64,000 nucleotides of DNA, taken from the IMG/VR virus record IMGVR_UViG_3300001487_000119, positions 64,001-128,000 of that record. One strand, written 5' to 3'. The notes beneath the pieces were generated by a model. The model had not been told where the DNA came from, searched no databases, and saw only the letters and a list, made by a program, of their open reading frames with translations. The position numbers and the translations under genes were made by a program. Source of the DNA: a virus (taxonomy: Duplodnaviria; Caudoviricetes). Shown here piece by piece: positions 1-64,000 of the stretch (within the stretch, counting starts at the first letter, position 1; every line of letters begins with the position of its first letter).

Positions 1-1
1 T

Positions 2-301
2 AAAAATATGTCTGACATGTTTAGTGATTCATGGTTTAACCAACCATTAAATAATTGGGATGTATCTGGTGTTGAAAATATGGCACATATGTTTTCTGGC
101 TCACAATATGATTAGCCATTAGATAAATGGGATGTATCTAATGTTAAAAATATGGATTCAATGTTTTCTGCATCTCATTTCAGACAAAATATTAGTAATT
201 GGAATATTAGTAAAGACTGTAATACTAATAATATGTGGAGATTAGGCATGTAGTATGATATTAATAAACCGCCAAAAACAAGATTAAGATATAGACGTTA
301 A
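2..301 (+). CDS. 3' fragment of a DUF285/BspA-like repeat protein (2 in-frame TAG)
   Basis: Repeats MFSDSWFNQPLNNWDVSGV / MFSGSQYD*PLDKWDVSNV; TAG at 113-115 sits where the preceding repeat has Q; ends TAA 299-301. Confidence 0.8.
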
Positions 302-336
302 AAAATCTCTAAGATATATTTCTTAGAGATTTTCTT

Positions 337-1884
337 TTAGAATAATGATGAAACATAACATAAATCTGAAGTAAAAGGTTGATATCCGAGAATTTCAATA
401 ATTCTGTTTAACGGTGTTAAAACTAAATCTTCAAATTGTTGGTTATAATCAATCGGCAAAGCAAATTCTAATGGATACTTTCCAGGTGTAAAACCGAAAA
501 CAGGATAATTAGGATCTGTAGTTTTATAGAATTTTACCTTGTCACGAGTTTTAATTGTTTCATATTTTAATTTATATTTCTTATTCTTTGGATTATTTAA
601 TATATAATTATAAATTCCTGCAGCTTTAACATGAATTGGACAATGCTCGCCAAACACAAAATTATTTTTATCATCTAGAATAAATTTATCATAATCAGAA
701 ATCTGAACACTTTTGCAAATATCTTCCGGATTTTGTTTAATAAAATCATCTTTAAATTTCTTAAGCATTGCATAAATATCATCAAATTCCGGTGCATTAT
801 TATGTGTAATATACCAATTCATAATGCTTCTAATAAATTGATCTTGACATTTTTTTGCAAATGGTGGAGTAGAACCTTGAATTAATTCAAGTCCCTTATA
901 GATAACATGTTCACCCGGCGTTACATAGATATTTGGTTCAAGAAAACATTCTGACATTGCATAATGTTTCTTTGCAATCATAATTGCAGTATCAGCAACT
1001 TTTTCAAGTTCAAGATTTTCAAGATTAACATCACAGTTGAATTTTTGTGCATACTCATCATATTTTTTATTCATATATGGGCCAATTCCGTAATTCCACA
1101 TATCAACAACAAAACGTGTCGCTTTATTAAAATCGTGTATTCCTAAAAATGTTGTAACACGCCCAAATTCAACATAAATTGAATCAGTATCACCATTTAT
1201 TGTTAAACTACATGTTGGATCATCTTCCAAATATGATGTTTTGCCCATATATGCAAACGGGTTTTCCTTAGAATTTAATGGATTTTTAGCTTTTAGTGCT
1301 AATGAATTAAGTGGTTCATTTTGTGTAATTTTGCCTTTATTAATTTCAAATTCTTTTATTTTTTCGTAAGGTTCTCCAAGATATTCGCCAAAAGATGTTT
1401 TAACTGAAACTTTTTTAAGTAAAGCTTTCATTTCTTTTGATAAATTATCTTGATCTTTAACTTCATTTTTACTTATTGGCAATTTAACTAAAACCCATTG
1501 TTTATCCGGTGTTTTAGCATAAAAATCATCAGTGGTTTCAATATCATATTTTTCCATCCACTCGAATAAAGGAACATAAATAATTCTGTTATATTCTTCT
1601 TGTGATTGAAAAATTCCCCTAAAATACTTATTGACACAGTTTTCTGAATAGTGGTTCAAATCCTGTCCTTGAAGTGTAATTGATTCAGCGACTGCGGTAT
1701 TATGACCAACGAAATACTTACTTGCGCAACTTCCATATACCGAATTAATAAATGTTTTAATAGCCAATTGTTTAGTTTCGTAATATCCTGATAAACTTTT
1801 ACACTCATTAATTGCATTATATAATTCTTCTTTAGAACAATTATCCGGATCTATTTCTATAAATTTGCTTTTATAAACTGCCAT
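337..1884 (-). CDS. Family B DNA polymerase, C-terminal part (split gp43B-like)
   Basis: Motif B QLAIKTFINSVYG near the N-terminus, motif C NGDTDS, KKHYA, KGLE; no motif A or exonuclease domain. Confidence 0.85.
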   Translation of the reverse strand: MAVYKSKFIEIDPDNCSKEELYNAINECKSLSGYYETKQLAIKTFINSVYGSCASKYFVGHNTAVAESITLQGQDLNHYSENCVNKYFRGIFQSQEEYNRIIYVPLFEWMEKYDIETTDDFYAKTPDKQWVLVKLPISKNEVKDQDNLSKEMKALLKKVSVKTSFGEYLGEPYEKIKEFEINKGKITQNEPLNSLALKAKNPLNSKENPFAYMGKTSYLEDDPTCSLTINGDTDSIYVEFGRVTTFLGIHDFNKATRFVVDMWNYGIGPYMNKKYDEYAQKFNCDVNLENLELEKVADTAIMIAKKHYAMSECFLEPNIYVTPGEHVIYKGLELIQGSTPPFAKKCQDQFIRSIMNWYITHNNAPEFDDIYAMLKKFKDDFIKQNPEDICKSVQISDYDKFILDDKNNFVFGEHCPIHVKAAGIYNYILNNPKNKKYKLKYETIKTRDKVKFYKTTDPNYPVFGFTPGKYPLEFALPIDYNQQFEDLVLTPLNRIIEILGYQPFTSDLCYVSSLF

Positions 1885-1910
1885 ATAATTTTATTAATTT
1901 TATTTTATAA

Positions 1911-2081
1911 TTATATGTTTTTATTATTTTTTGTTTTAATTAAATATTCAATGAACTTCCAAAAATGTTGTTCAAGTAAAACTTCATTATATGTTTCGTC
2001 TATTTTTTCTAAACTAGATTTTGGAACTCCAGAAATCTCATATATTTTTTGTTTAAAATAATCTAAATCAATTGTTTCCAT
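1911..2081 (-). CDS. Small hypothetical protein
   Basis: METIDLDYF... ORF tightly packed between the HNH and polymerase genes. Confidence 0.45.
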   Translation of the reverse strand: METIDLDYFKQKIYEISGVPKSSLEKIDETYNEVLLEQHFWKFIEYLIKTKNNKNI

Positions 2082-2454
2082 TATATTTCTCAAAATAAAA
2101 TTTTATTTCTTGCGGATGTTCTTCTACTAAACCATACTTAATCATCATTCGATATGTAAAATTTCGCTAGCAACATATCAATCCATGTTGTAATTCTTCT
2201 CTAAATCCTTCTATATCATTGGAGCCTTTTCTAAAATTACATGCTCTGCATGATGGATTTAGATTTTCTATAGAATCATCACCTGTATAATCTTTTGGTA
2301 ATAATTTTTCTTTATCTTTTTCAGACCAATTATGAAATACAGGTTTAATGTGATCTACCTGCATATCTTTATAATCCAATTCGCATCCGCAATATGCGCA
2401 GTGTTTATTGTATTTGTTCCAAATTTGTTCCCTCTATATTTTGTTTAGTTTCAT
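2068..2454 (-). CDS. HNH endonuclease (2 in-frame TAG)
   Basis: With read-through: MKLNKI(Q)REQIWNKYNKHCAYCG...VDHIKP...NLNPSCRACNFRKG; ends TGA. Confidence 0.85.
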
Positions 2455-2872
2455 TATTATCTTCTGCTAATTTTTTAAGTGCAAATAGAACAATAGATTC
2501 CATTGAATCATTATATGTTTGACATGAACATTTATATATTTCATTTTCACTTACCCACCATATTCCATGCCAAAGTGGGAAAAAATATTCAGTAGTTTCT
2601 ATTTCTTTTCTTTCAATAAATCTATGAGGTTCAACCCATATTTTCAGATTTTTTATTTCTCTCAACCAATCACATATTTGTGATAAAGTTGGTGCAGACA
2701 TTACTGCATTATAGATTGCATTTTCACATTCTTCATTCCAGTCTCTATATTCGCCTTCTTCATATAATTCATATTCTGCATTTGATGTTTTTGCTAAATA
2801 GAAACTATTGGTTTTTTCGTGAAAACCAACTTTTTGCAATAATTTAGCTATTTCAATTGATACTTTTTTCAT
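2405..2872 (-). CDS. Hypothetical phage protein
   Basis: 155 aa ORF; EIAKLL..GF...SAPTLSQICDWLRE pattern, which I recall from Bacteroidetes phage proteins. Confidence 0.6.
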   Translation of the reverse strand: MKKVSIEIAKLLQKVGFHEKTNSFYLAKTSNAEYELYEEGEYRDWNEECENAIYNAVMSAPTLSQICDWLREIKNLKIWVEPHRFIERKEIETTEYFFPLWHGIWWVSENEIYKCSCQTYNDSMESIVLFALKKLAEDNNETKQNIEGTNLEQIQ

Positions 2873-2877
2873 AATTA

Positions 2878-3639
2878 TTACTTATCTGTTTGTTCTAATT
2901 GTTTAATTTGTAACTTATTCCATAATTTAATTACTTCATGTTCTTTTTCATATTTTAAATCTAAATTATATTTAGATTCATCTTCAACACGATTCAAAAT
3001 ATCCGGATTATAACCAAATTCTTTCATAGCATCACGCAATGCGATATTCCATACAATATCTCCGTTTTCATCATTATTAAGAACTTCAACTTTATATTTA
3101 GAAAAAGCCTGAGAAGATGTGTCAAGCATCATTGCAGAAAGCTCAATTGTATCTTTTCCCATTTGTAAAATTTTTCTTGAACTATCCCATAAATTTTTTG
3201 TGGTGATGCTTAATGTATCAATTCTATACGGGTTTTCAAAATTGACAATTCTGGCCAGATTTGCAACATACATATCTTCTGTATATAACACTGCTGTATA
3301 TTTTGAAAAATCAATATTATATTTTTTGAAATATTCGTCTCGACTAATATTCGGAAGTGGTGTATCATTATGGACTTCAGTAACTATTAAAATAATATAA
3401 TCACCAAATTCCCGTTTTGACATACGCCACGTACTATTTACAATTTCATTAATAATCTCTTCGGAATATCTGGATTTTTCAAAAATTGCATAATAATGTT
3501 CACATTCGATATGCTTACATTTGCCAATTTCACCAGCAGTATAATAAAACTCTAAATCTTCTGGATATTTGATAGTTGTTTCACACATTTCATTCCATCC
3601 AGAAACTTTAATTTTTTGTTCAATCAATTTTGTTTTCAT
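2878..3639 (-). CDS. Hypothetical protein
   Basis: 253 aa ORF in the operon downstream of the gp46-like gene. Confidence 0.6.
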   Translation of the reverse strand: MKTKLIEQKIKVSGWNEMCETTIKYPEDLEFYYTAGEIGKCKHIECEHYYAIFEKSRYSEEIINEIVNSTWRMSKREFGDYIILIVTEVHNDTPLPNISRDEYFKKYNIDFSKYTAVLYTEDMYVANLARIVNFENPYRIDTLSITTKNLWDSSRKILQMGKDTIELSAMMLDTSSQAFSKYKVEVLNNDENGDIVWNIALRDAMKEFGYNPDILNRVEDESKYNLDLKYEKEHEVIKLWNKLQIKQLEQTDK

Positions 3640-3653
3640 ATATTTAATATTTT

Positions 3654-5324
3654 TTAGTTAATTGCTTTTGTTATTTCTATTTTTGAAAAACCGTCTTTTG
3701 TTACACTAATGATTTTATTAAAATTATCAAGATATAAATCAGTATGTGAAACAATAAAACAACTTAAATTATTTTCTTGTGCAAAATGTCTCAAGAAATC
3801 AAGAACTAATCCGGATGTTTCATTGTCAAGTGAAGATAAAACTTCATCAATAGATAATATATTAATTGATGGAAATCTTCTCTTCAATAATTTAAATAAA
3901 CTACAAAGAACAATTAAATCCACGCGTGTTTCTTCACCATCTGATAATGATTCTGGCGTCAATTCAACTCCAAGTTCTTTGAGGTGTGGTTCAAATTTAG
4001 TGTCAATTTCCAATTGATATGGGAAATTAACCAAGTCCAGATTATCTTCAATTTCTTTATTCAAGATTGGTAAATAATTTACAATAACTTTTTGTTTAAC
4101 ACCGTCAATAGAATAAACAATTGCTAATGTCTGTAATTCTTTTAATTTTGCAGAATCTTCAGACAGTTGTTTATTAATATCTTCTATTTGTTTTGTTGTA
4201 TTATTGATAATATTATTAATTCCCTGGAACTCTGCATTATTCTTAAGTTGTTCATTCAATGCATTATTCTGTGCAGTTAATTGCTGAATATCAGAATTTA
4301 ATTGATATATTGCAGTATTCAGTTTTCCAATATATTCTGTTATTGCATTATAATCTACATTTGCTTTTTCTAATTGTTTATTAAGTTCTATAGTTATATT
4401 ATCTTTTTCTGCTTTAAGATTTAAAAGTTTAGTTTTCAAATCTTTAACAGAATCTGTTGAGAATGACATTCCGCATGTCGGGCATTTGTCTTGAGAATAC
4501 AAATCAATTTTTTGGTGAATAACTTGAATATTATAATTATTCTCATATTGTTTTTGCTTGATTTCTGTAATGCTTCCTAATGCTTCAGTTTGTTTTTGAG
4601 TATAAGTTGACAATGCATCTGTCAATTTTTTAATATTCTCATTATCTTTTGAAATCTTTTCAGTATTTGTTCTAATAATTTCTTTATTCTCTTCAGTTTG
4701 TGAAGATTGTTGAAGTTTTGATAATTCAATATTTGCATTATTCAAAGTTTGTGTCAATTGGAACAAAGTATTATTATTAGAATTAATCATATTTCCAATT
4801 TCACGGGCGTCTTTTTTAATTTTCTCAAATGCAATATTGACAACTTCAAGATTGAAAACTCTATCAATAATTTCTTTTCGATCTGCTGGAGACATAGTTA
4901 AAAATGATTTGAATTTCTTCATAGAAATAGAAATCATATTAGAAAATGCCTTAATAGGAATATCTGCAATTTCTTTATCAATATAATCTTGTGCAGATGA
5001 AACACCATAAGAATTGATATTAACTCCATCACGGAAAACCTGCAAATCATTAGGAGTGAATGAACGTTCAATAATATATTCATGCCCGCCTTTTTCAATA
5101 ACAGCTTTAACCCAGCCATGTTTATTGATTCGGTTATGAATTGCAGATTTTGTCAATCCTGGAGTTTTTCCAAATAATGCTATACATGGAAGTGAGAGAA
5201 TTGTAGATTTTCCGGAACCTGAAATTCCTTTTAACAAAACTAATTCTCCATCAACAAATTCAACTTTTTGAATTTCTTCTCCAAATGATCTAATATTTTT
5301 CCACTCAATCGATTTAAATTTCAT
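3654..5324 (-). CDS. Recombination ATPase, gp46/SbcC/Rad50-like
   Basis: KNIRSFG, Walker A GISGSGKST, coiled coil with CPTC zinc hook, LSDGE signature, SIDE Walker B, VSH. Confidence 0.93.
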   Translation of the reverse strand: MKFKSIEWKNIRSFGEEIQKVEFVDGELVLLKGISGSGKSTILSLPCIALFGKTPGLTKSAIHNRINKHGWVKAVIEKGGHEYIIERSFTPNDLQVFRDGVNINSYGVSSAQDYIDKEIADIPIKAFSNMISISMKKFKSFLTMSPADRKEIIDRVFNLEVVNIAFEKIKKDAREIGNMINSNNNTLFQLTQTLNNANIELSKLQQSSQTEENKEIIRTNTEKISKDNENIKKLTDALSTYTQKQTEALGSITEIKQKQYENNYNIQVIHQKIDLYSQDKCPTCGMSFSTDSVKDLKTKLLNLKAEKDNITIELNKQLEKANVDYNAITEYIGKLNTAIYQLNSDIQQLTAQNNALNEQLKNNAEFQGINNIINNTTKQIEDINKQLSEDSAKLKELQTLAIVYSIDGVKQKVIVNYLPILNKEIEDNLDLVNFPYQLEIDTKFEPHLKELGVELTPESLSDGEETRVDLIVLCSLFKLLKRRFPSINILSIDEVLSSLDNETSGLVLDFLRHFAQENNLSCFIVSHTDLYLDNFNKIISVTKDGFSKIEITKAIN

Positions 5325-5349
5325 GTTCTAATTACAATTTTACTTAATT

Positions 5350-5376
5350 ATTATATATAAAAATAATGAATTGTTT
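5350..5376 (-). promoter_or_regulatory. Putative middle promoter AAAC-N17-TATAAT (representative of at least 9 copies)
   Basis: Same motif and 17-18 nt spacing upstream of gp47, primase, SSB, recA, uvsW and others. Confidence 0.6.
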
Positions 5377-5419
5377 CTTAAATAAATATATTGTATAAAT
5401 AAAAAATATAATTAAATAT

Positions 5420-5923
5420 ATGAAAAGCGTTAGCAAAAAAGCTTTATATGAAAGCATTATGACTTCGGTTGCTAAACAAGTAAAGAAAACATTGAATGAG
5501 AATAATAATGTGAATGATAATGCAGATTAGTTGAAGGAGTTAATTGCAGAGCATGAAAGTAGGCTTAGAGTATTAAAAAGAAAGCTTGCAGTATTAGAAA
5601 GTGAAAAGGAAATAATAGATGCGTTTGCAAAAGGTATTAATGACTGGACTGATTGGCATGATTCACATTATAGCAATTATATTCGTGAAGGTGAAGAAGG
5701 AAAAGAGTTAATAGAAGCCAGTGGTGGAATATGTAATTATATATATGAAACTGGTTGTAAAGATATGTATTCGTTTATTGAAGATTGTTTAGATGATATA
5801 GATATAGATATAGATGATGATGATTTTGAATTTGATGAAGATTTTATAGAGGATTTTATTAAAGAACATGATGAAGAAATTAATGGTGTATTGGCATCAG
5901 ATTATGGATATGTCTTTGAATAA
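5420..5923 (+). CDS. Leader-A family protein with acidic cargo (1 TAG)
   Basis: MKSVSKKALYESIMTSVAKQVKKTLNE..., in frame through TAG 5528 with the 5531 ORF. Confidence 0.75.
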
Positions 5924-6050
5924 TGATTAATTATATAATTTATTAAAAAATATAAAATTAAAGAAATCGGATTTCTTTCCTTTTTATTTCTTATTATTTT
6001 TGAAATTTATCACAATAAATAAATATATTATAAAAAATAATATAATAATT

Positions 6051-6461
6051 ATGAAAAGAGATAACAAAAAAGCTTTATATGAAAGCATTATGACTTCTGT
6101 AGCTAGAGAAGTTAAAAAGACTTTAAATGAAACTGTAGTAGATACAGAAGATAATGAAACTGAGACAATCAATCATTGTTTAGATGAGATTAAACATTGT
6201 TTGTATAATGGCTGTGATTTTACACAATATAACAAGTATATTGATAGTAAAAAATTTTATGTAATAACTGGATGTATATATGATTGTATTTAGCAAGCTA
6301 GCAATATTGCAAAAAATCTTACAACACTCGCTGAAAATTCTGCAGTATATAAATAGAATTTAAATAATAGTATATCTATATCTATGTTAGAAAAATGCAG
6401 CAATCAATTAGAAGATCTTGATAGTCTTATGAGACGGTTAAAACGCGCATTAAATTATTAA
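6051..6461 (+). CDS. Leader-A family protein (2 TAG)
   Basis: MKRDNKKALYESIMTSVAREVKKTLNE; reads to TAA 6459-6461. Confidence 0.75.
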
Positions 6462-6498
6462 TATTAAAAAGGCGGATTTTATTAATTTTAATTAATAA

Positions 6499-6530
6499 AA
6501 GAGAGAATCAAAGAAATTTGGTTCTCTTTT
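6499..6530. terminator. Rho-independent hairpin terminator
   Basis: aagagagaatcaaa...tttggttctctttt; near-identical inverted copy at about 9271-9302. Confidence 0.6.
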
Positions 6531-6590
6531 ATTTTTGTCTAATTATTTCTTAAATAAATAATAAAAGAAATAAAAGTATATATTATAATT

Positions 6591-7496
6591 ATGCGAAAAA
6601 ATTCTGATTTATATAATAAAATAATGGAGCAAGTTGCAAAAGAAGTTAAACGTTCTTTAAATGAAGTTGACGATATTGCTCCAGTTAAACAAGAAGTTTC
6701 TGGTGAAGTTTATTTAGTTCGCTGCGATGGAATGAATAAGAAAACATTAGATATGTTATCATCTAAATTACCAGCATTTGATAATTATGGTTCCGGTTCT
6801 ATCAGAGTAACATGCAAAACTCATGAAGAAGTTATTAAAGTCATTTCTTTATTGGTTAATTCAAATGTTTTAGATATTGATAATTCTCTTGGACAATCTC
6901 CTAGAATTTCAATTCAAAAAGTTAATAAGAATTCTGTTAATGATTCTGTTAATGAAAATCGTCAAGAGTTATCACGTGATTATATTCAAATGAGCAAAAT
7001 TAAAACACCAAGGCAACGAGTTAAATTTGAAATAATCCAAAAAATTAATAAAGGTGAAATTCCTGCAACTCCTGAAGCAATCCGTGCAGAAATTGATAAA
7101 TCCGGTGAATGGATAGATCGTTCTGAACCAAGAATTCAAATGGATGTTGATCTTATTATGAGAAAAACTACTGATGAAATAATGGAAGGTGATTTTATAA
7201 CAGATTTCATATATTCAAAAGATAATTATGAACCTGGTGAATTTAGTAATGGAATGGAAGCTGCAGAAAATCATGTTAAATGGTTAAAAAAGCATGGGCT
7301 TGGTGTAAGGGTTGAAGAAGGTAGATATTCATTTAAATATTATATTCATTATAGCACTAAAAAACAATTTAATGATTTAGTTCAATGGATGGCATGGCAT
7401 TGTGGATTTACTGATACAATAACAAATCCACCATCAAAAGAAGATAGAAAATATTTTGAAGAAATTGTTAAATCAGGAAAGAAAACTACATGGTAA
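6591..7496 (+). CDS. Divergent leader-A family protein
   Basis: MRKNSDLYNKIMEQVAKEVKRSLNE; AATAAATA upstream. Confidence 0.75.
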   Translation: MRKNSDLYNKIMEQVAKEVKRSLNEVDDIAPVKQEVSGEVYLVRCDGMNKKTLDMLSSKLPAFDNYGSGSIRVTCKTHEEVIKVISLLVNSNVLDIDNSLGQSPRISIQKVNKNSVNDSVNENRQELSRDYIQMSKIKTPRQRVKFEIIQKINKGEIPATPEAIRAEIDKSGEWIDRSEPRIQMDVDLIMRKTTDEIMEGDFITDFIYSKDNYEPGEFSNGMEAAENHVKWLKKHGLGVRVEEGRYSFKYYIHYSTKKQFNDLVQWMAWHCGFTDTITNPPSKEDRKYFEEIVKSGKKTTW

Positions 7497-7506
7497 AACA
7501 AATAAT

Positions 7507-7534
7507 AAAGGAATCAAATTAAATGATTCCTTTA
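7507..7534. terminator. Bidirectional terminator between convergent genes
   Basis: aaaggaatca-aattaaa-tgattcctttt. Confidence 0.65.
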
Positions 7535-7537
7535 TTT

Positions 7538-8659
7538 TTAATCATTTGCAATTTCTGCTTCAGCATCTTTTAAATACTGATCACTTGTTTTTATTAATTG
7601 CAATTTAAATTCTTCACTGACATCTAAATCATTAATAGCTTCATTTATTAGTTCAGATGTTGTTTTTTCTTTATATTCTATATTCTCATCAACATTAACA
7701 CTTAGTGTTTGTCTGCTAATAACGGGTTTGACAAATTTTGCGGTTGTTCCAATTCCTAAATTATAAATATCAAATTTCTTTTTATATTCTGGAATATTTT
7801 CTTCTTTAATGATAATATAATTATAATTGTTGTTTAGAAATTCTTGTCGTTCTCCAATAGACATTTCAACATATTTTTCCATTAATAAACTGTGATATAT
7901 TGGGCTATAATGATTTTCAATAAATTCATGTTTATTAGTTTTAAGATTAAGCAAATATAATCCTTTTTGATTTCCAATATCTTTTTTATCCATATGATAT
8001 GGTGAACCAACATATATACATTTCTTTGTTTCTTGACGTTTATGAATATGTCCTGAATAAACAACCCCATTAAATGCATCTGTATTGACACCTTCAGTAA
8101 TAAGCATTCCATTGTCAAATCGCATTTTTGCTAAATCTGTATGCATAAATGCATATTTGGCTTTATTGTTTTCTATTAAACAATTTGTTTCTTGTGAATG
8201 ATCGCCTAAATATGGAATTGCAATAATTTTAGTATGTTTAGCACCTTCATAATTTATATTCAATATAGTTGGTTCAGTAATAAGATGGACATTATTTATA
8301 TATTGAATCGCACGAAGTGAAGTGTTTCCTGTATTAGTTTTCTTTGCTAAATCATGATTTCCATTTATAATATAAGTTTCTATTTCTTTAGCAATATCTT
8401 CAAATACATCAATTGCTAAATTATAAACATTAATATCAGTGGCTCTGCGATCATTAAAAGTATCCCCAAGGTTCACCAGAACCATTCTTTCACCATCTTT
8501 TAATGAGGTTTTAAGTTCTTTAACCTTTGGAATAAAAAAGTCATAGAAATAGTTTTTCATATTCTCTTGCCACTCTTCTGAATTAACATGAGTGCCAAAA
8601 TGAATATCAGAAATCATTAAAATATGCGATGCTTTAATGTCTATTTGTTTTGTTTCCAT
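7538..8659 (-). CDS. Recombination nuclease, gp47/SbcD/Mre11-like metallophosphoesterase
   Basis: SDIHFG, LGDTF, GNHD, SGHIH, YVGSP motifs. Confidence 0.93.
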   Translation of the reverse strand: METKQIDIKASHILMISDIHFGTHVNSEEWQENMKNYFYDFFIPKVKELKTSLKDGERMVLVNLGDTFNDRRATDINVYNLAIDVFEDIAKEIETYIINGNHDLAKKTNTGNTSLRAIQYINNVHLITEPTILNINYEGAKHTKIIAIPYLGDHSQETNCLIENNKAKYAFMHTDLAKMRFDNGMLITEGVNTDAFNGVVYSGHIHKRQETKKCIYVGSPYHMDKKDIGNQKGLYLLNLKTNKHEFIENHYSPIYHSLLMEKYVEMSIGERQEFLNNNYNYIIIKEENIPEYKKKFDIYNLGIGTTAKFVKPVISRQTLSVNVDENIEYKEKTTSELINEAINDLDVSEEFKLQLIKTSDQYLKDAEAEIAND

Positions 8660-8720
8660 TATTTAATAAAACATTTTTATATTATAAATTATATACAAAA
8701 ATTTGAAATGGTTTAATCTA

Positions 8721-8736
8721 AATAAATATATTGATA
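8721..8736 (+). promoter_or_regulatory. Putative late promoter AATAAATA(TATTGATA) (representative copy)
   Basis: Extended motif repeated at 27947, 37475, 58212, 63246-63261(-); core motif upstream of sheath, gp15-like and head-core genes; resembles T4 TATAAATA. Confidence 0.6.
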
Positions 8737-8756
8737 ATAAAAAATAATTTAATAAT

Positions 8757-9203
8757 ATGAAAAAGATAGTAAAAAAAGCTTTATATGAAAGCATTATGAC
8801 ATCTGTGGCTAAAGAAGTTAAGAAAGTATTGAATGAATCAGATTCATTAAGTGATTCATTAAATGATATTAAAAAACAACTTATTGAAAATGGTGATGGA
8901 ATATATTTTGTATATAGCGATTATATATCACGTGATGCAGCATACCTTTATGTTGTTAAAAATGGAGAAATTATTCATCAAGAACACCCAAGTTGTTTTA
9001 TGACACTTAATTATTATGGCGATGGTAAGCCATGCGGTATTATTCCTTCATTAAATAAATTAATTCGTGAATATTATGAATTAAATTTATATGTAGCAAA
9101 TAAAGGCTGGTATACATTTCCGCAAAAATGGAGAGAATGTGATTGGACTACAACACTTGAAAAATATGGTATTAATTCTACACTAATAAATATTGATATT
9201 TAA
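8757..9203 (+). CDS. Leader-A family protein
   Basis: MKKIVKKALYESIMTSVAKEVKKVLNE. Confidence 0.8.
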   Translation: MKKIVKKALYESIMTSVAKEVKKVLNESDSLSDSLNDIKKQLIENGDGIYFVYSDYISRDAAYLYVVKNGEIIHQEHPSCFMTLNYYGDGKPCGIIPSLNKLIREYYELNLYVANKGWYTFPQKWRECDWTTTLEKYGINSTLINIDI

Positions 9204-9322
9204 TTAAAATAAAAGGAATCATTTAATTTGGTTCCTTTTATTTTAATTTTAGTTTAATTTTAATAAAATAAAAAGAGAACCAAATTTTTTTGATTCTCTT
9301 TTCTTTATTATGTTTTTCAGAA

Positions 9323-12300
9323 TTATTGATCTGATAAACGTTGAAGTGTGAACTTTTGAATAATTTTCTCCATTCCGTGATTCATCCACAAGTTGATTTC
9401 TACAACACATGCATCTGCTTCAATAACATCTGGTGTGTTATTAGTTTCATCACAAATAATTTCATAACGAACTAAAGCACCAGAGATTTGCATTGCAGAA
9501 AGAATTGGAGTAAGTTGTTGAACAATATTTGCACGAACTGCAGGAGTATTGTATTTAAAGTTATATTTCTTAAGAACTTTCTCACATTCAATTTCAGCAG
9601 TGTTAAGATTTTCACGAACATGAAGTTTATTAAAGTCTGACTTCATTGCTTGATAAGCTGTTTGATTACCATAAATCATGATAGAACCTTGATCCTTAAT
9701 AATTGTATTAACACCGAATGGTTCAAGATATTCACGATCTGTTAAGTCTGCTAAGAACTCAAGACCTTTAAGATATCTATTAGATAAGATACCGTTTTGG
9801 TTAGCACAAATTGCATATGGATCATTGATACCATTGAATTTACGATTCAAAACATTTGCTACATCAGCTGCTGGTGGAACTACAATCTCTTTACCATTCT
9901 CTTGGTAAATCAAGTGTGGCCAGAAGCATGCTGTAAACTTAGCACCGTCTTCTTCACTTGGTAAGCTGAAGATAACAGTTGAACCCATTTCAGTATTACC
10001 GCCTTCAGGAATATATTTAGTATTCATTGATGGACGAGCCTCAGCACCTGGAGTATAAGTATCACAGAAATAAGGATTAGAACTTACTGCAAATTGTTTT
10101 GCTGATGGCAAGTTAAGAATTGCAGTACATTTACCTCTTTCTTGTGCAGTAATTGATAACCAGCGTTTACCACCAAGTTCTGAATTAAGACCATATGACA
10201 TTGAGTCAATAATATAACGGTAGTCAACCATTGCAGGATTCATTAAACCGCGTTTGATACCTTCATCATTCAATACTGAATAAACTTTTTCAATACCGTC
10301 TTCGATATTAAGTTGACCATTTGAATCATAGCCTGGACGATGACGTGATGTAATTGTAAGACCCTTCATAGGAATAAATCTTAATGAACCTGAAATTCTA
10401 TCATCAGAAATTGGTAATTGACGAATAATTTCATTATTTTCAATAAGAACAGGAGCAGTACAAGTTACCAAATAGAAACCAAATTTACCGGTTGAGAACT
10501 CTGCATAATTACCATTATAATCATATGATACACCTTGATAAGAAATCTTATTATCAGTTTTATTATATGGAATAAATTGTTTTCTAATTACACGAGCAAG
10601 ACCTGGAATAAGTTGGTATTCTTCTGTTTGTCCAGCTTCATTTTTATATGTAATATTATGTACATAGTCACCAAGTTTAACCTTTGCATCAGACCATTGT
10701 GAAGCATCTGTAATAATAAACATATTCTTAGTATCTGCTGATACAGGAGCAACATCACCCCATAATGTTGGATCACTAAAGTATTTAACATTAGATATTG
10801 TTTCTTGAACACCGTCTTTATCAGCTTCAACATAATTATATGATAAGAAATTAATACCATAGTATTCATCTAATGCCTTATTTTCATCTACTTTATTTTC
10901 ATTTAATACTAGCAAACCATCTTTTTCTTCAGCAGATACAATATATAATTGTTTAGTACTTGGATCTTGTTTAACGCCTACAGTATATGATTCGCAGAAT
11001 GTTGAATTATCTAAAATAAAGAATGCAGAAACATCAACAGTATCATTATCTAATACTTTATCTTTACTAAGTTCAATATCAAAATATAATGTTTTTGTAG
11101 ATAATGTACCAGTATTAGAAACAACATAATAATTGTTATTTAACAAATCAGCTACATTTGCTTTACTGTATATTGAATTATCAAGCATTGTAACATCTTT
11201 AAGGAATTCAGATGCAACAAATTTACCTGGGCGAATTGCATCAACAAAATCATTAATAGATGGATTACTATAAAGTGATACATCAGCAATAGACGGATTA
11301 TCAACCTTTACTAATTCTGTTAATTCAAATGCAGGTGATTTATAAAATTTCTTTCTATCTGAATTATAAACATAGACACTTGCATCAATTGTATCTAAAA
11401 TTGGTGCTTCTATCCATTTTTTATCAACTGGTTCTTTTTTCATAAATGCTTCATGACCAACCATATCAACAATATATTTAGCAACAGATTCGCCACCTGC
11501 AACCTCACCGCTATTGTCAATATCTAATCCCCAGCATCCAGAATCAGGATCACTAGAACCAGTATCTTTACCAGAATAATCATATGTAAGAACATTTGCA
11601 AGATCTTGGTTAAATGACATTAACAAACCTGTTCTTTCAGTAGCAGCATTAACTTTCTTTTCAAGGTTAAGCATATTACCTTGTTTATCAGTAAAATCGG
11701 GAATAATACATCCAGTCCATGAACCAAGAACTGTTACACCTTCAGCACTCATGAATTGATTAATACGATTCTTGATAATACCTTTTTTATCAAAGAAACC
11801 TTTCCATACAGGATCTGTAGAAAGAACCGGATAATTAGACCAGTTACCTTTAACACAAACTACTTGAAGGAAATAATCAGAAATATTATCATATGGACGA
11901 ATCCAGCCAAACGGAATATTTTCACGGCCACCGAACCAAGATTCAGCAGTTACTTCATAACCTGGCATACTAGCTGGTTTGAATACCAAAATAGAAATCT
12001 CTTCTGTTCCAACATTTACAAAGTTAAGTAAGTTACCATTTTCAAATGTATATGAAGTAGGATTTTCTGGAGCATTCAAATTACGAGCAGCTTCGGCAGT
12101 TAACAAATCTTTATCTGGAACCCAGAAACGTGATCTGTTAAATACACTAGCAAACGGAGTTTTTGCTACATATGGAATATTATCACCTTTAACTGTTCCA
12201 TAAATAACTCTATCTATAGAATCTGCCAAATAATCATATTCTCCATATGTATTATCTGAACTATTACATGCAGGGTTAGCCTCACCAGCACTCATTGATA

Positions 12301-12637
12301 ATACTGCAAGGTTAACTTGATCTGGACCGCTATAAGCAGTAGATACATTTAATAAGTTAAGTGCAATAACAGGGCCACCGTTTAATAAGGTTCTTAACAT
12401 TCTATTAAAGTAGCTTCCTTTATGCTCTAATTTTGTATCAATATCACCAAATACTCTTACTCTGTCAGTATCATCCTATAATAAAACAGGACGGTTAAAA
12501 GGCCCTTTATTAGAGAAACCAACTAACATGCGTAAAGAATCAGTTGCTTCATCGATAGCTCTGACGGTGTTATCAACTTCAAGAGTATAAATACCAGCAG
12601 CTTTAAAAGAATTTAAATCAATACTAATTTTACCCAT
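9323..12637 (-). CDS. Contractile tail sheath protein (gp18-like), 1104 aa with large insertion domains (1 TAG)
   Basis: N-terminal AAGIYTLEVD...VGFSNKGPFNRP restored by reading TAG 12476-12478; C-terminal YGNQT, LHVRENL, ICDETNNTPDVI. Confidence 0.92.
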
Positions 12638-12798
12638 ATTATTTAAATTTATTATTTTTTATCTTTTTATTTTTATATTTATTTTATATTCAATTAGCAA
12701 AAATATAATTTATATAATAATACAATATTATACTTTTATTATTTATTTTCAGTTGAAAAAAGAAAAAATAAAAAGTGATTCAATTATTTTTGAATCAC

Positions 12799-13962
12799 TT
12801 AAACATTTAATGCATCTAACAAATTATTTGAAAAATATTGGTTCCATATTATTCGTGGATTTAGTTTTATATCTCTAAAATATTTTTTAATATCTGTTAT
12901 ATCCCATTTCTTTTTATTTCCAGATGATATATATGGATTAATTTCCGGAATATTAAATTCTGTCATAAATTTTTTCCATAAGAAAACATTATAGCCTTGT
13001 TTCATTTTGTCCATTGCATGCTCATTACCAGTATCATCTTTATCAAATATATACCAAAATGGGAATTGCATTGCAAAGTTTTTTCCGGCACCGGCAAGTG
13101 CAATACAATTTGGAAGTAAAAATGCATCAAATGGGCCTTCAGTAACAAATATTGGTTTAAAAGATGTATGTGCAAAATCAACATTAAATATATTGAATAT
13201 TAATGAGAGCTTGAGAATAGTTTCCGGAACCGGTGTTTTATCACCAAGCATTGTCTGTCTCATCTTTTCAATAGTCATTGTCAAATATTTAGGTTGGCCT
13301 TGCTTTGGTGTTAAATTTCTAATTTGCATTCCAAGAACTCTATCATCAACCAAATTCAATATAAGAATTTGATTATATTTGTCAGAATATAAAAATCTCT
13401 CATGATTTTGATATTGGCATCTGTTAATTAAATAGTTATATGCAATTGGTGTTGTTACACGCCCAATATCTTGCAAACCTAAAACATCCCTAATGTAATT
13501 TCTGTCTATAGCCCATTTATAAGCTTCCTCTTTATTAATAATGTTAGATGTTATATTATTTGAAAGTTCTTGAGAATTTGCTTCAGGATTAGTATAATTA
13601 TTTGAAATATAATTTATATCTGTCAAAGAAAGATCTGTCCCGAAATGCTTAAAAAACTTTTTTAGAGACATAGATCCACAACTATTAAAACAAGTATAAA
13701 GTCCTGCATGACGGCCTCTAAATGCAATATGCCCACGTTTCTTTCTTGGATCAAATGCAGAATCATGACAAATAGGACAAGCAAAATTAATTCCTGTTGT
13801 CTCCTTTTTAATATATTGTTTTTGACGAGTTTCTGGAAATTCTTTTTGTAGAATTAACTGAACTTTTTCTTGAATACCAGCTTCAAATTGTTCTTCAGTT
13901 ATATTAGCAGCTGTCAAACTTGACGAATCAAAATCTATTTTTAAAAAATTATTCTCTTCCAT
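12799..13962 (-). CDS. DNA primase (gp61-like)
   Basis: Zinc finger CPICHDS...CFNSC; TOPRIM VTEGPFDA...FDKD. Confidence 0.85.
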   Translation of the reverse strand: MEENNFLKIDFDSSSLTAANITEEQFEAGIQEKVQLILQKEFPETRQKQYIKKETTGINFACPICHDSAFDPRKKRGHIAFRGRHAGLYTCFNSCGSMSLKKFFKHFGTDLSLTDINYISNNYTNPEANSQELSNNITSNIINKEEAYKWAIDRNYIRDVLGLQDIGRVTTPIAYNYLINRCQYQNHERFLYSDKYNQILILNLVDDRVLGMQIRNLTPKQGQPKYLTMTIEKMRQTMLGDKTPVPETILKLSLIFNIFNVDFAHTSFKPIFVTEGPFDAFLLPNCIALAGAGKNFAMQFPFWYIFDKDDTGNEHAMDKMKQGYNVFLWKKFMTEFNIPEINPYISSGNKKKWDITDIKKYFRDIKLNPRIIWNQYFSNNLLDALNV

Positions 13963-14009
13963 TTTTAATTATTTAGTTAATAATTATATGATGAAAGAGA
14001 ATTTTGTTT

Positions 14010-14780
14010 TTACAAATTTATTACTGGACGAATTGGAAGCCCTTTGTAACGAGCGCACTAAGCACAAAAAATTTCAGGTTTTAATTTATTAGTATTAAAA
14101 TTTAATGTCATGCCATATTGCATATTATTAATTTTAGAATTAATAACTGTATTAGTCCAATAATTTCCATTTGTAGGATATTCATTTACATCTTTTTCTC
14201 CACATTTTTTACATGCTGGAAAAAATAATTCATTACCATTTTTCCCTATAAATAACCAGCCATCTAAATAATATACATTTCTATATTTTTCAACTGGTTT
14301 ATTTATTGTATTTTTTATTAATTCATTAAACTATTCAGGTGTTGGTATGCAAAACTTTAAATTACTATTCTAATACGCAGCATCATCTTCAGATAGTAAT
14401 GTATTTAAATTATCTTTATTATTATATTTAGTTAATTCTTTTCCAAATTTATATGTTTCCCATGAATATTCTGGCTTTGTCCCTAATTCTGTTTCACCCC
14501 AAGCAAAGTAATCACCATACCAATCTAAATATGTAGTATAATAAGGATCTTTATTTAAAAACCTCCAATCACACCCAAGATTATATTTACACCAAAGAGT
14601 TCCTGAAGGAAGTCCAAGATCAACTACTTCATTCATTAAATCTAACCATTCTTTAGTTCCACCTTTATACTTAACTTTACTACTAGTTTGACCTTGAATA
14701 TCATCTTGATCTTCAAAATCATCTAAAGCAAACTTAATGCCTCTATTAACAGCTTCTAATATTTTATTATAGTTTTTCAT
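14010..14780 (-). CDS. Leader-B + VDLGLPSG lectin-like domain protein (3 TAG)
   Basis: MKNYNKILEAVNRGIKFALDDF...VDLGLPSGTLWCKYNLG...GLPIRPVINL, ends TAA. Confidence 0.8.
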
Positions 14781-16759
14781 ATATTATTAATATCTTCCTT
14801 ATTTACAACAGCTCTTATTTGTAATCCAACACATCTATCAATATCTTTAATTGACGGTTTTACATTTTTGAATATATTTAATTCATATGCCATGTATTCT
14901 TTACCTTTAATATTTTCACATGCCCAATAATAACCGCCATATTTATAGATACTTAATTTATCTTTTTCCATAATATTTGTATATGGCATAAATAATTTTT
15001 CTTTATTAATTTTACTGATAAATGTAATACCGTTTAATCCTGTAATTCCTTGATAATCCTATTCAAATTTTATTTTAGTATTTTTTAATAATTCTTCAAA
15101 TTGTGCTTTTGATGGAATACAAAAATTAAAATTAAAAGATTTAGTTAATTTTTGAACAGCTGCATCATCATCTGGTATAAGCGTATTTAATTTATCAAAT
15201 CTGACATTATATTTAGGATTATTACCATATTTAGTTAATTTATCCCATGCACCGTTTGCATACTTATAAGTTGTCCAATCATATTGTGCTTTTGGTTCCA
15301 ATTCACCCCAAGCATAATAATTACCTATCCAATCTTTAGCATTATCTAATTTATCAATATTAACACCTAAATTATATTTGTGCCATAATGTTCCTGAAGG
15401 CAATCCTAAATCAACAACTTCTTTCTTTATATCTAAATATTCTTTCCAACTACCTTTATAATGGTTTGTTTTACTGCTAGATTGACCTTGAAGTTCTTCA
15501 TCATTATCAAAATCATCTAAAGCAAAACGAACATTATTATAATTAAATGATTCATTTAAATTTACTTTATTTTGATATGGACGTAATGTTACTTGCATTA
15601 TATAACATACTGTTGGAAATAAATTTTTCCATAAATAATTTTTGGGATCTGTTTTCTTTTTAAGATCAAATACGACAGGATCATTATTATTTAAAATAAA
15701 ATTAATATATAATTTCTTATTTTCAGCAAAATTAACTGTAAAATAAAAACCAAAATCAGTTTTTTCTAATCCAGTAATTTCAATAGTATCAACTAATGCA
15801 TCTTTTAATAATAATGTTCTTGTAATATTTTTATAAATTAATTTTTCATATTCTTTATTAAAATAGTCAAGTGCAAGATCAATACGTTTTTCTCTTGGCA
15901 CCGGTAAACGTCCAAGTGAATCTGTTTCTTCTCGGAAATATGTATATGGTATCATTAAAAAATGTAAATTCTAAATATATGTATTATATTCATTAATTTG
16001 TTCATTATATTCATCTATTTCATTTTCCGGATGATTGTTTATTTCTGCATAATTACGATTATCTTGCAAATCATCAACTAATTTTTGATAATGCTACTGT
16101 AATTTATAAAATTCTATATATTTTTTATTACTTTCACCTGTATTATATTTGTCATAACAATCATTTATAAAATCAACTAAATATTGTTCAAGATCCATTT
16201 TTATTTCATAGGTATCTTCTAATAACTTATTTTCAATTCCAATTTTATTATTTTCTTTGCTTTGTAATGAATTAGAATTTAAACTGTATTTTAATTCATA
16301 ATATTTTTTAACAGATTGATAACGTTCTAATAATGTTTTATCATTAGAAGACAAATCCAAACAATCTCTTGATTTAATATTAATTGTTGCCGCATTTTGT
16401 TTAATATATTGTGTAAATGTAGAACGTGTCTGAATTGTATTTTCTAAATATTCTAATAGATATTTAATAAAATTTTTAGGTTCATACATTAAAAATGATT
16501 CAAGATCCTGATACTTCTATGCACCATTTATCATTCCATAAAAATCATGAATATCATTTTGAGTATATTTAGTTTTATTATTTCTTAAATATTGAAGATA
16601 ACTATATATTTTTTTAATAATATTTTCAGATTTACCGCATTTTTCTTTTGGTAAACCATATTTTAAACCTACTTCTAATTTTTCTGATTTAGAAGGAACC
16701 TAATCTTTGATATGTAATAAATCTTGTCTAACTTCAAATTCTGAAATTTTATTTTCCAT
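14777..16759 (-). CDS. 660 aa protein: unknown N-terminus plus internal leader-B/VDLGLPSG module (5 TAG)
   Basis: ORFs 16094-16489, 15059-15955 and 14777-14989 share one frame and are separated only by TAG. Confidence 0.75.
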
Positions 16760-16869
16760 AATTTTATATATACATTTCTATTCAATATATTTATTAAAAC
16801 AAATGACTCTAGAAAAATCTAGAGTCATTCTTAAAAGAAGAATTTACTTATAATAATTACTCATCATAA

Positions 16870-17988
16870 TTATAGTATTTGTCCATTAAGAACATCATTC
16901 AAATCAAGTGCCATTGACGGAGCTGCTTGTTTCGGAGCTTCTGCACCTGTATTAAGCAATGCGTCAACATCCGGAATATTAGTAGGTTGGAAACCCGTAG
17001 GAGATGTTTGTGCAATGCCAAGTCCGTCAAGTCCAAATTGTGGTGCAGGTGCAGCTGGCATTTGAGGAGTTACCGGTGCAGCTGGCATTTGAGGAAGTTG
17101 AACAGGTGCTTGTGCAGTTTGAGCTGCCATTGGTTGTGTTGCAACTTGTGGTACACCTGGATTTTGAGCAGCTGCTGCAGCTTGAATAGATGCTTGAGGA
17201 TTAGAATAAATTCGAATACACTCATTTACAAATTCTGTTTCCTCTGTAGTCCAAGGATGATATTCATACTTGTCTGTATCAGGTGCATTCTCTTTAAGAT
17301 AATTGAATACTGCAGCCTTACCTTGTTCTGTTGCAATAGTAGCGGTAGTTACTACAGAAATTTGGGGTTGGCCTTGTGCATTATTTACTACAATACGCAT
17401 ACCTGATTGCTCAAGAGCTAAATCAAAGAATTGACATGCATCATAATTTGGAAAACCGCTAACCTCTTTTACTTGAACACTAAATGGACGTCCGGTAAAA
17501 AGATTGAATGGATTGTGTCCTTCACCCATAGGAGGATTCATTTCAGCATTAATCTTTTCTAAAATTTTAATTCCATATTTCCAAACTAAAATCTTATTAA
17601 CAAGGCTTGGATCTGACTTACAAGAAATAACCTGAACAAGTGAAACACATTGTTGCTTACGTGAAAATTGTTTAGAATTCTCTTGAAGAATAGGATTAGC
17701 AGCATTACGAAGTGCAAAGAATGTGTTTTGAATTGGATCTTGTTGACCAACTGTTGAAGGACAATCAATGTTCTTTTTTACTTGTGAAACCGGGTGAGTC
17801 AAATAAGCATAATACTTAGTAATAATAGACTTGTTTGCCGGATCCTTTGGATTAGGGAGGAAGCGAACTACTGCTTCAAAAACTCCATTTTGTCCTTTTT
17901 TAGGATTAGGACGAAACTCTGTTAATTGTGTTGGTTGTTGTTCTTGAACAACTGGTTTTGCATTAAAAAAATCATCAAAATTTTGCAT
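16870..17988 (-). CDS. Single-stranded DNA-binding protein (gp32-like)
   Basis: AVVRFLP, CPST, FNLFTGRPF..KEVSGFPNYD..F; low-complexity linker and acidic-hydrophobic tail. Confidence 0.85.
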   Translation of the reverse strand: MQNFDDFFNAKPVVQEQQPTQLTEFRPNPKKGQNGVFEAVVRFLPNPKDPANKSIITKYYAYLTHPVSQVKKNIDCPSTVGQQDPIQNTFFALRNAANPILQENSKQFSRKQQCVSLVQVISCKSDPSLVNKILVWKYGIKILEKINAEMNPPMGEGHNPFNLFTGRPFSVQVKEVSGFPNYDACQFFDLALEQSGMRIVVNNAQGQPQISVVTTATIATEQGKAAVFNYLKENAPDTDKYEYHPWTTEETEFVNECIRIYSNPQASIQAAAAAQNPGVPQVATQPMAAQTAQAPVQLPQMPAAPVTPQMPAAPAPQFGLDGLGIAQTSPTGFQPTNIPDVDALLNTGAEAPKQAAPSMALDLNDVLNGQIL

Positions 17989-18234
17989 TTTAAATATAAA
18001 TTAATTTTTATTTTTTCGACTTAATAATTGTATAAAATATTTCAAAAAAGGTTTCAATAAAATTAAACTTAAACTTAAAAAATTCTTAATAAAATAAAAT
18101 TCAAAAATCTTAAATAAAATAAATCACTAAATCATTAAATCTAAACATCAAAACCAGTTGCAAGAACCAATAAAAAGTTCTGCGTTGGTTTGTCTGTTTT
18201 GTATATTATATTTATTTATAAAAATAAAGTTTAT

Positions 18235-19197
18235 TTACATATTTTTAATAACAGAATTTATGCGTTCTGTATGTTTTTTAATAATTGGATCATTTAAAAA
18301 CGGTTTATAATATCTGGCAAACCATGTATGATATGCATAAGGCTCATTCCTATCATTTAATAGAACTGTTGTTATACCGGAATTATCCATTTTTGTTTCT
18401 TTGTCAGTATATAAATCAGAGCCAAAGAAATAATATATTGGCATTTTAGTCGCAAAAACAACCGCTTCTTCAATTAAATAATATAGTTCCATATTTGTTT
18501 TGACATTATCTTTAAAAGAATATGGAATTTGATGCGGTTCATAATTATTAGTTGGGTCATTTCTAACTATAGATGCATGCGGAGGTTCTTGCTTAAAATT
18601 CTTTTCTCTGTATTCTTTTCCTAATTGAATCATATTATTAGCCGCATTATCTATAATATTATATAATTCACTATTTTTATATTCTTTAAGTTTATTTACA
18701 AATATCTGATATGGATTTGGAATTTGAGAAAAAACATTTAAATTATTTGTATATCTATCATAATTTTCTCTAATTGCTTTTATATTCCAAAAACTTAAAA
18801 AAGTATTTACTAATAATTTAGACTGATTCCTATGACAAATCATTCCGCCATCTTGCAATCCCGCCAAACAATAATTTCCTGATTTAAATTTATCAAATTC
18901 TTTTACTAATAACTCAATATTTTTTATAAAACAATCTTCATCAATATATATTGCATATTCAAAATATTCATATTGAGATTGTACAAGTGTAAATATCATT
19001 TCATTAAATGCTTTTAATCCGTAATATGGTTTATTATTTTTAAATCCCGGAATACAAATAAAACTATTATCTGGAATATAATCAATATATGTTTTTAAAG
19101 AATGTAAAAACAAAGAACCAGGAAATTCTGAAATACTATTAGTTACGAAACATACTTTGCTATCTGCAAAATATTGTTTAATTTCTTCTTTAGTCAT
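18235..19197 (-). CDS. Putative GT-A glycosyltransferase-like protein
   Basis: YAIYIDEDCFI (DxD after a beta strand), late H-x-W; motif-level only. Confidence 0.45.
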   Translation of the reverse strand: MTKEEIKQYFADSKVCFVTNSISEFPGSLFLHSLKTYIDYIPDNSFICIPGFKNNKPYYGLKAFNEMIFTLVQSQYEYFEYAIYIDEDCFIKNIELLVKEFDKFKSGNYCLAGLQDGGMICHRNQSKLLVNTFLSFWNIKAIRENYDRYTNNLNVFSQIPNPYQIFVNKLKEYKNSELYNIIDNAANNMIQLGKEYREKNFKQEPPHASIVRNDPTNNYEPHQIPYSFKDNVKTNMELYYLIEEAVVFATKMPIYYFFGSDLYTDKETKMDNSGITTVLLNDRNEPYAYHTWFARYYKPFLNDPIIKKHTERINSVIKNM

Positions 19198-19339
19198 TTA
19201 ATTAAAAATATATTTTATATTATAAAACAAAATTATTGATTGGTTTTTCTATAAACATTAAAATAAATATTTTGATAATAAAATTTGACTTATTTTAGTT
19301 ACAGTGGTAACTAAATTATCAAAATTATTTTAATTATAT

Positions 19340-20068
19340 ATGAGTGGAAAAAGTAAAAAAGTTCACGGAACTAAACAAACTTTAGAATTTGTTGAGGAAG
19401 AGAAAAAGCTTCATGTTAAACAAATTAAATGCATGAACCCTCGCCAAAAAGAATTTTTAAAATCTATCGAAACACATGAGGTAACCATTTGTTCTGGTAC
19501 ACCAGGTTCTGGAAAAACATTTTTATCTTTGTATTCATTTTTAAAAATGTTGGAGAAAAATCAAATAGAACAAATTTTACTAGTTAAATCAGTTACGCAA
19601 ATTCCTCATGAAGAAGTTGGATTTTTAAAAGGATCATTAGAGGACAAATTATCGCCATCAATGCAATCATACTTTCATAATATTGACAAATTAATTGGTG
19701 AAGAACAAAGAAAAAAATTAATAGCGCAGAACAAAATTAAAGTTGTTCCATTAGCATTTATACGTGGTTGTCAATTTGATAATGCTGGATTAATAATGGA
19801 TGAAGTTCAGAATATTACAATGGATATATTTAAATCTTTAATAACACGTATTGGTTATAATAGCAAATATATATTTCTTGGAGATATAGAACAATGTGAT
19901 TTGCATAATAAAAAAGATGAAGCATTATCAAAAATAATAAAAATTTTTAATGATGATAAAAATATTGGTATTATATAGTTTAATGATGAAGATTGTGTTA
20001 GAAATCCAATTATTCCTAAAATATTATAGAAATTAAGAAATTATGAAAATGAAAATAAAATGAAATAA
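19340..20068 (+). CDS. phoH: PhoH-like ATPase (2 TAG)
   Basis: GTPGSGKT, GFLKGSLEDK, FIRG, DEVQN, GDIEQCD; conserved DCVRNPII lies after TAG 19976. Confidence 0.92.
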
Positions 20069-20233
20069 ATATTAAAATATAATTTATTTTTCTCCCTACA
20101 TAAACTTAAAAAATAAATTATATATAATTTTTAAATGTTTTTATTTGTTAAAATTATATTTTTAGAAGTAGGGAGCTTTAAATATAATAACAAATAAAAA
20201 CATTTTATTTTATAAAAATTAATTATTAAATAT

Positions 20234-21136
20234 ATGATAAAAGAAGCCTACGTTTATTCATATGTGAATAAAATTACAAAGAAAACCTATATAGGTAGTA
20301 GAAGTGGATATAACACATCTGCCGAAGAAGATTTTAATATTAAATATAAATCATCTAGTAAAAATAAAGAATTTTTAAATGATATGAATAATAATTTATT
20401 GGATGGATATATTATATTAAAAATAAATTGTGAAAATTCTAATAAAAAAATAGTTCAAATAGAACATAAATTAATATAGGCATATTGGAATAAATTTGGT
20501 AAAGAAAATTCTTACAATAGATATTGCAATGGAAATTTTAGTATGGCTGGACATAAACATTCAGAAGAAACCAAAGAAAAATGGTCAATACATCGCCGAG
20601 GAGAAAATAGTCCTACATTTGGAAGACATTTAACAGAAGAACAAAAATCCCATTTACGAACATTTTGTGGAGAAAAATCATCAATGTATGGTAAGAAACA
20701 TTCAAAAGAAGCATGTGAAAAAATAAGTAAAGCTTTAAAAGGCAGAACTTTTTCAGAAGAAACTAGACAAAAACTTAGTATTGCAGGAAAAAGTAGACAT
20801 GTAAGTGAAGAAACTAAATAGCGTATTAGTAAAACATTAAAAGGCCGAACTTTTTCAGAAGAAACTAAATTAAAAATGAAATTAGCGGCACAAGGTAAAA
20901 ATAAAGGAAGACTTTTATCAAAAGAACAACGAGTTGCTATATCAAATAGATTAAAAGGACATAAATGTTCAGAAGAAACAAAAATGCGAATATCTTCTAA
21001 ATTAAAAGGATTAAATAGAAAACTATATTTATATTATGATGAAAATAATAATTAGCATATAATGGATAGAGCTAATAAAAATAAATGGCATCCAAATTGG
21101 ATAGAAATAAAAGAAATAAAAAATAATAATGAATAA
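20234..21136 (+). CDS. GIY-YIG homing endonuclease with NUMOD3 repeats (3 TAG)
   Basis: YVYSYVNKITKKTYIGSR; repeated HSEETKEK / FSEETRQKLS; one frame to TAA 21134-21136. Confidence 0.85.
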
Positions 21137-21164
21137 AGGAGCAAAAATAATTGCTCCTTTTTAA

Positions 21165-21686
21165 TTACTCTGTAACTTTTGGTTCAGTTGGTTCTGGTTT
21201 CTTTTTAGATACCTTTATTGTTGGTACTTTTTTAACTTTAATTAAATTTTCGTTAATTAACTTATTTTCTACATCAGCTTTTGCAAAACCTTCATTAATT
21301 TGTTTTGGCATTGCCTCATATAATAAATGAGTTGTTACTGTATCATTTGTTAATTGGCTTTTAGGTTTAAACCACTTTTCAATCCAGCTGCGCATAAATG
21401 GAATATCATATATACCATTAGATGCAAGGCCAACTACTGCACAAAGACAAATAACTCCAAGCCATACCGGGTTTCCAAAAGTAATTACTTTGAGACCCCA
21501 TGCAGCACATGAAAATCCAGCACCGAGAACCCATGCAATAAGCTGTTTCAACCAAGCACGGTGCTTCTCCGGAACATACTTCTCAACAAGTCCTTGATTA
21601 ATTAAACCAGCGATAAAGGTAGTCATAGTCACCAAAATTGGTGCGATGTACCAGAATGCTTCACTAAAAATTCCTGTAATATCCAT
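21165..21686 (-). CDS. Putative holin / membrane protein
   Basis: Three hydrophobic segments ending VGLASNGIYD, basic C-terminus. Confidence 0.6.
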   Translation of the reverse strand: MDITGIFSEAFWYIAPILVTMTTFIAGLINQGLVEKYVPEKHRAWLKQLIAWVLGAGFSCAAWGLKVITFGNPVWLGVICLCAVVGLASNGIYDIPFMRSWIEKWFKPKSQLTNDTVTTHLLYEAMPKQINEGFAKADVENKLINENLIKVKKVPTIKVSKKKPEPTEPKVTE

Positions 21687-21697
21687 AAACTTTTTAT

Positions 21698-23098
21698 TTA
21701 ATTTTTTATTATCTTTTTTAACAATGATTTTGCATATAACCATTGATATTTATATTTGTATTGTTTATTAAACTCTTCAATCATCGGTTTAATAATATAA
21801 AATATTATCTCTCCAGTCGTTTGAGTTGATTCTGTAATTTTAATACTGTTAAATAACTCATTAATAATATTAGAATATTTTTCAGTATGTGTATCTTTCG
21901 TAGTTTGATTAGATTCTGTAATTTCAACAGTATTAAATAACTCATTAATAATATTAGAATATTTTTCAGTATATGTATTTAATTCACCATTTTTAAATTT
22001 AAGAGTTTCCATTTCATTAATTAATAATGTAGTTTCTAATAATATATTTTTATATATAAAATCATTTTCATAAGTATCTAATAATAACCAAGGTCTTCCA
22101 TTATAAAGAGATATTAATGTATTTTGAAACCTAATAACAGATGCATCAGTCAAATCATCTTTATATGTTTTAATAATCTAAATTCTTTTCTTTAATTCTT
22201 TTTGTTGTTTTTTATTAAGATTTTTAATATATTTTTCCCATACCTCAAAATGATTATTTAATATTTTTTCTCTAGATGGAATTGTTTTAACAAAATTTAT
22301 AATAAATGAGGTAATATATTTTTCTTCATTATATGCATTTAACCATGTCGGTATATCATATATTGTCATTCCATTATTTTTTAAATTTTGCATTTTTATA
22401 TGCAATTCTTGAGAATAATCTATATTTTTTCTATTATTTTCTAATGATAAAGCATACTTAATAATTTCGTTTTTAGCTTCATTTTTAAAAATCATTAATT
22501 CATCTATTAAGCCATTTTCTTTATTAAAATATCTATTAATAGTTTCAATACAAAATTGAAGCGGAAATTTATTAACTTCATCAATTAATAAATTTAATTG
22601 ATTTGTAATATGTAGTGTATCATTAGATTTTTTGTCATTCTTTACATAACTAGATGGATCATAAGTATAATAATATCTAATTCCATAATTTTTGCCAATG
22701 CGTAATAAATCAAAATCTGCAGGAATATAAAATTTGTTTGGGTCATTTTTATCTACCTGAATATGTTTAACAGCATAATCCAATCTTTCTTGAATTAATC
22801 CAAATGGATCATTATTAAATTTCCAACAAATTTCATTAATAGATTTTTCCCATTGCTCTTTATTTAATTTACTAGCAGATTCTGATGTATTTTTAAGAAT
22901 TTCTTGTATCTTTTTAGTAAATTGAGTAAAATCATTTAAAGTTTCAACATGTTCGTATTCTTTAAATAATTGATTTACTTGATCATTTACTGTATTAATT
23001 TCATTTTCACTTATATGTTCGCCTGTTGTTCTAAATACAACATCGTCATAAATTCCAATATATCTTCTAAATAATTTTTCAATAGTTTCTTTTTTCAT
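21698..23098 (-). CDS. Hypothetical protein, 466 aa (1 TAG), with internal tandem duplication
   Basis: ORFs 22178-23098 and 21698-22153 joined through TAG. Confidence 0.65.
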
Positions 23099-23170
23099 AG
23101 TTTTAAAATTTTATTTTTATAACATTCATAATAAAACTAACTAGTTTAATAAAAACTGGATAACCTTCAT

Positions 23171-23264
23171 ACCGGCTTAACCACTCTATAAACATTAATT
23201 CAATTTTAATCTAAACATTCCTCACAAAATAAAATTATTCAATAATCACCGGCTTAACCACTCT
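23171..23264. repeat. Two 17-bp direct repeats ACCGGCTTAACCACTCT
   Basis: Exact copies at 23171-23187 and 23248-23264. Confidence 0.85.
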
Positions 23265-23412
23265 GAGAACATCCTAAAATTATTTTATAATAATTACTTT
23301 TAAAATGAATTTATAACAAACAAATTTTTATCTATAATATTTTAATTATCTTATTCATTTTTGTTTTTTCTTAAATAAATAATAAAAGTTAAAATAATTT
23401 TTAGCTTTTTAA

Positions 23413-23499
23413 CGGGTAAGAGAAATAGCCAATCAGTTCTTGCAACGATTTAATTACGGCAGAGAAACCAATACAATCACGGCTATCGAACCTTACCCT
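23413..23499. ncRNA. Candidate structured RNA (long irregular hairpin)
   Basis: GC-rich intergenic island; GGGTAAG/CTTACCC and ATAGCC/GGCTAT nested stems. Confidence 0.4.
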
Positions 23500-23520
23500 A
23501 TTTTTATGCAATAAATTATA

Positions 23521-23597
23521 CAAAAAAACTTTTTTCTCAACCCGTCATAAAATAACTAATAGTTAGTTATTCGGTGAAATGATTTTATTTTAAATTA
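23521..23597. repeat. About 75-bp dispersed repeat with palindrome; inverted copy at 58129-58204
   Basis: caaaaaaacttttttctcaacc..tcataaaataactaat(a)gttagttatt shared by both copies. Confidence 0.8.
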
Positions 23598-23701
23598 AAT
23601 TTTTTATAAGCTTCCGAAGAAATCAAAATTCTTCTGGAAGTTTTTCTTTTTAATATATAAAACAAAAATAAATAATAAAATAAAACTTTTATTGTCTAAA
23701 A

Positions 23702-24220
23702 ATGATTTTAAATAAAGAAGCTGTAAAGGCTATAACTCAACAGATAACCCCGGAACAAGCAGAATATGTCAGAGGTGTTAAACAAATTCTTGTTGATCTT
23801 CATGATGGCGAATATAATAAACCAAAAGAAGATATTTCTAGAGATATTATATTTGTAGCAAAGATAATGGCATTTGCTGACAAGTTTAAACAACTTCACT
23901 GGGCAAGTTGTTCTATGTCATATCATAAAACTATTGATGATTTTGGAGATGAATTAGAAGAATTCAAAGATGCTATTGCTGAGAATATCCAATCAATTAT
24001 TGGTCAATTCAATGGTGATGAAATAACTAAACTAGAACTTCCTATTCAAAATGATCCATTGCAATTAATCAATGAAGTTAAAATTTGCATTGTAAATTGG
24101 TTTGAACTTCATAAAGATGATATGGAGTATGAAGGATGTAGAAATATATTATCTGGATTCTTAGAAACGGTTCACAGATATATATACTTATTCAGATTGT
24201 GCAAATTAGAATGTAAGTAA
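23702..24220 (+). CDS. Dps/ferritin-like four-helix protein
   Basis: KQLHW...YHKTIDDF.DEL....DAIAE pattern. Confidence 0.7.
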   Translation: MILNKEAVKAITQQITPEQAEYVRGVKQILVDLHDGEYNKPKEDISRDIIFVAKIMAFADKFKQLHWASCSMSYHKTIDDFGDELEEFKDAIAENIQSIIGQFNGDEITKLELPIQNDPLQLINEVKICIVNWFELHKDDMEYEGCRNILSGFLETVHRYIYLFRLCKLECK

Positions 24221-24240
24221 AAATAATAATTTAATATAAT

Positions 24241-25062
24241 ATGAAAAAGCTTTTAAAAGAATCATATGAACCAGAAATATAGAATGGAATATATAACGCT
24301 GCATTGATGAATTTAGATGATGTTCGCAAAAGTTTGCCAAAGAATACACCTAAAAAAATTTGGGATTTATATCAACAATTATTTGACGTATTAGAAAATG
24401 AAAATGTTAATAATATTACTAGTGATGGATTTACTATTTTTATTCAAGCAGCTGATCCACATGATAGATATTATCAACAATTTGTAGGAAAAACTTTTGA
24501 ACTTTATAATACTCATCATATATCAAAAGAAGAAGAACAATATCTTGGCGTTGAAGGATGCGATTATGTTGGTGAAATAAATGTTAATGGTGAAATTCAA
24601 CCAATACCATTCGTAAAAAATAGTGTAAACAGTAAAATACCTATATCATTTGAATGGATTTATGCTGGTTATATAAAATCTAAAATTCAAGAAAGCAAAT
24701 ATATAAAAAAAGATAATAAAAAAGATTTGTATGAAAGCATTATAACTTCTGTTGCTAGAGAAGTTAAAAAAGCTCTTAATGAAGAATATAATTCTGTAAA
24801 TGAATCAGTTTCAACAAGCGAGCTAGTTAAATATATATGTTATAGTTTAAATACCAATAAAAGCGAGGATGAAGAAGAAGTTTGGAGAGCTGTATTGCAA
24901 TTCAAAGATGAACATCCTGGAGAACCATTTAGATATACAGTAAGTCCAACTGCAAGTTTAAAAAATAAAAGAAATACAATAAATGGACAATTATTAATTT
25001 TAAAAATTGGAGATGATGCATGGTTTTGGAAAGCATCTGAAAAAATATTTGAAAAAATATAA
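24241..25062 (+). CDS. Hypothetical protein with internal leader-A module (1 TAG)
   Basis: Starts MKKLLKESYEPEI(Q); internal KKDNKKDLYESIITSVAREVKKALNE. Confidence 0.7.
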
Positions 25063-25068
25063 ATTAGA

Positions 25069-26022
25069 ATGAAAAATAATCCAAAAATAATAAAAGTCAA
25101 TCCATAGAATATTCTGCCTGTAAATGAAGCATGGGCAGCTACTGCTGGTTTCTCTACATCACCAGATTATGGAAATCCAGCATTTTCTTATGAAATTAAG
25201 CCATTGTCATTCACTTTATGTTAGAAAGGAAATGATCCAGAACTGTTAGACAAAAACAAATCATTTAAGTTTTTTGTCGGCGACCATGTTTCTGGCTATT
25301 GCCCTTATGATGGAAAGAAACATGAAGGTATGATTAAATATTTCTATTGGGTTCCAGGAAGTGACGGAACAATGCCAAAATTTGTTTATATTCAAGATTT
25401 TTCTAATGAAGATACAATTCCGTTAGACGCAGAATCTATTAAACCTACTTTGACAAGATATACTCCAAATGATTTAGCAGTTAAAGATTATTATAGAGCA
25501 AGAGATACGGAAATTGCACATGATTATGGGGCAACTGAAATGCCAAAAACTGTTTTTGAAGGAAAGAATTTTAATTTTAATGAAACTTAGTTTAATTTTA
25601 ATAGTGTAAAAGAAAATTTAACATTAAATGAACAATATGCATATTTAAATGAAGCTAAAGTAATGGCTAAAAAATTTTTTAAAGAAAATTTTGATTTAAA
25701 ACCTGCTAAAGGATTTTCATTTAAACAATATGTAGACAAATCTACAGGTGCATATGTTACTACAGAACCTTCAGATGGAAAACCAACCGGAACTATGAAA
25801 TTTTTTGCTAAACATGGAATTTCTAAAGTTTACAAAGGTTCTATTGGTTTTTCAGAAAAAGAACAGAAATGGTATGGTTGGAGCCATAGAGCAATTTATG
25901 GATTCGGTGTTGGTTCCAAAGTAAAGAAAGGAGATTGCGGATATAAAGGAAAAGCTTGGACCGCTAAAACTTTAGATGATGCAAAACAAATGGCAAAAGA
26001 TTTTGCTGATACAGTAAGTTGA
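25069..26022 (+). CDS. Hypothetical protein, 317 aa (3 TAG)
   Basis: ORFs 25330 and 25663 are in frame with ATG 25069; several VNE/LNE sites. Confidence 0.65.
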
Positions 26023-26049
26023 AAAATAATAAAAATAATAAAAATATAT

Positions 26050-26430
26050 ATGAAAAAAGATAACAAAAAAGCTTTATATGAAAGCATTATGACTTCTATC
26101 GCTAAAGAAGTTAAAAAGGTTCTTAATGAAAGACAAATATTATCAGAAGAAGAAAAACTTTCTAGAAGAATTGGAAATAAATTATCATTTAGAATTTATG
26201 GTGGAGATTGGAATGATATTTTAGATGCTATGGAAAATAATAATCCTGAAGAAGCAAGAGAAATTTGTAGAGCAATAAATAGGAGCTATCGTACTCGTGT
26301 ATTTTCTAGCGATGAAATAGAATTTATGATTAATAATTGGGAATTGTGTAAAGAGTCGGCACGTAAAATACGAAAAGAAAAAATTGAAAAATTTTATCGT
26401 ACAGGAATTTTACCAGAGCATTAGAGATAA
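26050..26430 (+). CDS. Leader-A family protein
   Basis: MKKDNKKALYESIMTSIAKEVKKVLNE; ends TAG AGA TAA. Confidence 0.8.
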
Positions 26431-26508
26431 TATATATAAATTTAAAGACACTTCTAATTTTTAGAGGTGTCTTTTTCATCAATAAATAATAAAATAGTTT
26501 TCAATACT

Positions 26509-27945
26509 ATGGCAAAAACTGAAATAACAGCAAAACAACTATATGAGAATAGAAATACTTCTGATGTTTTTTCTCGTCTTGTTATAATGGGAGTTCTTAG
26601 AGTTCTTAATCAAAAACTTAAATATACTTAGGTTTGGGAAGATACAGAAGAAGGAACTCAGGAAATAACAGTTCCATTTTTCTTTGATTTTTCTGGTGGT
26701 GCCGGAACATCTGAAAAGTTTATTCAAGACAATTATATGAACTGGACTGATGATGAATGTACTTCAATGGGAATCAAAAAAGTGAATGGTGATTATAAAC
26801 CTATTCCATATGGTGTTATTTCTCTTGATTCAACTAATATCGAATCTGGAAATATTTCTAATAGATTTGTTATGGGACAATTTCAAAAAAGAATAAATGG
26901 CGAATTAAAACCATATGTTGCCTGCCTTTATTCTATCCCGTTGACAATGAGTTTTACCATTAATGTTGCATGTGATACTGTTAATACAATGTGGAAAATA
27001 GAATAGGCATATAGAGAATTTTTCTATAAAAACAAAACATTCCATATTAATTATAAAGGAACTGTTGTTCCATGTAGAATAGGCTTTCCAGAATCATTGA
27101 CAGAAAGCAAAACTGCTAATTATACTATGGGTGCTCAACAAAAAGATGGTGCTGATGTCAAATTAAGTTTTAGCTTAAATTGTGAAACATACCAACCTGT
27201 TTTTGATCCATATACAGAAATGCCGGCTAACAGAAATATTAAAAATTTCCAAGGCGGAATAACACTTCAAGAAAAATCAAGTTTAGCAACAGACAAATAT
27301 GGAGAAAAACAAATCATTAAAGAAAGAGTAATAGATGAAAACGGTTATATTGAAGCAGAACATATAGACAGATTGAATGTTGTTGCACTTGAAGATATAT
27401 TGTTAAAATGGAATTTCTTCTATAATTATTCAGATTTATTGCATGTTGATATATTATATAAAGAATACGGAGATGAAGAATATCATACAATATTAAATAA
27501 TATCGACAACCATAATTTCTGTCATATGAGCATTTCCGGTGAATTTGTCAATGAACCTGAAATAGATGTTATTATTCCTCAAGACGATGATGTGATGATT
27601 TTGGGACAACCGGTATTCAAATTCTATTTGACTCCAGACAATACAATAACTGGTGATACTTGCGTAGTGATAGATAAAGGATAGTTCTTATTTAGTCGAC
27701 AAGCTGAAAGATGCAAAATAGATGCAATATTATCATTTGAAGTTGAAGGAAAAATAAAAGAATATCCTATTAAAATTAATTTATTAAATGGGGCAGTTGA
27801 TACAGAGAATCCTGTTGAAATGAATTGTATTGTATATCCTAAAGAATTTGATGCCAGAAAGATTCAATTATTTGTTAGAGATCATGACAGACCTGATATT
27901 ATAGCGGCATTTTAGGATGAAGATGAATTTGTAAAAGTTTTTTAA
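26509..27945 (+). CDS. Tail completion / sheath stabiliser (gp15-like) with C-terminal extension (4 TAG)
   Basis: EITVPFFF, IPYGVISL, SIPLTMSFTINV, KIE(Q), LSFSLNCETYQP; single frame of 478 aa. Confidence 0.6.
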
Positions 27946-27981
27946 AAATAAATATATTGATAACAAAAAAATATATAGAAT

Positions 27982-28647
27982 ATGAAAAGAGATAATAAAA
28001 AAGCTTTATATGAAAGCATTATGACTTCAGTAGCTAAAGAAGTTAAGAAAGTATTAAATGAATCAAATAATGAAGATGAAAATTTTGATTTTGATTCATG
28101 GGATGATTTAATGAATTATCTCAAAGATAATGATGCGTATGAAGGAATTGAAAAAATATTTGATTTGGTAGATGAGTTTGAAACTGAAGAAGGTAAGTAT
28201 GATAGGTATGGACAATGGCATAAGCCAAAATAGCATGAATGTGGAGAGTTGATTAATTGTTATACATATAAAGCATTAGCAGAATATATACGAGATACAT
28301 CTAAAGCATTGCTAAAAACTGCAGAAGTTATTGAAAATATGGAACCAACTATTCATATTAATTTGATAGATTTATGTCAAAATATTGTGAATAAATTTGA
28401 TATGAATGATTGGTGTGAATGGATAGATGAAGGTGATGATTCATTAATTTCATTATTAAATGCAAATGGAGTTATGGAGTTTTTAGAAAAAGAATATGGT
28501 GTAGATAATGAAGATTTAATATTATATATAAAAGATAATATTTATAAAATATGTGATTATTTACATGATTATGAACCAAGTGAACATGAATTAAAATCAT
28601 GGGGAAGGAAATATGGATATTCAAAATGGGGTCAAGATGAAGATTAA
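27982..28647 (+). CDS. Leader-A family protein, acidic cargo (1 TAG)
   Basis: MKRDNKKALYESIMTSVAKEVKKVLNE; joins the 28249 ORF. Confidence 0.78.
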
Positions 28648-28694
28648 ATAATAATATCTAAATAATTATAAAAACATAATTTAATTTTAAATAT

Positions 28695-29117
28695 ATGAAA
28701 AAAGATAATAAAAAAGCTTTATATGAAAGTATTATGACTTCAGTTGCTAAAGAAGTTAAGAAGGTATTAAATGAAGATGTTGAATATACAGAAGATGATG
28801 ATTATGAAGCTGAAGCTGAACAATATGGAATAATTTATTATAAAGATATAATAAAGTGGTTGTAGACGGAGGATAAATTTAATATAGAATTATATGCTAA
28901 TGATGTTGATGAAGCAGATTGTGCAGCAAAGTTATTTTTGAATTGGGAAAATCCAAGTCGTCCTGAATATTATTTTCATAAAATAGATCATAGTTGTGCA
29001 GTACTTGACGCTATTACTAATTTGTCAAATGAATTATTAAGTGGTTCATCAATTAATGACTTATATAATGAATATGGTGACTCTATATGTTTTAATATAA
29101 AGGATTATGATTATTAA
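28695..29117 (+). CDS. Leader-A family protein (1 TAG; missed by the ORF track)
   Basis: MKKDNKKALYESIMTSVAKEVKKVLNEDVEY...; ends TAA. Confidence 0.78.
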
Positions 29118-29157
29118 TTGATTTAAACAAAATAAAAATTATTTAAAATTTAATAAT

Positions 29158-29817
29158 ATGAAAAGAGATAATAAAAAAGCTTTATATGAAAGCATTATGA
29201 CTTCGGTGGCTAAAGAAGTTAAAAAGGTATTGAATGAATACAAAGGATCTGGCATAGTAGGTTCATTTAATAAAAATACAAATGGTGTAGTTGATCTTGG
29301 TTTACCTTCTGGAACATTATGGTGTAAATGTAATCTTGGAGCAAATACCGAAACTGAATATGGAGATTATTATTCATGGGGTGAATTAATTACCAAGTCC
29401 GAATATACTGAGGAAAATTATATGCATGATGATAATTTTAAACAACTTCCACCTGAATATGATGTAGCAACATAGACATTAGGTAAAAATTATTCAATAC
29501 CAACTAGAGAATAGTGTATTGAATTACTTGAATATACAAATAATGAATGGGTTCATGATTATAATAAATCTGGTGTAGATGGTTAGTTGTTTATTAGTAA
29601 AATAAATGGTAATAAATTGTTTATTCCTGCTGCAGGTGTTCGTATGAGATATAGCATTTATTATGATAATGATTGTTGTTATGTTTGGTCATCAAGTCTT
29701 GATACAGCTTACCCAGATGGTGCATGGTACATGTACTTTAATTATGACAAATATGTTCGCATAAACAGTAGCAGTCGTTACCACGGTCTTTCAGTTCGCC
29801 CAGTTTTTAAAAAATAA
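29158..29817 (+). CDS. Leader-A + VDLGLPSG lectin-like domain protein (3 TAG)
   Basis: Leader A, VDLGLPSGTLWCKCNLGA, IPTRE(Q), FIPAAG, WSSSL...GLSVRPV. Confidence 0.82.
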
Positions 29818-29952
29818 ATATATTGAAATATATATAACTTATTATAAATCAATCAATTAAGCAAAATTTTAATAATTTTGCTTAATTTTTTTGTAATAAA
29901 TAATAAAATAGTGAAAAACTATAACAAAAATATAAAAATAAATTAAAAATTT

Positions 29953-32900
29953 ATGGCAAAAAATCAAACAAAAGCTGTTTTAGACAACTTTAAAATTCAA
30001 TCTTATGTTGATAGTTTATTTGAGTCAAATGCAGGCAAAAATCAACGTTTGCAACATTTCTTAAGTGAATATCAAAAAGTTTTGGAACAAGGCAATGCTA
30101 AAGAATTTATGATTTATGAAGAATTCGGTCATGGTCTTGCCAATTTTGCTACTGGAAATAAGGCGGTCAAGAATGTTATTAATGAAATGAATACCAATCT
30201 TGCTACTTATGGAAAGGAGCTTAATACTTATAAGTTAATGGAATGCATTTGCGATGATGCAGCTAAATGCGCATGTGAAGACGCATATACAAATTATCTT
30301 GAATGTCAAGATGCAAAATCAAAAGCAATTCTTTGTGATGCTTGTGATGCACTTGAACAATCTGGTGATCCTGTTGCTCCGCAATTAACCATTGTTATTG
30401 CTAATCCTAATGCACAATTAGAACCTCAACAAATTACTACATTTGATAATGAGGGTAAATTCTCTGAGATTCAACGCAAAATTGAAGCTGATAAACTTCG
30501 TCAATCTGTAGAAGCTGCTAAAGCTGAAATTGATGCATATGCAGAAAAAGTTTATCAAGAAAAAGTTGCATAGGCAGAAGCAGAACGCAATGCTAATGTT
30601 TATGACAATATAGTTAATGCTAATGGAATTTGTTTAAGCGAATCTATTAAAAATATTATGAATTCTGAAGCAAAGACTAATAAAAAATTAGTTGAAACTC
30701 TTGAACAATATAAAGGTGCGTTGAATCAAGGACTTTATGAAGAACGCCTTTATGAAGGATTTATTAAAAACATTACTCCATTTAATTATCTTAAGTCTGT
30801 TGATAAAGAATTAAAACGTCTTGAAAAGGTTGCAGAAGATCATCAAACATCTATTAATATTACTAAGATATTAGAAGAAATGTATACTTCCGGTTCTTAT
30901 CATATTATTCCTTTAATTGAGGAAGATACTTGCAGATTTATTAAAAATCCTACAGATGTTAACTGCAATCAATTAAAGGCAGCATTAGCATCTTTTGCGT
31001 CTGATCCATATTGTCACGCAATTCTCGAAGAACTTGAATTATTTAATAGTACACCGGCATTTTTGGTTAATGATAAGACAATGACTATTAAAGATCGAGC
31101 CAGACTTATTAAAGAGCATGCTAATGTTTCTAATGTTTATTCTCCGGTTCAATATATTAAAGAGAATGAATGTGTATTTAATGTCAATGGCCAATTCTAT
31201 GTAAAGAAAGGCAATACACTTGCAAAGCTTTCTGAAGAATATGTTCCTCAATTATCTGAGAAATTTATTTCACTTTGCCAATTAGTTAATGATCCACGGG
31301 TAATTATGAATGAAGATCATATTACTTTAGTTGGCAATAACAAGATTGCAAATATTTATGAAAGCTATATTGATATTAATGGAAATAAAGAATCTATTGA
31401 GTCTGTTCGTAATTTAGGTGAAATGCAACTTAAATATGATTTTGATAATAACTTCTTTATTATGACTTCATGTTTGGCAGAAAACTTTAATAATATCGCT
31501 AATGTTAATTTTGCTAAACATATTGCATTAAATGAAGATGAAGGAATTAATATTGATTTGTTTAATTTAAGCGGAAATATTTTTGTTAATGCTGTTAATG
31601 AATCTATGTTAACTTCTACCTTCTATCACAATGTTAATCCTATCCAATGCCGTAATTTAATTAATAACCATATGGGTATTAATGTATCTTACTTATTTGA
31701 AGATCTTCTTCCATCTCAAGATAAAATGTATCTTAAACTCAATGAAACCAAAAATGAATATGAAGCGTCTATTGCTAAATATGAGGCTACTATTGAGAAA
31801 CTTAAGAAAGCTAAAGAAGATGATATTTCAGAAGACGGAGAAAAGAAACTTGATGCTGCTATTGAAGCTGCACAAGCTAAGGTTGACGAACTTAAGAAAG
31901 AATATAAAGATTGGCAAGATGATGTTGATAAAGTAACTAATCCTGAAAATAATAAAGATGAAAAATCTGAAAAGGATTCTGAGGCCGAAGATAATCAAGA
32001 TGATAATACTGAAGAAGAAAAGGCCAATGAACCAATTGATGCTGAAGATGTTGAAGCAGCTAAAGCAGATTTATCCACTCCGCTTTCTCAAGAAGCCGGT
32101 GATTTATCAGTATCTGATGATGAATTTGATTCTTATCTTGAAGGTGGTTCTGAAGTTTCCGGTGATGAAATGGATCCAACCGATGTTAATATGGCACATC
32201 ATGCATTAGCCGGTGACGGTAAAGAAAATGAAGAACCAAACCCAGATGAATTAGATGACCCAATGAGTAATAAAGAACTTCCAACAGAAGGTGATGAAGA
32301 AACATTACCACAAGTTAATACTGATGATGAAGATCCATTTGATACTGAAATTGGTAATGATGAAGAAACACCGGCTGAAGGTGATGAAAAAATTAATCCT
32401 GAAGAACCTATTGATTTTGAAGGTGATGAAAATGCTTCAGAAGAACCTGAATCTGATGTAACTAGTGAACCAAGTGAAGAACCAATTGATGCTGAAGGTA
32501 CTGATGTTTCAACAGAAGTTGATGGTGTTAGTATTCCAGAAGGTTATAAAATTGCAAATATTAAATTTGATGAAAATCTTAAAACTGGCGAATTATTCAG
32601 AACTGGTAGTATTACTGTGATGGTTGATATGGTTGATGGTGCTGGTAAAGTTTATACTGAATCAAATAACTATCATTTCTATATTGATGAAGAAACACAT
32701 CTTCCTGTTATTGATGCAGCAGATATTCCTGTAGCTCTTTACAATGCATTAGTTTCTTCTATTCAATCTGATTCACAATTTACTAAAGCCGATACTGAAG
32801 GTAAAGACGGTGGCGCAGAGACATTCGATTCTGATAAAAAAGATTTCCCAGATTATGATGAAATTTATTATAATGCAGATGATGTTAATGATGCTTCTGA

Positions 32901-33453
32901 TGAATTACAAAAAGATGATGAAGAAGGATATTTTGATTTCACCGATGATGGTGAAGGCGATATTACTTTCTCGGCTAAAGAAGAGGAAACGCCAACCGAA
33001 GCCGAACTTCCTGCAAAAGATTCTGAAGATGTAATTCCGGCAGAAAACGCTCCAGAAAAACCAGTTAAAGCATCTGATTTATTCAATGGTGTTAAAGATG
33101 AACCTGAAGAAGAAATTAATTCTGAAGAGGTTATTACTCCAGCATATAAATCCGGTGATACCGTAATTGATGAACCTGCAGATAATGTTGAATTTGAAGA
33201 TGAACCAAAAGAATCTGATGAACCTGCAGATGATGAATTAGATTTTGATGAAGAAACTCCGGTAGATACTTCAATTAATAATCAAGAATCAAGTTTTAAT
33301 TCAGATGAAAAAGATTTTCCAGATTTCGATGAAGTTGATGAAAAACCAGAAAAAGAAGAAAATGAATCAGTAAAACCTGAAAAGAAAATTTCTTTAAATG
33401 AAGCTAGAGCCGCATTTGTAAAATTAAAAGCTGAATATAAAGCAAAACATTGA
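29953..33453 (+). CDS. Large acidic protein, 1166 aa, possibly prohead core/scaffold (1 TAG)
   Basis: Two ORFs joined at TAG 30571; coiled coils, D/E/P-rich C-terminal half, LFE/LSE/LNE sites, late-type promoter. Confidence 0.6.
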
Positions 33454-33552
33454 TGATTAGAGCTTTTAATAAATTGTTTTTGAATTATTTAGAATTCCAA
33501 TTTAAAAATTCTAAATAATTCAAAAACAAATAAAAATAAATTAAATTATGTC

Positions 33553-34422
33553 ATGATAGAAAAATTATATGAGTATGCATTAAAAAATGCAGGAAATAAA
33601 GTCGAAATAACACAAGTGCAATCTATTCAAGAAGGAAAAGTTAAATTTTTTGGTATTATTGATTTACTTCGTCAAAAAGAACCAATAGCGGTTTATGAAA
33701 TCGGTGATAAAGTTTTTTATAATAATTATGATGATGTAATTTATACTATTAATGAAAATAAAAATGTAGTTGAAGATTTATCAGCATATGATGAAGATGA
33801 AGATTATATTAATACTTCATTATTAGAAGACGGTTATCAATTAATAGATTCATTATTATTAGAAAGAGCAAAAATTAGAAAACCTGGTTTAACTACCGGC
33901 GGAGATATTAGAAAATCACAGAAAAGAGCAGAAATTATGAATGGTACTAAAGATCGTCAAGAATTTGAAAAGAAAGTTGAACGTCTATCTGATGAAGCTG
34001 GTGTTGCAAATCCATTAGTTCCACAACCTCAACAAGAATCAGTTAATATTGAAGATGCTAATGAATTATCTGAATCATTAATTGATAAAGATAATATCGA
34101 AATTATTTATGAACCGATGGATTGGGTTATTATTAAAGAAAATGGAATGAAAGCACAAGTAACAAATGTTTATAATGATGGAGACGGAAATCTTAAAATG
34201 TTGACAATTGTTGCATCTAACGGTGTTTGTTATGATGCAGACCCGGATGAAATTGAGCCGGATCCAATATATTTGGCAAATCTTCCAGGAGTCACTGTTA
34301 ACAGCACATTATTAGGTGTTCCAAGATTGGCAACATTTGATATTAATCCTGAAACTAAATTAACTGATAAAGTTAATAATGATGATCCTGCACTTGAGGA
34401 AAAATATAAAGATTTTAATTAA
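33553..34422 (+). CDS. Hypothetical protein, probably head-associated
   Basis: 289 aa, acidic, several LxE sites. Confidence 0.55.
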   Translation: MIEKLYEYALKNAGNKVEITQVQSIQEGKVKFFGIIDLLRQKEPIAVYEIGDKVFYNNYDDVIYTINENKNVVEDLSAYDEDEDYINTSLLEDGYQLIDSLLLERAKIRKPGLTTGGDIRKSQKRAEIMNGTKDRQEFEKKVERLSDEAGVANPLVPQPQQESVNIEDANELSESLIDKDNIEIIYEPMDWVIIKENGMKAQVTNVYNDGDGNLKMLTIVASNGVCYDADPDEIEPDPIYLANLPGVTVNSTLLGVPRLATFDINPETKLTDKVNNDDPALEEKYKDFN

Positions 34423-34444
34423 TAAGTTAAAATCAAAAAAAGAA

Positions 34445-34476
34445 AAAGAGATTCAATTAATTTTGAATCTCTTTTT
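34445..34476. terminator. Bidirectional terminator
   Basis: aaaagagattcaa-ttaatt-ttgaatctcttttt; related hairpins at 12771, 39648, 60718. Confidence 0.7.
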
Positions 34477-34480
34477 ATTA

Positions 34481-34774
34481 TTAATGACGATATGGTTGTG
34501 GTACAAGTTGATCATCATATAATTTATATAATATACCAGCTAAAAGCTGCCTATATTTATCAGTATATGTTAAATGTTGTTCTTCTGCAACTTCTTCAGC
34601 TATATCATAAAGCCAATCTACAAATTGATCATCATCTATTTCTTCTGTTATTAAATAAAATTCAGAAGGAAAATAACTTTTTTGCTCAGCATATTCATTT
34701 AAAGACTTTTTAACTTCTTTAGCTACAGAAGTCATAATGTTTTCATATAAAGCTTTTTTATTATCTTTTTTCAT
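34481..34774 (-). CDS. Leader-A family protein
   Basis: MKKDNKKALYENIMTSVAKEVKKSLNE. Confidence 0.78.
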   Translation of the reverse strand: MKKDNKKALYENIMTSVAKEVKKSLNEYAEQKSYFPSEFYLITEEIDDDQFVDWLYDIAEEVAEEQHLTYTDKYRQLLAGILYKLYDDQLVPQPYRH

Positions 34775-34806
34775 ATTCATATGTTTAATTGTTTTTTATT
34801 ATTTAT

Positions 34807-36042
34807 TTATACTAATTCAATTTCATTATATTCAATTTCTTTTAGAAAATCTTTAGGCATTATACTATAATCAGAATTATCTATTACAGCATAAATTAAT
34901 TTATATTTTCTATAATCAAGATACATACTATAAAACGCTACTAAATATTCACCAGTTTCATTTGATACTACAACATACGGTTTTGTATCATTGTATTTTA
35001 ATTCATCATAAATTAAATTAGAGCCGTGATAATAATCTTCAATATAATATTGATGTGATAAAGTAACCCATATAAATGATTTAAAATTACTGGTTACTTC
35101 ATTATATGGCATATATTTTCTTAAAAAATTATTTGCTTCAGATGCCCGCCATTGAATACGTGTTCCAAAATGTAAATCATCGCCTGCTAATGTTTCATAT
35201 ACATATGCGACATGATTATTAATTGATGTAATATCTAAAATTTTTGGAAAATCTATATCAAACCGTTTACAAATATTTTTAGTTAAATATCTTTTGAATT
35301 TTAATTGTTTACTTCTTACTGTATTAACTTCATCAATATCAAGCCCGTTATCGCTTACAATATTTTCAGTACTGAAAATTTCAACATGAGAATACCATTT
35401 ACCATTTTTTGGAAGTTCATAAATAATAACATTAAATGCATTATCCGGTGAAATTGAAACCTAATCAACAATAAAATAATCTAAATTTTTAAGTTCCGGA
35501 TGAAAATGTATAAAATTCTGGAAAATATCTATTAATTCATTATCACGTCCTTTTAAATCATATTTAAACTAATCATATAATTTTTCTATATCATTTGCAT
35601 CTGATGTGTATTTATAATTTGGAAATAATTTATTTTTATAATATACAAAAAATGCATTAAATGCTGACCAGTTTGTTATATTAAACCAACCTTTTGAATT
35701 ATAAAAATAACCTCCGATTTTATCCTTGACTTTATCACCCATTGTTTGATTTAAACTAACTAAATACGGCCAATCACTATTATTACTGGTAACTTTATAG
35801 TTAACAAAACCAAAATCTTTGAATATTGATTTATCTTTTCCAGGAAGTCGTTTTAATAATTCATATATAAATGATTTCTATGTTATTTGTTGATTTGCAA
35901 ATGTTTTTTGAATATCGCCTTTAGTTGTTCCTTTAACTTTACTATTAGTCTGTCCTTGAAGCACATCATCATCAAAATCATCTAATGCAAATGAAATTGC
36001 TTCACTAATACTTTTTAATATTTTATTTGTTAATTTTTTCAA
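34807..36042 (-). CDS. Divergent leader-B protein with unrelated cargo (TTG start, 3 TAG)
   Basis: KKLTNKILKSISEAISFALDDFDDDVLQGQTNSKVK; open apart from TAG down to the 34807 ORF. Confidence 0.7.
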
Positions 36043-36143
36043 AATATAATTAGAAATTATTTTTATATTTATTTAGATTTAACAAATAAACAAATGAATA
36101 AAAAATAATTATAATATTAAAATAAAAATATATTTTTAAGTAT

Positions 36144-37415
36144 ATGGCAAAAAAGAAAGAAGTATTAAGTGAAGGAACCGGTTTACCAAGTGTATTTGAT
36201 TTAGTAAAGAAAGTAGATGATAGTGTAGAAATTATTGCAGAATCTGCCTATTCAAATATACAATCTTGGATTCCAACAGGCAGTTATATTTTAAATGCCG
36301 CAATGTCCGGTGATTTATTTAAAGGAATTCCATCTGGCCGTGTTATAACATTTGAAGGTGATTCTGGTGTTGGTAAATCATTTTTAGCATGTTCTATTTG
36401 TAGAGAAGCTCAAAAGATGGGGTATACTCCAATTTATATGGATTCAGAAGGAAGTATTGATTCTAATTTTGTATCTCGTCTTGGTGTGGATCCAAATAAT
36501 CTTATTATTAAACAAGTTTCTACTATTGCAGAAACATCACAATTTATTGCAAATGTTTGTGCACAGCTTCAAGAACAAGAAGATAAATATGGAGAGCATC
36601 AAAAAGTTATTATGGTTCTTGATTCTCTTGGAAACTTGACATCAGATAAAGAACGTGATGATATTATGGCAGGCGCAAATAAGCGTGATATGACAAAGGC
36701 TCAAGAAATTAAAGCATTGTTTAGAGTAAATGCAACACCGCTTGCTAGACTTCAAATTCCAATGATTGTTAATAATCATGTTTATGCAGCAGTTGGTGCA
36801 TATGTTCCAACATCAATTGGTAGCGGTGGTTCTGGAATTAAATATAATTCATCATTAACTATTCAATTATCAGCTGCAAAACTTGATGATAAAGATAATG
36901 AAGCAGCTGCGGCTAAAAAACAAGGTGCTGATACAACAGCAAAAAATGGAGTTTTAGTAACAGCAAAAACAGTTAAATCAAGATTCTGTCGTCCTTATAA
37001 AGTTAAATTTCAAATTCCATTTTTCAAAAAACCTAATCCGTTTGTTGGTTTGGAAGCCTTTATGAATTGGGAAAATTCTGGAATTGTTCGTGGAAATCTT
37101 ATTACAGAAAAAGATTATAATAAACTTTCTCCGGCAGATCAAGCAAAAATTTATGTATTTGAATTTAATGGTGAAACTTTATATTGTCAACCAAAGGATA
37201 CAGCTCGAGGAATTGTTTGTCGTCACTTAGGTACTGTAGTTCCAATTGCAGAATTCTTTACTGAAAAAGTTTTCACACAAGAATTTTTGGAATACTTAAA
37301 TAAAAATGTGATTCACCCGATGTTTGATTTGCCAGACCAATCTTCATTTGATGATATTAAAGAAATTGAAGATTTAATTGAAACCGGAACAGAAACACCA
37401 GAAACAGAAAATTAA
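36144..37415 (+). CDS. uvsX: RecA/UvsX recombinase
   Basis: IPTGSYILN, GDSGVGKS, MDSE, VLDSLG, NHVY, SGGSG. Confidence 0.92.
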   Translation: MAKKKEVLSEGTGLPSVFDLVKKVDDSVEIIAESAYSNIQSWIPTGSYILNAAMSGDLFKGIPSGRVITFEGDSGVGKSFLACSICREAQKMGYTPIYMDSEGSIDSNFVSRLGVDPNNLIIKQVSTIAETSQFIANVCAQLQEQEDKYGEHQKVIMVLDSLGNLTSDKERDDIMAGANKRDMTKAQEIKALFRVNATPLARLQIPMIVNNHVYAAVGAYVPTSIGSGGSGIKYNSSLTIQLSAAKLDDKDNEAAAAKKQGADTTAKNGVLVTAKTVKSRFCRPYKVKFQIPFFKKPNPFVGLEAFMNWENSGIVRGNLITEKDYNKLSPADQAKIYVFEFNGETLYCQPKDTARGIVCRHLGTVVPIAEFFTEKVFTQEFLEYLNKNVIHPMFDLPDQSSFDDIKEIEDLIETGTETPETEN

Positions 37416-37489
37416 TTTTTGTATTTTTATATTTTATATGTGAGAAGACACTAATTAAAGTGTCTTCTCTTTTTAATAAATATATTGAT

Positions 37490-38173
37490 ATGAAAAACTA
37501 TAATAAAATATTAGAAGCCGTTAATCGCGGTATTAAATTTGCTTTAGATGACTTTGATAATGAAGAACCTCAAGGACAAGTTAATACTAAAGTTAATAAT
37601 ACCAGTAATATTAAAGAATATGTAAATTGGTTAAATTTAGTTGATAAAGTTAATGAATATGATATTACTAAAGAAGATGTTGCAGAATTAATGAAACTTA
37701 GCCAATTATTAAATTTGAAATTTAAAGCAGATAATGATACATTAAAAGCAATTGTTTATTATATATGTGGAATTAATCCTCGAGCTGATTTAAATTGGAT
37801 AGATACTAGCAGTATAACAGATATGTCATTATTATTTCATTAGACTAAATTTAATGGAGATATTTCTGAATGGGATGTTTCTAATGTTAAGACAATGCTA
37901 GAAATGTTTGAATCTACACCATTCAATGGCAATATATCTAAATGGAATGTTTCTAATGTAAAAAATATGGCATGGATGTTTGCCCATTCTAATTTTAATA
38001 AACCTATAGGAAATTGGGATGTTTCTAATGTAGAAACTATAGAATATATGTTTTATGATGCTAAAAAATTTAATAAAGATATTTCTAAGTGGGATATAAA
38101 CACATACGATACTGATTATATGTTTTCTGGATGTCCAATAAAAAAAGAATTTAAACCTGTATTTCCATGGTAA
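37490..38173 (+). CDS. Leader-B + DUF285/BspA-like repeat protein (1 TAG)
   Basis: Leader B, then ADLNWIDTSSITDMS, FNGDISEWDVSNV repeats. Confidence 0.82.
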
Positions 38174-38892
38174 AAAATTATAATAAAATATTAGAAGCAG
38201 TTAATCGTGGTATTAAATTTGCATTAGATGATTTTGAAGATCAGGATGATATTCAAGGTCAAACCAATAGTAAAGTTAAATATCAAGGCGGAATAAATGA
38301 ATATCTAGATTTAATGAAAATTGTAGTTGATTTAGGTCTTCCATCCGGTAATTTATGGTGTAAATATAATCTTGGCTGTAATTATGAAAAATTAAATAAT
38401 GACTCAGAAAATACTATACCGGATATGTGGTATGGAGATTATTATGCATGGGGACAAACAAAACCAAATAGTCTTGAAGAATATGATAAAGCATTTAGTG
38501 CAAATATATTAACACATGATATTGATCCGTCATATCAAAATATGCATTTTAAAGATTTTAAATTTTTTACACCTTCTGTTAAAGATTTCCAAGAATTATT
38601 ACAAAATACTATTCAAAAAAATGTACAAAATTATAAAATTAATTATTTAAACGGTATAGAATTAACTAGTAAAATTAATGGAAATAAATTATTTTTACCG
38701 AATAATGGTTTACATTATAGTGATGATGATATACCGGTTAAATCAATGCTTGTCGGCAGTCTTTCTTATTGTTGGACAGCAACTGCAAATAAATCAAATG
38801 CAAGCGATGCTATAGTATATGCTAAATCATTTGGTGATTAGGATAAAAGTTTTTTATGCGGTATACGACCTGTATTAAATTTAAATAGATAA
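38167..38892 (+). CDS. Leader-B + VDLGLPSG domain protein (1 TAG)
   Basis: Conserved C-terminal GIRPVLN lies after TAG 38839. Confidence 0.8.
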
Positions 38893-39662
38893 TGATGAAA
38901 AATTTAGAAGAAATATTAAAGAAATTAAATGAGAATAAATTAGCGTTTGCATTAGATGACTTTGATGATAATGAAGAAATTCAAGGTCAAATTAATAGTA
39001 AAGTTAAAAATAACAGTAATATTATTAATTATTTAAAATCTGAATTTTTTAAAGAAATAGTTAATAAACTTGATAAATCAACTTTTTATACAAAATTATT
39101 ATCAGCATAGCAAAATATTACAATTAGTGATTTATCTAATTTTAATATTCCAGATGACGATAAAAAAATTATTATATCTTATTTAAAAGAATATATTTTT
39201 AACGGAACAAATACCGATGTTGTCGATATGTTACTTCCGTCGGGAACTTGGTGGGGAACATATAATCTCGGTGCTAATTCAACGGATGAATATGGTATTG
39301 CATATGAACTGGATTTAAATAAAGATATTGCATATGAAGAAACAAAAATATTCAAAACACCGACATTAGATCAATTTAATGAATTATTTGAAAATACTGA
39401 TCATATTAAAATAAATGATGGTTTTGTTTTTGCATCAAAAGAAAATCCATTGCATTTTATATTCTTTAATAAAAATGATGATTATAAAATATATATGATT
39501 TCTGGTACATATGATGATAATACATTTCTTGGTATGAAACTATTTAAATTTGATGATTTCTATTGCAAGCCATTATCATTTAAATTATTAAATAATAAAG
39601 TGCCGCCAACAATATATATGAAAATTCGTCCGGTATATAATAAAAATGAGATTCAAATTTAA
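38892..39662 (+). CDS. Divergent leader-B + degenerate VDLGLPSG domain (1 TAG)
   Basis: FALDDFDD..QGQINSKVK ... VDMLLPSGTWWGTYNLGA ... KIRPV. Confidence 0.75.
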
Positions 39663-39678
39663 TGAATCTCATTTTTAA

Positions 39679-40146
39679 TTAAAGTGAATAAGTGTTAATT
39701 CTCTGTTGTCTTGCCCAATCATCCGGAATAAACAACTTTGTATGTCTTGCATCATTATAGAATGTATAAGAATTTTTAAGAGATTTACAATACCTACGAA
39801 CAATCCCGTAACCAACTAGATAAACACTATTATTACTATTGTCATAGAACGCATAGTAATTAACCTCATTTTCTAGCACAGCAGAAACCAGATAATTATG
39901 ATTGCGCGGATTATGAGCAGCAAAATAAAATGTTACTGTTTCTTTTCCATTATTTGCAATAATATAATTACCCGTAGATCGAGTCTCATAACCATTCCTC
40001 CTTAATACATCACAGAAACGACGACGGTAGGAAGTAAATGGTGTATCAGTAGAACTAAGTCCTGGATGTGTATGTCGAACACTCACATTAGTTGTATTCT
40101 TTACACCTTCTCCAATTAGTTTGTTAACTTGTTTTAAACCTTCCAT
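39679..40146 (-). CDS. Hypothetical protein
   Basis: MEGLKQV..., starting 2 nt after the read-through stop of the upstream gene. Confidence 0.6.
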   Translation of the reverse strand: MEGLKQVNKLIGEGVKNTTNVSVRHTHPGLSSTDTPFTSYRRRFCDVLRRNGYETRSTGNYIIANNGKETVTFYFAAHNPRNHNYLVSAVLENEVNYYAFYDNSNNSVYLVGYGIVRRYCKSLKNSYTFYNDARHTKLFIPDDWARQQRINTYSL

Positions 40147-40147
40147 A

Positions 40148-40675
40148 TTAAAGTTCTCTTTCAGTAAAATTTGCAAATTGTGTTAATTTATAATTTTTTG
40201 GTTTTCCTTTAACCACTTCTTCAGGCATTTCTTCTTCAGGTTGCAATTCTGTTACCTATGCTTTTGCATTAACATTATCTATAGTAGTATCAACATCATC
40301 ACTTTGACAACCGTTCATAAGCTCGCGAAGCTCCTCATCAACACCAGCAAGATAGATGTGTTTCAAGCCCTCACTCTTATCAAGGCGATTCATCTCTTCC
40401 TCATACATACGAGTCAGCTCTTTACGTTGATAATTGATAATCTCAAGATCTGACAAAAGCTCCTTACGGCGTGCCTTATTAAATGCAATTGCACGGCCGA
40501 TTTGTTGATCATACTGATCTACCTCATGACAACGTGTCTTTGCAATAAAACGGCGTCCATACCAACGATCATAAAGTGTACATACTGTTACACCATTCTT
40601 CTCGTCATCATGAAATTTAACTGTGTTTGACATGTCCTGCTGCTCAGGACTCATTTTCGTAAAATTACTTTTCAT
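40148..40675 (-). CDS. Hypothetical phage protein (1 TAG)
   Basis: TRCHEVDQYDQQIGRAIAFNKA; read-through at 40256 gives tight packing with the next gene. Confidence 0.6.
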
Positions 40676-40928
40676 TTTTCTTTTAGTTTTAATTTTTAGT
40701 TTAACATTAAATATTCAGATTTTCGGTCATCTGAACTTTAATTATTATAAATCAAAAAATTAAAAAGTTTATAAAAAGCTCAAAAATATTGGATTGCAAA
40801 GTATATTTTGCAAAACAATAATAATTAAAACCAAATAATAAAATAATGGTAAAATATGTTATAAAACATAAAAAATGAAGATAAATAAAAAAATTGTGAT
40901 ATTTAGAACATTATTTTAACTGAAAACT

Positions 40929-41594
40929 ATGAAAAGATATTTATTATACATATTATTAATAATTAATTCTATTTGTTATGGACAAATATATAGTACTGGC
41001 AATAGAATGTATGGGACTATGAGTACTCCATCATATGATAATTATAAAAATATTAATGGCGGTAGTAATATTGGTTATTCCAGTCTAAATATTGGATATT
41101 CAACAAGCAAATATGGAATGACAAATACTTATAATATGTACAAACGTCAATATAATAATGTATATAGTGGAACATACAATCCTGGAAGCAGTAGTAGATC
41201 AGGCCAACCACGAAGAGTAAAAGGATATACTATAGATGGAGATTCTATTAATACAGATGGAATGGGTAATCCATCAGATCCATTAAAAGGTATGTGGTTA
41301 GATGGTTATAATTATTATTATGAAGATAATTATTGGTATAGAGGTCATTATGATAAACGTGGAAATTATATATATGAAAAATGGAGTTCGGTATTTGATG
41401 CTGACTGGTTATTCTGGAATTGGTATAGCGGAAGAAATCCAGGAGATGATGCTATTCAATATTATCAAAATAATCCAAAACCGCATCCATATGATCCATA
41501 TGCAGATCCAATAGGAGAATTCCCAATAGGATTATTATTGATTTTATCATTTTTATTTGTATATTATAAAAAACTTAAAAATAAAACTAATTGA
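40929..41594 (+). CDS. Secreted protein with C-terminal PIG/PID-CTERM-like sorting signal
   Basis: Signal peptide MKRYLLYILLIINSICYG; C-terminus DPIGEFPIGLLLILSFLFVYYKKLK. Confidence 0.55.
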   Translation: MKRYLLYILLIINSICYGQIYSTGNRMYGTMSTPSYDNYKNINGGSNIGYSSLNIGYSTSKYGMTNTYNMYKRQYNNVYSGTYNPGSSSRSGQPRRVKGYTIDGDSINTDGMGNPSDPLKGMWLDGYNYYYEDNYWYRGHYDKRGNYIYEKWSSVFDADWLFWNWYSGRNPGDDAIQYYQNNPKPHPYDPYADPIGEFPIGLLLILSFLFVYYKKLKNKTN

Positions 41595-41597
41595 ATT

Positions 41598-42230
41598 ATG
41601 AAAAAACTTTTAATTTCTTTAATTTGTATTTTATTTGCTAATTTTAGTATGGCAAATATTAATAAAAATGTTGCTGACACAATTCGTTTTGTAGATGTTG
41701 TTGAAATTAACAATGGAGAATTTGGAGTTGTATGGACAACAGATTCTGTAAAATGCGATGCATATAAAGTAGATATGGTTTTATTTGATACTGCTACTTA
41801 TACCGGTGCATTTTTTGCAACTGTTGCAACATATGCAGAAAATTATGTAATTTCAAATTCTAGCTATTATGGTGTGACAACAAGTAATATTTTAAAATAC
41901 GGTGATAATTACCAAACAATCGGTGCAAAAGGTGCAAGCCAAGAAGTTATTGATGCATGGGAAACTGCATGGAATAATTCGGTAAATGAAAACGGTGAAA
42001 CATTAAAACCTGGATATTATATTATTCAAGTTACCGGAATTGATTCTATGTTTAATGTAATAACAGCTGCTAATTATATTATGGTAAATGTTAAAAATGT
42101 AACAACAGATATTAATTCTGTCTTTTTTAATAAAAAGGCTAATGGAAAATATATGGATCCAATAACAAATACTTTATATATTATTCGTGATAATAAAAAA
42201 TATGATACTCAAGGAAATCGTATTAATTAA
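41598..42230 (+). CDS. Secreted protein with T9SS-like C-terminal domain
   Basis: Signal peptide; C-terminus TTDINSV...GKY....LYIIRDNKKYDTQGNRIN. Confidence 0.6.
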   Translation: MKKLLISLICILFANFSMANINKNVADTIRFVDVVEINNGEFGVVWTTDSVKCDAYKVDMVLFDTATYTGAFFATVATYAENYVISNSSYYGVTTSNILKYGDNYQTIGAKGASQEVIDAWETAWNNSVNENGETLKPGYYIIQVTGIDSMFNVITAANYIMVNVKNVTTDINSVFFNKKANGKYMDPITNTLYIIRDNKKYDTQGNRIN

Positions 42231-42373
42231 AAATAAATAATAAAAGAACTATGAAATTGTAATGTATACTTTACATTTTTAAATATTTTAAGGGGGTTTA
42301 TATCAGAAAATGATATAAACTCCTTTTACTTTATATAATGTGAAAAAACAAAAATATAAAACTATATACAAAA

Positions 42374-45300
42374 ATGAAAAAAATTCTTCTCTTTTTATCT
42401 TTTCTCTTAATGAGTATTGGAATGTGGGGCGCCACTGAAACAGCGACTTTTACACCATCTAACTTCACAGGACAAGGCACAAGCGGAACAGGTTCTGCGA
42501 TTAGTGCAACAGTAGACGGAGTTACATTTTCATGTGATAAAGGTTATGGGGCCGCTCAGATAAGGTGTTATAGCGGGAGTAAAATCACAATTTCTTCTAC
42601 GAATACGATAACGGCAATTTTCTTTACTTTCAGTGACTCACGTACGGGTGGGTTGGAGACATTATATACAAGTTTAAGTACTACATCATGGTAGAAAACT
42701 CTTTCATCTCAAGCAAGAATAACAGAATTGATTGTGACATATTTAGATTCTTCACCAACTATATATACTGTCTCATTTAATAATGCAATTGGTGAAAATC
42801 CATCGCCAATAAAACAACCAAATTACATGATAGGGATCGAACTACCCATACCTACATTTAATTCTGCATGTGAAAATGATGGATGGGTATTTGCAGGATG
42901 GAGTGAAAGCAACTCAGATTATTCATCTCTAAAAACTGGTACATATATGCCAGAAAAAGATACAACTTTATATGCTGTTTATAAAAAGAGTGAAGGAGAA
43001 AATAAATGGGTAAAACTTACAAGTGATACTCTGTTATCTAATGGTATGAAAGTCGTTATTGTTGCACCAGAATGTAATATGGCATTATACCATGAGACTA
43101 TTTCATCTAGTTATTGCAAATATTGGAACTTTAATATAAACAATATTGATAATGATATAAAAAATTATCTTACAATATTTAATTCAGAAATAAATGGAGA
43201 ATGGTATTTTGGAGATAATACAAATGGTTGGTTATATAATTCAAGCAGTAATAATTTAAAATTCGATGAAACATACAAAAGTAGTTGGGATTTAGAATAC
43301 ACTAATAATAAATTTTCAATAACAACAAATTCTAAATGTTTATCATGTAGAACAGATTTAAATGGTGATAATCAATATAAATTTAGAATGGGAGGCAATG
43401 CATGTAATGTTGGTGAACATGAGTTTGATATATATGCAAAAATTCGATCAATATCATATTCATTTAATCCATCATGTTGTGAGAATATTATTACAATAAA
43501 CAAATTTCCAACAGAAATCGGTTCATTTGATTTAAGCACAAATACTGTATGTGGTGATGGTGATGGTGGAGAAGTTGAAATTATAAATATAGTTCCAGAT
43601 GATGGTTATATGCTAGATACTATTTTTGCAGTTGATACTGTAAATATGAGTATTGTTGGTACAACAAATATGGCTGAACATAAAATTACTGGAATTAAAA
43701 CCAATTGTGTGGTAGTTGTAGTATTTACACCACTTCCACCAGAACCAGAAATAGAAATTGTTGAGTGGAATCCAGATTATATAAAAGTGGGTATTGATAA
43801 TTTTGATGCAGTAACCGCGGTTATTGAAAATAAGAATACACAAGAGGTACATGAAAATAATGTTGCAACAGAATTGTTTTTTAGTAAATATTTTGAAGCT
43901 GAGACAACAATTAAGATGCTAGGAATTTATAATGGGAAGCAAGACTCATTAAATTTATCTGATTATACAATAAAGGCCGGGGATGGTACTAAAGGGACAT
44001 CTTGGGAAAAGATATATGATTTATCAAATTTGGGTTGGATTCATTCTGGAGAAGAAATAATATTATATTCATACTCTGATGATGCAAACACAACTACCGT
44101 CATTAATTGTATTAATAGTCATGGTGCTGGTTTTAGTAAATATATACGAGTTAAAACAGGTGGAATTGTTAATGGTTCACTAACATTTAATGGAGATGAT
44201 GCTATTGGATTGTTTAAAAATGATAAACTAATCGATATAATTGGTGCCGGAACTTCTGATGCAATCTGCGTTACCGGATTAAAGGGAAAAACAAATGGTA
44301 AAGATAAAGACACAATAATGTACAATACACACCATATTGATAATTATTGCTGGATAACAGATACAGCCGATAACACTAATGGTTATAGCAATGTTATTGC
44401 TACCGATTTATGCCTTCTTATTAGAAAATCAAATGTTCATTCAGGAGATAGTGCAGTTAAGTATAATACAACAGATTTTGTTACATTGGGTAGAGAATGG
44501 TTTGGAAAATTAGTTTCTAAAAAAGATTCATCAACATGTAAAAATTTTGATTATGTTGGTACATTCAATTACAATGAACATTACTCACAATATACTCAAG
44601 TTGGTGATAAAATTTTATTAGCTAAAATTGATTCTGATGGTTCATATAAAATATCAATTCCTGATTTGGACACCTTATCGTGTACATATTTAAAAGTCAT
44701 AGTTAATGATGATTCTAATAATTCAGAAGAGTGTGAATATAAAATTCCTATATTTGTGACAGAAAATACAAATTCCAATTCATTAATCTCTCAAGAAGGT
44801 GATGATTGTCCAGAATGTGATGTTGTTATTATTAAAGGCGGTAAATTAACAGTTAATTCTAATTTAACAAACAGAGATGTAACAGTATATCCAGGTGGAG
44901 TTTTAATTATTCCATCAGATCAAACTTATAAAGTTAATTCTTTAACACTTCGTCGAGATAATGATTCTATTCCATATTTTTCATATAAAGGAACATTAAA
45001 TACTAAAAAATTTAATATTGATTTAAGAACTGATGCAGAAGATTGGAGATGGATGACATTACCGTTTACAATTCATACTGACAGTATTAAATTATCTAAT
45101 GGGAAACCAATTAATTTGAATAATAATGTTTGGATTTCATATTATGATGGAAAACACCGTTCAATATATCAAAAAAATGCATGGAAAGATATTTATAAAG
45201 ATACAGTATTTAATGCAGGTGAAGGATTTTTATTTGGTGTTGATCTCCCAGGAAAATCTAAGAAAATTTACAGATTCCCATTTAATAAAGATTCTATTGA

Positions 45301-46222
45301 ACATGAAAAATCAGATAAAATTATTAGAAACCTATATGCATGGGGAGGAAATAATGAAAATCTAGCACCTAATCATAAAGGATGGAATCTAATTGGAAAC
45401 CCATTTATGGATGCTGATACTACAGATATTATAAAACCAATTAGAATTGGAAGATTGAAAAAAGATTCTGTTAATGGACAGTGGACTGGTGGTTGGGTAT
45501 CTGATACAATTGAAGATACACATGGTAAAAAATTGCGTTATGCTGTTATTCCTAATAAAAATGAAGAATTTGCAGATGCAGGATATTATGAATCAGTTGT
45601 TTTAGATGACTACATATTAAAACCATTAACTTCATTCTTTGTTCAAATTAGTGGAAATGAAAGTGATATGCAAACATTAACATTTGAATCAGAAAAAAGA
45701 ACAAATAGAATAGTTGCAAGAAGAACTCCAATTAATGAAAAAGATGAAGAATTATTCTTAAGAATCAAAATAGGGAACAAAAAAACTGGTTGCTTTATAT
45801 CTAATCATTTTAATAAAAACTACGAACCAGGGGATGATTTAGAGTCACGGTATACATATTATCAGTTAATTAATGGATATAAATTATTATATTCTGCAAT
45901 AAATGATTCTATTATTGAGAATGGAGTTCAAATCCACTCGCTTGGTGGAAAAGTAACATTAGATCCAAAAGTTGAAACTGAAAAATTTGAATAGATTTAT
46001 ATTCTTTATAATAATGAGTGGTATGATTTATTGCATGGTGATGAACCAGAAGTTTTAGGCGATTTTATATTATATGGAAAAAGAAAAATTCAAGAAGATA
46101 TTCCAACAGATATCGGTAATATAAAACCTGGCCAAGGAACATTTAAATTTATAAACAAAGATAATGTTTATATAAACAATAAAGGAAAGATTTATAATAT
46201 ATTTGGTTCACAAATAAAATAA
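42374..46222 (+). CDS. Large Bacteroidetes-type surface protein, 1282 aa, lamin-tail-like domain and T9SS-like CTD (2 TAG)
   Basis: Signal MKKILLFLSFLLMSIGMWG; ELFFSKYFE...FNGDDAIGL...IDIIG; GWNLIGNPF; C-terminus PTDIGNI...KFINKDNVYINNKGKIYNIFGSQIK. Confidence 0.7.
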
Positions 46223-46252
46223 AAAGGAGGAGATTAAATTCTCCTCTTTTTA

Positions 46253-47464
46253 TCACCATATATCATGTGAAACTCCTTTACGCCGTTCTTTATGAGTTAC
46301 TTTTCTAATGCATTGCAAATATTCAGGATTTAATTTTTTAATATCAAATTTAATATGTCCTTCTTTATATAATTCTATTTCCTTTGCATTATATTCTTTA
46401 GTTCCTTCTGGATACCAATTATCAGATGTGTATTTTTTATTAATTTTATTTAATTCTTCGCATGCATAATCGTCAGTTTTTTGATCTGCCAACCATGTTG
46501 TTTTCTCACAAATATTAAATACTACATATGGTTGACAAATATAACCACCTAATGTCACATCAAATACAACATCAAATTGTCTGACAATATCATGGAATTT
46601 TTCTTTTTCTTCATTTCCACGTCTGAATCCGTCTTCTGGCCAATTAGCTATCACAAAATCATTATTTCTCAAACTATTTGCAACTAACATATCATATAAT
46701 AGCCATTCATCCCAAATATCATCATTATGTGCTAAAATATCATAATCTGTTTTATCTTTACATCTTTCTGGATGCTTTTCTTTATATTCAGCAAGACATT
46801 TATCAATTATAGCTTTATTGCTTTCATTAATACGTGGAATTTCTTTTAGTTCTGATTCTCGGCACCATTTATTATGGTTTATTTTTACAGAAGCCTCTTC
46901 TGGAAACAAATCATCTGTTACCATATCTTCAATAATTGGCCAATCCTCGTATCTTTCACTTGGACAACTATCACAACAATCTTCACATCCCATTATAGAA
47001 TCTACAACTTGAGATTTATTTGAATTTGTAATTTCAACCTCAGGTTCTTCAACTTCAATAATAATCTTTTTCCAATTTTCTCCATCAAATATATATTCAT
47101 TCCCATTATATTCAACCATGGCTCCTTTATGGAATATAGTAAAGCCAATAACAGTTGGTCCAGCAGCTTTTTCTGGATCTGTTGTTGATTGTCCAATATA
47201 ATATATCATATCATTTAAATCTCCTGGCGCAGTTAAATCAATCTTAATCCATCTGGTCACCCCGTCCTCACACCGTACGTAACGATATTCTGCATCTTTA
47301 TATACGATATAATCACCTGGTTTAAAATCAGTATAATTCTCAATAGTAGGCCCGGTTTCACTAAGTGGATCGGTAGTTGACACACCTTTAAATATCCAAT
47401 CATTTAATGTCTTTATTTGATTATTCATTTCTTCATTAATCATTTGATTTCTATATGTACACAT
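46253..47464 (-). CDS. Hypothetical protein with two G.STTDP...GPT modules
   Basis: 403 aa ORF. Confidence 0.55.
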   Translation of the reverse strand: MCTYRNQMINEEMNNQIKTLNDWIFKGVSTTDPLSETGPTIENYTDFKPGDYIVYKDAEYRYVRCEDGVTRWIKIDLTAPGDLNDMIYYIGQSTTDPEKAAGPTVIGFTIFHKGAMVEYNGNEYIFDGENWKKIIIEVEEPEVEITNSNKSQVVDSIMGCEDCCDSCPSERYEDWPIIEDMVTDDLFPEEASVKINHNKWCRESELKEIPRINESNKAIIDKCLAEYKEKHPERCKDKTDYDILAHNDDIWDEWLLYDMLVANSLRNNDFVIANWPEDGFRRGNEEKEKFHDIVRQFDVVFDVTLGGYICQPYVVFNICEKTTWLADQKTDDYACEELNKINKKYTSDNWYPEGTKEYNAKEIELYKEGHIKFDIKKLNPEYLQCIRKVTHKERRKGVSHDIW

Positions 47465-47476
47465 AATTGTAATTTT

Positions 47477-47980
47477 TTAATTTTCTTCTAATGTTAATTT
47501 ATAAATTTTTTCTTCTAATGGCTCCGATAAACCATTTTTGTATGTTGCATTATTATATAATCCATATGCCACAGATAAATTTATATTTTCATATGTTGGT
47601 GCATATTCTTCATTTTTGTTTTCTTTAATTACAAAATCTGAAAATTTATAAAAGACATCATATTTCCCCATTACGGTTAAAGTACTTCTAAAATAAATTG
47701 TAAAGTTTTTAGTTTCTATATAATATCTAAAATCATCAAAATTTATTGAACACTTATATATACAAGAAAACTTAAAATTAAAAATATATGCAGTTTCTAT
47801 AAAATCTTTCAATATATCTTCTCTACAAAAATATATTGGAAATTCACGCCAAATTTTAATTCCGAATATTGAAATTTGATAATTCAATATGTAAACATCA
47901 CTATCAAAATTATTTGTTTTAAGATGTTTCTTAATTATTTTAATAGGTCTCTGTAATTTTTCTGTTTCCATCTTTGTCAA
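47477..47980 (-). CDS. Hypothetical protein
   Basis: ORF in a tightly packed operon. Confidence 0.5.
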   Translation of the reverse strand: MTKMETEKLQRPIKIIKKHLKTNNFDSDVYILNYQISIFGIKIWREFPIYFCREDILKDFIETAYIFNFKFSCIYKCSINFDDFRYYIETKNFTIYFRSTLTVMGKYDVFYKFSDFVIKENKNEEYAPTYENINLSVAYGLYNNATYKNGLSEPLEEKIYKLTLEEN

Positions 47981-48557
47981 ATTTATTATTATATTCTAAT
48001 AAAAGTTGTTCAATATTTGATTCTCTTTTGCAACACTTGTCATACCATTTGATTCTGAGATTCCAATTTAATCTAATTGGCTGTACAACTTTTTGATTAT
48101 TCAAAATAGTTTTAGCTAACTTAATTTCACGCGTTGTCAATCCTTCAAATCCATCAGTATGCACAAAATTAAATAGTTGTTTATCCAACATATCTCCTTC
48201 ATCATCAAAAATTACATATGATTCAACTTCATCTTCATGTGCATCTAGCCATCTCTGAATTTCATCTCCGCGTTCTCTTCCCATATGATCTGTTACATCA
48301 TATATAGCTTTAGTAAATATGGAATCCTCAGTAATTGTCCCGTTTGCTTGCTTTGCCCATCCATTAAAAAGTTTATTTATAAAATGCTCTGCATTTTTAC
48401 TTCCGGTACTCCAAGAAGATGATACAACAATTTTAGCATCTGTTTCCTTTATAAGTTCTTCTAATAATGCTACTTTTTCTGGATCCAAATGCCATCTGCA
48501 TTCTGGTGTGGAAATGACACCGTCAAAATCAAGAAATATGATTTTCAGTTTTTTCAT
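47940..48557 (-). CDS. HAD-superfamily (Swiss-army-knife RNA-repair-like) phosphatase domain protein
   Basis: IIFLDFDGV, KIVVSSSW, RGDEIQRWL, YVIFDD. Confidence 0.8.
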   Translation of the reverse strand: MKKLKIIFLDFDGVISTPECRWHLDPEKVALLEELIKETDAKIVVSSSWSTGSKNAEHFINKLFNGWAKQANGTITEDSIFTKAIYDVTDHMGRERGDEIQRWLDAHEDEVESYVIFDDEGDMLDKQLFNFVHTDGFEGLTTREIKLAKTILNNQKVVQPIRLNWNLRIKWYDKCCKRESNIEQLLLEYNNKFDKDGNRKITETY

Positions 48558-48728
48558 TTATGCAATAAGGTTTCCGTCAACATAGAAATCTTCATTATTT
48601 CTACATTCCCAATTTTTAATATAGCCCTTTCGACACATATAAGAAACTAATGGGTAATAAACAGTTTCATCGTTGTTGCTATATTCTTTTACAGCTTCAA
48701 TAATGTCCAATGCTTCTTCATTTGTCAT
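48558..48728 (-). CDS. Small hypothetical protein
   Basis: MTNEEALDII..., packed within the operon. Confidence 0.45.
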   Translation of the reverse strand: MTNEEALDIIEAVKEYSNNDETVYYPLVSYMCRKGYIKNWECRNNEDFYVDGNLIA

Positions 48729-49056
48729 ATTCTTTGTATTTTTCATTTAAAAATTTTCTTAGTTTTCCAATATGCACATATTCAGCTTTTGCATGTTGGC
48801 AATCTTTATCAAATTCAAATTCAGACAAATCTAAATTTGTTATTCCAAACTTCTCATTCAACATAGTTGGTAGCCAATCATCTGAATCTTTTAGATATAC
48901 TTCCAAATCTCCTTTTAAAATATAAAAATTCTCACCATTATATCTTGCAGATGATTCGCGTAGTGTCATTATAAAAGCCACAACTAAATCTCCGACTTTT
49001 GTTAATTTAGTAATATCGAAATCTTTATCAAAAATATCAATTTTCATCGTCTTCAA
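48718..49056 (-). CDS. Hypothetical protein
   Basis: Overlapping operon ORF. Confidence 0.5.
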   Translation of the reverse strand: MKTMKIDIFDKDFDITKLTKVGDLVVAFIMTLRESSARYNGENFYILKGDLEVYLKDSDDWLPTMLNEKFGITNLDLSEFEFDKDCQHAKAEYVHIGKLRKFLNEKYKEYDK

Positions 49057-49534
49057 ATTTTTCTTTTAAGCGAAGATATTCTTTATATTCACAATCTTCA
49101 TCTTTTTCAAATTTTTCTTTTAGACGAAGATATTCTTTATATTCATAATCTTCCTTGTCTTTTTTATGCTTTTCAATAATAGCAAGTTCTTCTTCATCAG
49201 TAAATTGCCAAATATCAAAATCTCTTAAAATTCGAATATATGGACTATATATGATTTTATTATCACTGTTTACGTGCATATAAAGACGAAAATTTCCACT
49301 ATTCCAGTTTTGCGGTTCAATAATAAGTTCATTACCTAATTTTGGTTCGTCGTCATCATCATACCCAGTACCTAATGCTATAAATGTTTTGTCTGTAAAC
49401 GTAATAATACACATGTGTGTATCATAATTGCCAGTATTGGTAAATGCAACTTTATCTACCACTTTATTCTTTAATAGATCATAGTCAGAATCATCATGTA
49501 GAAAAATTTGTTTATAATCGTTATTTCGTACCAT
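49037..49534 (-). CDS. Hypothetical protein with C-terminal tandem repeat
   Basis: EYKEYLRLKEKFE twice; AAAC-N17-TATAAT upstream. Confidence 0.6.
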   Translation of the reverse strand: MVRNNDYKQIFLHDDSDYDLLKNKVVDKVAFTNTGNYDTHMCIITFTDKTFIALGTGYDDDDEPKLGNELIIEPQNWNSGNFRLYMHVNSDNKIIYSPYIRILRDFDIWQFTDEEELAIIEKHKKDKEDYEYKEYLRLKEKFEKDEDCEYKEYLRLKEKFEDDEN

Positions 49535-49661
49535 AATTTTAAAATATTTTTTAATAATTCAAATATTATAAATCAAAAAATGATAAAGTTTCAAAAAAAT
49601 GAGGGACTTTCACAAGCACCTCATTCCAAAAATACCAATATACATATGAAACATATATTAA

Positions 49662-50390
49662 TTACATCTTTTGAAGCTCTTCATCATTTGGAACAGCCTC
49701 ACCGATAAATGCATCATGAAGCTCGATGAATTCTTCAAGTTCAGTAATCTTAAAATCAAACTTAATACCAGCAGTTGCAATATTAATGCGTTCGCGCATA
49801 AGTTTGAGTTTTTTATCAATATTTGACAATTGTCTAATAATCTCAAGAACATTTTGAAGAATATGACTGTATGTTACAAAATTCTCGTCATCTTTCTTCT
49901 CAACTTTTTCAATATCAAAACCTTCTAATTCTGCCATTGCTTTTGCAGATTCAAGTCCAACACCAGCAGGATTAGACATGGTTTGATAAAGATACATAAG
50001 TGTTGCATAATCAACTTCAAATGGAAGTGTAGCATCAGCTTTATATTTCTCAATAGCTTCAGAAATAACTTTATCAAACATAAGCATTCCCTTCCATGTT
50101 CCCTTCTCCCAATGATTCAAAGTTGCATTCCAATTCTTAAGGAGTTTTGCAAATGCAAGTGCATCATGATCCATAATAACATATGTTTTATTTGCATATT
50201 TTGCAACTTCTTTATCAAATTCTGCTTTAGCTTTATCAACATCTTCTTTAGTTGCTTCCTCATCATAAACATTAAGCCATTTACCAAACTTTTCACGAAG
50301 ATCTTTACGGAATTTATCATGCAGTTTCTTTAATTGCTCGTCACTCATTTGAGTTGCATCTACTTTTTCATTAGTTTTCTTGTTTGCCAT
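49662..50390 (-). CDS. Hypothetical helical protein
   Basis: 242 aa ORF. Confidence 0.65.
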   Translation of the reverse strand: MANKKTNEKVDATQMSDEQLKKLHDKFRKDLREKFGKWLNVYDEEATKEDVDKAKAEFDKEVAKYANKTYVIMDHDALAFAKLLKNWNATLNHWEKGTWKGMLMFDKVISEAIEKYKADATLPFEVDYATLMYLYQTMSNPAGVGLESAKAMAELEGFDIEKVEKKDDENFVTYSHILQNVLEIIRQLSNIDKKLKLMRERINIATAGIKFDFKITELEEFIELHDAFIGEAVPNDEELQKM

Positions 50391-50392
50391 AA

Positions 50393-50623
50393 TTAAATCG
50401 ATTTAATTTTATTTTTATAATGTTTTCTTCTAGCTTCTTTTTCCCTATATTCATCCATTGTCATATAAAATTTTCTTGGAATGGTAATATACTTAAAATG
50501 GTCAAGCTGATCCCAATTACCTACGCATGGTACAGTTTCAGCTAATTTATATTTAAAATAATGAATGGATGTATTTTTATTTTGTGTTTTTCTATTTATG
50601 ATTTTTAATCCTTTAGTTTTCAT
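50393..50623 (-). CDS. Small basic hypothetical protein
   Basis: 76 aa ORF. Confidence 0.45.
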   Translation of the reverse strand: MKTKGLKIINRKTQNKNTSIHYFKYKLAETVPCVGNWDQLDHFKYITIPRKFYMTMDEYREKEARRKHYKNKIKSI

Positions 50624-50651
50624 TTTTTCTTTGATATATTTTATTTTTATA

Positions 50652-50867
50652 TTATTTTGTAATTTTCATTAATGGATGTTGTCTAGCATATTCAATACCA
50701 TAAATGTTTACGAGATACTTGTCTAAAATCAAATTATTTTCATATATAACCTTATTTGGTTTAAATCCGTATTCATCATAATCTGAACGTTTTGGTTCTG
50801 GATCATATCTCCCACTAAATGACTAATCATTTTTCCATTTATTATAATCCTTTTCGTAATCAGTCAT
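50652..50867 (-). CDS. Small hypothetical protein (1 TAG)
   Basis: MTDYEKDYNKWKND(Q)SFSG...; ends TAA. Confidence 0.45.
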
Positions 50868-50877
50868 AACTTAAAAA

Positions 50878-51087
50878 TTATTTTTTCTTTGTTATACTTC
50901 TATATTTCTTAGCTGCACAAGAATCACATGTTATTAATAAATCTTGCTCACTGTCAAATTCCTATTCAAAATTTTTAATATTTTTAGCATTATTGAATAT
51001 CTATCCGGTATATTGAATATCTATATAGCCAGTACCCTATTTAATTATTTTCTAGCCATAAAAATATATATTCCTATAAACTTTCAT
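50878..51087 (-). CDS. Small hypothetical protein (4 TAG in 69 codons)
   Basis: MKVYRNIYFYG(Q)KIIK(Q)...; fills the gap between neighbouring genes. Confidence 0.4.
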
Positions 51088-51092
51088 ACTAA

Positions 51093-51626
51093 TTACAATA
51101 AAACTATTAACAATGTAATTAAACCCCCCAGAATGATACTGTTTATACCAATAAAGGATGCTAATTCCCATTTGAAATTAGGAAATCTATCTAAAATTGG
51201 TGCATACTTCCATTCAACAACATAAGAACATGAAACCGTTTCTAAAATTTCACCACTTTGTTTATTGTCATTATCAAATTCTTCAATATAGTAAAAATTA
51301 GGTGCTTCAAAATAATCTCCCCAATTAATATCGGTTGCAATATATCTTGTTATCGGTAAAACAGCCTCTTGAAGTTTTTGGTATTTCATTATATCCGAAC
51401 CTGCTAATTGAAAATTTTCCGGAATAGAAACAATACCAGTAATAGCAGTCATATCTTCATTAACTGCTAATCTATATTCATTAAACTTTGATTTTGGATC
51501 TGCAATTTCTTGTTGAATGTCTATTAGAAATTGTTTTCTATTATCTCTATCAATCTTTATTTGTTTTAGATTGTTAAAAAATTGTTGAATTCGCTTTCCA
51601 AATTTAGTTTTTAGTTTCATAATCAA
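51093..51626 (-). CDS. Hypothetical protein with C-terminal transmembrane helix
   Basis: Ends FIGINSIILGGLITLLIVLL. Confidence 0.6.
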   Translation of the reverse strand: MIMKLKTKFGKRIQQFFNNLKQIKIDRDNRKQFLIDIQQEIADPKSKFNEYRLAVNEDMTAITGIVSIPENFQLAGSDIMKYQKLQEAVLPITRYIATDINWGDYFEAPNFYYIEEFDNDNKQSGEILETVSCSYVVEWKYAPILDRFPNFKWELASFIGINSIILGGLITLLIVLL

Positions 51627-51717
51627 TATATTGATTTTAATATTTTATGTAAAGTATTTATTTTTGTTTATTTATAAAAAGAAAAGCATCTGATTTCTCA
51701 GATACTTTTAATAAAAA

Positions 51718-52584
51718 TCAATAATGTCCGAACTAACAAAGATCTAGCGCACCGTTCATATCTACATATGTGTCTACCAAATCTTTGTGATTAATTGTCA
51801 GAATTCGTTTAAGATTTTCTTTACCGCGATAAAGATAGTTCTTAACAGTAGATTCATTCATTGATAACTCATCCGCAATTTCACGGATTTTCTTTCCATC
51901 AACAAGTTTCATATGAAGAATCTTGCCTCCAATACCCGGAATATGCGACATCTCTGCAACAGATACATCATAAAGCTCTTTTGTAATATCAGAAAAATCA
52001 CTTGAAATAAATTCAGCTCCGTTGAAAACGCCATTCTCGAATTCAGAAATATTCTGAATATAAGATTGGGAACGATTAACCATCTCAGAATCATAAATGT
52101 CTGCAATATCGTTATCAACAATATTCAGTTTTGTCTGGTTTTTGATAAATCCAAGACAATTGTTGCGGCAAATTGTCCACAACCAAGTCGAGAACTTTGC
52201 TACATTAGGATCATAAGAATCAATTTTATTAAATGCATTAATAAAGGTTTCAATAGTCATATCATATGCATCATCATTGTTTTTTACAAACCCGAATGCA
52301 TATTGCTTAATACCATACCAAAAAAATTCCTGAAGTGCTGTCCATGACTTTTCAGATTTAGTTGCCAAGAAATCATTAACTAATGCATCAGCTTGAATAT
52401 TAATTTTCTTTTTTGGACGCCCAGCTTTTCTCTCTGCTTTTTCGGCAAGCTTCATTGATTCTTGAATTTCTTCATCAGTTACATTAAGTAATACATCAAT
52501 TTCTTGATTTTCATCATTCATGTTTACATCATTCATTTGTGAAAGCTCCGATTCAATTAACATTTCAAAATTGTTATTTACCAT
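51718..52584 (-). CDS. Phage RNA polymerase sigma factor (sigma70/ECF-like)
   Basis: Region 2 DAYDMTIETFINAF..IDSYDP..AKFSTWLWTICRN; region 4 IREIADELSMNESTVKNYLYRGK; TAG at 51733 then TGA at 51718. Confidence 0.88.
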
Positions 52585-52650
52585 ACGATTTTTACTGTTT
52601 TTGTATTTGTTGTTATTATACTTTTTAATTTATGATATTAATTTATAATA

Positions 52651-52864
52651 CAAAGATTGTACTTTTTTATTAAACCAAAAAATAGAAGTTATATTTTATT
52701 TTTATTTTTTTACATAATTAAATAGCACATGTAAGCACCTTTTTATTTTTTACAGTGCAAAATTATTGCTTTTTCATAAATTAAAAAATAGAAGTTAATT
52801 TTTATTGATTTCTTGATTATATTTATTTATGTTTATATTATTTTATTTTTATATTGCAAATATA
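52651..52864 (-). promoter_or_regulatory. Bacteroidetes-type -7 promoters (TAnnTTTG) upstream of the sigma gene
   Basis: Minus-strand TAATTTTG (52758-52765), TATATTTG (52857-52864) and near match at 52651; duplicated aaaaatagaagtta at about 52677 and 52783. Confidence 0.5.
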
Positions 52865-52966
52865 CAAAAAAGTTTTGAAAAAAAAATGCATTTTTTAGTT
52901 ATTTTTTCAATTTTTGATCAATGAAATAATTAAAATAAATAAAAAAAGTATATTCTATAATAGTAT

Positions 52967-55900
52967 ATGAAGATTTTAAAGCAGAAATATCATGGCCTTC
53001 CAGGTTTAGGAATTAACGGAAAAATCGGTGAATAGGGTGTTAAGGCTGAATCTATTTATATGGGCTATATAAATGATTTTTTTGATGGTGAAGATATTAG
53101 TGTTGGTACACTTATTTATGCAGCTAAACGAACATTCAATCATCCAAATGCTAGTACACTAGATGCATCTACTATAGAAGCAGCGTGGGCTGTTACTTAG
53201 CAAGAATTAAATGTTTTTCATACTCCTAATACTATATTAAAGAGTGCTGTTGAAAATTCTAGTAACAGCTCAACTTCATATATTAATTTTAAAACATTTT
53301 ATTATACTGGAACACGTTTAACAGATGATAAAATTGTTGATGACATATTTTCAGGTAATAGTTCAATATCTGATGCAAGTCTTGCAAAATTTGTTGAATT
53401 AGATTTAACTGGTGATTTTATTTCAATGTCATTTATGTTAAAAACTGCAGATAATCCTGAAAATAATTTAGATTTTAAACAATATAAATCTGAATATGAT
53501 ACAAAATTAAGTAATATGGATACTCATGATTTTTCACAATAGGGTCATGAAATTTATAATGAATACAATATTACTGATGAAAAAACATATAGAAAATTTG
53601 ATGATTCTGCCATAATATATGGAAAATTTTATGATGATTAGAATGATAGATATTTAATATATTTGCCATATGATACAAATGATGCAATATATAAATCATC
53701 TTCTGCAGCAGGAATAGCTGCAGAAGACGGAAGTTTATTATTAAATGAACAATATAGAAACTATTATGAAAATCATGGTGAATTTAATTATGTTAAAGAA
53801 TATATACCAAATAATAATGATTTATTACTTACAGATGTAAACACACATTATGCTAAATTAGATTCTAGTAAATTAGAAACCAGCATATTTTATGGTGATA
53901 ACAATATTAGCTTTTTAATTAACGGTGTTGAAACCGGTGATAAAGCATATTGGAATGAATTTTATAAAACATCATTTACTGCAAAAATATTATCAAAAAG
54001 CACATTAATACCTAATTATAGTTTGTATCAAGATGATGATTTATTAGACAGCGAAAATAATGCATTTTATGGTGTAGCATCACCGGTATTATTTAATAAT
54101 AAAGGTGATAGTAGCATATCAATTAATAATGAAGGTATTAATAAAATAAGTTCGCTTATTACAGATCCTGATTATATACAAAGAATAATTGACGGTAAAA
54201 ATAATGTTAATATATTATTAAATGACAAAAATGGTTTAAATATATTTTATTCTTTGAATGATACAGAAAGCTCATTATTTGTTCCGTCTACATTAAGCAG
54301 TTACTATAAACCAGGTGATGTATTATATTTTTATGCAGATAGTTATGCATTTAATAATATTAGTGATCAAAATTATAAAAATATAATGTATATGGTAGTA
54401 TTAACTGAAGATTTAATGGGTTGTACGCCATTACAATTAATGAGTGCAGCATAGTTAATATCACCGCTAGAAATTAAAAACTTTTCATTTAACAATAATA
54501 ACCGTGTTTGCAACTATAATAATATTGCCGTATTATTAAATGACACATCTGTTTCAAATAATACTAAAAAATTAGCATTATCTAATAAATCATATATTGG
54601 TATTGCTGATAATTATACAGATGCACCGGTTATATTAGCCGCTAAAGATGGTTCTATATTTAATAATTTTGTGGCTGTAGATTCTAGCGTTGCATTAAAT
54701 GGTAATGTTAGTAATAATTTATTTAATATTGATGTATCTGATAATATACCTATTAAATTAAATAATCTTAATATTGTATCAAATAATATAACCGAAGAAA
54801 CAAATGTTGAATTATATAATCATATATATGATTCAAATATTAAGTTTGATAATGAAAAATTTATTAAACCTCTATTAGATTTAGATTTATATTATGATAC
54901 TAATAATACAGCATTATTATCATAGACATTAAACGGTTCTGATTATTTTTATGATATTGAAAATTTATATGGTTATTTTTACGGCTGTGATATTTATAAT
55001 AGTGATATGAAAAAGATACAAACTATTACAAGTATCGATAAAATGTTAACAATTGATTTAATTCCTGATGTAAATAATACTGTTTATTATTTCCAAATGT
55101 TTGCATCATGCAGTAATAGTTTAAAATATTACAGTAAATTAACATAGCTTACATTAACATATAAATTAAATAAGTATTATGGTGAAGAAAAAGAAATAAA
55201 AATATTAGATAGAACATATTATAGTAGTCCGATAGGACAATTTTCAACAGTTATTAAAAAGAAAAAAATGCCAAAAAGAAGAACAGTAACAGAACGATAT
55301 GAAATTGATAAAATTAAAATTGAATTATTAGGATTAGATCAACATATTGTTAAAGAACAAAAATTTGGAAATATATTCTTTGATTTAACTGATATTAATG
55401 CGGAAAAAGTAGATGCTTCATTATTTGTATATACAGAAGATCCATCTATTATAATTGATGATATATTATTTAATCATAGGAGCTGTGAATATAATGAAGA
55501 TATTAAGGTTAATAATTGGTCTATTATTACACCAAATACCGATTCAGGATTAGATGCATCTGTATTTAATATTGATTTAAGTTCAAATCTTCCGGCATTT
55601 AATAATTCAACCGGTATATGTAAAAATATTCAAGAATATATTATATTAGGTTCTGAACATATTGAAGAAAATAGTAATAATAGTGAATCAAAATTATTTA
55701 ATTTATTAAGCAATTCAAATTATATTAAGCCGGCAAGTATGCAAAGATCTATATTGGTTACTGCAAAATACCATTATAAAGATCATCCATATGAATATTA
55801 CTATGAAAATTATAATATAGTTCAACCAGGATTTAAAGATACTCGTGATGTACCTGTATTTGAATTAAACACACATACTTCAATACATGAATTAGAATCA

Positions 55901-57943
55901 TATAATTCAATAGATAATGGTGTCCTTAATAACCAATTTGTAACATACATTGATATTAATATTAAAGATTTCAAAAAATAGTGGGGATAGTTTATAGTTG
56001 ATCCGTCTATTAAAATTTCAATGGATGTTAGTATTGCTAATATTGATTATGATTTAAATTGGCAATATAATTATATTGTTGAGCAATTAACATCTCGCCG
56101 TACATTTAAAGTAATTTTGGAAGATATTGATTCATCCATAACTAAACTTAATAATTATGTAAAATTAACAACATCATTATTTGAAACCAGCAATAATTTA
56201 TTAACAAAAAATACTAATAATTGTAATAGTATAAACGGTAGTTTAAATTGTGGTGGTAGTTATAATATTGATTCAAGCTTTATATTATATAATACACCGG
56301 ATAATACTAAAGGAATAAAACCATTAATTGTCGATAATTATATTTTATGTGATAAGCAATTTATAGATATTCATAAAAATTCTAATTTAATGTATAATGG
56401 TTTACAAAATAATATAATGATTGGATTATCTGATATACCTATTTCAGATGATATTGATACAATTAAACTTAAATTATCATTGGAAATGGGTAATCCGATG
56501 TTAGCTAATATGTATTTTAGATTTGTTGTTAAACATATTAATATAAAAGTTAATATTGATAATAGCGATACTCCTAGTATATTTACAACATTTGTTCCAA
56601 ATACATTTAATGTTGATACAAAAAATACATATTTGGCTAATATATATGCAGATGTTAATACTTCACGTAAAATTAATCGTGTAAATTATAAATATATTTC
56701 AAACCCGATAGATATAACATTTAATCCGTTATCATATACAGTTTGTCCGAATGATGCCGAAACTACATATACAAATATATATGGCAGTTTAGACAAGTAC
56801 GGTATTAAAGATCAAATCAAGAAAGAACTTAAATTCTTTAATTCATCTGTATATGAGCATAATCCATATAATTATACAGGAAAACAAATACGTGAACATA
56901 GCTATTATCCGTTTAATAATCTTTATATTAAAAAATCTTATATACAAGATAATGTTAAGGCTATTAATGTAAAACCTGTTTCATTATGGGATGTAATTCA
57001 AAAAACAAATTTAACAACATTATCTTCTAGTATTAATGAAGAATTAAAGCAACATAATGTTTTAGATTTTATTGAAGGTAACAAATATTTAAGTATTGTA
57101 TATAATTCTGTTATTATGTCACCGAGAATTAGAAATGACAAATATTGTTTCTATTATAATGATAATTTATATCCGCGTGCTAAATATGATCAAAAAGTTA
57201 ATAATATGCCTGTATTTGCATATGATACACAGTCTATAGAATTACGTGATGACATTTTAATTAATTCAATGGATAAATGGAATGATTATTATACAGAACA
57301 TAAAACTTTTGATTCTGAAAAAGCATATCATGGTGTTTTAAGTTTATATGGTAATGGTTATACTCAAATAGTAGATGATATCAGCACTGATATATTTAAT
57401 GAATATGTTATGGATCTTAAGAAAGTAAAAAATCAAAATGATGTATCTATTAATTTATATTCCGGAATTAATGAAGTTGATATCAATCCGATGAAACAAG
57501 ATCAACCGAATAATAAAGAATATTTTAGAGGGTTCTTATATGATATAAACTGGGAATTCCCATATTATGATAATAAAAATGAAATAATTCCATATAGAAT
57601 AGTATCACCATTTGATAATTTCTTAAATAATACTAGTACTAATATTCAAGAAATTTATCAAGATTATTATAATGCATTAACAGACTTAACAGATGCTTCA
57701 TATGGCACTAATATGGTTCCATCTAATTTATTATTTGATATTAATCCGCGTATTGCATATAATTTTGAAAATAATGGTGTAAATGTTTTAATGTTAAGAC
57801 GCCCATCTATTGGAACTGATACTGATAATATTAGTACTTCTACAGATTTTAAAGAAAAATATGAATTTAATAATCAGTTATTTGATTTAGTATCTGCAAT
57901 AGAAAAATTATCATCACCATATATTATAAAATCAAATGAATAA
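52967..57943 (+). CDS. Very large Asn-rich protein, 1658 aa, probably virion structural (9 TAG)
   Basis: ORFs 53663, 54671, 55268 and 56021 all in frame with ATG 52967 and separated only by TAG; collagen-like GLPGLGINGKIGE(Q)G start; late-type promoter. Confidence 0.72.
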
Positions 57944-58246
57944 AATAACTGAATTAAATTATATTAAATTTGAAAATAGATAACTAATGCATTAAACCAG
58001 GATTCTGTAAATCGAAGACAACATCATTAATCAGAATGAATTTCAGATATTGAAATAAACTTCATTATTAAAATAATAAAACCACTAAACATACTTTAAA
58101 TGCTTAGTGGTTTTTGTTTGTTTATATTAAATTTAAAATAAATCTATTAACCGGAATAACTAACATTAGTTATTTTATGATAGGTTGAGAAAAAAGTTTT
58201 TTTGCAGTGAAAATAAATATATTGATAACAAAAAATATATAGAATA

Positions 58247-58951
58247 ATGAAAAGAGATAATAAAAAAGCTTTATATGAAAGCATTATGACTTCTATAGCT
58301 AAAGAAGTTAAAAAAGCATTAAATGAATATGATAGTTGGACTACTACAACATTGGATGTGATAACATAGGATGAAGAACAATCTGATGCTGATTTTGTAG
58401 ATTTGGGACTATCAGTTAAGTGGGCTAAGTATAATTTAGGTGCAACACCAGGTAAAAATGCTAAAGATTGGTATGGTGATTTTTATGCATGGGGTGAAAC
58501 TGAACCAAAATTAGATTATAAAATGAATAATTATAAATTAAACAATTATAATGACAAATATCATTAGGGTAAAAAGATGGTTCTTGATCCTAATGATGAT
58601 GCTGCGACTGTTAATTATGGCAAACCTTGGAGAATGCCAACAAAAGAAGAAATAAGAGAATTATTAAAACATACTACTAATCGTTGGGTTACTAATTATA
58701 AAGGAATTAAAGGATTAAATGGCCGATTATTTATTAGTAAAATAAACGGTAATTCAATTTTTATTCCTGCGGCTGGTTATTGTGAAGGTTCTGATATTAA
58801 TGATGTTGGTTCTTATTGCTACCTATGGTCTTCAAGTCTTAATTTAGACTACACATATGATGCATACTACTTTGACTTTAATTCAGACCATATTATTGCG
58901 TTAAGCTGCAATCGTTGCGATGGTTTTTCAGTTCGTCCTGTCATGGCTTAA
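58247..58951 (+). CDS. Leader-A + VDLGL lectin-like domain protein (2 TAG)
   Basis: MKRDNKKALYESIMTSIAKEVKKALNE...FVDLGLSVKWAKYNLGA...WRMPT...GFSVRPVMA. Confidence 0.82.
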
Positions 58952-58980
58952 GGATTTACTACTCACTGAAAATAAGAAAT

Positions 58981-59030
58981 AAAAATGGTGAAACTGCTGG
59001 TTCAAACCCGTATAAAGTTTCACCATTTTT
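58981..59030. terminator. 15-bp stem hairpin with 20-nt loop
   Basis: aaaaatggtgaaact / agtttcaccattttt. Confidence 0.6.
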
Positions 59031-59095
59031 CTATTTAATAACTAATAAACAATATCATAAAACCGTTATATAATAATAAAATAATAAAGGCTTTA

Positions 59096-60718
59096 GTGCA
59101 AATTGATATAACATATGACAATCAATATTTGGTATGCAATTCAGATTATCCTTATGAACTACAGCTATTAAAGAATTTTTTGACAAGGGAAATTTCTAAT
59201 GCTTGGTTACTTAAGAAAAAGATGCCTTATATTAATACTGAACGCTGTTTTATAAATGAATATGGAATGGTGCCGGTTGGTTTATGGTTAGAAGTTCTTC
59301 AATTTTGCAAGCAATTTAATATTTCTGCAAATTTAACAGAAAATACTACAAATTATATTAATCAATTCCAATTAGATTATCAGGCTTTTCACATTTATAT
59401 AGATGATATGTTCAATGGTGCTGAAATGCCTATTAAAGATGATGACGGAAATATAGAATGTTATGTGCCATTTAAACCTCATGAATATCAAATTAAAGCT
59501 GCATATACTCTAATTAAATATAGAAAAGCTTGCGGAGAAATATCTACTTCAGGCGGAAAAACTCTTATATCATTTATATTATTTAAATATTTTATTGATA
59601 TGGGAGTTAAAAAAGTTTTATATATAGTTCCATCTGTTGATTTAGCAAATCAATCTGCAGAAAAATATGAATTATATGAATCATATCTTAAAAAGCATAA
59701 ACACAATTGGGAAATTGGAGTATTACATTCCGGTTTAACTAAAAAAGAAAGAGAAAAAGTAGAATCATGTAATGTTTTATTTAGCACTTTTCAATCTTTA
59801 AATAGAAAAGAAAATGAATTTTTTAAAGATTTTGGAGCATGTATAAATGACGAAACACACCATGCATCAGCTGCTACTGTAAAAAAGACATTATCTAAAT
59901 GTGTTAATTTACGATATTCTATAGGTGTAACAGGAACATTTCCGAAACCTAATACTATTGAAAATATTGAAATTCAATCATATATTGGCCCTGTTGTTTA
60001 TAAATTAACTTCAGATCAATTAATTAATGAAGAACATGCGGCTACCCCAATTTATATAGTTTTTCAAATTATGAATTGGGGAACACAAGATGAAAAACGT
60101 CAACTTTATTATAATAGAGCGCAAAAAGCTAATAATGAAGATGATATGCAACTTGGAAATAAATTATTAAAACAAGAGCAAGAATTTGTTAATAATTCGT
60201 ATACTCGATTGAAATTTATTGGAGATTTGGCAATTAAAATGGCTAAAAATACTCTTATAATATTCGGAGATGTTAAAGGCGGATACGGAAAAAAGATTAT
60301 GGAATATATAAAAGAGAATTCTGATAAGAATGTCTATTATGTAGATGGAAATACACCAAATGAAAATCGAGAATATTATAAAAAATGTATGGCGGAAGAT
60401 ACTACTGGAAAAACAATAATTGTCGGAAGTATAGGAACATTCGGGGAAGGTCTGGATATTGGAAATTTGGAATCTATATTCTTAGTTAATTCAGCAAAAT
60501 CAGATAGAATGGTTAGACAAGTTGTTGGACGTGGTTTACGTAATGCATCCGGAAAAGAAAAATGTATTTTATATGATTTTGTAGATGATTTAAGATATAG
60601 TGAAGATAAGAAAAAACGATATTATGACAATTATATGTGGGCTCACTATAAAACCAGAAAAGGAATTTATACTGAACAACATTTTCCGACATATGAACAA
60701 AAATATGATTTTAAATAA
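59096..60718 (+). CDS. uvsW: UvsW-like SF2 DNA helicase
   Basis: YQ, STSGGKT, IVPS, STFQSL, DETH, GVTGT, GEGLD, QVVGRGLR, YDFVDD. Confidence 0.9.
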   Translation: MQIDITYDNQYLVCNSDYPYELQLLKNFLTREISNAWLLKKKMPYINTERCFINEYGMVPVGLWLEVLQFCKQFNISANLTENTTNYINQFQLDYQAFHIYIDDMFNGAEMPIKDDDGNIECYVPFKPHEYQIKAAYTLIKYRKACGEISTSGGKTLISFILFKYFIDMGVKKVLYIVPSVDLANQSAEKYELYESYLKKHKHNWEIGVLHSGLTKKEREKVESCNVLFSTFQSLNRKENEFFKDFGACINDETHHASAATVKKTLSKCVNLRYSIGVTGTFPKPNTIENIEIQSYIGPVVYKLTSDQLINEEHAATPIYIVFQIMNWGTQDEKRQLYYNRAQKANNEDDMQLGNKLLKQEQEFVNNSYTRLKFIGDLAIKMAKNTLIIFGDVKGGYGKKIMEYIKENSDKNVYYVDGNTPNENREYYKKCMAEDTTGKTIIVGSIGTFGEGLDIGNLESIFLVNSAKSDRMVRQVVGRGLRNASGKEKCILYDFVDDLRYSEDKKKRYYDNYMWAHYKTRKGIYTEQHFPTYEQKYDFK

Positions 60719-60749
60719 AAAGAGATTCAAATTTGAATCTCTTTATTTT

Positions 60750-61556
60750 TTATAATTTTATTACCGGACGAATTGGTAATCCGCATAACCTACTTTCAGC
60801 AATATATTGCCAATAACCTTTATATATAGTTAAAATTTCTAATTCATTATTATCACCATCCCATGTAGAAATTGGACCTGATATCCAATATTCAATATGG
60901 CCATCAGCTAAAGCTGGTTTAGAACCAAAACTAGTATGTCCGCTAGCAGGTAAAAATAATGTATTCCCATTAATTTTACTAATTAATAATGCGCCATACA
61001 GCTAATTAATATTATTGTATTTTCGTTTATATTTAACTGTTGTATATTTTTTTAATTCTTCAAACTATTGCATAGTTGGCATATAAAATTTAAAGTTATG
61101 TAAATGCATATTTTGGTAAGCAGCATCATCTTCTGGCAGCAAATAATCTAAATTATCTATATTTGATTTATCATATTTTGTTTTTACATTAAATGCATAT
61201 TTTGTTAACTAATAAATTCTACCAAATTTATAATTATCCCAATTATATTCCGGTTTATTTGCTTCAATCTCACCCCATGCATAATAATCACCACGCCAAT
61301 CTTCTGAATTAGACTATTCTGGATGATTATTTAATAATTCATAATCACATCCTAAATTGTATTTGCACCACAGAGTTCCAGATGGTAGTCCAAGATCAAC
61401 TACGTTATTCATTAAATCTAAATACTCTTTAGTTCCATCTTGATGATTAACTTTGCTATTAGACTGCCCTTGAATATCTTCTTGATCTTCATAGTCATCT
61501 AATGCAAATTTAATTCCTCTATTAACAGCTTCTAATATTTTATTATAATTTTTCAT
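60750..61556 (-). CDS. Leader-B + VDLGLPSG domain protein (4 TAG)
   Basis: Read-through to GLPIRPVIKL, ends TAA. Confidence 0.8.
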
Positions 61557-61563
61557 AATTAAT

Positions 61564-62367
61564 TTATAAATTTATTACCGGGCGAATATTAAACCCGTTA
61601 GCACGACTGACAATATTATCGCCATATCTATTGGAATTGAAAAAACAATAGTAAGCCCAGCGAGCATCAGATAAGAAAAGACTCGAAGACCACAATAAAC
61701 AAGCAGAACCAACATTTCCACATGAATCACCGGCTGCCGGGATAAACAACTAATTTCCGTTTTTCTTTCCTTCAAAAACTCTGCCGTTCAATCCTTGAAT
61801 TCCGCTATCATCTTCATGATTATGTATAGTTTTATTAGGATCATAATTATTAACCCAATAGTTTTTAGTGCAATTTCCTAATTCTTCAAACTATTCTTTA
61901 GTCGGAATATGAAATTTAAAATTATATAATTTTTTATTCTAGTAAGCTGCATCATCTTCTGGTAATAATTCAGATAAATTATCAGTAAAACCATTTAAAC
62001 CAACATCAGGAACATTACAATATTTAGTTAAAGATCCATCAAAATAATCATTTCCAAATTTATAATTATCCCAATTATATTCCGGTTTATTTCCTTCTAA
62101 TTCACCCCATGCATAGTATTTTCCATACCAGTCTTCTGGATTAGTTAACTGGTTTGGATTAACATCTAAGTTATACTTGCACCATAAGGTTCCTGAAGGA
62201 AGATCCAAATCTACCACTTCTTTCATTAAATCTAAATATTCATTCATTCCACCCTAATATTTAACTTTGCTGTTAACTTGACCTTGAAGTTCATTATCTT
62301 CAAAATCATCCAATGCAAATTTAATTCCTCTATTAATAGCTTCTAATATTTTATTATAATTTTTCAT
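61564..62367 (-). CDS. Leader-B + VDLGLPSG domain protein (4 TAG)
   Basis: KVKY(Q)GG matches KVKYQGG of the paralog at 38167; ends GFNIRPVINL. Confidence 0.82.
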
Positions 62368-62376
62368 TTAATTAAT

Positions 62377-63246
62377 TTATAAATTTATTACTGGGCGAAT
62401 ATTATAACCAGTACAACGATAATTAGTGTAAATATCGAAATTGTCTGAATAGAAGCATAAAGAGTAAGCATGGTTGGGACATTCTAAATAAAGAGTTGAA
62501 GACCATAAGTAAATATAATAATCAACATTATTAACACTATCGCCAATATAATAACCAGCTGCAGGAATAAATAACTAATTTCCATTCTTTCCTTCAAATA
62601 TTCTGCCATTCAAACCTTTAATTCCACCATCATTTTTTGGATTATGAATAGTTTTATTTGGATTATAATTTTTAACCTAATAATTACTTGTATATTTTAT
62701 TAGTTCTTCACACTATTCTTTAGTCGGTATACGGAATTTAAAATTATGGCATTTTTTAAATTGATAAGCAGCATCATCTTCTGGAAGAAGTTCAGTTAAA
62801 TTATCTGCAAATTGTGTATATGGATAATTTTCATTATTGTCTATTCTTTTAACTCCATCTTCTTTTTTACTACAATATTTAGTCATTTTTTCTAAATATG
62901 GACGTTTACCAGAATATTTATAATTAGCCCAACCGAAATAACTTTTACCATCTTTGTTTGTTTTATTTCCTTCTAATTCACCCCAAGCATAATATTTACC
63001 ATACCAGTTTTTAGCTTTAGTTAATTGATTAGAATTAACATCAAGATTATATTTACACCATAAAGTTCCAGAAGGAAGCCCCAAATCAACGACTTCTTCC
63101 ATTAAATCCAACCATTCTTTGGTTCCATATTGATAATTAACTTTACTATTAGTTTGACCTTGAAGTTCATCTTGATTATCAAAGTCATCTAAAGCAAACT
63201 TAATACCTCTATTGACAGCTTCTAATATTTGTTTATAATTCTTCAT
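62377..63246 (-). CDS. Leader-B + VDLGLPSG domain protein (3 TAG)
   Basis: Read-through to FIPAAG...WSSTL...GYNIRPVINL. Confidence 0.82.
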
Positions 63247-63321
63247 ATCAATATATTTATTTTTAACATTTTAGCTGAACTATAATACAATAATAAATAA
63301 TAAAACTATTGAAAGGCGAAT

Positions 63322-63987
63322 ATGAAAAGTATATTTATAGGATTTGATTTTAGTATGAATAAACCGGCCGCGACATTATTATATGATTAGCAATTTTATC
63401 ATTTAATATGGCCAGCAGATTTATCAGAAAAACATTAGAATATTTATAAAGATCATGATGTCTATTGTTATTCTAGAGGATTGAGTGCTGTTTCTACTAA
63501 AGATAAAAATTCATAGATTGTTTTAGAACATACTATACGTTCAACTGAATTAGCAAATCTTATAATAAACACTTTAGATTATATTATAGATGATATGTTA
63601 AAAATTTCTTCAGATACACCAATTTATATTTCATCTGAGGGGTTATCATATGGATCTAAGGGTGATGCTGCTTTGAATCTTGCAACATATAAAGGTGTTT
63701 TACTTAGCAAATTATATGAAAAATATAAAGATAGATTATATGGACTTTATACATATTCGCCTATTACATTAAAAGCTACTGCTGGTTGTGCAGCTAAAAA
63801 TAAACAAACATCTAAAACACCGATGATAGATGCATTTATGAGAGAACCGGTTAATAACAAATTTCATAATGGTTTAATAGCTGGGGATTTTATAAATAAA
63901 ACTGCATATATTCATTGTGTTGATGATATAGTTGACAGTTATTGGGCGTTAATAACTATGATTAAAAAGGAAGGGTTTCTTAAGTAA
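63322..63987 (+). CDS. RuvC-like Holliday junction resolvase (2 TAG)
   Basis: N-terminal IFIGFDFSMNKPA (first catalytic D) restored by read-through; SEGLSYG; DDIVDSYW. Confidence 0.7.
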
Positions 63988-64000
63988 TGAATTTAAATCT

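What the first reader, a model, noticed from the sequence alone, without database searches (positions are those of the whole stretch)
5381..58330. Leader-A cassette: promoter + RBS + 27-aa N-terminal tag on unrelated cargos, a candidate capsid-targeting system
Seen: 11 genes carry MK(K/R)DNKKALYESIMTSVAKEVKK.LNE (5420, 6051, 6591 divergent, 8757, internal at ~24706, 26050, 27982, 28695, 29158, 34774 on minus, 58247). Homology stops abruptly after LNE and the cargos are mostly unrelated. Conservation extends into upstream DNA (27945-28050 vs 58210-58315 nearly identical, including AATAAATATATTGATA). The genes sit singly or in tandem between core genes. Established: T4 internal proteins carry a short N-terminal capsid-targeting sequence removed by gp21 protease after (I/L)-x-E. 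Inference: LYE and LNE are such sites, making this a portable module for expressing a protein late, packaging it into the head, and delivering it with the DNA, for example as anti-defence effectors.
Basis: partly seen in the sequence, partly recalled or inferred. Interest (0 to 1): 0.9.

Follow-up and report, generated by a model that had tools for sequence, protein, structure and literature searches.

The report
Head-loading leader tag in Lak-like megaphage
A giant gut phage related to the Lak megaphages puts the same 27-residue helical tag, ending in the probable cutting site of its T4-type head protease, on many unrelated small proteins, so the tag most likely loads a fast-changing protein cargo into the capsid, as phage T4 does on a much smaller scale.

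Summary
In detail: all 11 leader sites are real. The 204-kb contig holding the window has 18. Public data hold at least 987 clusters of tagged proteins.

Each gene is an autonomous unit, with:
- a T4-type late-promoter box (ATAAATA);
- no Shine-Dalgarno sequence;
- the leader and a cargo;
- usually a terminator.

The leader is under peptide-level selection (pS 0.51, pN 0.15). It ends in LNE in 233 of 235 cases.

Three relatives encode a gp21-family protease fused to an acidic, scaffold-like tail. In these proteins [LIVM]NE is 5-7 times enriched at conserved positions, including the protease's own N-terminus. The capsid protein's propeptide carries the same motif.

Loci between core genes swap cassettes among close relatives.

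Best reading (about 0.55): a cleavable capsid-targeting propeptide, a new variant of the T4 internal-protein system. Packaging and cleavage are not shown, and cargo functions are unknown. The scan has noted other such leaders in other megaphages, but not this sequence.

The parts
5420..5923 (+). Leader-A gene, 167 aa with TAG read as Gln; ATAAATA boxes at 5382-5388 and 5395-5401
6051..6461 (+). Leader-A gene, 136 aa; boxes at 6015-6025; terminator-like hairpin at 6499-6530
6591..7496 (+). Conserved 301-aa leader gene, resident of the sbcD-sbcC gap in all 6 genomes compared. A second invariant VNE at residues 120-122 lies in a variable linker. Box at 6554-6560; bidirectional hairpin at 7504-7536
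8757..9203 (+). Leader-A gene, 148 aa; box at 8722-8728; hairpin at 9202-9248
24241..25062 (+). 273-aa ORF with an internal leader at 24703-24783 (ATA in place of ATG). A relative (P0081) has the same cargo as a stand-alone leader gene
26050..26430 (+). Leader-A gene, 126 aa, no exact box; a contig of the RNA library covers 26088-26418
27945..28647 (+). Box (27948-27954), 5' leader region and leader-A gene 27982-28647 (221 aa); first gene of a three-gene tandem
28695..29117 (+). Leader-A gene, 140 aa
29158..29817 (+). Leader-A gene, 219 aa; cargo weakly like Lcl_C/DUF1566 and related to the cargo of 58247
34481..34780 (-). Leader-A gene, 99 aa (MNMKK...); boxes at 34800-34810; hairpin at 34443-34476
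58210..58951 (+). Box (58213-58219), 5' region and leader-A gene 58247-58951 (234 aa); Lcl_C-like cargo
25069..26022 (+). Context only: a 317-aa late-operon neighbour without the leader. It has a C-terminal Tad6 (anti-Thoeris) domain and 3 [LIVM]NE motifs against 0.18 expected

Best explanation
The leader is a cleavable capsid-targeting propeptide of a Lak-related, T4-type megaphage.

**Shown**
- Each cassette is its own transcription unit, with a late-type ATAAATA box, an A/T-rich untranslated stretch without a Shine-Dalgarno sequence, the 27-aa leader, a variable cargo and usually an intrinsic terminator.
- The leader is a basic, amphipathic helix conserved at the peptide level.
- It ends in LNE at a flexible junction.
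- The clade's gp21-family protease-scaffold proteins and the capsid protein's propeptide carry the same (L/I/V/M)-N-E motif at conserved places.
- Cassettes come and go between core genes in close relatives.

**Inferred**
- The helix docks the protein onto the prohead core late in infection.
- The head protease cuts after LNE and frees the cargo inside the head.
- The cargo leaves with the DNA and acts early in the next cell.
- The rapid turnover reflects an arms race with the host.

What the cargos do is unknown.
For: 1. **T4-type head module.** PF07068 (gp23) scores 122.8 bits at contig 57433-59352. PF03420 (gp21 protease) scores 57-60 bits in Lak-A1, G001 and G002, that is 3 of 3 relatives tested.
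2. **The T4 rule.** gp21 cuts after L/I-x-E, and 10-19-residue N-terminal tags load otherwise unrelated internal proteins (PMC9026906 and PMC3012670, passages read).
3. **Position and ending of the leader.** Of 244 proteins fetched, 235 match a strict leader pattern. The pattern is N-terminal in 226 and internal in 9, and it ends in LNE in 233 and LND in 2. In the 150 best library hits, 144 start within the first four residues.
4. **[LIVM]NE in the protease-scaffold proteins.** Observed against expected: 10 vs 1.8, 7 vs 1.4 and 6 vs 0.84 (p 2e-4 to 6e-4). The sites are aligned at residues 19-21, 178, 190, about 215, about 233 and about 551. The N-terminus reads ...PLKKLNE|G.
5. **Capsid protein.** Its N-terminal propeptide aligns with that of T4 gp23 and carries MINE|A and KSLNE|S. 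T4's own L63-T64-E65|A66 was verified.
6. **A leader protein tied to the capsid.** The leader-bearing protein at contig 5856-6809 shares 45% identity over 78 aa (E 7e-12) with capsid-protein residues 34-108. Its AINE aligns on the capsid protein's SLNE.
7. **The conserved 301-aa member.** It keeps a second invariant VNE just before a hypervariable linker. AlphaFold places both NE motifs in low-confidence linkers (residues 21-37 and 113-132) and the leader as a separate helix, residues 5-22.
8. **Peptide-level selection.** pS is 0.507 and pN 0.151 over 153 copy pairs. Ser12 is coded by AGC, AGT, TCT and TCG. Lak-A1 copies carry conservative substitutions.
9. **Late timing.**
   - ATAAATA lies within 70 nt upstream of 41 of 85 genes containing TAG against 23 of 129 without TAG (odds ratio 4.3, p 3e-6), peaking at -30 to -37.
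   - It also stands before the tail sheath gene.
   - It matches the T4-like late box TATAAATA/NATAAATA (PMC1524935, PMC2984593).
   - 11 of 17 leader genes contain TAG.
10. **Portability.** The sbcD-sbcC gap of 6 genomes holds the conserved member plus 0-2 variable cassettes. The six variable cargos share no BLAST hit with each other.
Against: - No virion proteome, N-terminal sequence or cleavage assay exists for any of these phages.
- The contig itself shows no protease, although it is only 41% complete.
- The leader HMM does not match the T4 internal proteins (score -0.4), so any link to T4 is by analogy.
- T4 internal proteins are basic (+2 to +9), whereas 81% of 212 cargos here are net acidic.
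- T4's cleavage site in gp23 aligns with GAY|A in this capsid protein, not with an NE motif.
- Some cargos look like surface-binding domains (Lcl_C/DUF1566-like), which fits poorly with an internal, injected role.
- Nine of 235 leaders are internal.
- [LIVM]NE is over-represented genome-wide (146 observed, 84 expected), so part of the enrichment may reflect composition or other constraints.
Confidence: 0.55

Rival explanations
1. The helix is an uncleaved docking or assembly adaptor. It fixes variable proteins to a virion structure, such as a capsid decoration, neck or fibre network, and the proteins stay attached rather than being released and injected.
For: - A second N-terminal family in the same contig (leader B, 15 genes plus one internal copy) aligns end to end with leader A over 18 columns. 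It ends in LDD rather than LNE (hhalign P 5e-4, probability 30%).
- Leader-B cargos are DUF285 repeats (135 bits) and Lcl_C-like domains, which are typical of surface proteins.
- The same Lcl_C-like cargo occurs behind leader A (29158, 58247) and behind an internal leader-B-like stretch in ORF 14777-16828.
Against: - Most leader-A cargos are small acidic proteins with no adhesin features. Only 5 Pfam families match, each in 1 of 103 cluster representatives.
- The near-invariance of LNE (233 of 235), its place at a flexible junction and the same motif at conserved sites of the protease are not explained by docking alone.
Confidence: 0.15
2. The leader has a function outside the virion. It would be a shared interaction, localisation, oligomerisation or stability module that ties many late proteins to one common partner in the infected cell.
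For: - The core is an amphipathic helix. Its hydrophobic moment is 0.44, reached by 1.5% of shuffles.
- The leader is basic (+3) while the cargos are acidic.
- No direct link to the virion has been measured.
Against: - This reading does not explain the invariant LNE ending.
- It does not explain why the motif recurs in the protease-scaffold and capsid propeptides.
- It does not explain the capsid-protein-like tail of one leader protein.
- The leader is not a Sec or lipoprotein signal: there is no hydrophobic core, and it has 7 Lys and 4 acidic residues in 27.
Confidence: 0.15
3. The conserved 5' module is only an expression and recombination handle that spreads morons. The encoded peptide would have no role of its own.
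For: - Some pairs are near-identical at the DNA level, including non-coding sequence (102 of 107 columns).
- Cassette content differs at the same locus in close relatives.
Against: - Synonymous sites are half saturated while the peptide is kept (pS 0.51, pN 0.15).
- Lak-A1 keeps the peptide pattern with different codons and conservative substitutions.
- 987 clusters keep the leader.
Confidence: 0.05

Closest known systems
Phage T4 capsid targeting sequence on internal proteins IPI, IPII and IPIII (and the Alt propeptide), removed by prohead protease gp21
   Same: - A short N-terminal tag on otherwise unrelated, non-core proteins.
- The tag ends in hydrophobic-x-Glu.
- A gp21-family protease and a gp23-family capsid protein are present.
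- Late-type promoter.
- The gene set varies among relatives.
- The invariant Tyr10 and Ile13 have the same i, i+3 spacing as T4 residues 4 and 7, which PMC9026906 names as the targeting residues. This last point is a lead only.
   Different: - 27 aa here, against 10-19 in T4.
- No detectable sequence similarity.
- The middle residue of the site is fixed as Asn.
- Cargos are mostly acidic, whereas T4 internal proteins are basic.
- The scale is far larger: 18 genes in 204 kb and at least 987 clusters in public data, against three in T4.
- The protease is fused to a long acidic, scaffold-like tail.
- The genetic code reads TAG as Gln.
Propeptide-bearing inner-body and ejection proteins of phiKZ-like giant phages (phiKZ gp175, SPN3US gp245 proteases)
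   Same: Many head proteins in a giant phage are processed after Glu by a diverged gp21 homologue. The processed proteins fall into paralogous families, and several are ejected (PMC9026906 passages; PMC5694885 and PMC10052503 seen as abstracts only).
   Different: - Those phages use other motifs. The small residue-x-Glu motif is recalled, not taken from any call.
- As far as the texts I read show, they have no single portable leader shared by hundreds of unrelated cargos.
Morons: autonomous promoter-gene-terminator insertions between phage core genes
   Same: - Own promoter box and own hairpin terminator.
- Placed between core genes, often on the opposite strand.
- Presence or absence varies among relatives.
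   Different: Here all the insertions share one coding leader, which gives the products a common address.

Membership tests
T4-type capsid-targeting / internal-protein system | gp23-family major capsid protein | tested here: met
   PF07068 scores 122.8 bits summed, at contig 57433-59352.
T4-type capsid-targeting / internal-protein system | gp21-family (Peptidase_S77) prohead protease in the same phage | tested here: inconclusive
   There is no hit in the contig itself, which is 41% complete. The protease is present above the cut-off in 3 of 3 relatives tested: Lak-A1, G001 and G002.
T4-type capsid-targeting / internal-protein system | Short N-terminal propeptide shared by otherwise unrelated proteins | tested here: met
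   The contig has 18 such ORFs. The pattern is N-terminal in 226 of 235 proteins. 220 cargos fall into 109 BLAST clusters.
T4-type capsid-targeting / internal-protein system | Propeptide ends in the protease's motif (L/I-x-E in T4) | tested here: met
   233 of 235 leaders end in LNE. The motif is enriched and conserved in the protease-scaffold proteins.
T4-type capsid-targeting / internal-protein system | Sequence similarity of the tag to the T4 CTS | tested here: not met
   The leader HMM scored against T4 IPI, IPII and IPIII gives a best score of -0.4 bits, and that match is not at the N-terminus.
T4-type capsid-targeting / internal-protein system | Small basic cargo proteins | tested here: not met
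   81% of 212 cargos are net acidic. The T4 internal proteins carry +2 to +9.
T4-type capsid-targeting / internal-protein system | Late expression | tested here: inconclusive
   The ATAAATA box is associated with TAG-containing and structural genes. RNA-library contigs cover parts of two leader genes, but DNA carry-over is not excluded. There are no timing data.
T4-type capsid-targeting / internal-protein system | Proteins present in virions, processed, and ejected with the DNA | not testable with these tools
   I found no virion proteome of Lak-type phages. The Lak papers I read mention no protease or N-terminal data.
Sec or lipoprotein signal peptide | Hydrophobic core of about 10 or more residues, with a lipobox Cys for lipoproteins | tested here: not met
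   The consensus MKKDNKKALYESIMTSVAKEVKKxLNE has 7 Lys and 4 acidic residues, no hydrophobic run and no Cys.
Moron-type autonomous cassette | Own promoter and own terminator, with variable presence between core genes | tested here: met
   Promoter boxes were located. Terminator-like hairpins number 6 against 0.5 expected in 5300-9400. Content varies across 6 genomes.

The most novel reading that the evidence does not exclude
Leaders A and B are two versions of one prohead-address helix with different fates.

- **Leader A** ends in the cuttable LNE, so its cargo is released inside the head and injected.
- **Leader B** ends in LDD. In T4, an Asp at the cleavage position blocks processing but not targeting (PMC9026906, passage read). 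By that precedent, leader B would be loaded but stay uncut and tethered.

Together the two leaders would address about 34 of roughly 230 genes of this contig to the particle. Sequence alone would then give a readable, two-state map of a megaphage's packaged proteome, with hundreds of unknown, fast-swapping effector families.
Probability: 0.15. Interest if true: 0.8.

Novelty: new variant of a known kind. Interest (0 to 1): 0.58.

Why it matters
Lak-type megaphages are uncultured, and most of their genes have no known function. If the reading is right, the 27-residue tag plus the (L/I/V)-N-E rule would predict, from sequence alone, which proteins are loaded into the head and delivered with the DNA.

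That would single out about a thousand unknown protein families as candidate early-acting effectors. It would also make them testable:
- The tag could be looked for in metaproteomes.
- The cut could be assayed with recombinant protease.
- The cargos could be screened against Prevotella defence systems.

It would also extend a T4 principle to a much larger scale and to a phage that reads TAG as a sense codon.

Tried and rejected
- **ESM Atlas.** Neither the 301-aa member nor the cargo of 27982 gave a usable hit.
- **Foldseek.** The 301-aa model searched against the PDB gave nothing at E<=0.001. The top rows had TM about 0.2.
- **AlphaFold on the 148-aa member.** Mean pLDDT was 50, too poor for a fold search. 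Only the helix at residues 2-24 is noted.
- **Family searches on 103 cargo representatives.** Pfam gave 5 families, each in one member (one of them a methyltransferase domain at 1e-15). PHROGs gave one family of unknown function.
- **Family searches on neighbouring large ORFs.** PHROGs and Pfam named only replication genes, the tail sheath, UvsX, PhoH and a helicase.
- **Solved structures.** Only one chain matched the leader profile, at E 0.29.
- **Sigma-70-type promoter scan.** No excess was found: 35 against 36 expected, and 62 against 64.5.
- **Single-protein search for protease loci.** It returned only the two known contigs.
- **Literature.** A search for the string LYESIM gave 10 papers. 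None of the five listed deals with phages.
- **DNA run X2.** Joints with flanks under 30 letters near leader copies were set aside as likely repeat artefacts. Parts of the stretch without RNA contigs are not interpreted.
- **LYE as a cleavage site.** Rejected as obligatory, because it reads LYN in the conserved member.
Full report
**What the DNA is**

The window is bases 64001-128000 of a 204,228-bp viral contig that CheckV rates 41% complete. It has 27% G+C.

- Its only nucleotide matches among 50,697 phage records are the 15 Prevotella Lak phages, at 68-70% identity over about 1 kb.
- The core genes are of T4 type: DNA polymerase, SbcC/SbcD-like gp46/47, gp32-like SSB, primase, tail sheath, UvsX and a gp23-family capsid protein.

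TAG is a sense codon:
- Leader genes carry in-frame TAGs and run on to TAA.
- Cover by frames of at least 200 codons rises from 0.57 to 0.81 when TAG is read through.
- TAG aligns with CAA (Gln) or GAA in paralogous leader copies. It also aligns with the conserved second Gln of a QGQ motif in 3 of 15 leader-B genes.
- The contig encodes a tRNA with anticodon CTA.
- The Lak papers report the same recoding (PMC8346664, passages read).

**The observation**

All 11 listed sites are real.

- An HMM of the leader finds 18 ORFs in the contig at E<=3e-6 among 725 ORFs. The next best hit is E 0.019.
- Similarity ends at LNE. Only two of the contig's 16 cargos of at least 50 aa are related to each other.
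- The pair 27945-28050 and 58210-58315 shares 102 of 107 aligned columns. Similarity starts at the promoter box.

**Anatomy of a cassette**

- *Promoter box.* Seven of the 10 stand-alone window genes have an exact ATAAATA 25-38 nt before the start codon.
- *No Shine-Dalgarno sequence.* None has a Shine-Dalgarno core in the last 20 nt. Nine were scanned by pattern and 34780 was read by eye.
- *Terminator.* Most genes are followed by a hairpin and a T run. The scan finds 6 terminator-like sites in 5300-9400 against 0.5 expected.
- *Tandem.* 27982, 28695 and 29158 form a tandem with one hairpin at the end.
- *The box is general.*
  - It lies within 70 nt upstream of 41 of 85 TAG-containing genes against 23 of 129 TAG-free genes (odds ratio 4.3, p 3e-6).
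  - With leader genes left out the counts are 29 of 59 against 19 of 123.
  - It peaks at -30 to -37 and also precedes the tail sheath and other large ORFs.
- *Match to T4.* It matches the late promoter of T4-type phages, TATAAATA or NATAAATA (PMC1524935, PMC2984593, passages).
- *No sigma-70 excess.* Sigma-70-like sites are not in excess.
- *TAG in leader genes.* 11 of 17 leader genes contain TAG.
- *RNA.* Contigs of a metatranscriptome library from the probable source sample match 26088-26418 and 29564-29800 without mismatch, and also match parts of the two next ORFs. DNA in that library is not excluded.

**The leader is selected as a peptide**

- Across 153 pairs of the 18 copies, the 19 core codons differ at half of the synonymous sites (pS 0.507) but at few non-synonymous ones (pN 0.151).
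- Ser12 uses both AGY and TCN codons.
- Lak-A1, whose DNA is far diverged, has 9 matches. They carry conservative changes and still end in LNE or INE.
- The core is amphipathic (moment 0.44, reached by 1.5% of shuffles) and the whole tag carries +3.
- AlphaFold predicts a helix at residues 5-22 followed by a low-confidence linker at 21-37 in the 301-aa member (mean pLDDT 69.5). It predicts a helix at residues 2-24 in the 148-aa member, but that model is poor (pLDDT 50).

**Reach in public data**

- A profile of the leader plus 15 residues finds 569 clusters (90% identity) among 7998 scored candidates.
- It finds 987 representatives of 50% clusters at E<=0.001, of which 157 are at E<=1e-10.
- In the best 150, 144 matches start within the first four residues.
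- Of 244 sequences fetched, 235 fit a strict pattern. It is N-terminal in 226 and internal in 9, and it ends in LNE in 233 and LND in 2. The next residue is mostly D, S, N, G or E.
- 220 cargos of at least 50 aa fall into 109 BLAST clusters.
- Of 103 cluster representatives, Pfam names 5 families in one member each, and PHROGs names one.
- 81% of 212 cargos are net acidic.

**Link to the head protease**

The contig itself has no PF03420 hit. Lak-A1 and two closer relatives do: G001 (sbcD 95% identical) and G002 (sbcD 87% identical).

- These proteins are 584-596 aa long, a protease domain followed by a long acidic tail.
- [LIVM]NE occurs 10, 7 and 6 times in them against 1.8, 1.4 and 0.84 expected from shuffles (p 2e-4 to 6e-4).
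- The sites align at residues 19-21, right after the protease domain (178 and 190), at about 215 and 233, and near the C-terminus.
- The N-terminus reads ...PLKKLNE|G, like the end of the leader. T4 gp21 likewise has a motif-conforming site near its own N-terminus (PMC9026906).
- In G002 a leader gene directly follows the protease gene.

Further links to the capsid:
- The capsid protein's N-terminal part aligns with the T4 gp23 propeptide, where I verified L63-T64-E65|A66. It carries MINE|A at residue 19 and KSLNE|S at residue 53.
- T4's own site, however, aligns with GAY|A.
- The leader-bearing protein at contig 5856-6809 ends in a stretch 45% identical over 78 aa (E 7e-12) to capsid-protein residues 34-108. 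Its AINE aligns on SLNE.
- The conserved 301-aa member has a second invariant VNE at residues 120-122, just before a hypervariable linker that the model leaves disordered.
- Genome-wide, [LIVM]NE is seen 146 times against 84 expected.
- The most enriched proteins include two leader proteins, the capsid protein, the Tad6-domain neighbour and two acidic proteins at contig 7698 and 20654.

**Portability**

- In six genomes (sbcD 77-98% identical), the sbcD-sbcC gap always holds the 301-314-aa member. These copies are 47-74% identical over the cargo part in pairwise BLAST.
- The gap also holds 0, 1 or 2 further leader cassettes. Their six cargos share no hit at E<=1e-3.
- The sheath-sbcD gap holds a leader cassette in two genomes, two unrelated genes in three, and nothing in one.
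- The internal leader at 24703 has lost its ATG. A relative has the same cargo as a stand-alone gene.
- Some database proteins carry one shared N-domain, then the leader, then different cargos, or they carry two leaders.

**Reading**

The most economical explanation is a cleavable capsid-targeting propeptide, as in T4. [quoted passage not shown]

- Shown here: the anatomy, the selection on the peptide, the motif statistics and the turnover.
- Inferred: docking to the prohead core, cutting after LNE, ejection and early action.

Points against:
- There are no virion data.
- There is no sequence similarity to the T4 tag.
- The cargos are acidic, where T4's are basic.
- The alignment with T4's gp23 site is imperfect.
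- Some cargos look like adhesins.

A second family, leader B, has 15 genes plus one internal copy, with DUF285 and Lcl_C-like cargos. It aligns weakly with leader A and ends in LDD. This feeds both the docking-adaptor rival and the bolder two-state reading.

**Comparison and novelty**

This works like the T4 CTS system but is not a sequence member of it. I file it as a new variant of a known kind.

I found no description of the leader in the literature:
- The two Lak papers I searched do not mention N-terminal tags or a protease.
- The string search gave nothing relevant.
- Supplementary tables were closed.

Earlier notes of this scan report other CTS-like leaders in other megaphage windows (36 notes hold the query words). 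None of them shares this sequence. They are unchecked notes, not evidence.

Noticed in passing
window 14010-14780(-), 37490-38173, 38167-38892, 60750-61556(-), 61564-62367(-), 62377-63246(-); 15 genes in the contig: A second N-terminal family, 'leader B' (MKNYNKILEAVNRGIKFALDDFEDQ..QGQ), sits on proteins of about 230-400 aa. All of them contain TAG codons. The cargo of 37490 is DUF285 (135 bits). The family aligns weakly with leader A and ends in LDD instead of LNE.
   Followed up: partly
window 14777-16828 (-): This 683-aa ORF has an internal leader-B-like stretch (..NVRFALDDFDNDEELQGQ..). It is followed by a domain like the cargos of 29158 and 58247, so the same cargo type occurs behind both leaders.
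   Followed up: partly
window 25069-26022 (+): This 317-aa protein lies between leader genes. It has a C-terminal Tad6 (type I Thoeris inhibitor) domain at 92 bits. It has 3 [LIVM]NE motifs against 0.18 expected, two of them just before the Tad6 domain. Its N-terminus, ..PVNE|AWA, resembles the capsid protein's ..MINE|AWA.
   Followed up: partly
whole window; contig 167827-167902: TAG is read as Gln, as in the Lak phages. A tRNA with anticodon CTA lies in the contig next to a leader gene. TAG-free genes are mostly replication genes.
   Followed up: yes
contig 7698-8108 and 20654-22714 (outside the window): Two very acidic proteins are rich in xNE motifs. One has 4 in its first 45 residues, and the other starts MRRKLNE. 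They may be prohead-core or scaffold proteins cut into pieces, like T4 gp67, gp68 and gp22.
   Followed up: no
window 29953-33453 (+): This 1166-aa protein has a coiled-coil-like N-terminal half and a very acidic C-terminal half. It lies directly downstream of three leader genes and is the only stretch with nucleotide similarity to Lak-A, Lak-B and Lak-C. It has no family match. Contigs of the RNA library cover parts of it.
   Followed up: partly
window 60750-63246 and contig 60462-64301: In five leader-B genes the 12-base promoter-like box AATAAATATATT ends only 3 nt before the ATG. This hints at leaderless or nearly leaderless mRNAs.
   Followed up: no

Follow-up and report, generated by a model that had tools for sequence, protein, structure and literature searches.

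Short N-terminal pieces on phage proteins

Receptor-binding proteins are usually built with a conserved N-terminus and a variable C-terminus, and in the anchor-branch systems of Klebsiella phages and of SP6/K1-5-type phages, as in T2-type gp38, a short N-terminal docking piece fixes an exchangeable binding module to the virion; such systems involve one to a few proteins per phage, with known partner domains.

Tags directing proteins to the phage head are known from T4, where, in published accounts, residues 4 and 7 of the CTS (MKTYQEFIAE) are described as targeting and residues 8 and 10 as directing processing, Asp at position 10 stopping the cutting and not the targeting. The T4 internal proteins are diverse, with the CTS as their only common part, and the prohead protease cuts C-terminal to Glu. 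Published accounts of SPN3US, phiKZ and 201phi2-1 likewise describe paralogous head proteins with N-terminal propeptides that are cut at x-X-E by a gp21-like protease. In Bacteroides phages, DUF1566/Fib_succ_major (FISUMP) genes are presented in the literature as varied by diversity-generating retroelements (DGRs) and presumed to determine tropism.

A Lak-like phage read with TAG as a sense codon

Lak-type megaphages are common across animal and human guts, and to our knowledge none is in culture and most of their approximately 500 genes have no assigned role. The window analysed here is a stretch of 64,000 nucleotides within a 204-kb record (G000) rated 41% complete. Its TAG codons must be taken as sense, and they were translated as Q; on this reading, the residues contained in ORFs of at least 300 amino acids rise from 8,919 to 12,788, and a tRNA with anticodon CTA is found at 167827–167902 of the record. 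The capsid protein matches Pfam Gp23 (PF07068, 75.9 bits) and is 61% identical to that of Lak phages; the phage is a gut-type, Lak-like megaphage with a T4-type capsid protein. Peptidase_S77 (PF03420), the prohead protease family, scores above cut-off (E about 1e-16) in the two nearest relatives, G001 and G002, and gave no match in the 41%-complete record itself, a point against the head-targeting reading given below. A search of this record for reverse transcriptase (PF00078) was also negative.

Leader B: extent and conservation

A conserved N-terminal sequence, termed leader B, had been assigned to nine genes of the window in a preliminary description, and all nine were recovered under TAG=Q:

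14010–14780, minus strand: leader B with a C-type-lectin-like (FISUMP/DUF1566-like) cargo, 256 residues; three in-frame TAG codons; assigned from translation, AF2 model and fold matches
14777–16828, minus strand: fusion gene of 683 residues, with an N-terminal part of about 418 residues, a degenerate internal leader B and a lectin-like cargo
15455–15574, minus strand: the degenerate internal leader B of this fusion gene; FALDDF and QGQ kept, MKNY..ILEA lost
34807–36042, minus strand: leader-B variant (KILKS..ISFALDDF..QGQ) with a cargo of about 370 residues without recognised family or fold
37490–38173, plus strand: leader B with DUF285 repeats, first gene of its array (Pfam PF03382, E 1.1e-39)
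38167–38892, plus strand: leader B with a lectin-like cargo
38892–39662, plus strand: leader-B variant (EILKK..LAFALDDF..QGQ) with a divergent lectin-like cargo after a spacer of about 70 residues
60750–63246, minus strand: tandem array of three leader-B lectin-like genes (62377–63246, 61564–62367 and 60750–61556)

Of the record's 726 ORFs, a profile search assigns leader B to 21 (domain E-values 6e-10 to 2e-27); although the profile was built from the genome's own copies, which makes membership circular, values of this size rule out chance. Copies lie at the extreme N-terminus in 20 of the 21 cases, the fusion gene holding the sole internal one of the window, and among the best 150 matches in a database of 1.84 billion representative proteins, 143 start leader B no more than eight residues from the N-terminus. 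The nine window copies share invariant F17, A18, L19, D20, D21, Q29, G30, Q31 and K35. Within the lineage, leader B is confined to the two nearest of five relatives searched (8 matches in G001 and 30 in G002). TAG occurs in every one of the 21 genes, at 10.2 per 1000 codons versus 3.6 in other genes, and their expression with a TAG-rich late class is putative.

The opening MKNYNKILE had been likened to the T4 tag in its length and in its final I-x-E. The motif stands, at residues 7–9 rather than 8–10; the length does not, as the conserved block comprises 22 to about 40 residues and not 10. Of 120 homologs, 113 retain I-L-E-A (residues 7–10), and Y4 is present in 98 of 119. Conservation goes on to about residue 36; the block extends 13–30 residues beyond ILE, closing with L-D-D and lacking a Glu motif, which speaks against targeting to the head. 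Among the nine window copies, the Glu of I-x-E is replaced by Lys in two, a further point against the head.

A leader-B-like N-terminus also opens a conserved protein of 706 residues (E 4e-6, with a profile leaving that protein out), whose gene sits in a cluster with a baseplate wedge gene, a neighbourhood that likewise speaks against the head as destination.

Cargos behind the leader

The 21 cargos are C-type-lectin-like in 15 genes, DUF285 in four and other in two, forming four classes with no BLASTP link between them; most are acidic (median pI 5.4), in which they depart from the basic internal proteins of T4, and this too weighs against the head. DUF285 repeats behind leader B at 37490–38173, as previously proposed, reach 135.3 bits for a cut-off of 25, and a further DUF285 gene lies at 138199–138837 of the record (50.5 bits). 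The cargo of 34807–36042 had been called unrelated, and it indeed matches no Pfam or NCBIfam family; its AF2 model (pLDDT 81) finds no structural match above Z 3.9, and a leader-B-like N-terminus is present on 17 of its 22 homologs. The modelled cargo of 14010–14780 matches C-type-lectin-fold proteins at Z 6.2–7.5. Among them are the C-terminal domain of Legionella Lcl (Z 7.5), Mtd (Z 6.5), which is a receptor binder of a phage, and two variable proteins of DGRs, TvpA and TaqVP. Five leader-B lectin-like proteins gave no match when scanned against Lcl_C/DUF1566 and FISUMP, and the best scores found were those of the leader-A gene 58247–58951 (Lcl_C, PF07603, 27.1 bits against a cut-off of 34.9; TIGR02145, 19.2 against 41.65). 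As modelled, the cargo thus resembles Lcl_C/FISUMP in fold without scoring as a member by sequence. Lectin-fold and DUF285 domains are of kinds usually found on surfaces, and DUF1566/FISUMP genes are presumed to set tropism in Bacteroides phages; both observations weigh against targeting to the head.

Exchange between leaders and cargos

The lectin-like (VDLGL) cargo was said to occur also behind a second leader, leader A (consensus MK..KKALYESIMTSVAKEVKKxLNE), and it is seen there twice:

29158–29817, plus strand: leader A (ends LNE) with a lectin-like cargo; Lcl_C 17.9 bits, below cut-off
58247–58951, plus strand: leader A with a lectin-like cargo, directly 3' of the 1658-residue ORF 52967–57943

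Independent recombination of leaders and cargos, as originally suggested, is supported by one leader occurring on four cargo classes and by one cargo type occurring behind both A and B. A database protein whose cargo is identical to that of 14010–14780 at 204 of 204 positions, with only 58% identity over leader and linker, represents a leader swap, and leader and cargo identities are uncorrelated among the paralogs compared (Spearman −0.09). The cargo tree, in which 38892–39662 forms a long branch, is too poorly resolved for counting exchange events.

Anatomy of the tag and selection acting on it

In the AF2 model of 14010–14780, residues 4–22 form a helix at pLDDT about 55, residues 19–37 fall below 50 and are disordered, and the domain spanning 50–256 is mostly above 90; in the unrelated 411-residue protein, the helix is likewise placed outside the cargo domain. 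Leader B is thus predicted to be a free amphipathic helix followed by an acidic disordered stretch, outside the cargo fold. The hydrophobic stripe of this helix is Y4-I7-V11-I15-L19, and Asn12 (invariant) and Gly14 (nearly invariant) lie in its middle.

Among 10 of the 13 canonical leader-B paralogs, the helix shows pS 0.47 and pN 0.05, compared with pS 0.56 and pN 0.35 for the cargo. The resulting pN/pS of 0.11 in the tag versus 0.63 in the cargo corresponds to purifying selection about six-fold stronger on the tag. Since pS is similar in both parts while non-synonymous change is seven-fold lower in the helix, it is the peptide that is conserved, not the DNA or RNA, and recent gene conversion is excluded.

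Leader A and a common promoter-like motif

Leader A closes with L-N-E, invariant in 17 of 17 copies, and its conservation stops there. All 10 capsid-protein N-termini compared have LNE conserved at the corresponding place, and the protease of relatives begins ..SPLKKLNE. Leader A is present in four of the five relatives searched, Lak-type genomes included, and in G002 a leader-A gene stands between the protease-scaffold gene and a leader-B array downstream of both. Sites resembling the cleavage sites of this lineage carry Asn at P2 (LNE, VNE, INE); the ILE of leader B lacks it, another feature that counts against the head.

Profile comparison aligns the two leaders weakly (hhalign, 52% probability, E 1.5e-4) and sets Y, I and L-D-D of B opposite Y, I and L-N-E of A; the weakness of this match, too, is unfavourable to head targeting. 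They have in common a Y, I, V, V/I, L spacing of hydrophobic residues and differ in that A is mostly found on small, unique, often very acidic cargos. A promoter-like motif accompanies both:

27948–27961, plus strand: promoter-like motif ATAAATATATTGAT, upstream of the leader-A array 27982–29817
8722–8735, 37476–37489, 58213–58226 and 63247–63260 (the last on the minus strand): the other exact copies in the window

With one mismatch allowed, the window holds ten matches for 1.11 expected, and genome-wide all nine exact copies are upstream of leader-A or leader-B genes. The motif adjoins the ATG of 37490–38173 and the first ATG of the array 60750–63246, the copy at 58213–58226 stands by the leader-A gene 58247–58951, and a copy with one mismatch lies near the fusion gene (16781–16794, minus strand). 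Leader B was first proposed to be a second tag, perhaps for another virion location or binding partner; given the weak A–B alignment and this common motif, it may also be a derived variant of the leader-A system rather than an independent one.

Where would such a tag lead?

A role as an addressing tag is plausible for leader B because it is N-terminal, outside the predicted fold, constrained, attached to a putative late class, and found in a lineage with T4-type head assembly. The best reading, which we hold tentatively, is a head-targeting tag resembling the T4 CTS. Leader B would then be a portable address whose 19-residue helix binds a common partner in late virion assembly. Most likely by the route of T4, it would attach its cargo to the scaffolding core of the prohead, which is built around the T4-type protease-scaffold protein; the cargos, 20 to more than 30 binding proteins of C-type-lectin-like, DUF285 and other kinds, would end up inside the head. 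The cleavage logo in T4 is L/I-x-E, and I-L-E-A at residues 7–10 is a candidate site for a gp21-type protease. Most of the tag would probably remain on the mature protein, since L-D-D stands where leader A has its cleavable L-N-E. The analysis establishes the anatomy of the tag, the selection pattern, the exchange of modules, the T4-type head genes of the lineage and the motif common to leaders A and B; core binding, packaging and cleavage of leader-B proteins are what we infer.

The main alternative, somewhat unlikely, is that leader B is an external docking peptide. Interchangeable adhesins (lectin-like, DUF285) would use it to fit a single socket, whether on tail, baseplate, fibre or capsid surface, and each virion would show a mixture of receptor binders out of a larger set encoded in the germline. 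The match of the modelled cargo to the lectin-fold binders Lcl, Mtd, TvpA and TaqVP is in keeping with this, as are the presumed tropism role of DUF1566/Fib_succ_major genes in the accounts of Bacteroides phages, the familiar receptor-binder build of conserved N-terminus and variable C-terminus, and two neighbourhoods, that of the 706-residue protein and that of the leader-A lectin gene 58247–58951, which directly follows the 1658-residue ORF, whose glycine-rich start, as read from the sequence, resembles a fibre. Searches placed neither of these two large proteins in a fibre or baseplate family, however, and known anchor domains are far larger than one helix of 19 residues. The genes, 21 to more than 30 in number, are moreover dispersed, also among replication genes, and the end motif of leader A, being that of the capsid propeptide and the protease, points to the head.

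It is quite improbable that the helix serves instead as an oligomerisation neck, as in collectins and tetranectin, or that it has a non-virion role with an intracellular partner of late proteins. A free amphipathic helix of low monomer confidence ahead of a lectin-fold domain would suit a neck, tetranectin (coiled coil plus CTLD) is among the fold matches (aligned from residue 9, Z 6.2, rmsd 6.0), and near-identical helices on 21 paralogs would permit mixed oligomers; yet the helix is short and has its conserved Asn and Gly at the centre, a disordered stretch of about 20 residues lies between it and the domain, the same helix occurs on unrelated cargos, and a neck does not require its strictly N-terminal position. 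That leader B has no addressing role and merely reflects shared ancestry, gene conversion or a constraint at the mRNA 5' end (promoter or translation start), as its many copies in tandem arrays with conserved junctions and the motif adjoining the ATG of each array's first gene might suggest, is very improbable, being largely refuted by the synonymous and non-synonymous divergence in the helix and opposed by other phages, in which orthologs from unrelated cargo families retain the tag.

What a tagged repertoire would mean

Under a common address, the 21 leader-B and 18 leader-A genes among about 227, a share put at about one in ten, would have a common fate, and a recognisable tag would reveal the proteins that travel with the particle. 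A simple experimental handle would come with it, through reporter fusions or the search for tag-derived peptide ends in metaproteomes. A frozen tag on fast-diversifying lectin-fold cargos is a possible second route to binding diversity in gut phages, besides retroelement mutagenesis. It is unlikely, in our estimate, that the genes form a germline library of 20 to more than 30 lectin-fold and DUF285 binders that carry one tag to the same partner and yield particles loaded or decorated with mixed binders; were it so, the library would parallel, in a virus, an innate receptor repertoire and offer an alternative to DGRs. Binders placed inside the head and injected could act as pre-made neutralisers of varied host defence proteins, in a much enlarged and largely uncleaved form of the internal-protein system of T4. 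Should a largely uncleaved tag here follow the T4 principle, the view of how large capsids select proteins would be widened.

Comparison with known systems

With the T4 CTS, borne by IPI, IPII, IPIII and Alt and removed by gp21, leader B has in common a short portable N-terminal tag on unrelated cargos, an MK-x-Y start, a hydrophobic residue 7, an I-x-E-A motif, and occurrence in a lineage whose capsid protein is of gp23 type and in which an S77 protease is found (here in the relatives G001 and G002). It differs in its block of 22–40 residues instead of 10, ending in L-D-D without Glu, in its 21 to more than 30 copies as opposed to T4's handful, and in its acidic lectin-like or DUF285 binding cargos, where T4 has small basic proteins. 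Families of head proteins with common N-terminal propeptides are also described for SPN3US, phiKZ and 201phi2-1; these propeptides, however, often exceed 100 residues, and the proteins were found in virions by mass spectrometry. As in the anchor-branch systems, leader B is a small conserved N-terminal piece on an exchangeable module. Its cargos, like Mtd of phage BPP-1, the DGR proteins and the DUF1566/Lcl domains, are highly variable on a fixed scaffold, but in contrast to Mtd and the DGR variable proteins, their diversity comes from many germline paralogs.

Leader B and its cargos

Leader B, a conserved N-terminal tag (MKNYNKILEA.., FALDD, QGQ..NSKV), had been assigned to nine loci of the window in the preliminary description, and all nine carry it when TAG is read as Q, with F-A-L-D-D, Q-G-Q and K invariant across these copies. 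Genome-wide, a profile search places leader B on 21 of 726 ORFs, with domain E-values from 6e-10 to 2e-27; as the profile was built from the same copies that it then finds, this membership is circular, but the E-values nonetheless exclude chance. A second tag, leader A, is found on 18 ORFs. When the protein parts behind the leaders (the cargos) are compared by all-against-all BLASTP, those of leader B fall into four classes, and the DUF285 cargo at 37490, the unrelated cargo at 36042 and the presence of VDLGL cargo behind leader A as well, all reported earlier, are borne out.

Cargo classes behind leader B
VDLGLPSG family (C-type-lectin-like): 15 leader-B genes and 2 leader-A genes
DUF285 family: 4 leader-B genes, with 37490-38173 scoring 135.3 bits vs a cut-off of 25
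Singleton: 411-aa protein, 34807-36042, minus strand
Singleton: 706-aa protein, outside the window

The leader-A cargos comprise the two VDLGLPSG domains, one pair, and 14 without a relative in the set; searches of Pfam, PHROGs and NCBIfam returned nothing for most of them, nor for the 706-aa protein or a 1658-aa protein. At 14777-16828, leader B lies inside a natural fusion, where MKNY..ILEA has decayed and FALDDF and QGQ..SK are kept, a hint that the first 10-15 residues may need a free N-terminus.

Selection and exchange of leaders

Strong selection acts on the leader-B peptide. Among ten canonical paralogs (3 of 13 were left out for indels at the start), helix codons have a pS of 0.47 and a pN of 0.05 (ratio 0.11), compared with 0.56 and 0.35 for cargo codons (ratio 0.63); since the leader has diverged at silent sites nearly as far as the cargo, recent gene conversion and constraint at the mRNA level are ruled out.

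Across all 13 paralogs (78 pairs), mean identity is 79% for leaders vs 47% for cargos and the two are uncorrelated (Spearman -0.09, p 0.45), in keeping with the independent recombination of leaders and cargos that had been proposed. The clearest exchange event is a database protein (P0001) whose cargo is identical to that of 14010-14780 at 204/204 positions, with a leader and linker of a different sub-type (58% identical). The cargo phylogeny, suggested earlier as a check, is star-like, with 0 of 14 inner branches well supported, so that exchange events are uncountable; the two leader-A cargos group with one leader-B cargo (B_147793) at 81/88, which is compatible with one origin.

Predicted structure

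The 14010-14780 protein was modelled by AlphaFold2 from an alignment of 39 paralogs and database homologs (mean pLDDT 82.9): residues 4-22 form a helix (pLDDT ~55), 19-37 are below 50, and ~50-256 make up a compact domain mostly above 90. The same layout is obtained for the 411-aa protein, with a helix at 2-21, residues 1-44 below 50, and a confident remainder. Because a low-pLDDT helix and stretch stand against a confident domain, leader B is predicted to be a free helix, tethered by a flexible acidic stretch and outside the cargo fold.

[quoted passage not shown]

VIA-align matches of the VDLGLPSG cargo domain
Legionella Lcl, C-terminal domain: Z 7.5, rmsd 3.5, 113 residues aligned
Bdellovibrio Bd2740, C-terminal domain: Z 7.3
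Mtd, phage receptor binder: Z 6.5
Further matches: formylglycine-enzyme-like proteins; retroelement-varied TvpA and TaqVP; many animal CTLDs

Z values below 8 are middling, the list being nevertheless uniform, and sub-threshold Lcl_C and FISUMP sequence matches on two leader-A copies agree with it; this uniformity, taken with scores that stay under threshold, argues for a lectin-type fold that falls below curated family cut-offs. The modelled 411-aa cargo has no recognisable fold, with no useful match among PDB representatives (best Z 3.9) and one uncharacterised match in BFVD (E 4.7e-4, TM 0.11). M-x-E ahead of VVDLG was considered as a junction cleavage site and rejected: only 64 of 120 homologs have the E, and the model places this segment in the domain as a confident helix.

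Distribution and conserved core

The full leader-B protein used as query retrieves 6,275 database proteins at E <=0.001, none named or with a Pfam domain, some on contigs of up to 491 kb. Among the best 120, A-[LI]-D-[DN]-[FYI] is kept in 119, I-L-E-A at the equivalents of residues 7-10 in 113, and Tyr4 in 98 of 119, and what comes after the helix is variable, with Q-G-Q in 76, K-S-K-Q in 28 and another sequence in 15. This variability points to the helix and the acidic run as the core of the tag, rather than the QGQ..NSKV part, which had been stressed earlier. A profile of the nine window leaders searched against 1.84 billion representative proteins gave 160 matches at E <=0.001, the leader being N-terminal in 143 of the best 150.

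Searched for in five related virus records, leader B is confined to the two nearest, G001 (8 matches; capsid protein 82% identical to that of the window phage) and G002 (30 matches; 81%; record 76% complete), and the profile search finds none in three more distant Lak-type genomes. It likewise finds none in Lak-C1, a Lak megaphage genome, the matches in G001 and G002 serving as positive control, and tblastn of the 40-aa leader against a phage collection gave no match. Leader A is present in four of the five records (10, 16, 15 and 9 matches) and, by tblastn, in 15 of 15 Lak records. On this distribution, leader B is a young, clade-specific expansion and leader A the older tag.

A recoded genome and a promoter-like motif

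The window represents bases 64001-128000 of a single record (G000) of 204,228 bp and 27.8% G+C, classed as linear and ~41% complete. Table 11 gives broken reading frames on the window; with TAG as a sense codon, residues in ORFs of >=300 aa number 12,788 instead of 8,919, and the longest ORF has 1,660 codons instead of 1,099. Together with a CTA tRNA, a capsid protein ~61% identical to those of Prevotella Lak megaphages (540-550 kb), and the gene content of the window, this reading identifies the record as part of a TAG-recoded megaphage that is Lak-like and related to T4. No match to the phage collection was obtained by megablast with 24 kb of the window.

Landmark genes
Record 167827-167902 (locus L022, 3827-3902): tRNA, anticodon CTA
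Record 57433-59352, minus strand: capsid protein (Pfam Gp23, 75.9 bits)
Window 337-1884: DNA polymerase piece
Window 3654-5324: SbcC-like protein
Window 9323-12637: tail sheath
Window 16870-17988: gp32-like protein
Window 36144-37415: UvsX-like recombinase
Window 59096-60718: helicase

Judged by eye, the translation of the ORF at 42740-43846 of the record looks like a release factor of class I and has a GGQ motif. ARAGORN reports a tmRNA-like gene (locus L016, 3290-3686) whose tag peptide is odd, perhaps a false positive in AT-rich DNA.

In-frame TAG is found in 21 of 21 leader-B genes (10.2 per 1000 codons), at 5.3 per 1000 in leader-A genes, in 51 of 162 other genes (3.6 per 1000) and in no replication gene; putative late genes are thus enriched in it. 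Two adjacent giant proteins of 682 and 1614 aa (L020 2871-4916 and 4931-9772; record 128871-135775), with 5 and 19 in-frame TAG, have in common an N-terminal endolysin-like domain (phrog_894, E 1e-33 and 5e-21), and are probably virion-borne wall hydrolases or tape-measure-like proteins. A 1282-aa protein at window 42374-46222, with a signal-peptide-like start (MKKILLFLSFLLMSIGMWG) and weak matches to the Listeria-Bacteroides repeat and a lamin-tail domain, looks like a secreted or surface protein of the phage.

The 14-mer ATAAATATATTGAT has 28 genome matches at <=1 mismatch vs 2.7 in shuffles (in the window, 10 vs 1.11 expected). Its nine exact occurrences genome-wide all lie directly upstream of leader-A or leader-B genes and nowhere else.

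Exact ATAAATATATTGAT in the window
8722-8735
27948-27961
37476-37489
58213-58226
63247-63260, minus strand

The motif abuts the ATG in leader-B genes, which implies leaderless or near-leaderless mRNAs, and lies ~20 nt upstream in leader-A genes. In the 70 nt ahead of the start, its core AATAAATA is present in 10 of 17 leader-A and 8 of 21 leader-B genes; for other genes the counts are 20 of 51 with TAG and 12 of 111 without, and random windows have the core in 1.6% of cases. The motif and its core presumably resemble the T4 late promoter TATAAATA, and ATAAATATATTGAT probably marks a dedicated promoter class.

Leader A and head assembly

Each of 17 leader-A copies ends in L-N-E, exactly where conservation stops. 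L-N-E stands at the same place in 10 of 10 capsid-protein N-termini (47-100% identity) with varying flanks. The incomplete record to which the window belongs gave no match to Peptidase_S77, the family of the T4 prohead protease gp21; the family scores above cut-off in G001, G002, Lak-C1, one Lak-type genome and one more relative. A protease-scaffold protein of ~595 aa has it as N-terminal domain in G001 and G002; this protein starts ..SPLKKLNE and has more [LIV]-N-E sites past the protease domain. A 317-aa protein (record 5856-6809; L016 5856-6806) contains an internal leader-A-like stretch and a C-terminus resembling capsid-protein residues 34-141 (BLASTP E 9e-12), with INE aligned to LNE, and may be a head-core or capsid-mimicking protein. 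Proteases of the gp21 type cleave after Glu at short motifs; given the L-N-E shared with capsid protein and protease and the capsid-like protein with its leader-A-like stretch, leader A looks like a cleavable T4-type propeptide.

Two further proteins are worth mentioning here. A 132-aa ORF (record 156941-157339; L021 11941-12339) is weakly similar to a portion of the prohead protease domain of Lak-C1 (36% over 42 aa, E 0.002) and is possibly a protease paralog that has degenerated, such as has been reported for gp117 of SPN3US. Directly behind the leader-A array, window 29953-33453 encodes a 1166-aa protein whose N-terminal half is coiled-coil-like and whose C-terminal half is of low complexity and extremely acidic, preceded by a one-mismatch promoter-like motif at 29814-29827; it has no family match and is possibly a scaffold-like or internal protein.

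What leader B may address

Leader B would be an address tag, portable between proteins, through which they bind a common partner late in assembly. The most likely reading, still a tentative one, is a head-core route resembling that of the capsid targeting sequence (CTS) of T4 internal proteins. It is favoured by the kinship with leader A, the promoter-like motif common to both gene sets, T4-type head machinery in exactly those genomes with the tag, and the conserved MK-x-Y..I-L-E-A start. The kinship is seen in hhalign (probability 52%, E 1.5e-4), where Tyr, Ile and L-D-D of leader B align opposite Tyr, Ile and L-N-E of leader A; as the position of LNE reads LDD, most of the tag may stay on the mature protein. 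The gene order in G002 is protease-scaffold gene, leader-A gene, leader-B array. A predicted complex of leader B (residues 1-60 of protein P0013) with the G002 protease-scaffold protein (570 residues, table 11), run without controls, gave 'no answer' (score 0.00) and has no weight either way.

The main rival, somewhat less likely, takes leader B for a peptide by which adhesins dock on the outside of the particle. Surface binding is typical of lectin-fold and DUF285 domains, and tropism in Bacteroides phages is presumed to depend on DUF1566/FISUMP genes. A leader-B-like N-terminus (E 4e-6, with a profile excluding it) is also found on the conserved 706-aa protein, whose gene adjoins a baseplate wedge gene. 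Oligomerisation or a non-virion role is improbable, and a leader without any addressing role, very improbable, is largely excluded by the pN/pS of 0.11 in the helix vs 0.63 in the cargo.

Comparison with known systems

For the head-core route, T4 offers the closest comparison. The CTS (MKTYQEFIAE) represents the first 10 residues, with targeting by residues 4 and 7 and processing by 8 and 10, and Asp at position 10 stops cutting with targeting unaffected; the internal proteins are diverse, the CTS being their sole common part. Unlike T4 internal proteins, leader-B cargos are not basic, so the analogy fails for charge. No paper describing such leaders was found in the literature on Lak-type phages (supplements being outside the scope). 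The principle itself is known from the tags of T4 and from families of processed head proteins in giant phages. New in the present case are the form of the tag, a longer helix that is probably largely uncleaved, and its restriction to one clade, in 21 to >30 copies, mainly on rapidly diversifying lectin-fold domains.

Follow-up and report, generated by a model that had tools for sequence, protein, structure and literature searches.

Probable stranded DGR-type variable regions in a lectin-fold paralogue family of a TAG-recoded huge phage

Six lectin-fold genes of a huge gut phage end in C-terminal tips that are probably stranded DGR-type variable regions, kept as a hard-wired repertoire of paralogues. 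The first-pass annotation of this DNA had taken four of these genes for remote or relic DGR targets. The descent that this implied is upheld by homology to a bacterial target that still has its template and RT. The notion of live remote targets is not supported: the phage record yielded neither RT nor Avd nor template, the tips are stable between samples, and copies differ at positions beyond the reach of adenine mutagenesis. That the lectin-fold proteins form a repertoire of binding-type proteins was also proposed at that stage, and is supported here.

The DNA analysed is a 64-kb window corresponding to bases 64001-128000 of the 204,228-bp virus record IMGVR_UViG_3300001487_000119 (G000), for which CheckV estimates a completeness of ∼41%. 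The GC content of the phage record is 23-32% (about 27% overall), and its gene products include a family-B DNA polymerase, a tail sheath, a gp32-like protein, a RecA-like protein and a helicase. This gene content identifies G000 as a fragment of a very large tailed (huge gut) phage. Translated with table 11 the region appears as short ORFs broken at in-frame TAG, and reading TAG as a residue closes the frames into whole genes with 2-4 in-frame TAGs each; Q, the residue used for TAG in the analysis, is an assumption. TAG is a sense codon in most long genes of the window (1-64000). No tRNA genes were found within the 64-kb window, so the recoding is not linked here to a suppressor tRNA.

A profile built from five copies in the window detected 16 full-length paralogues in the 204-kb record, of which eight lie within the window and one is the C-terminal domain of a 683-aa protein. 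In each member an N-terminal helix of 27-30 residues, which comes in two types, is joined by a disordered linker to a domain with the C-type-lectin fold. Six members, four in the window and two outside, carry 8-10 NNC codons per 39-46 codons in the stretch that runs from a W codon to the V of a terminal RPV, and are called NNC-type below. P0001 (58247..58951, forward strand) encodes 234 aa with two in-frame TAGs, and its variable-region equivalent occupies 58826..58942 on the same strand (39 codons, 10 NNC). P0002 (29158..29817, forward strand, 219 aa) carries the same type of leader as P0001 (type 1) and has its variable-region equivalent at 29686-29805 (forward strand, 40 codons, 10 NNC). 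The adjacent P0004 (61564..62367, reverse strand, 267 aa) and P0005 (62377..63246, reverse strand, 289 aa) both carry a type 2 leader, with variable-region equivalents at 61576-61692 and 62389-62505 on the reverse strand, each with 9/39 NNC codons. The two NNC-type paralogues beyond the window lie at genome positions 61302-62141 and 164487-165320 and have 10/39 and 8/46 NNC among the two. The other ten paralogues have only 1-4 NNC codons in the same stretch. Those in the window are P0003 (60750..61556, reverse strand, 268 aa, 1/42 NNC), which served as an internal control, a 256-aa paralogue at 14010..14780 (reverse strand, 3/46), the C-terminal part of the 683-aa protein at 14777..16828 (reverse strand, 2/40) and a 241-aa paralogue at 38167..38892 (forward strand, 2/34).

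A single-sequence search gave no relatives of P0001, and an alignment of the family was needed to find them. The wider family is very large, with 7821 proteins at E ≤ 1e-3 among 8000 scored; many of its members carry PF07603, and both matches with a named source come from MAGs of the order Bacteroidales. A tblastn search with P0004 against the GenBank phage collection returned no match.

DNA alignment and regular-expression searches bore out the shared N-terminal leaders noticed earlier, for which the proposed virion-targeting role is putative. The first type is 27 residues long (MK[RK]DNKKALYESIMTS..KEVKK.LNE) and precedes bodies that are mutually unrelated; in P0001 it spans 58247..58330 on the forward strand (MKRDNKKALYES...) and is predicted to form a helix. 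Across 12 other loci its first ∼81 bases are 83-95% identical at the DNA level, and the regular expression finds nine genes. Gene starts with this leader are at window positions 5420, 6051, 8757, 26050, 27982, 28695, 29158, 34780 (reverse strand) and 58247, and beyond the window at genome positions 7291 and 189902 (reverse strand). The AF2 model shows a helix followed by a disordered linker, an arrangement that we take to resemble the capsid-targeting or docking leaders of large myoviruses. The second type (MKNY[NK].ILEA[VI]NRGIKFALDD, then ..QGQ.NSKV) occurs in about 20 genes that form tandem clusters, one at 60750-63246 in the window (reverse strand) and others at genome 60-64, 78-80, 100-103, 148-151, 164-165 and 199 kb. 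It too is found on non-lectin bodies, for example at genome 62155-63369 and 63366-64301.

The lectin domain of P0001 was modelled by AF2 with a pLDDT of 89.7. The best VIA-align matches of the model were the Lcl C-domain of Legionella (Z 8.2, rmsd 5.2, 109 residues aligned) and Bd2740-C (Z 7.9), followed by Mtd (7.4), an FGE paralogue (7.3), TvpA (7.1) and TaqVP (6.4). Among the other top-50 entries the great majority were FGE-type or C-type-lectin-like; taken one by one the Z values are middling, but the list hardly varies in fold. Foldseek found nothing in the PDB below E 0.001 (best E 0.083). PF07603 (Lcl_C) matched P0001 with 27.1 bits (E 5.4e-6) and P0002 with 17.9 bits, both under the 34.9-bit cut-off, and did not match the remaining three of the five window copies. 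The model and its structural matches give the family a predicted C-type-lectin fold, of the Lcl_C/DUF1566 (CLec2) kind.

The 3' ends of the NNC-type genes share the scaffold previously described for four of them (tgg tct tca agt ctt ... gct/gca ... ttY ... cgt ... ggt ... Rtt cgY ccN gtN), and the NNC excess reported for those four is confirmed as far beyond chance (10/39, 10/40, 9/39 and 9/39 between W and RPV). When the six tips are pooled, 56 of 242 codons are NNC (third-position C 0.231, versus 0.054 in the rest of the same genes); genome-wide, NNC codons make up 6.5%. Third-position G is not raised in the tips (0.074 versus 0.093 in the rest of the genes), and the effect is therefore no general rise in GC. 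The ratio of TAC to TAT is 15:15 in the six tips, 5:100 in the rest of the genes and 265:2920 genome-wide. Relatives in other virus records that share the scaffold have the excess as well (L015 10/39, L005 11/39, L010 10/39, L013 10/41 and L008 8/39).

P0001 is also followed by a hairpin, which had been listed as a feature common to DGR targets. The inverted repeat at 58972..59039 on the forward strand (arms 58972-58995 and 59016-59039) begins ∼20 nt past the stop codon and has a 20-nt loop, a terminator-like T run after it and an MFE of -20.8 kcal/mol (z -2.95). The hairpin is thus present but not specific to DGRs; it is best read as an ordinary terminator, because counterparts follow unrelated genes (60719-60744, 58078-58114 and 29855-29887).

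A search for homologues gave 348 relatives, and 78 bacterial loci encoding such proteins were examined for repeats with adenine-biased mismatches. A contig from a Bacteroidaceae MAG (L209) holds a template/variable pair of 185 bp in which 18/18 mismatches fall at template adenines. Besides the target, whose Lcl_C score of 37.4 bits exceeds the cut-off, the locus carries a bAvd-like protein, a template and an RT (RVT_1, E 1.6e-15) within 1.5 kb, and it has a second target of BACON-Lcl_C architecture. P0001 is 43% identical to the L209 target over 189 aa (E 2e-33), in an alignment that reaches RPV, and the two tips are colinear over 39 codons. A second true template was found beside an RT on contig L216 of MAG G013, which has a family variable region on another contig, L173; here 29/43 mismatches are at template adenines. 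Both templates comprise exactly 39 codons from W to V, the same as the phage copies. In L209 a caspase-domain protein (Peptidase_C14) is encoded directly after the RT (L209:10513-11460). A locus of the class 'YW..NAYNLNFNS..NNNNR..GFSVRPV' was also seen in a huge virus (L230; record G034, 242 kb, GC 0.40); because this record holds both RT and template, huge phages with a same-class DGR exist.

The two true templates allowed the phage tips to be read column by column. Twenty-four of the 39 tip columns are variable in the phage copies (five or more residues), and these include all 12 AAY columns of the L209 template (P = 7e-4) and all 14 of the L216 template (P = 1e-4). Lys, Glu, Gln, Met and Trp are the five residues that AAC cannot yield. 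At the 15 template-AAY columns they fill 11 of 210 cells in 14 phage variable regions, whereas the proteome figure is 22.8% (binomial P = 3e-12). Codons at these columns end in C in 69 cells, in T in 117, in A in 14 and in G in 10 (89% C/T). Third bases differ between tip columns (heterogeneity P = 0.001): columns 14 and 15 mostly end in C, while columns 19 and 22 never do, with T in 14/14 and 11/14. This is compatible with the decay of a template in which some columns had AAC and others AAT. In 40 homologous bacterial regions, mean third-position C (C3) is 0.44 versus 0.30 in the rest of the gene, and third-position G is 0.23 in both. The best reading of the codon pattern thus remains the one first given to it, an imprint of DGR adenine mutagenesis, as the tips are colinear codon for codon with targets that have a template and RT. 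Homology, fold and codon imprint all place the phage genes in the DGR-target homology class (CLec2 / DUF1566-Lcl_C). The pattern does not date the activity of a DGR, however, as a start rich in NNY stays rich in NNY under point mutation and selection.

We looked for the machinery that would write such tips. No RT or template had been visible in the window, and this holds for the whole 204,228-bp record: a PF00078 search gave no match in G000 (204 kb, ∼41% complete), nor in 29 other family-bearing virus records (5 + 5 + 19), and detected all three of three virus records known to hold an RT. The records searched include five large relatives of 111-380 kb, the 380-kb one rated 76% complete, and a second set of five of which one is rated 90% complete; none is a complete megaphage genome. 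The L209 RT protein found nothing in G000 by protein search and only an E of 7.5 by tblastn (the L209 control was positive), and the bAvd-like protein, a single query and so a weak test, found nothing better than E 1.7 by tblastn. A template was sought in several ways. Blastn at word size 7 returned only paralogous coding copies in G000 (67-74% identity), with no template. A scan for adenine-biased repeats, which recovered L209, found no pair at any variable region of G000 or of 35 phage loci. The proposed RT and template matching 58800-58945 were sought in the whole phage record, and neither was found. One A/T-biased repeat in G000 (148944-149053 versus 125874-125983) was rejected as a template; its two copies lie in the middle of two paralogues and outside any variable region, with 7/10 mismatches at T, and it is not meaningful in DNA of 73% A+T. 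In IMG/VR, the exact scaffold 15-mer, a narrow pattern, hit 97 stretches, five of them family variable regions and the rest chance matches, with no template among them. A degenerate template motif, also narrow, hit 44 stretches (GC 0.32-0.59), 36 with an adjoining RT and none from the 27%-GC clade, and a narrow phage-style template pattern produced one unrelated match only in metagenome contigs.

The most serious alternative to stranded variable regions is that RT, Avd and one or more AT-rich templates in the unsampled ∼59% of the genome still rewrite the tips. We consider this unlikely, although it draws strength from the incompleteness of G000, from the vigour of the codon imprint, from MAG G013 with its RT and template on one contig and variable region on another, and from the 242-kb phage G034 with its RT and template of the class. 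Set against these are the 30 family-bearing virus records without an RT and the distances in G000. In phage-associated DGRs, as surveyed by Wu et al. 2018 (PMC5758913), almost every target is found no further than 50 kb from the RT. Five of the six NNC-type variable regions have at least 50 kb of RT-free record on both sides; for the sixth, at genome 164 kb, one flank amounts to ∼39 kb. The differences among the tips also speak against a common template. Pairs of variable regions differ about equally at the three codon positions (means 16.9, 14.0 and 18.5), with many C/T changes at the third, and the six copies in G000 differ in scaffold codons such as ttc/ttt and cgc/cgt. Adenine (A-to-N) mutagenesis cannot make C/T third-position differences. 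One template could therefore not have yielded the six tips.

The tips are, moreover, unchanged or nearly so across samples. Two samples gave L005 and L006, which are set apart by 80 columns in 3.6 kb; the 717-bp orthologue of P0001 contains none of them. A contig from another sample (X2) covers the 61564 variable region with two other letters, and one from another study (X3) covers that of 62377 with two other letters and two gaps. In the probable source run (X1) the 58247 variable region sits without difference inside a clean 2.1-kb contig of full depth. The runs were compared as contigs, in which rare variants are dropped, and the contigs of four runs break at the repeated leaders and conserved parts; the gap in cover at the 58247 variable region in X3 and X6 carries no weight. 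A second X1 contig (depth 61.9 versus about 63-67) matches 58247 at ∼89% over 58416-58538 and 58589-58783 and stops matching at 58783, which is ∼40 bases short of the W codon that opens the variable region. This contig may represent either a co-resident strain or one more paralogue, encoded in unsampled DNA of the same genome.

A larger change was found between G000 and L018, which are near-identical over 7.2 kb except for a 1.7-kb patch at genome 60.9-62.6 kb that takes in the end of one paralogue, a whole NNC-type paralogue and the start of the next gene. The difference is recombination and not retrohoming, because the patch covers 1.7 kb over three genes and is not the size of a variable region; it marks a hot spot in the paralogue cluster. 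The bounds of the patch are sharp, the divergence within it is 10-37%, and the three adjacent genes all bear leaders. The strain variation confined to template adenines that the first-pass annotation predicted was thus not seen in L005/L006, in the X2 and X3 contigs or between G000 and L018.

In a quick tree of the non-variable core, where support is modest (SH-aLRT 87-92) and half of the forks are open, 12/17 NNC-type genes form one short-branched clade, P0001 and L005 stand beside bacterial targets, and copies without NNC excess are on long branches. When NNC-type genes are compared in pairs, the fraction of four-fold sites that differ is 0.51, against 0.62 expected at saturation (∼80% saturated), and so a partly decayed C3 signal is allowed. 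By a rough estimate each lineage would keep ∼0.4 of the ancestral state, which would take C3 from a bacterial-like ∼0.5 to ∼0.25, as seen. An objection that the C3 excess is too persistent for a fossil, given saturated two-fold sites, was withdrawn, as C at 8% gives no power.

A further alternative dispenses with DGR history altogether. Loops rich in Tyr, Asp, Asn and Ser, combined with a local codon preference, would have arisen by ordinary selection, and the likeness to DGR targets would be convergent. In every paralogue, those poor in NNC among them, the variable loops have indeed diverged further than the remainder of the protein, and tip differences are spread about evenly over the three codon positions. 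We nevertheless regard convergence as quite improbable. The bias is synonymous and specific to C, extending even to the conserved Phe column of the tips (TTC 7 : TTT 4), whereas conserved two-fold columns in other parts of the genes have 21 C : 228 T. Furthermore, the enrichment in C falls on the very stretch that in true targets is homologous to the template, the homology to the proven L209 target runs through the variable region, and ten paralogues of the same fold lack the bias.

Rewriting of the tips in trans, by a DGR belonging to the host or to a co-infecting phage, or their recent copying from host genes, is very hard to credit. In its favour, many Bacteroidales homologues have the same 39-codon variable region and the raised C3 noted above, and 58247 ends in gtt cgt cct gtc, much like the L209 template (gtg cgt cct gtc). 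Against it, DNA identity between the phage variable regions and the 40 bacterial ones reaches 62% at most, the phage scaffold codons are AT-rich, phage-typical and kept among phage records, and the tips are stable between samples. Judged by this low identity and the phage-typical scaffold codons, any import of tips from bacteria would be old.

Taken together, these results lead us to favour stranded variable regions of DGR type, and the following course of events would account for them. We infer that a DGR once acted on an ancestor of the family, in the phage lineage or in a donor. The products would be small, secreted-type binding modules of a huge TAG-recoded phage, with a C-terminal, ligand-facing stretch of 39 codons homologous to the variable region of DGR targets; presumably they bind surface ligands. 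The six 'WSSSL...[IV]RPV' copies would descend from a variable region that was once DGR-written, template AAY becoming NNY. This origin would have left the excess of codons ending in C or T, the shortage of K/E/Q/M/W and the variability at exactly the template-AAY columns. The retroelement would now be uncoupled and the tips fixed, drifting by ordinary substitution with C decaying to T, and diversity would be supplied by the many paralogues and by whole-gene swaps through recombination. The family would then display successive stages, from a DGR-written tip to a frozen and finally a decayed one.

Several features of the family have precedents. Wu et al. 2018 (PMC5758913) set out both the AAC rule and the DUF1566 class of targets, and their account of CLec2, or category 'd', variable proteins names DUF1566 and DUF823 along with Fib_succ_major and gives a Legionella target as an example. 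As far as that account goes, the phage genes resemble CLec2 proteins in having a C-terminal variable region in a C-type-lectin fold, a weak Lcl_C/DUF1566 match, an often short, single-domain build, an AAC-derived codon repertoire and an end of the form ..VR.V. (PMC5758913). They are unlike them in lacking an associated RT, Avd and template, in a Pfam score below the cut-off (27.1 versus 34.9 bits) and in forming a 16-member family with helix leaders. The likeness to the L209 target takes in the entire lectin domain together with the 39 codons of the tip, whereas the compact bAvd-template-RT arrangement of L209, with its adenine-only mismatches, has no equivalent in the phage. Mtd of Bordetella phage BPP-1, TvpA and TaqVP belong to the same fold class as the P0001 model, but with only 9-16% sequence identity and the middling Z scores given above they share the fold without closer kinship.

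A closer parallel in outcome is provided by the cyanobacterial CLec paralogues of DGR targets, some without a nearby RT, described by Vallota-Eastman et al. 2020 (PMC7517822), whose authors suggest in their discussion of these genes that the diversifying parts are removed once a variant has been selected. In both cases there are families of target-like paralogues, those of the cyanobacteria with varying template/variable homology in the account given there (PMC7517822). The same account has the cyanobacterial genomes keeping a DGR elsewhere (PMC7517822); here none was seen, nor a template against which tip homology could be scored, and the carrier is a recoded huge phage. The present case adds a family of this size with a graded imprint, a calibration codon by codon with two true templates, and evidence for the replacement of cassettes between strains.

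We tentatively raise a broader possibility, which we think doubtful at present, that recoded huge phages have turned DGR output into a germline repertoire through frozen duplicates, two shared leaders and whole-gene cassette exchange. If true, the leaders would deliver or dock the tips to a common site on the virion or host, the family would record a shift from somatic-type hypermutation to a multigene library, and the older copies (those with no NNC excess, with indels and with K/E/Q) would be decayed stages. A bolder version, if true, would place an AT-rich DGR in the DNA that was not sampled and have it still serve several dispersed targets at distances above 50 kb, an unusual arrangement in phages.

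Looking forward, stranded variable regions of this kind would mean that the codon imprint of a DGR is readable in genes that have lost it, and that the imprint can be calibrated with the true templates of homologues, so that former targets may be recognised in fragmentary viral genomes. The same case carries a warning, in that a variable-region-like sequence alone is insufficient to call a DGR. For the phage itself, at least 16 lectin-type proteins become candidates for host or glycan recognition, and the findings suggest that the breadth of this repertoire comes from paralogy and recombination and not from ongoing hypermutation.
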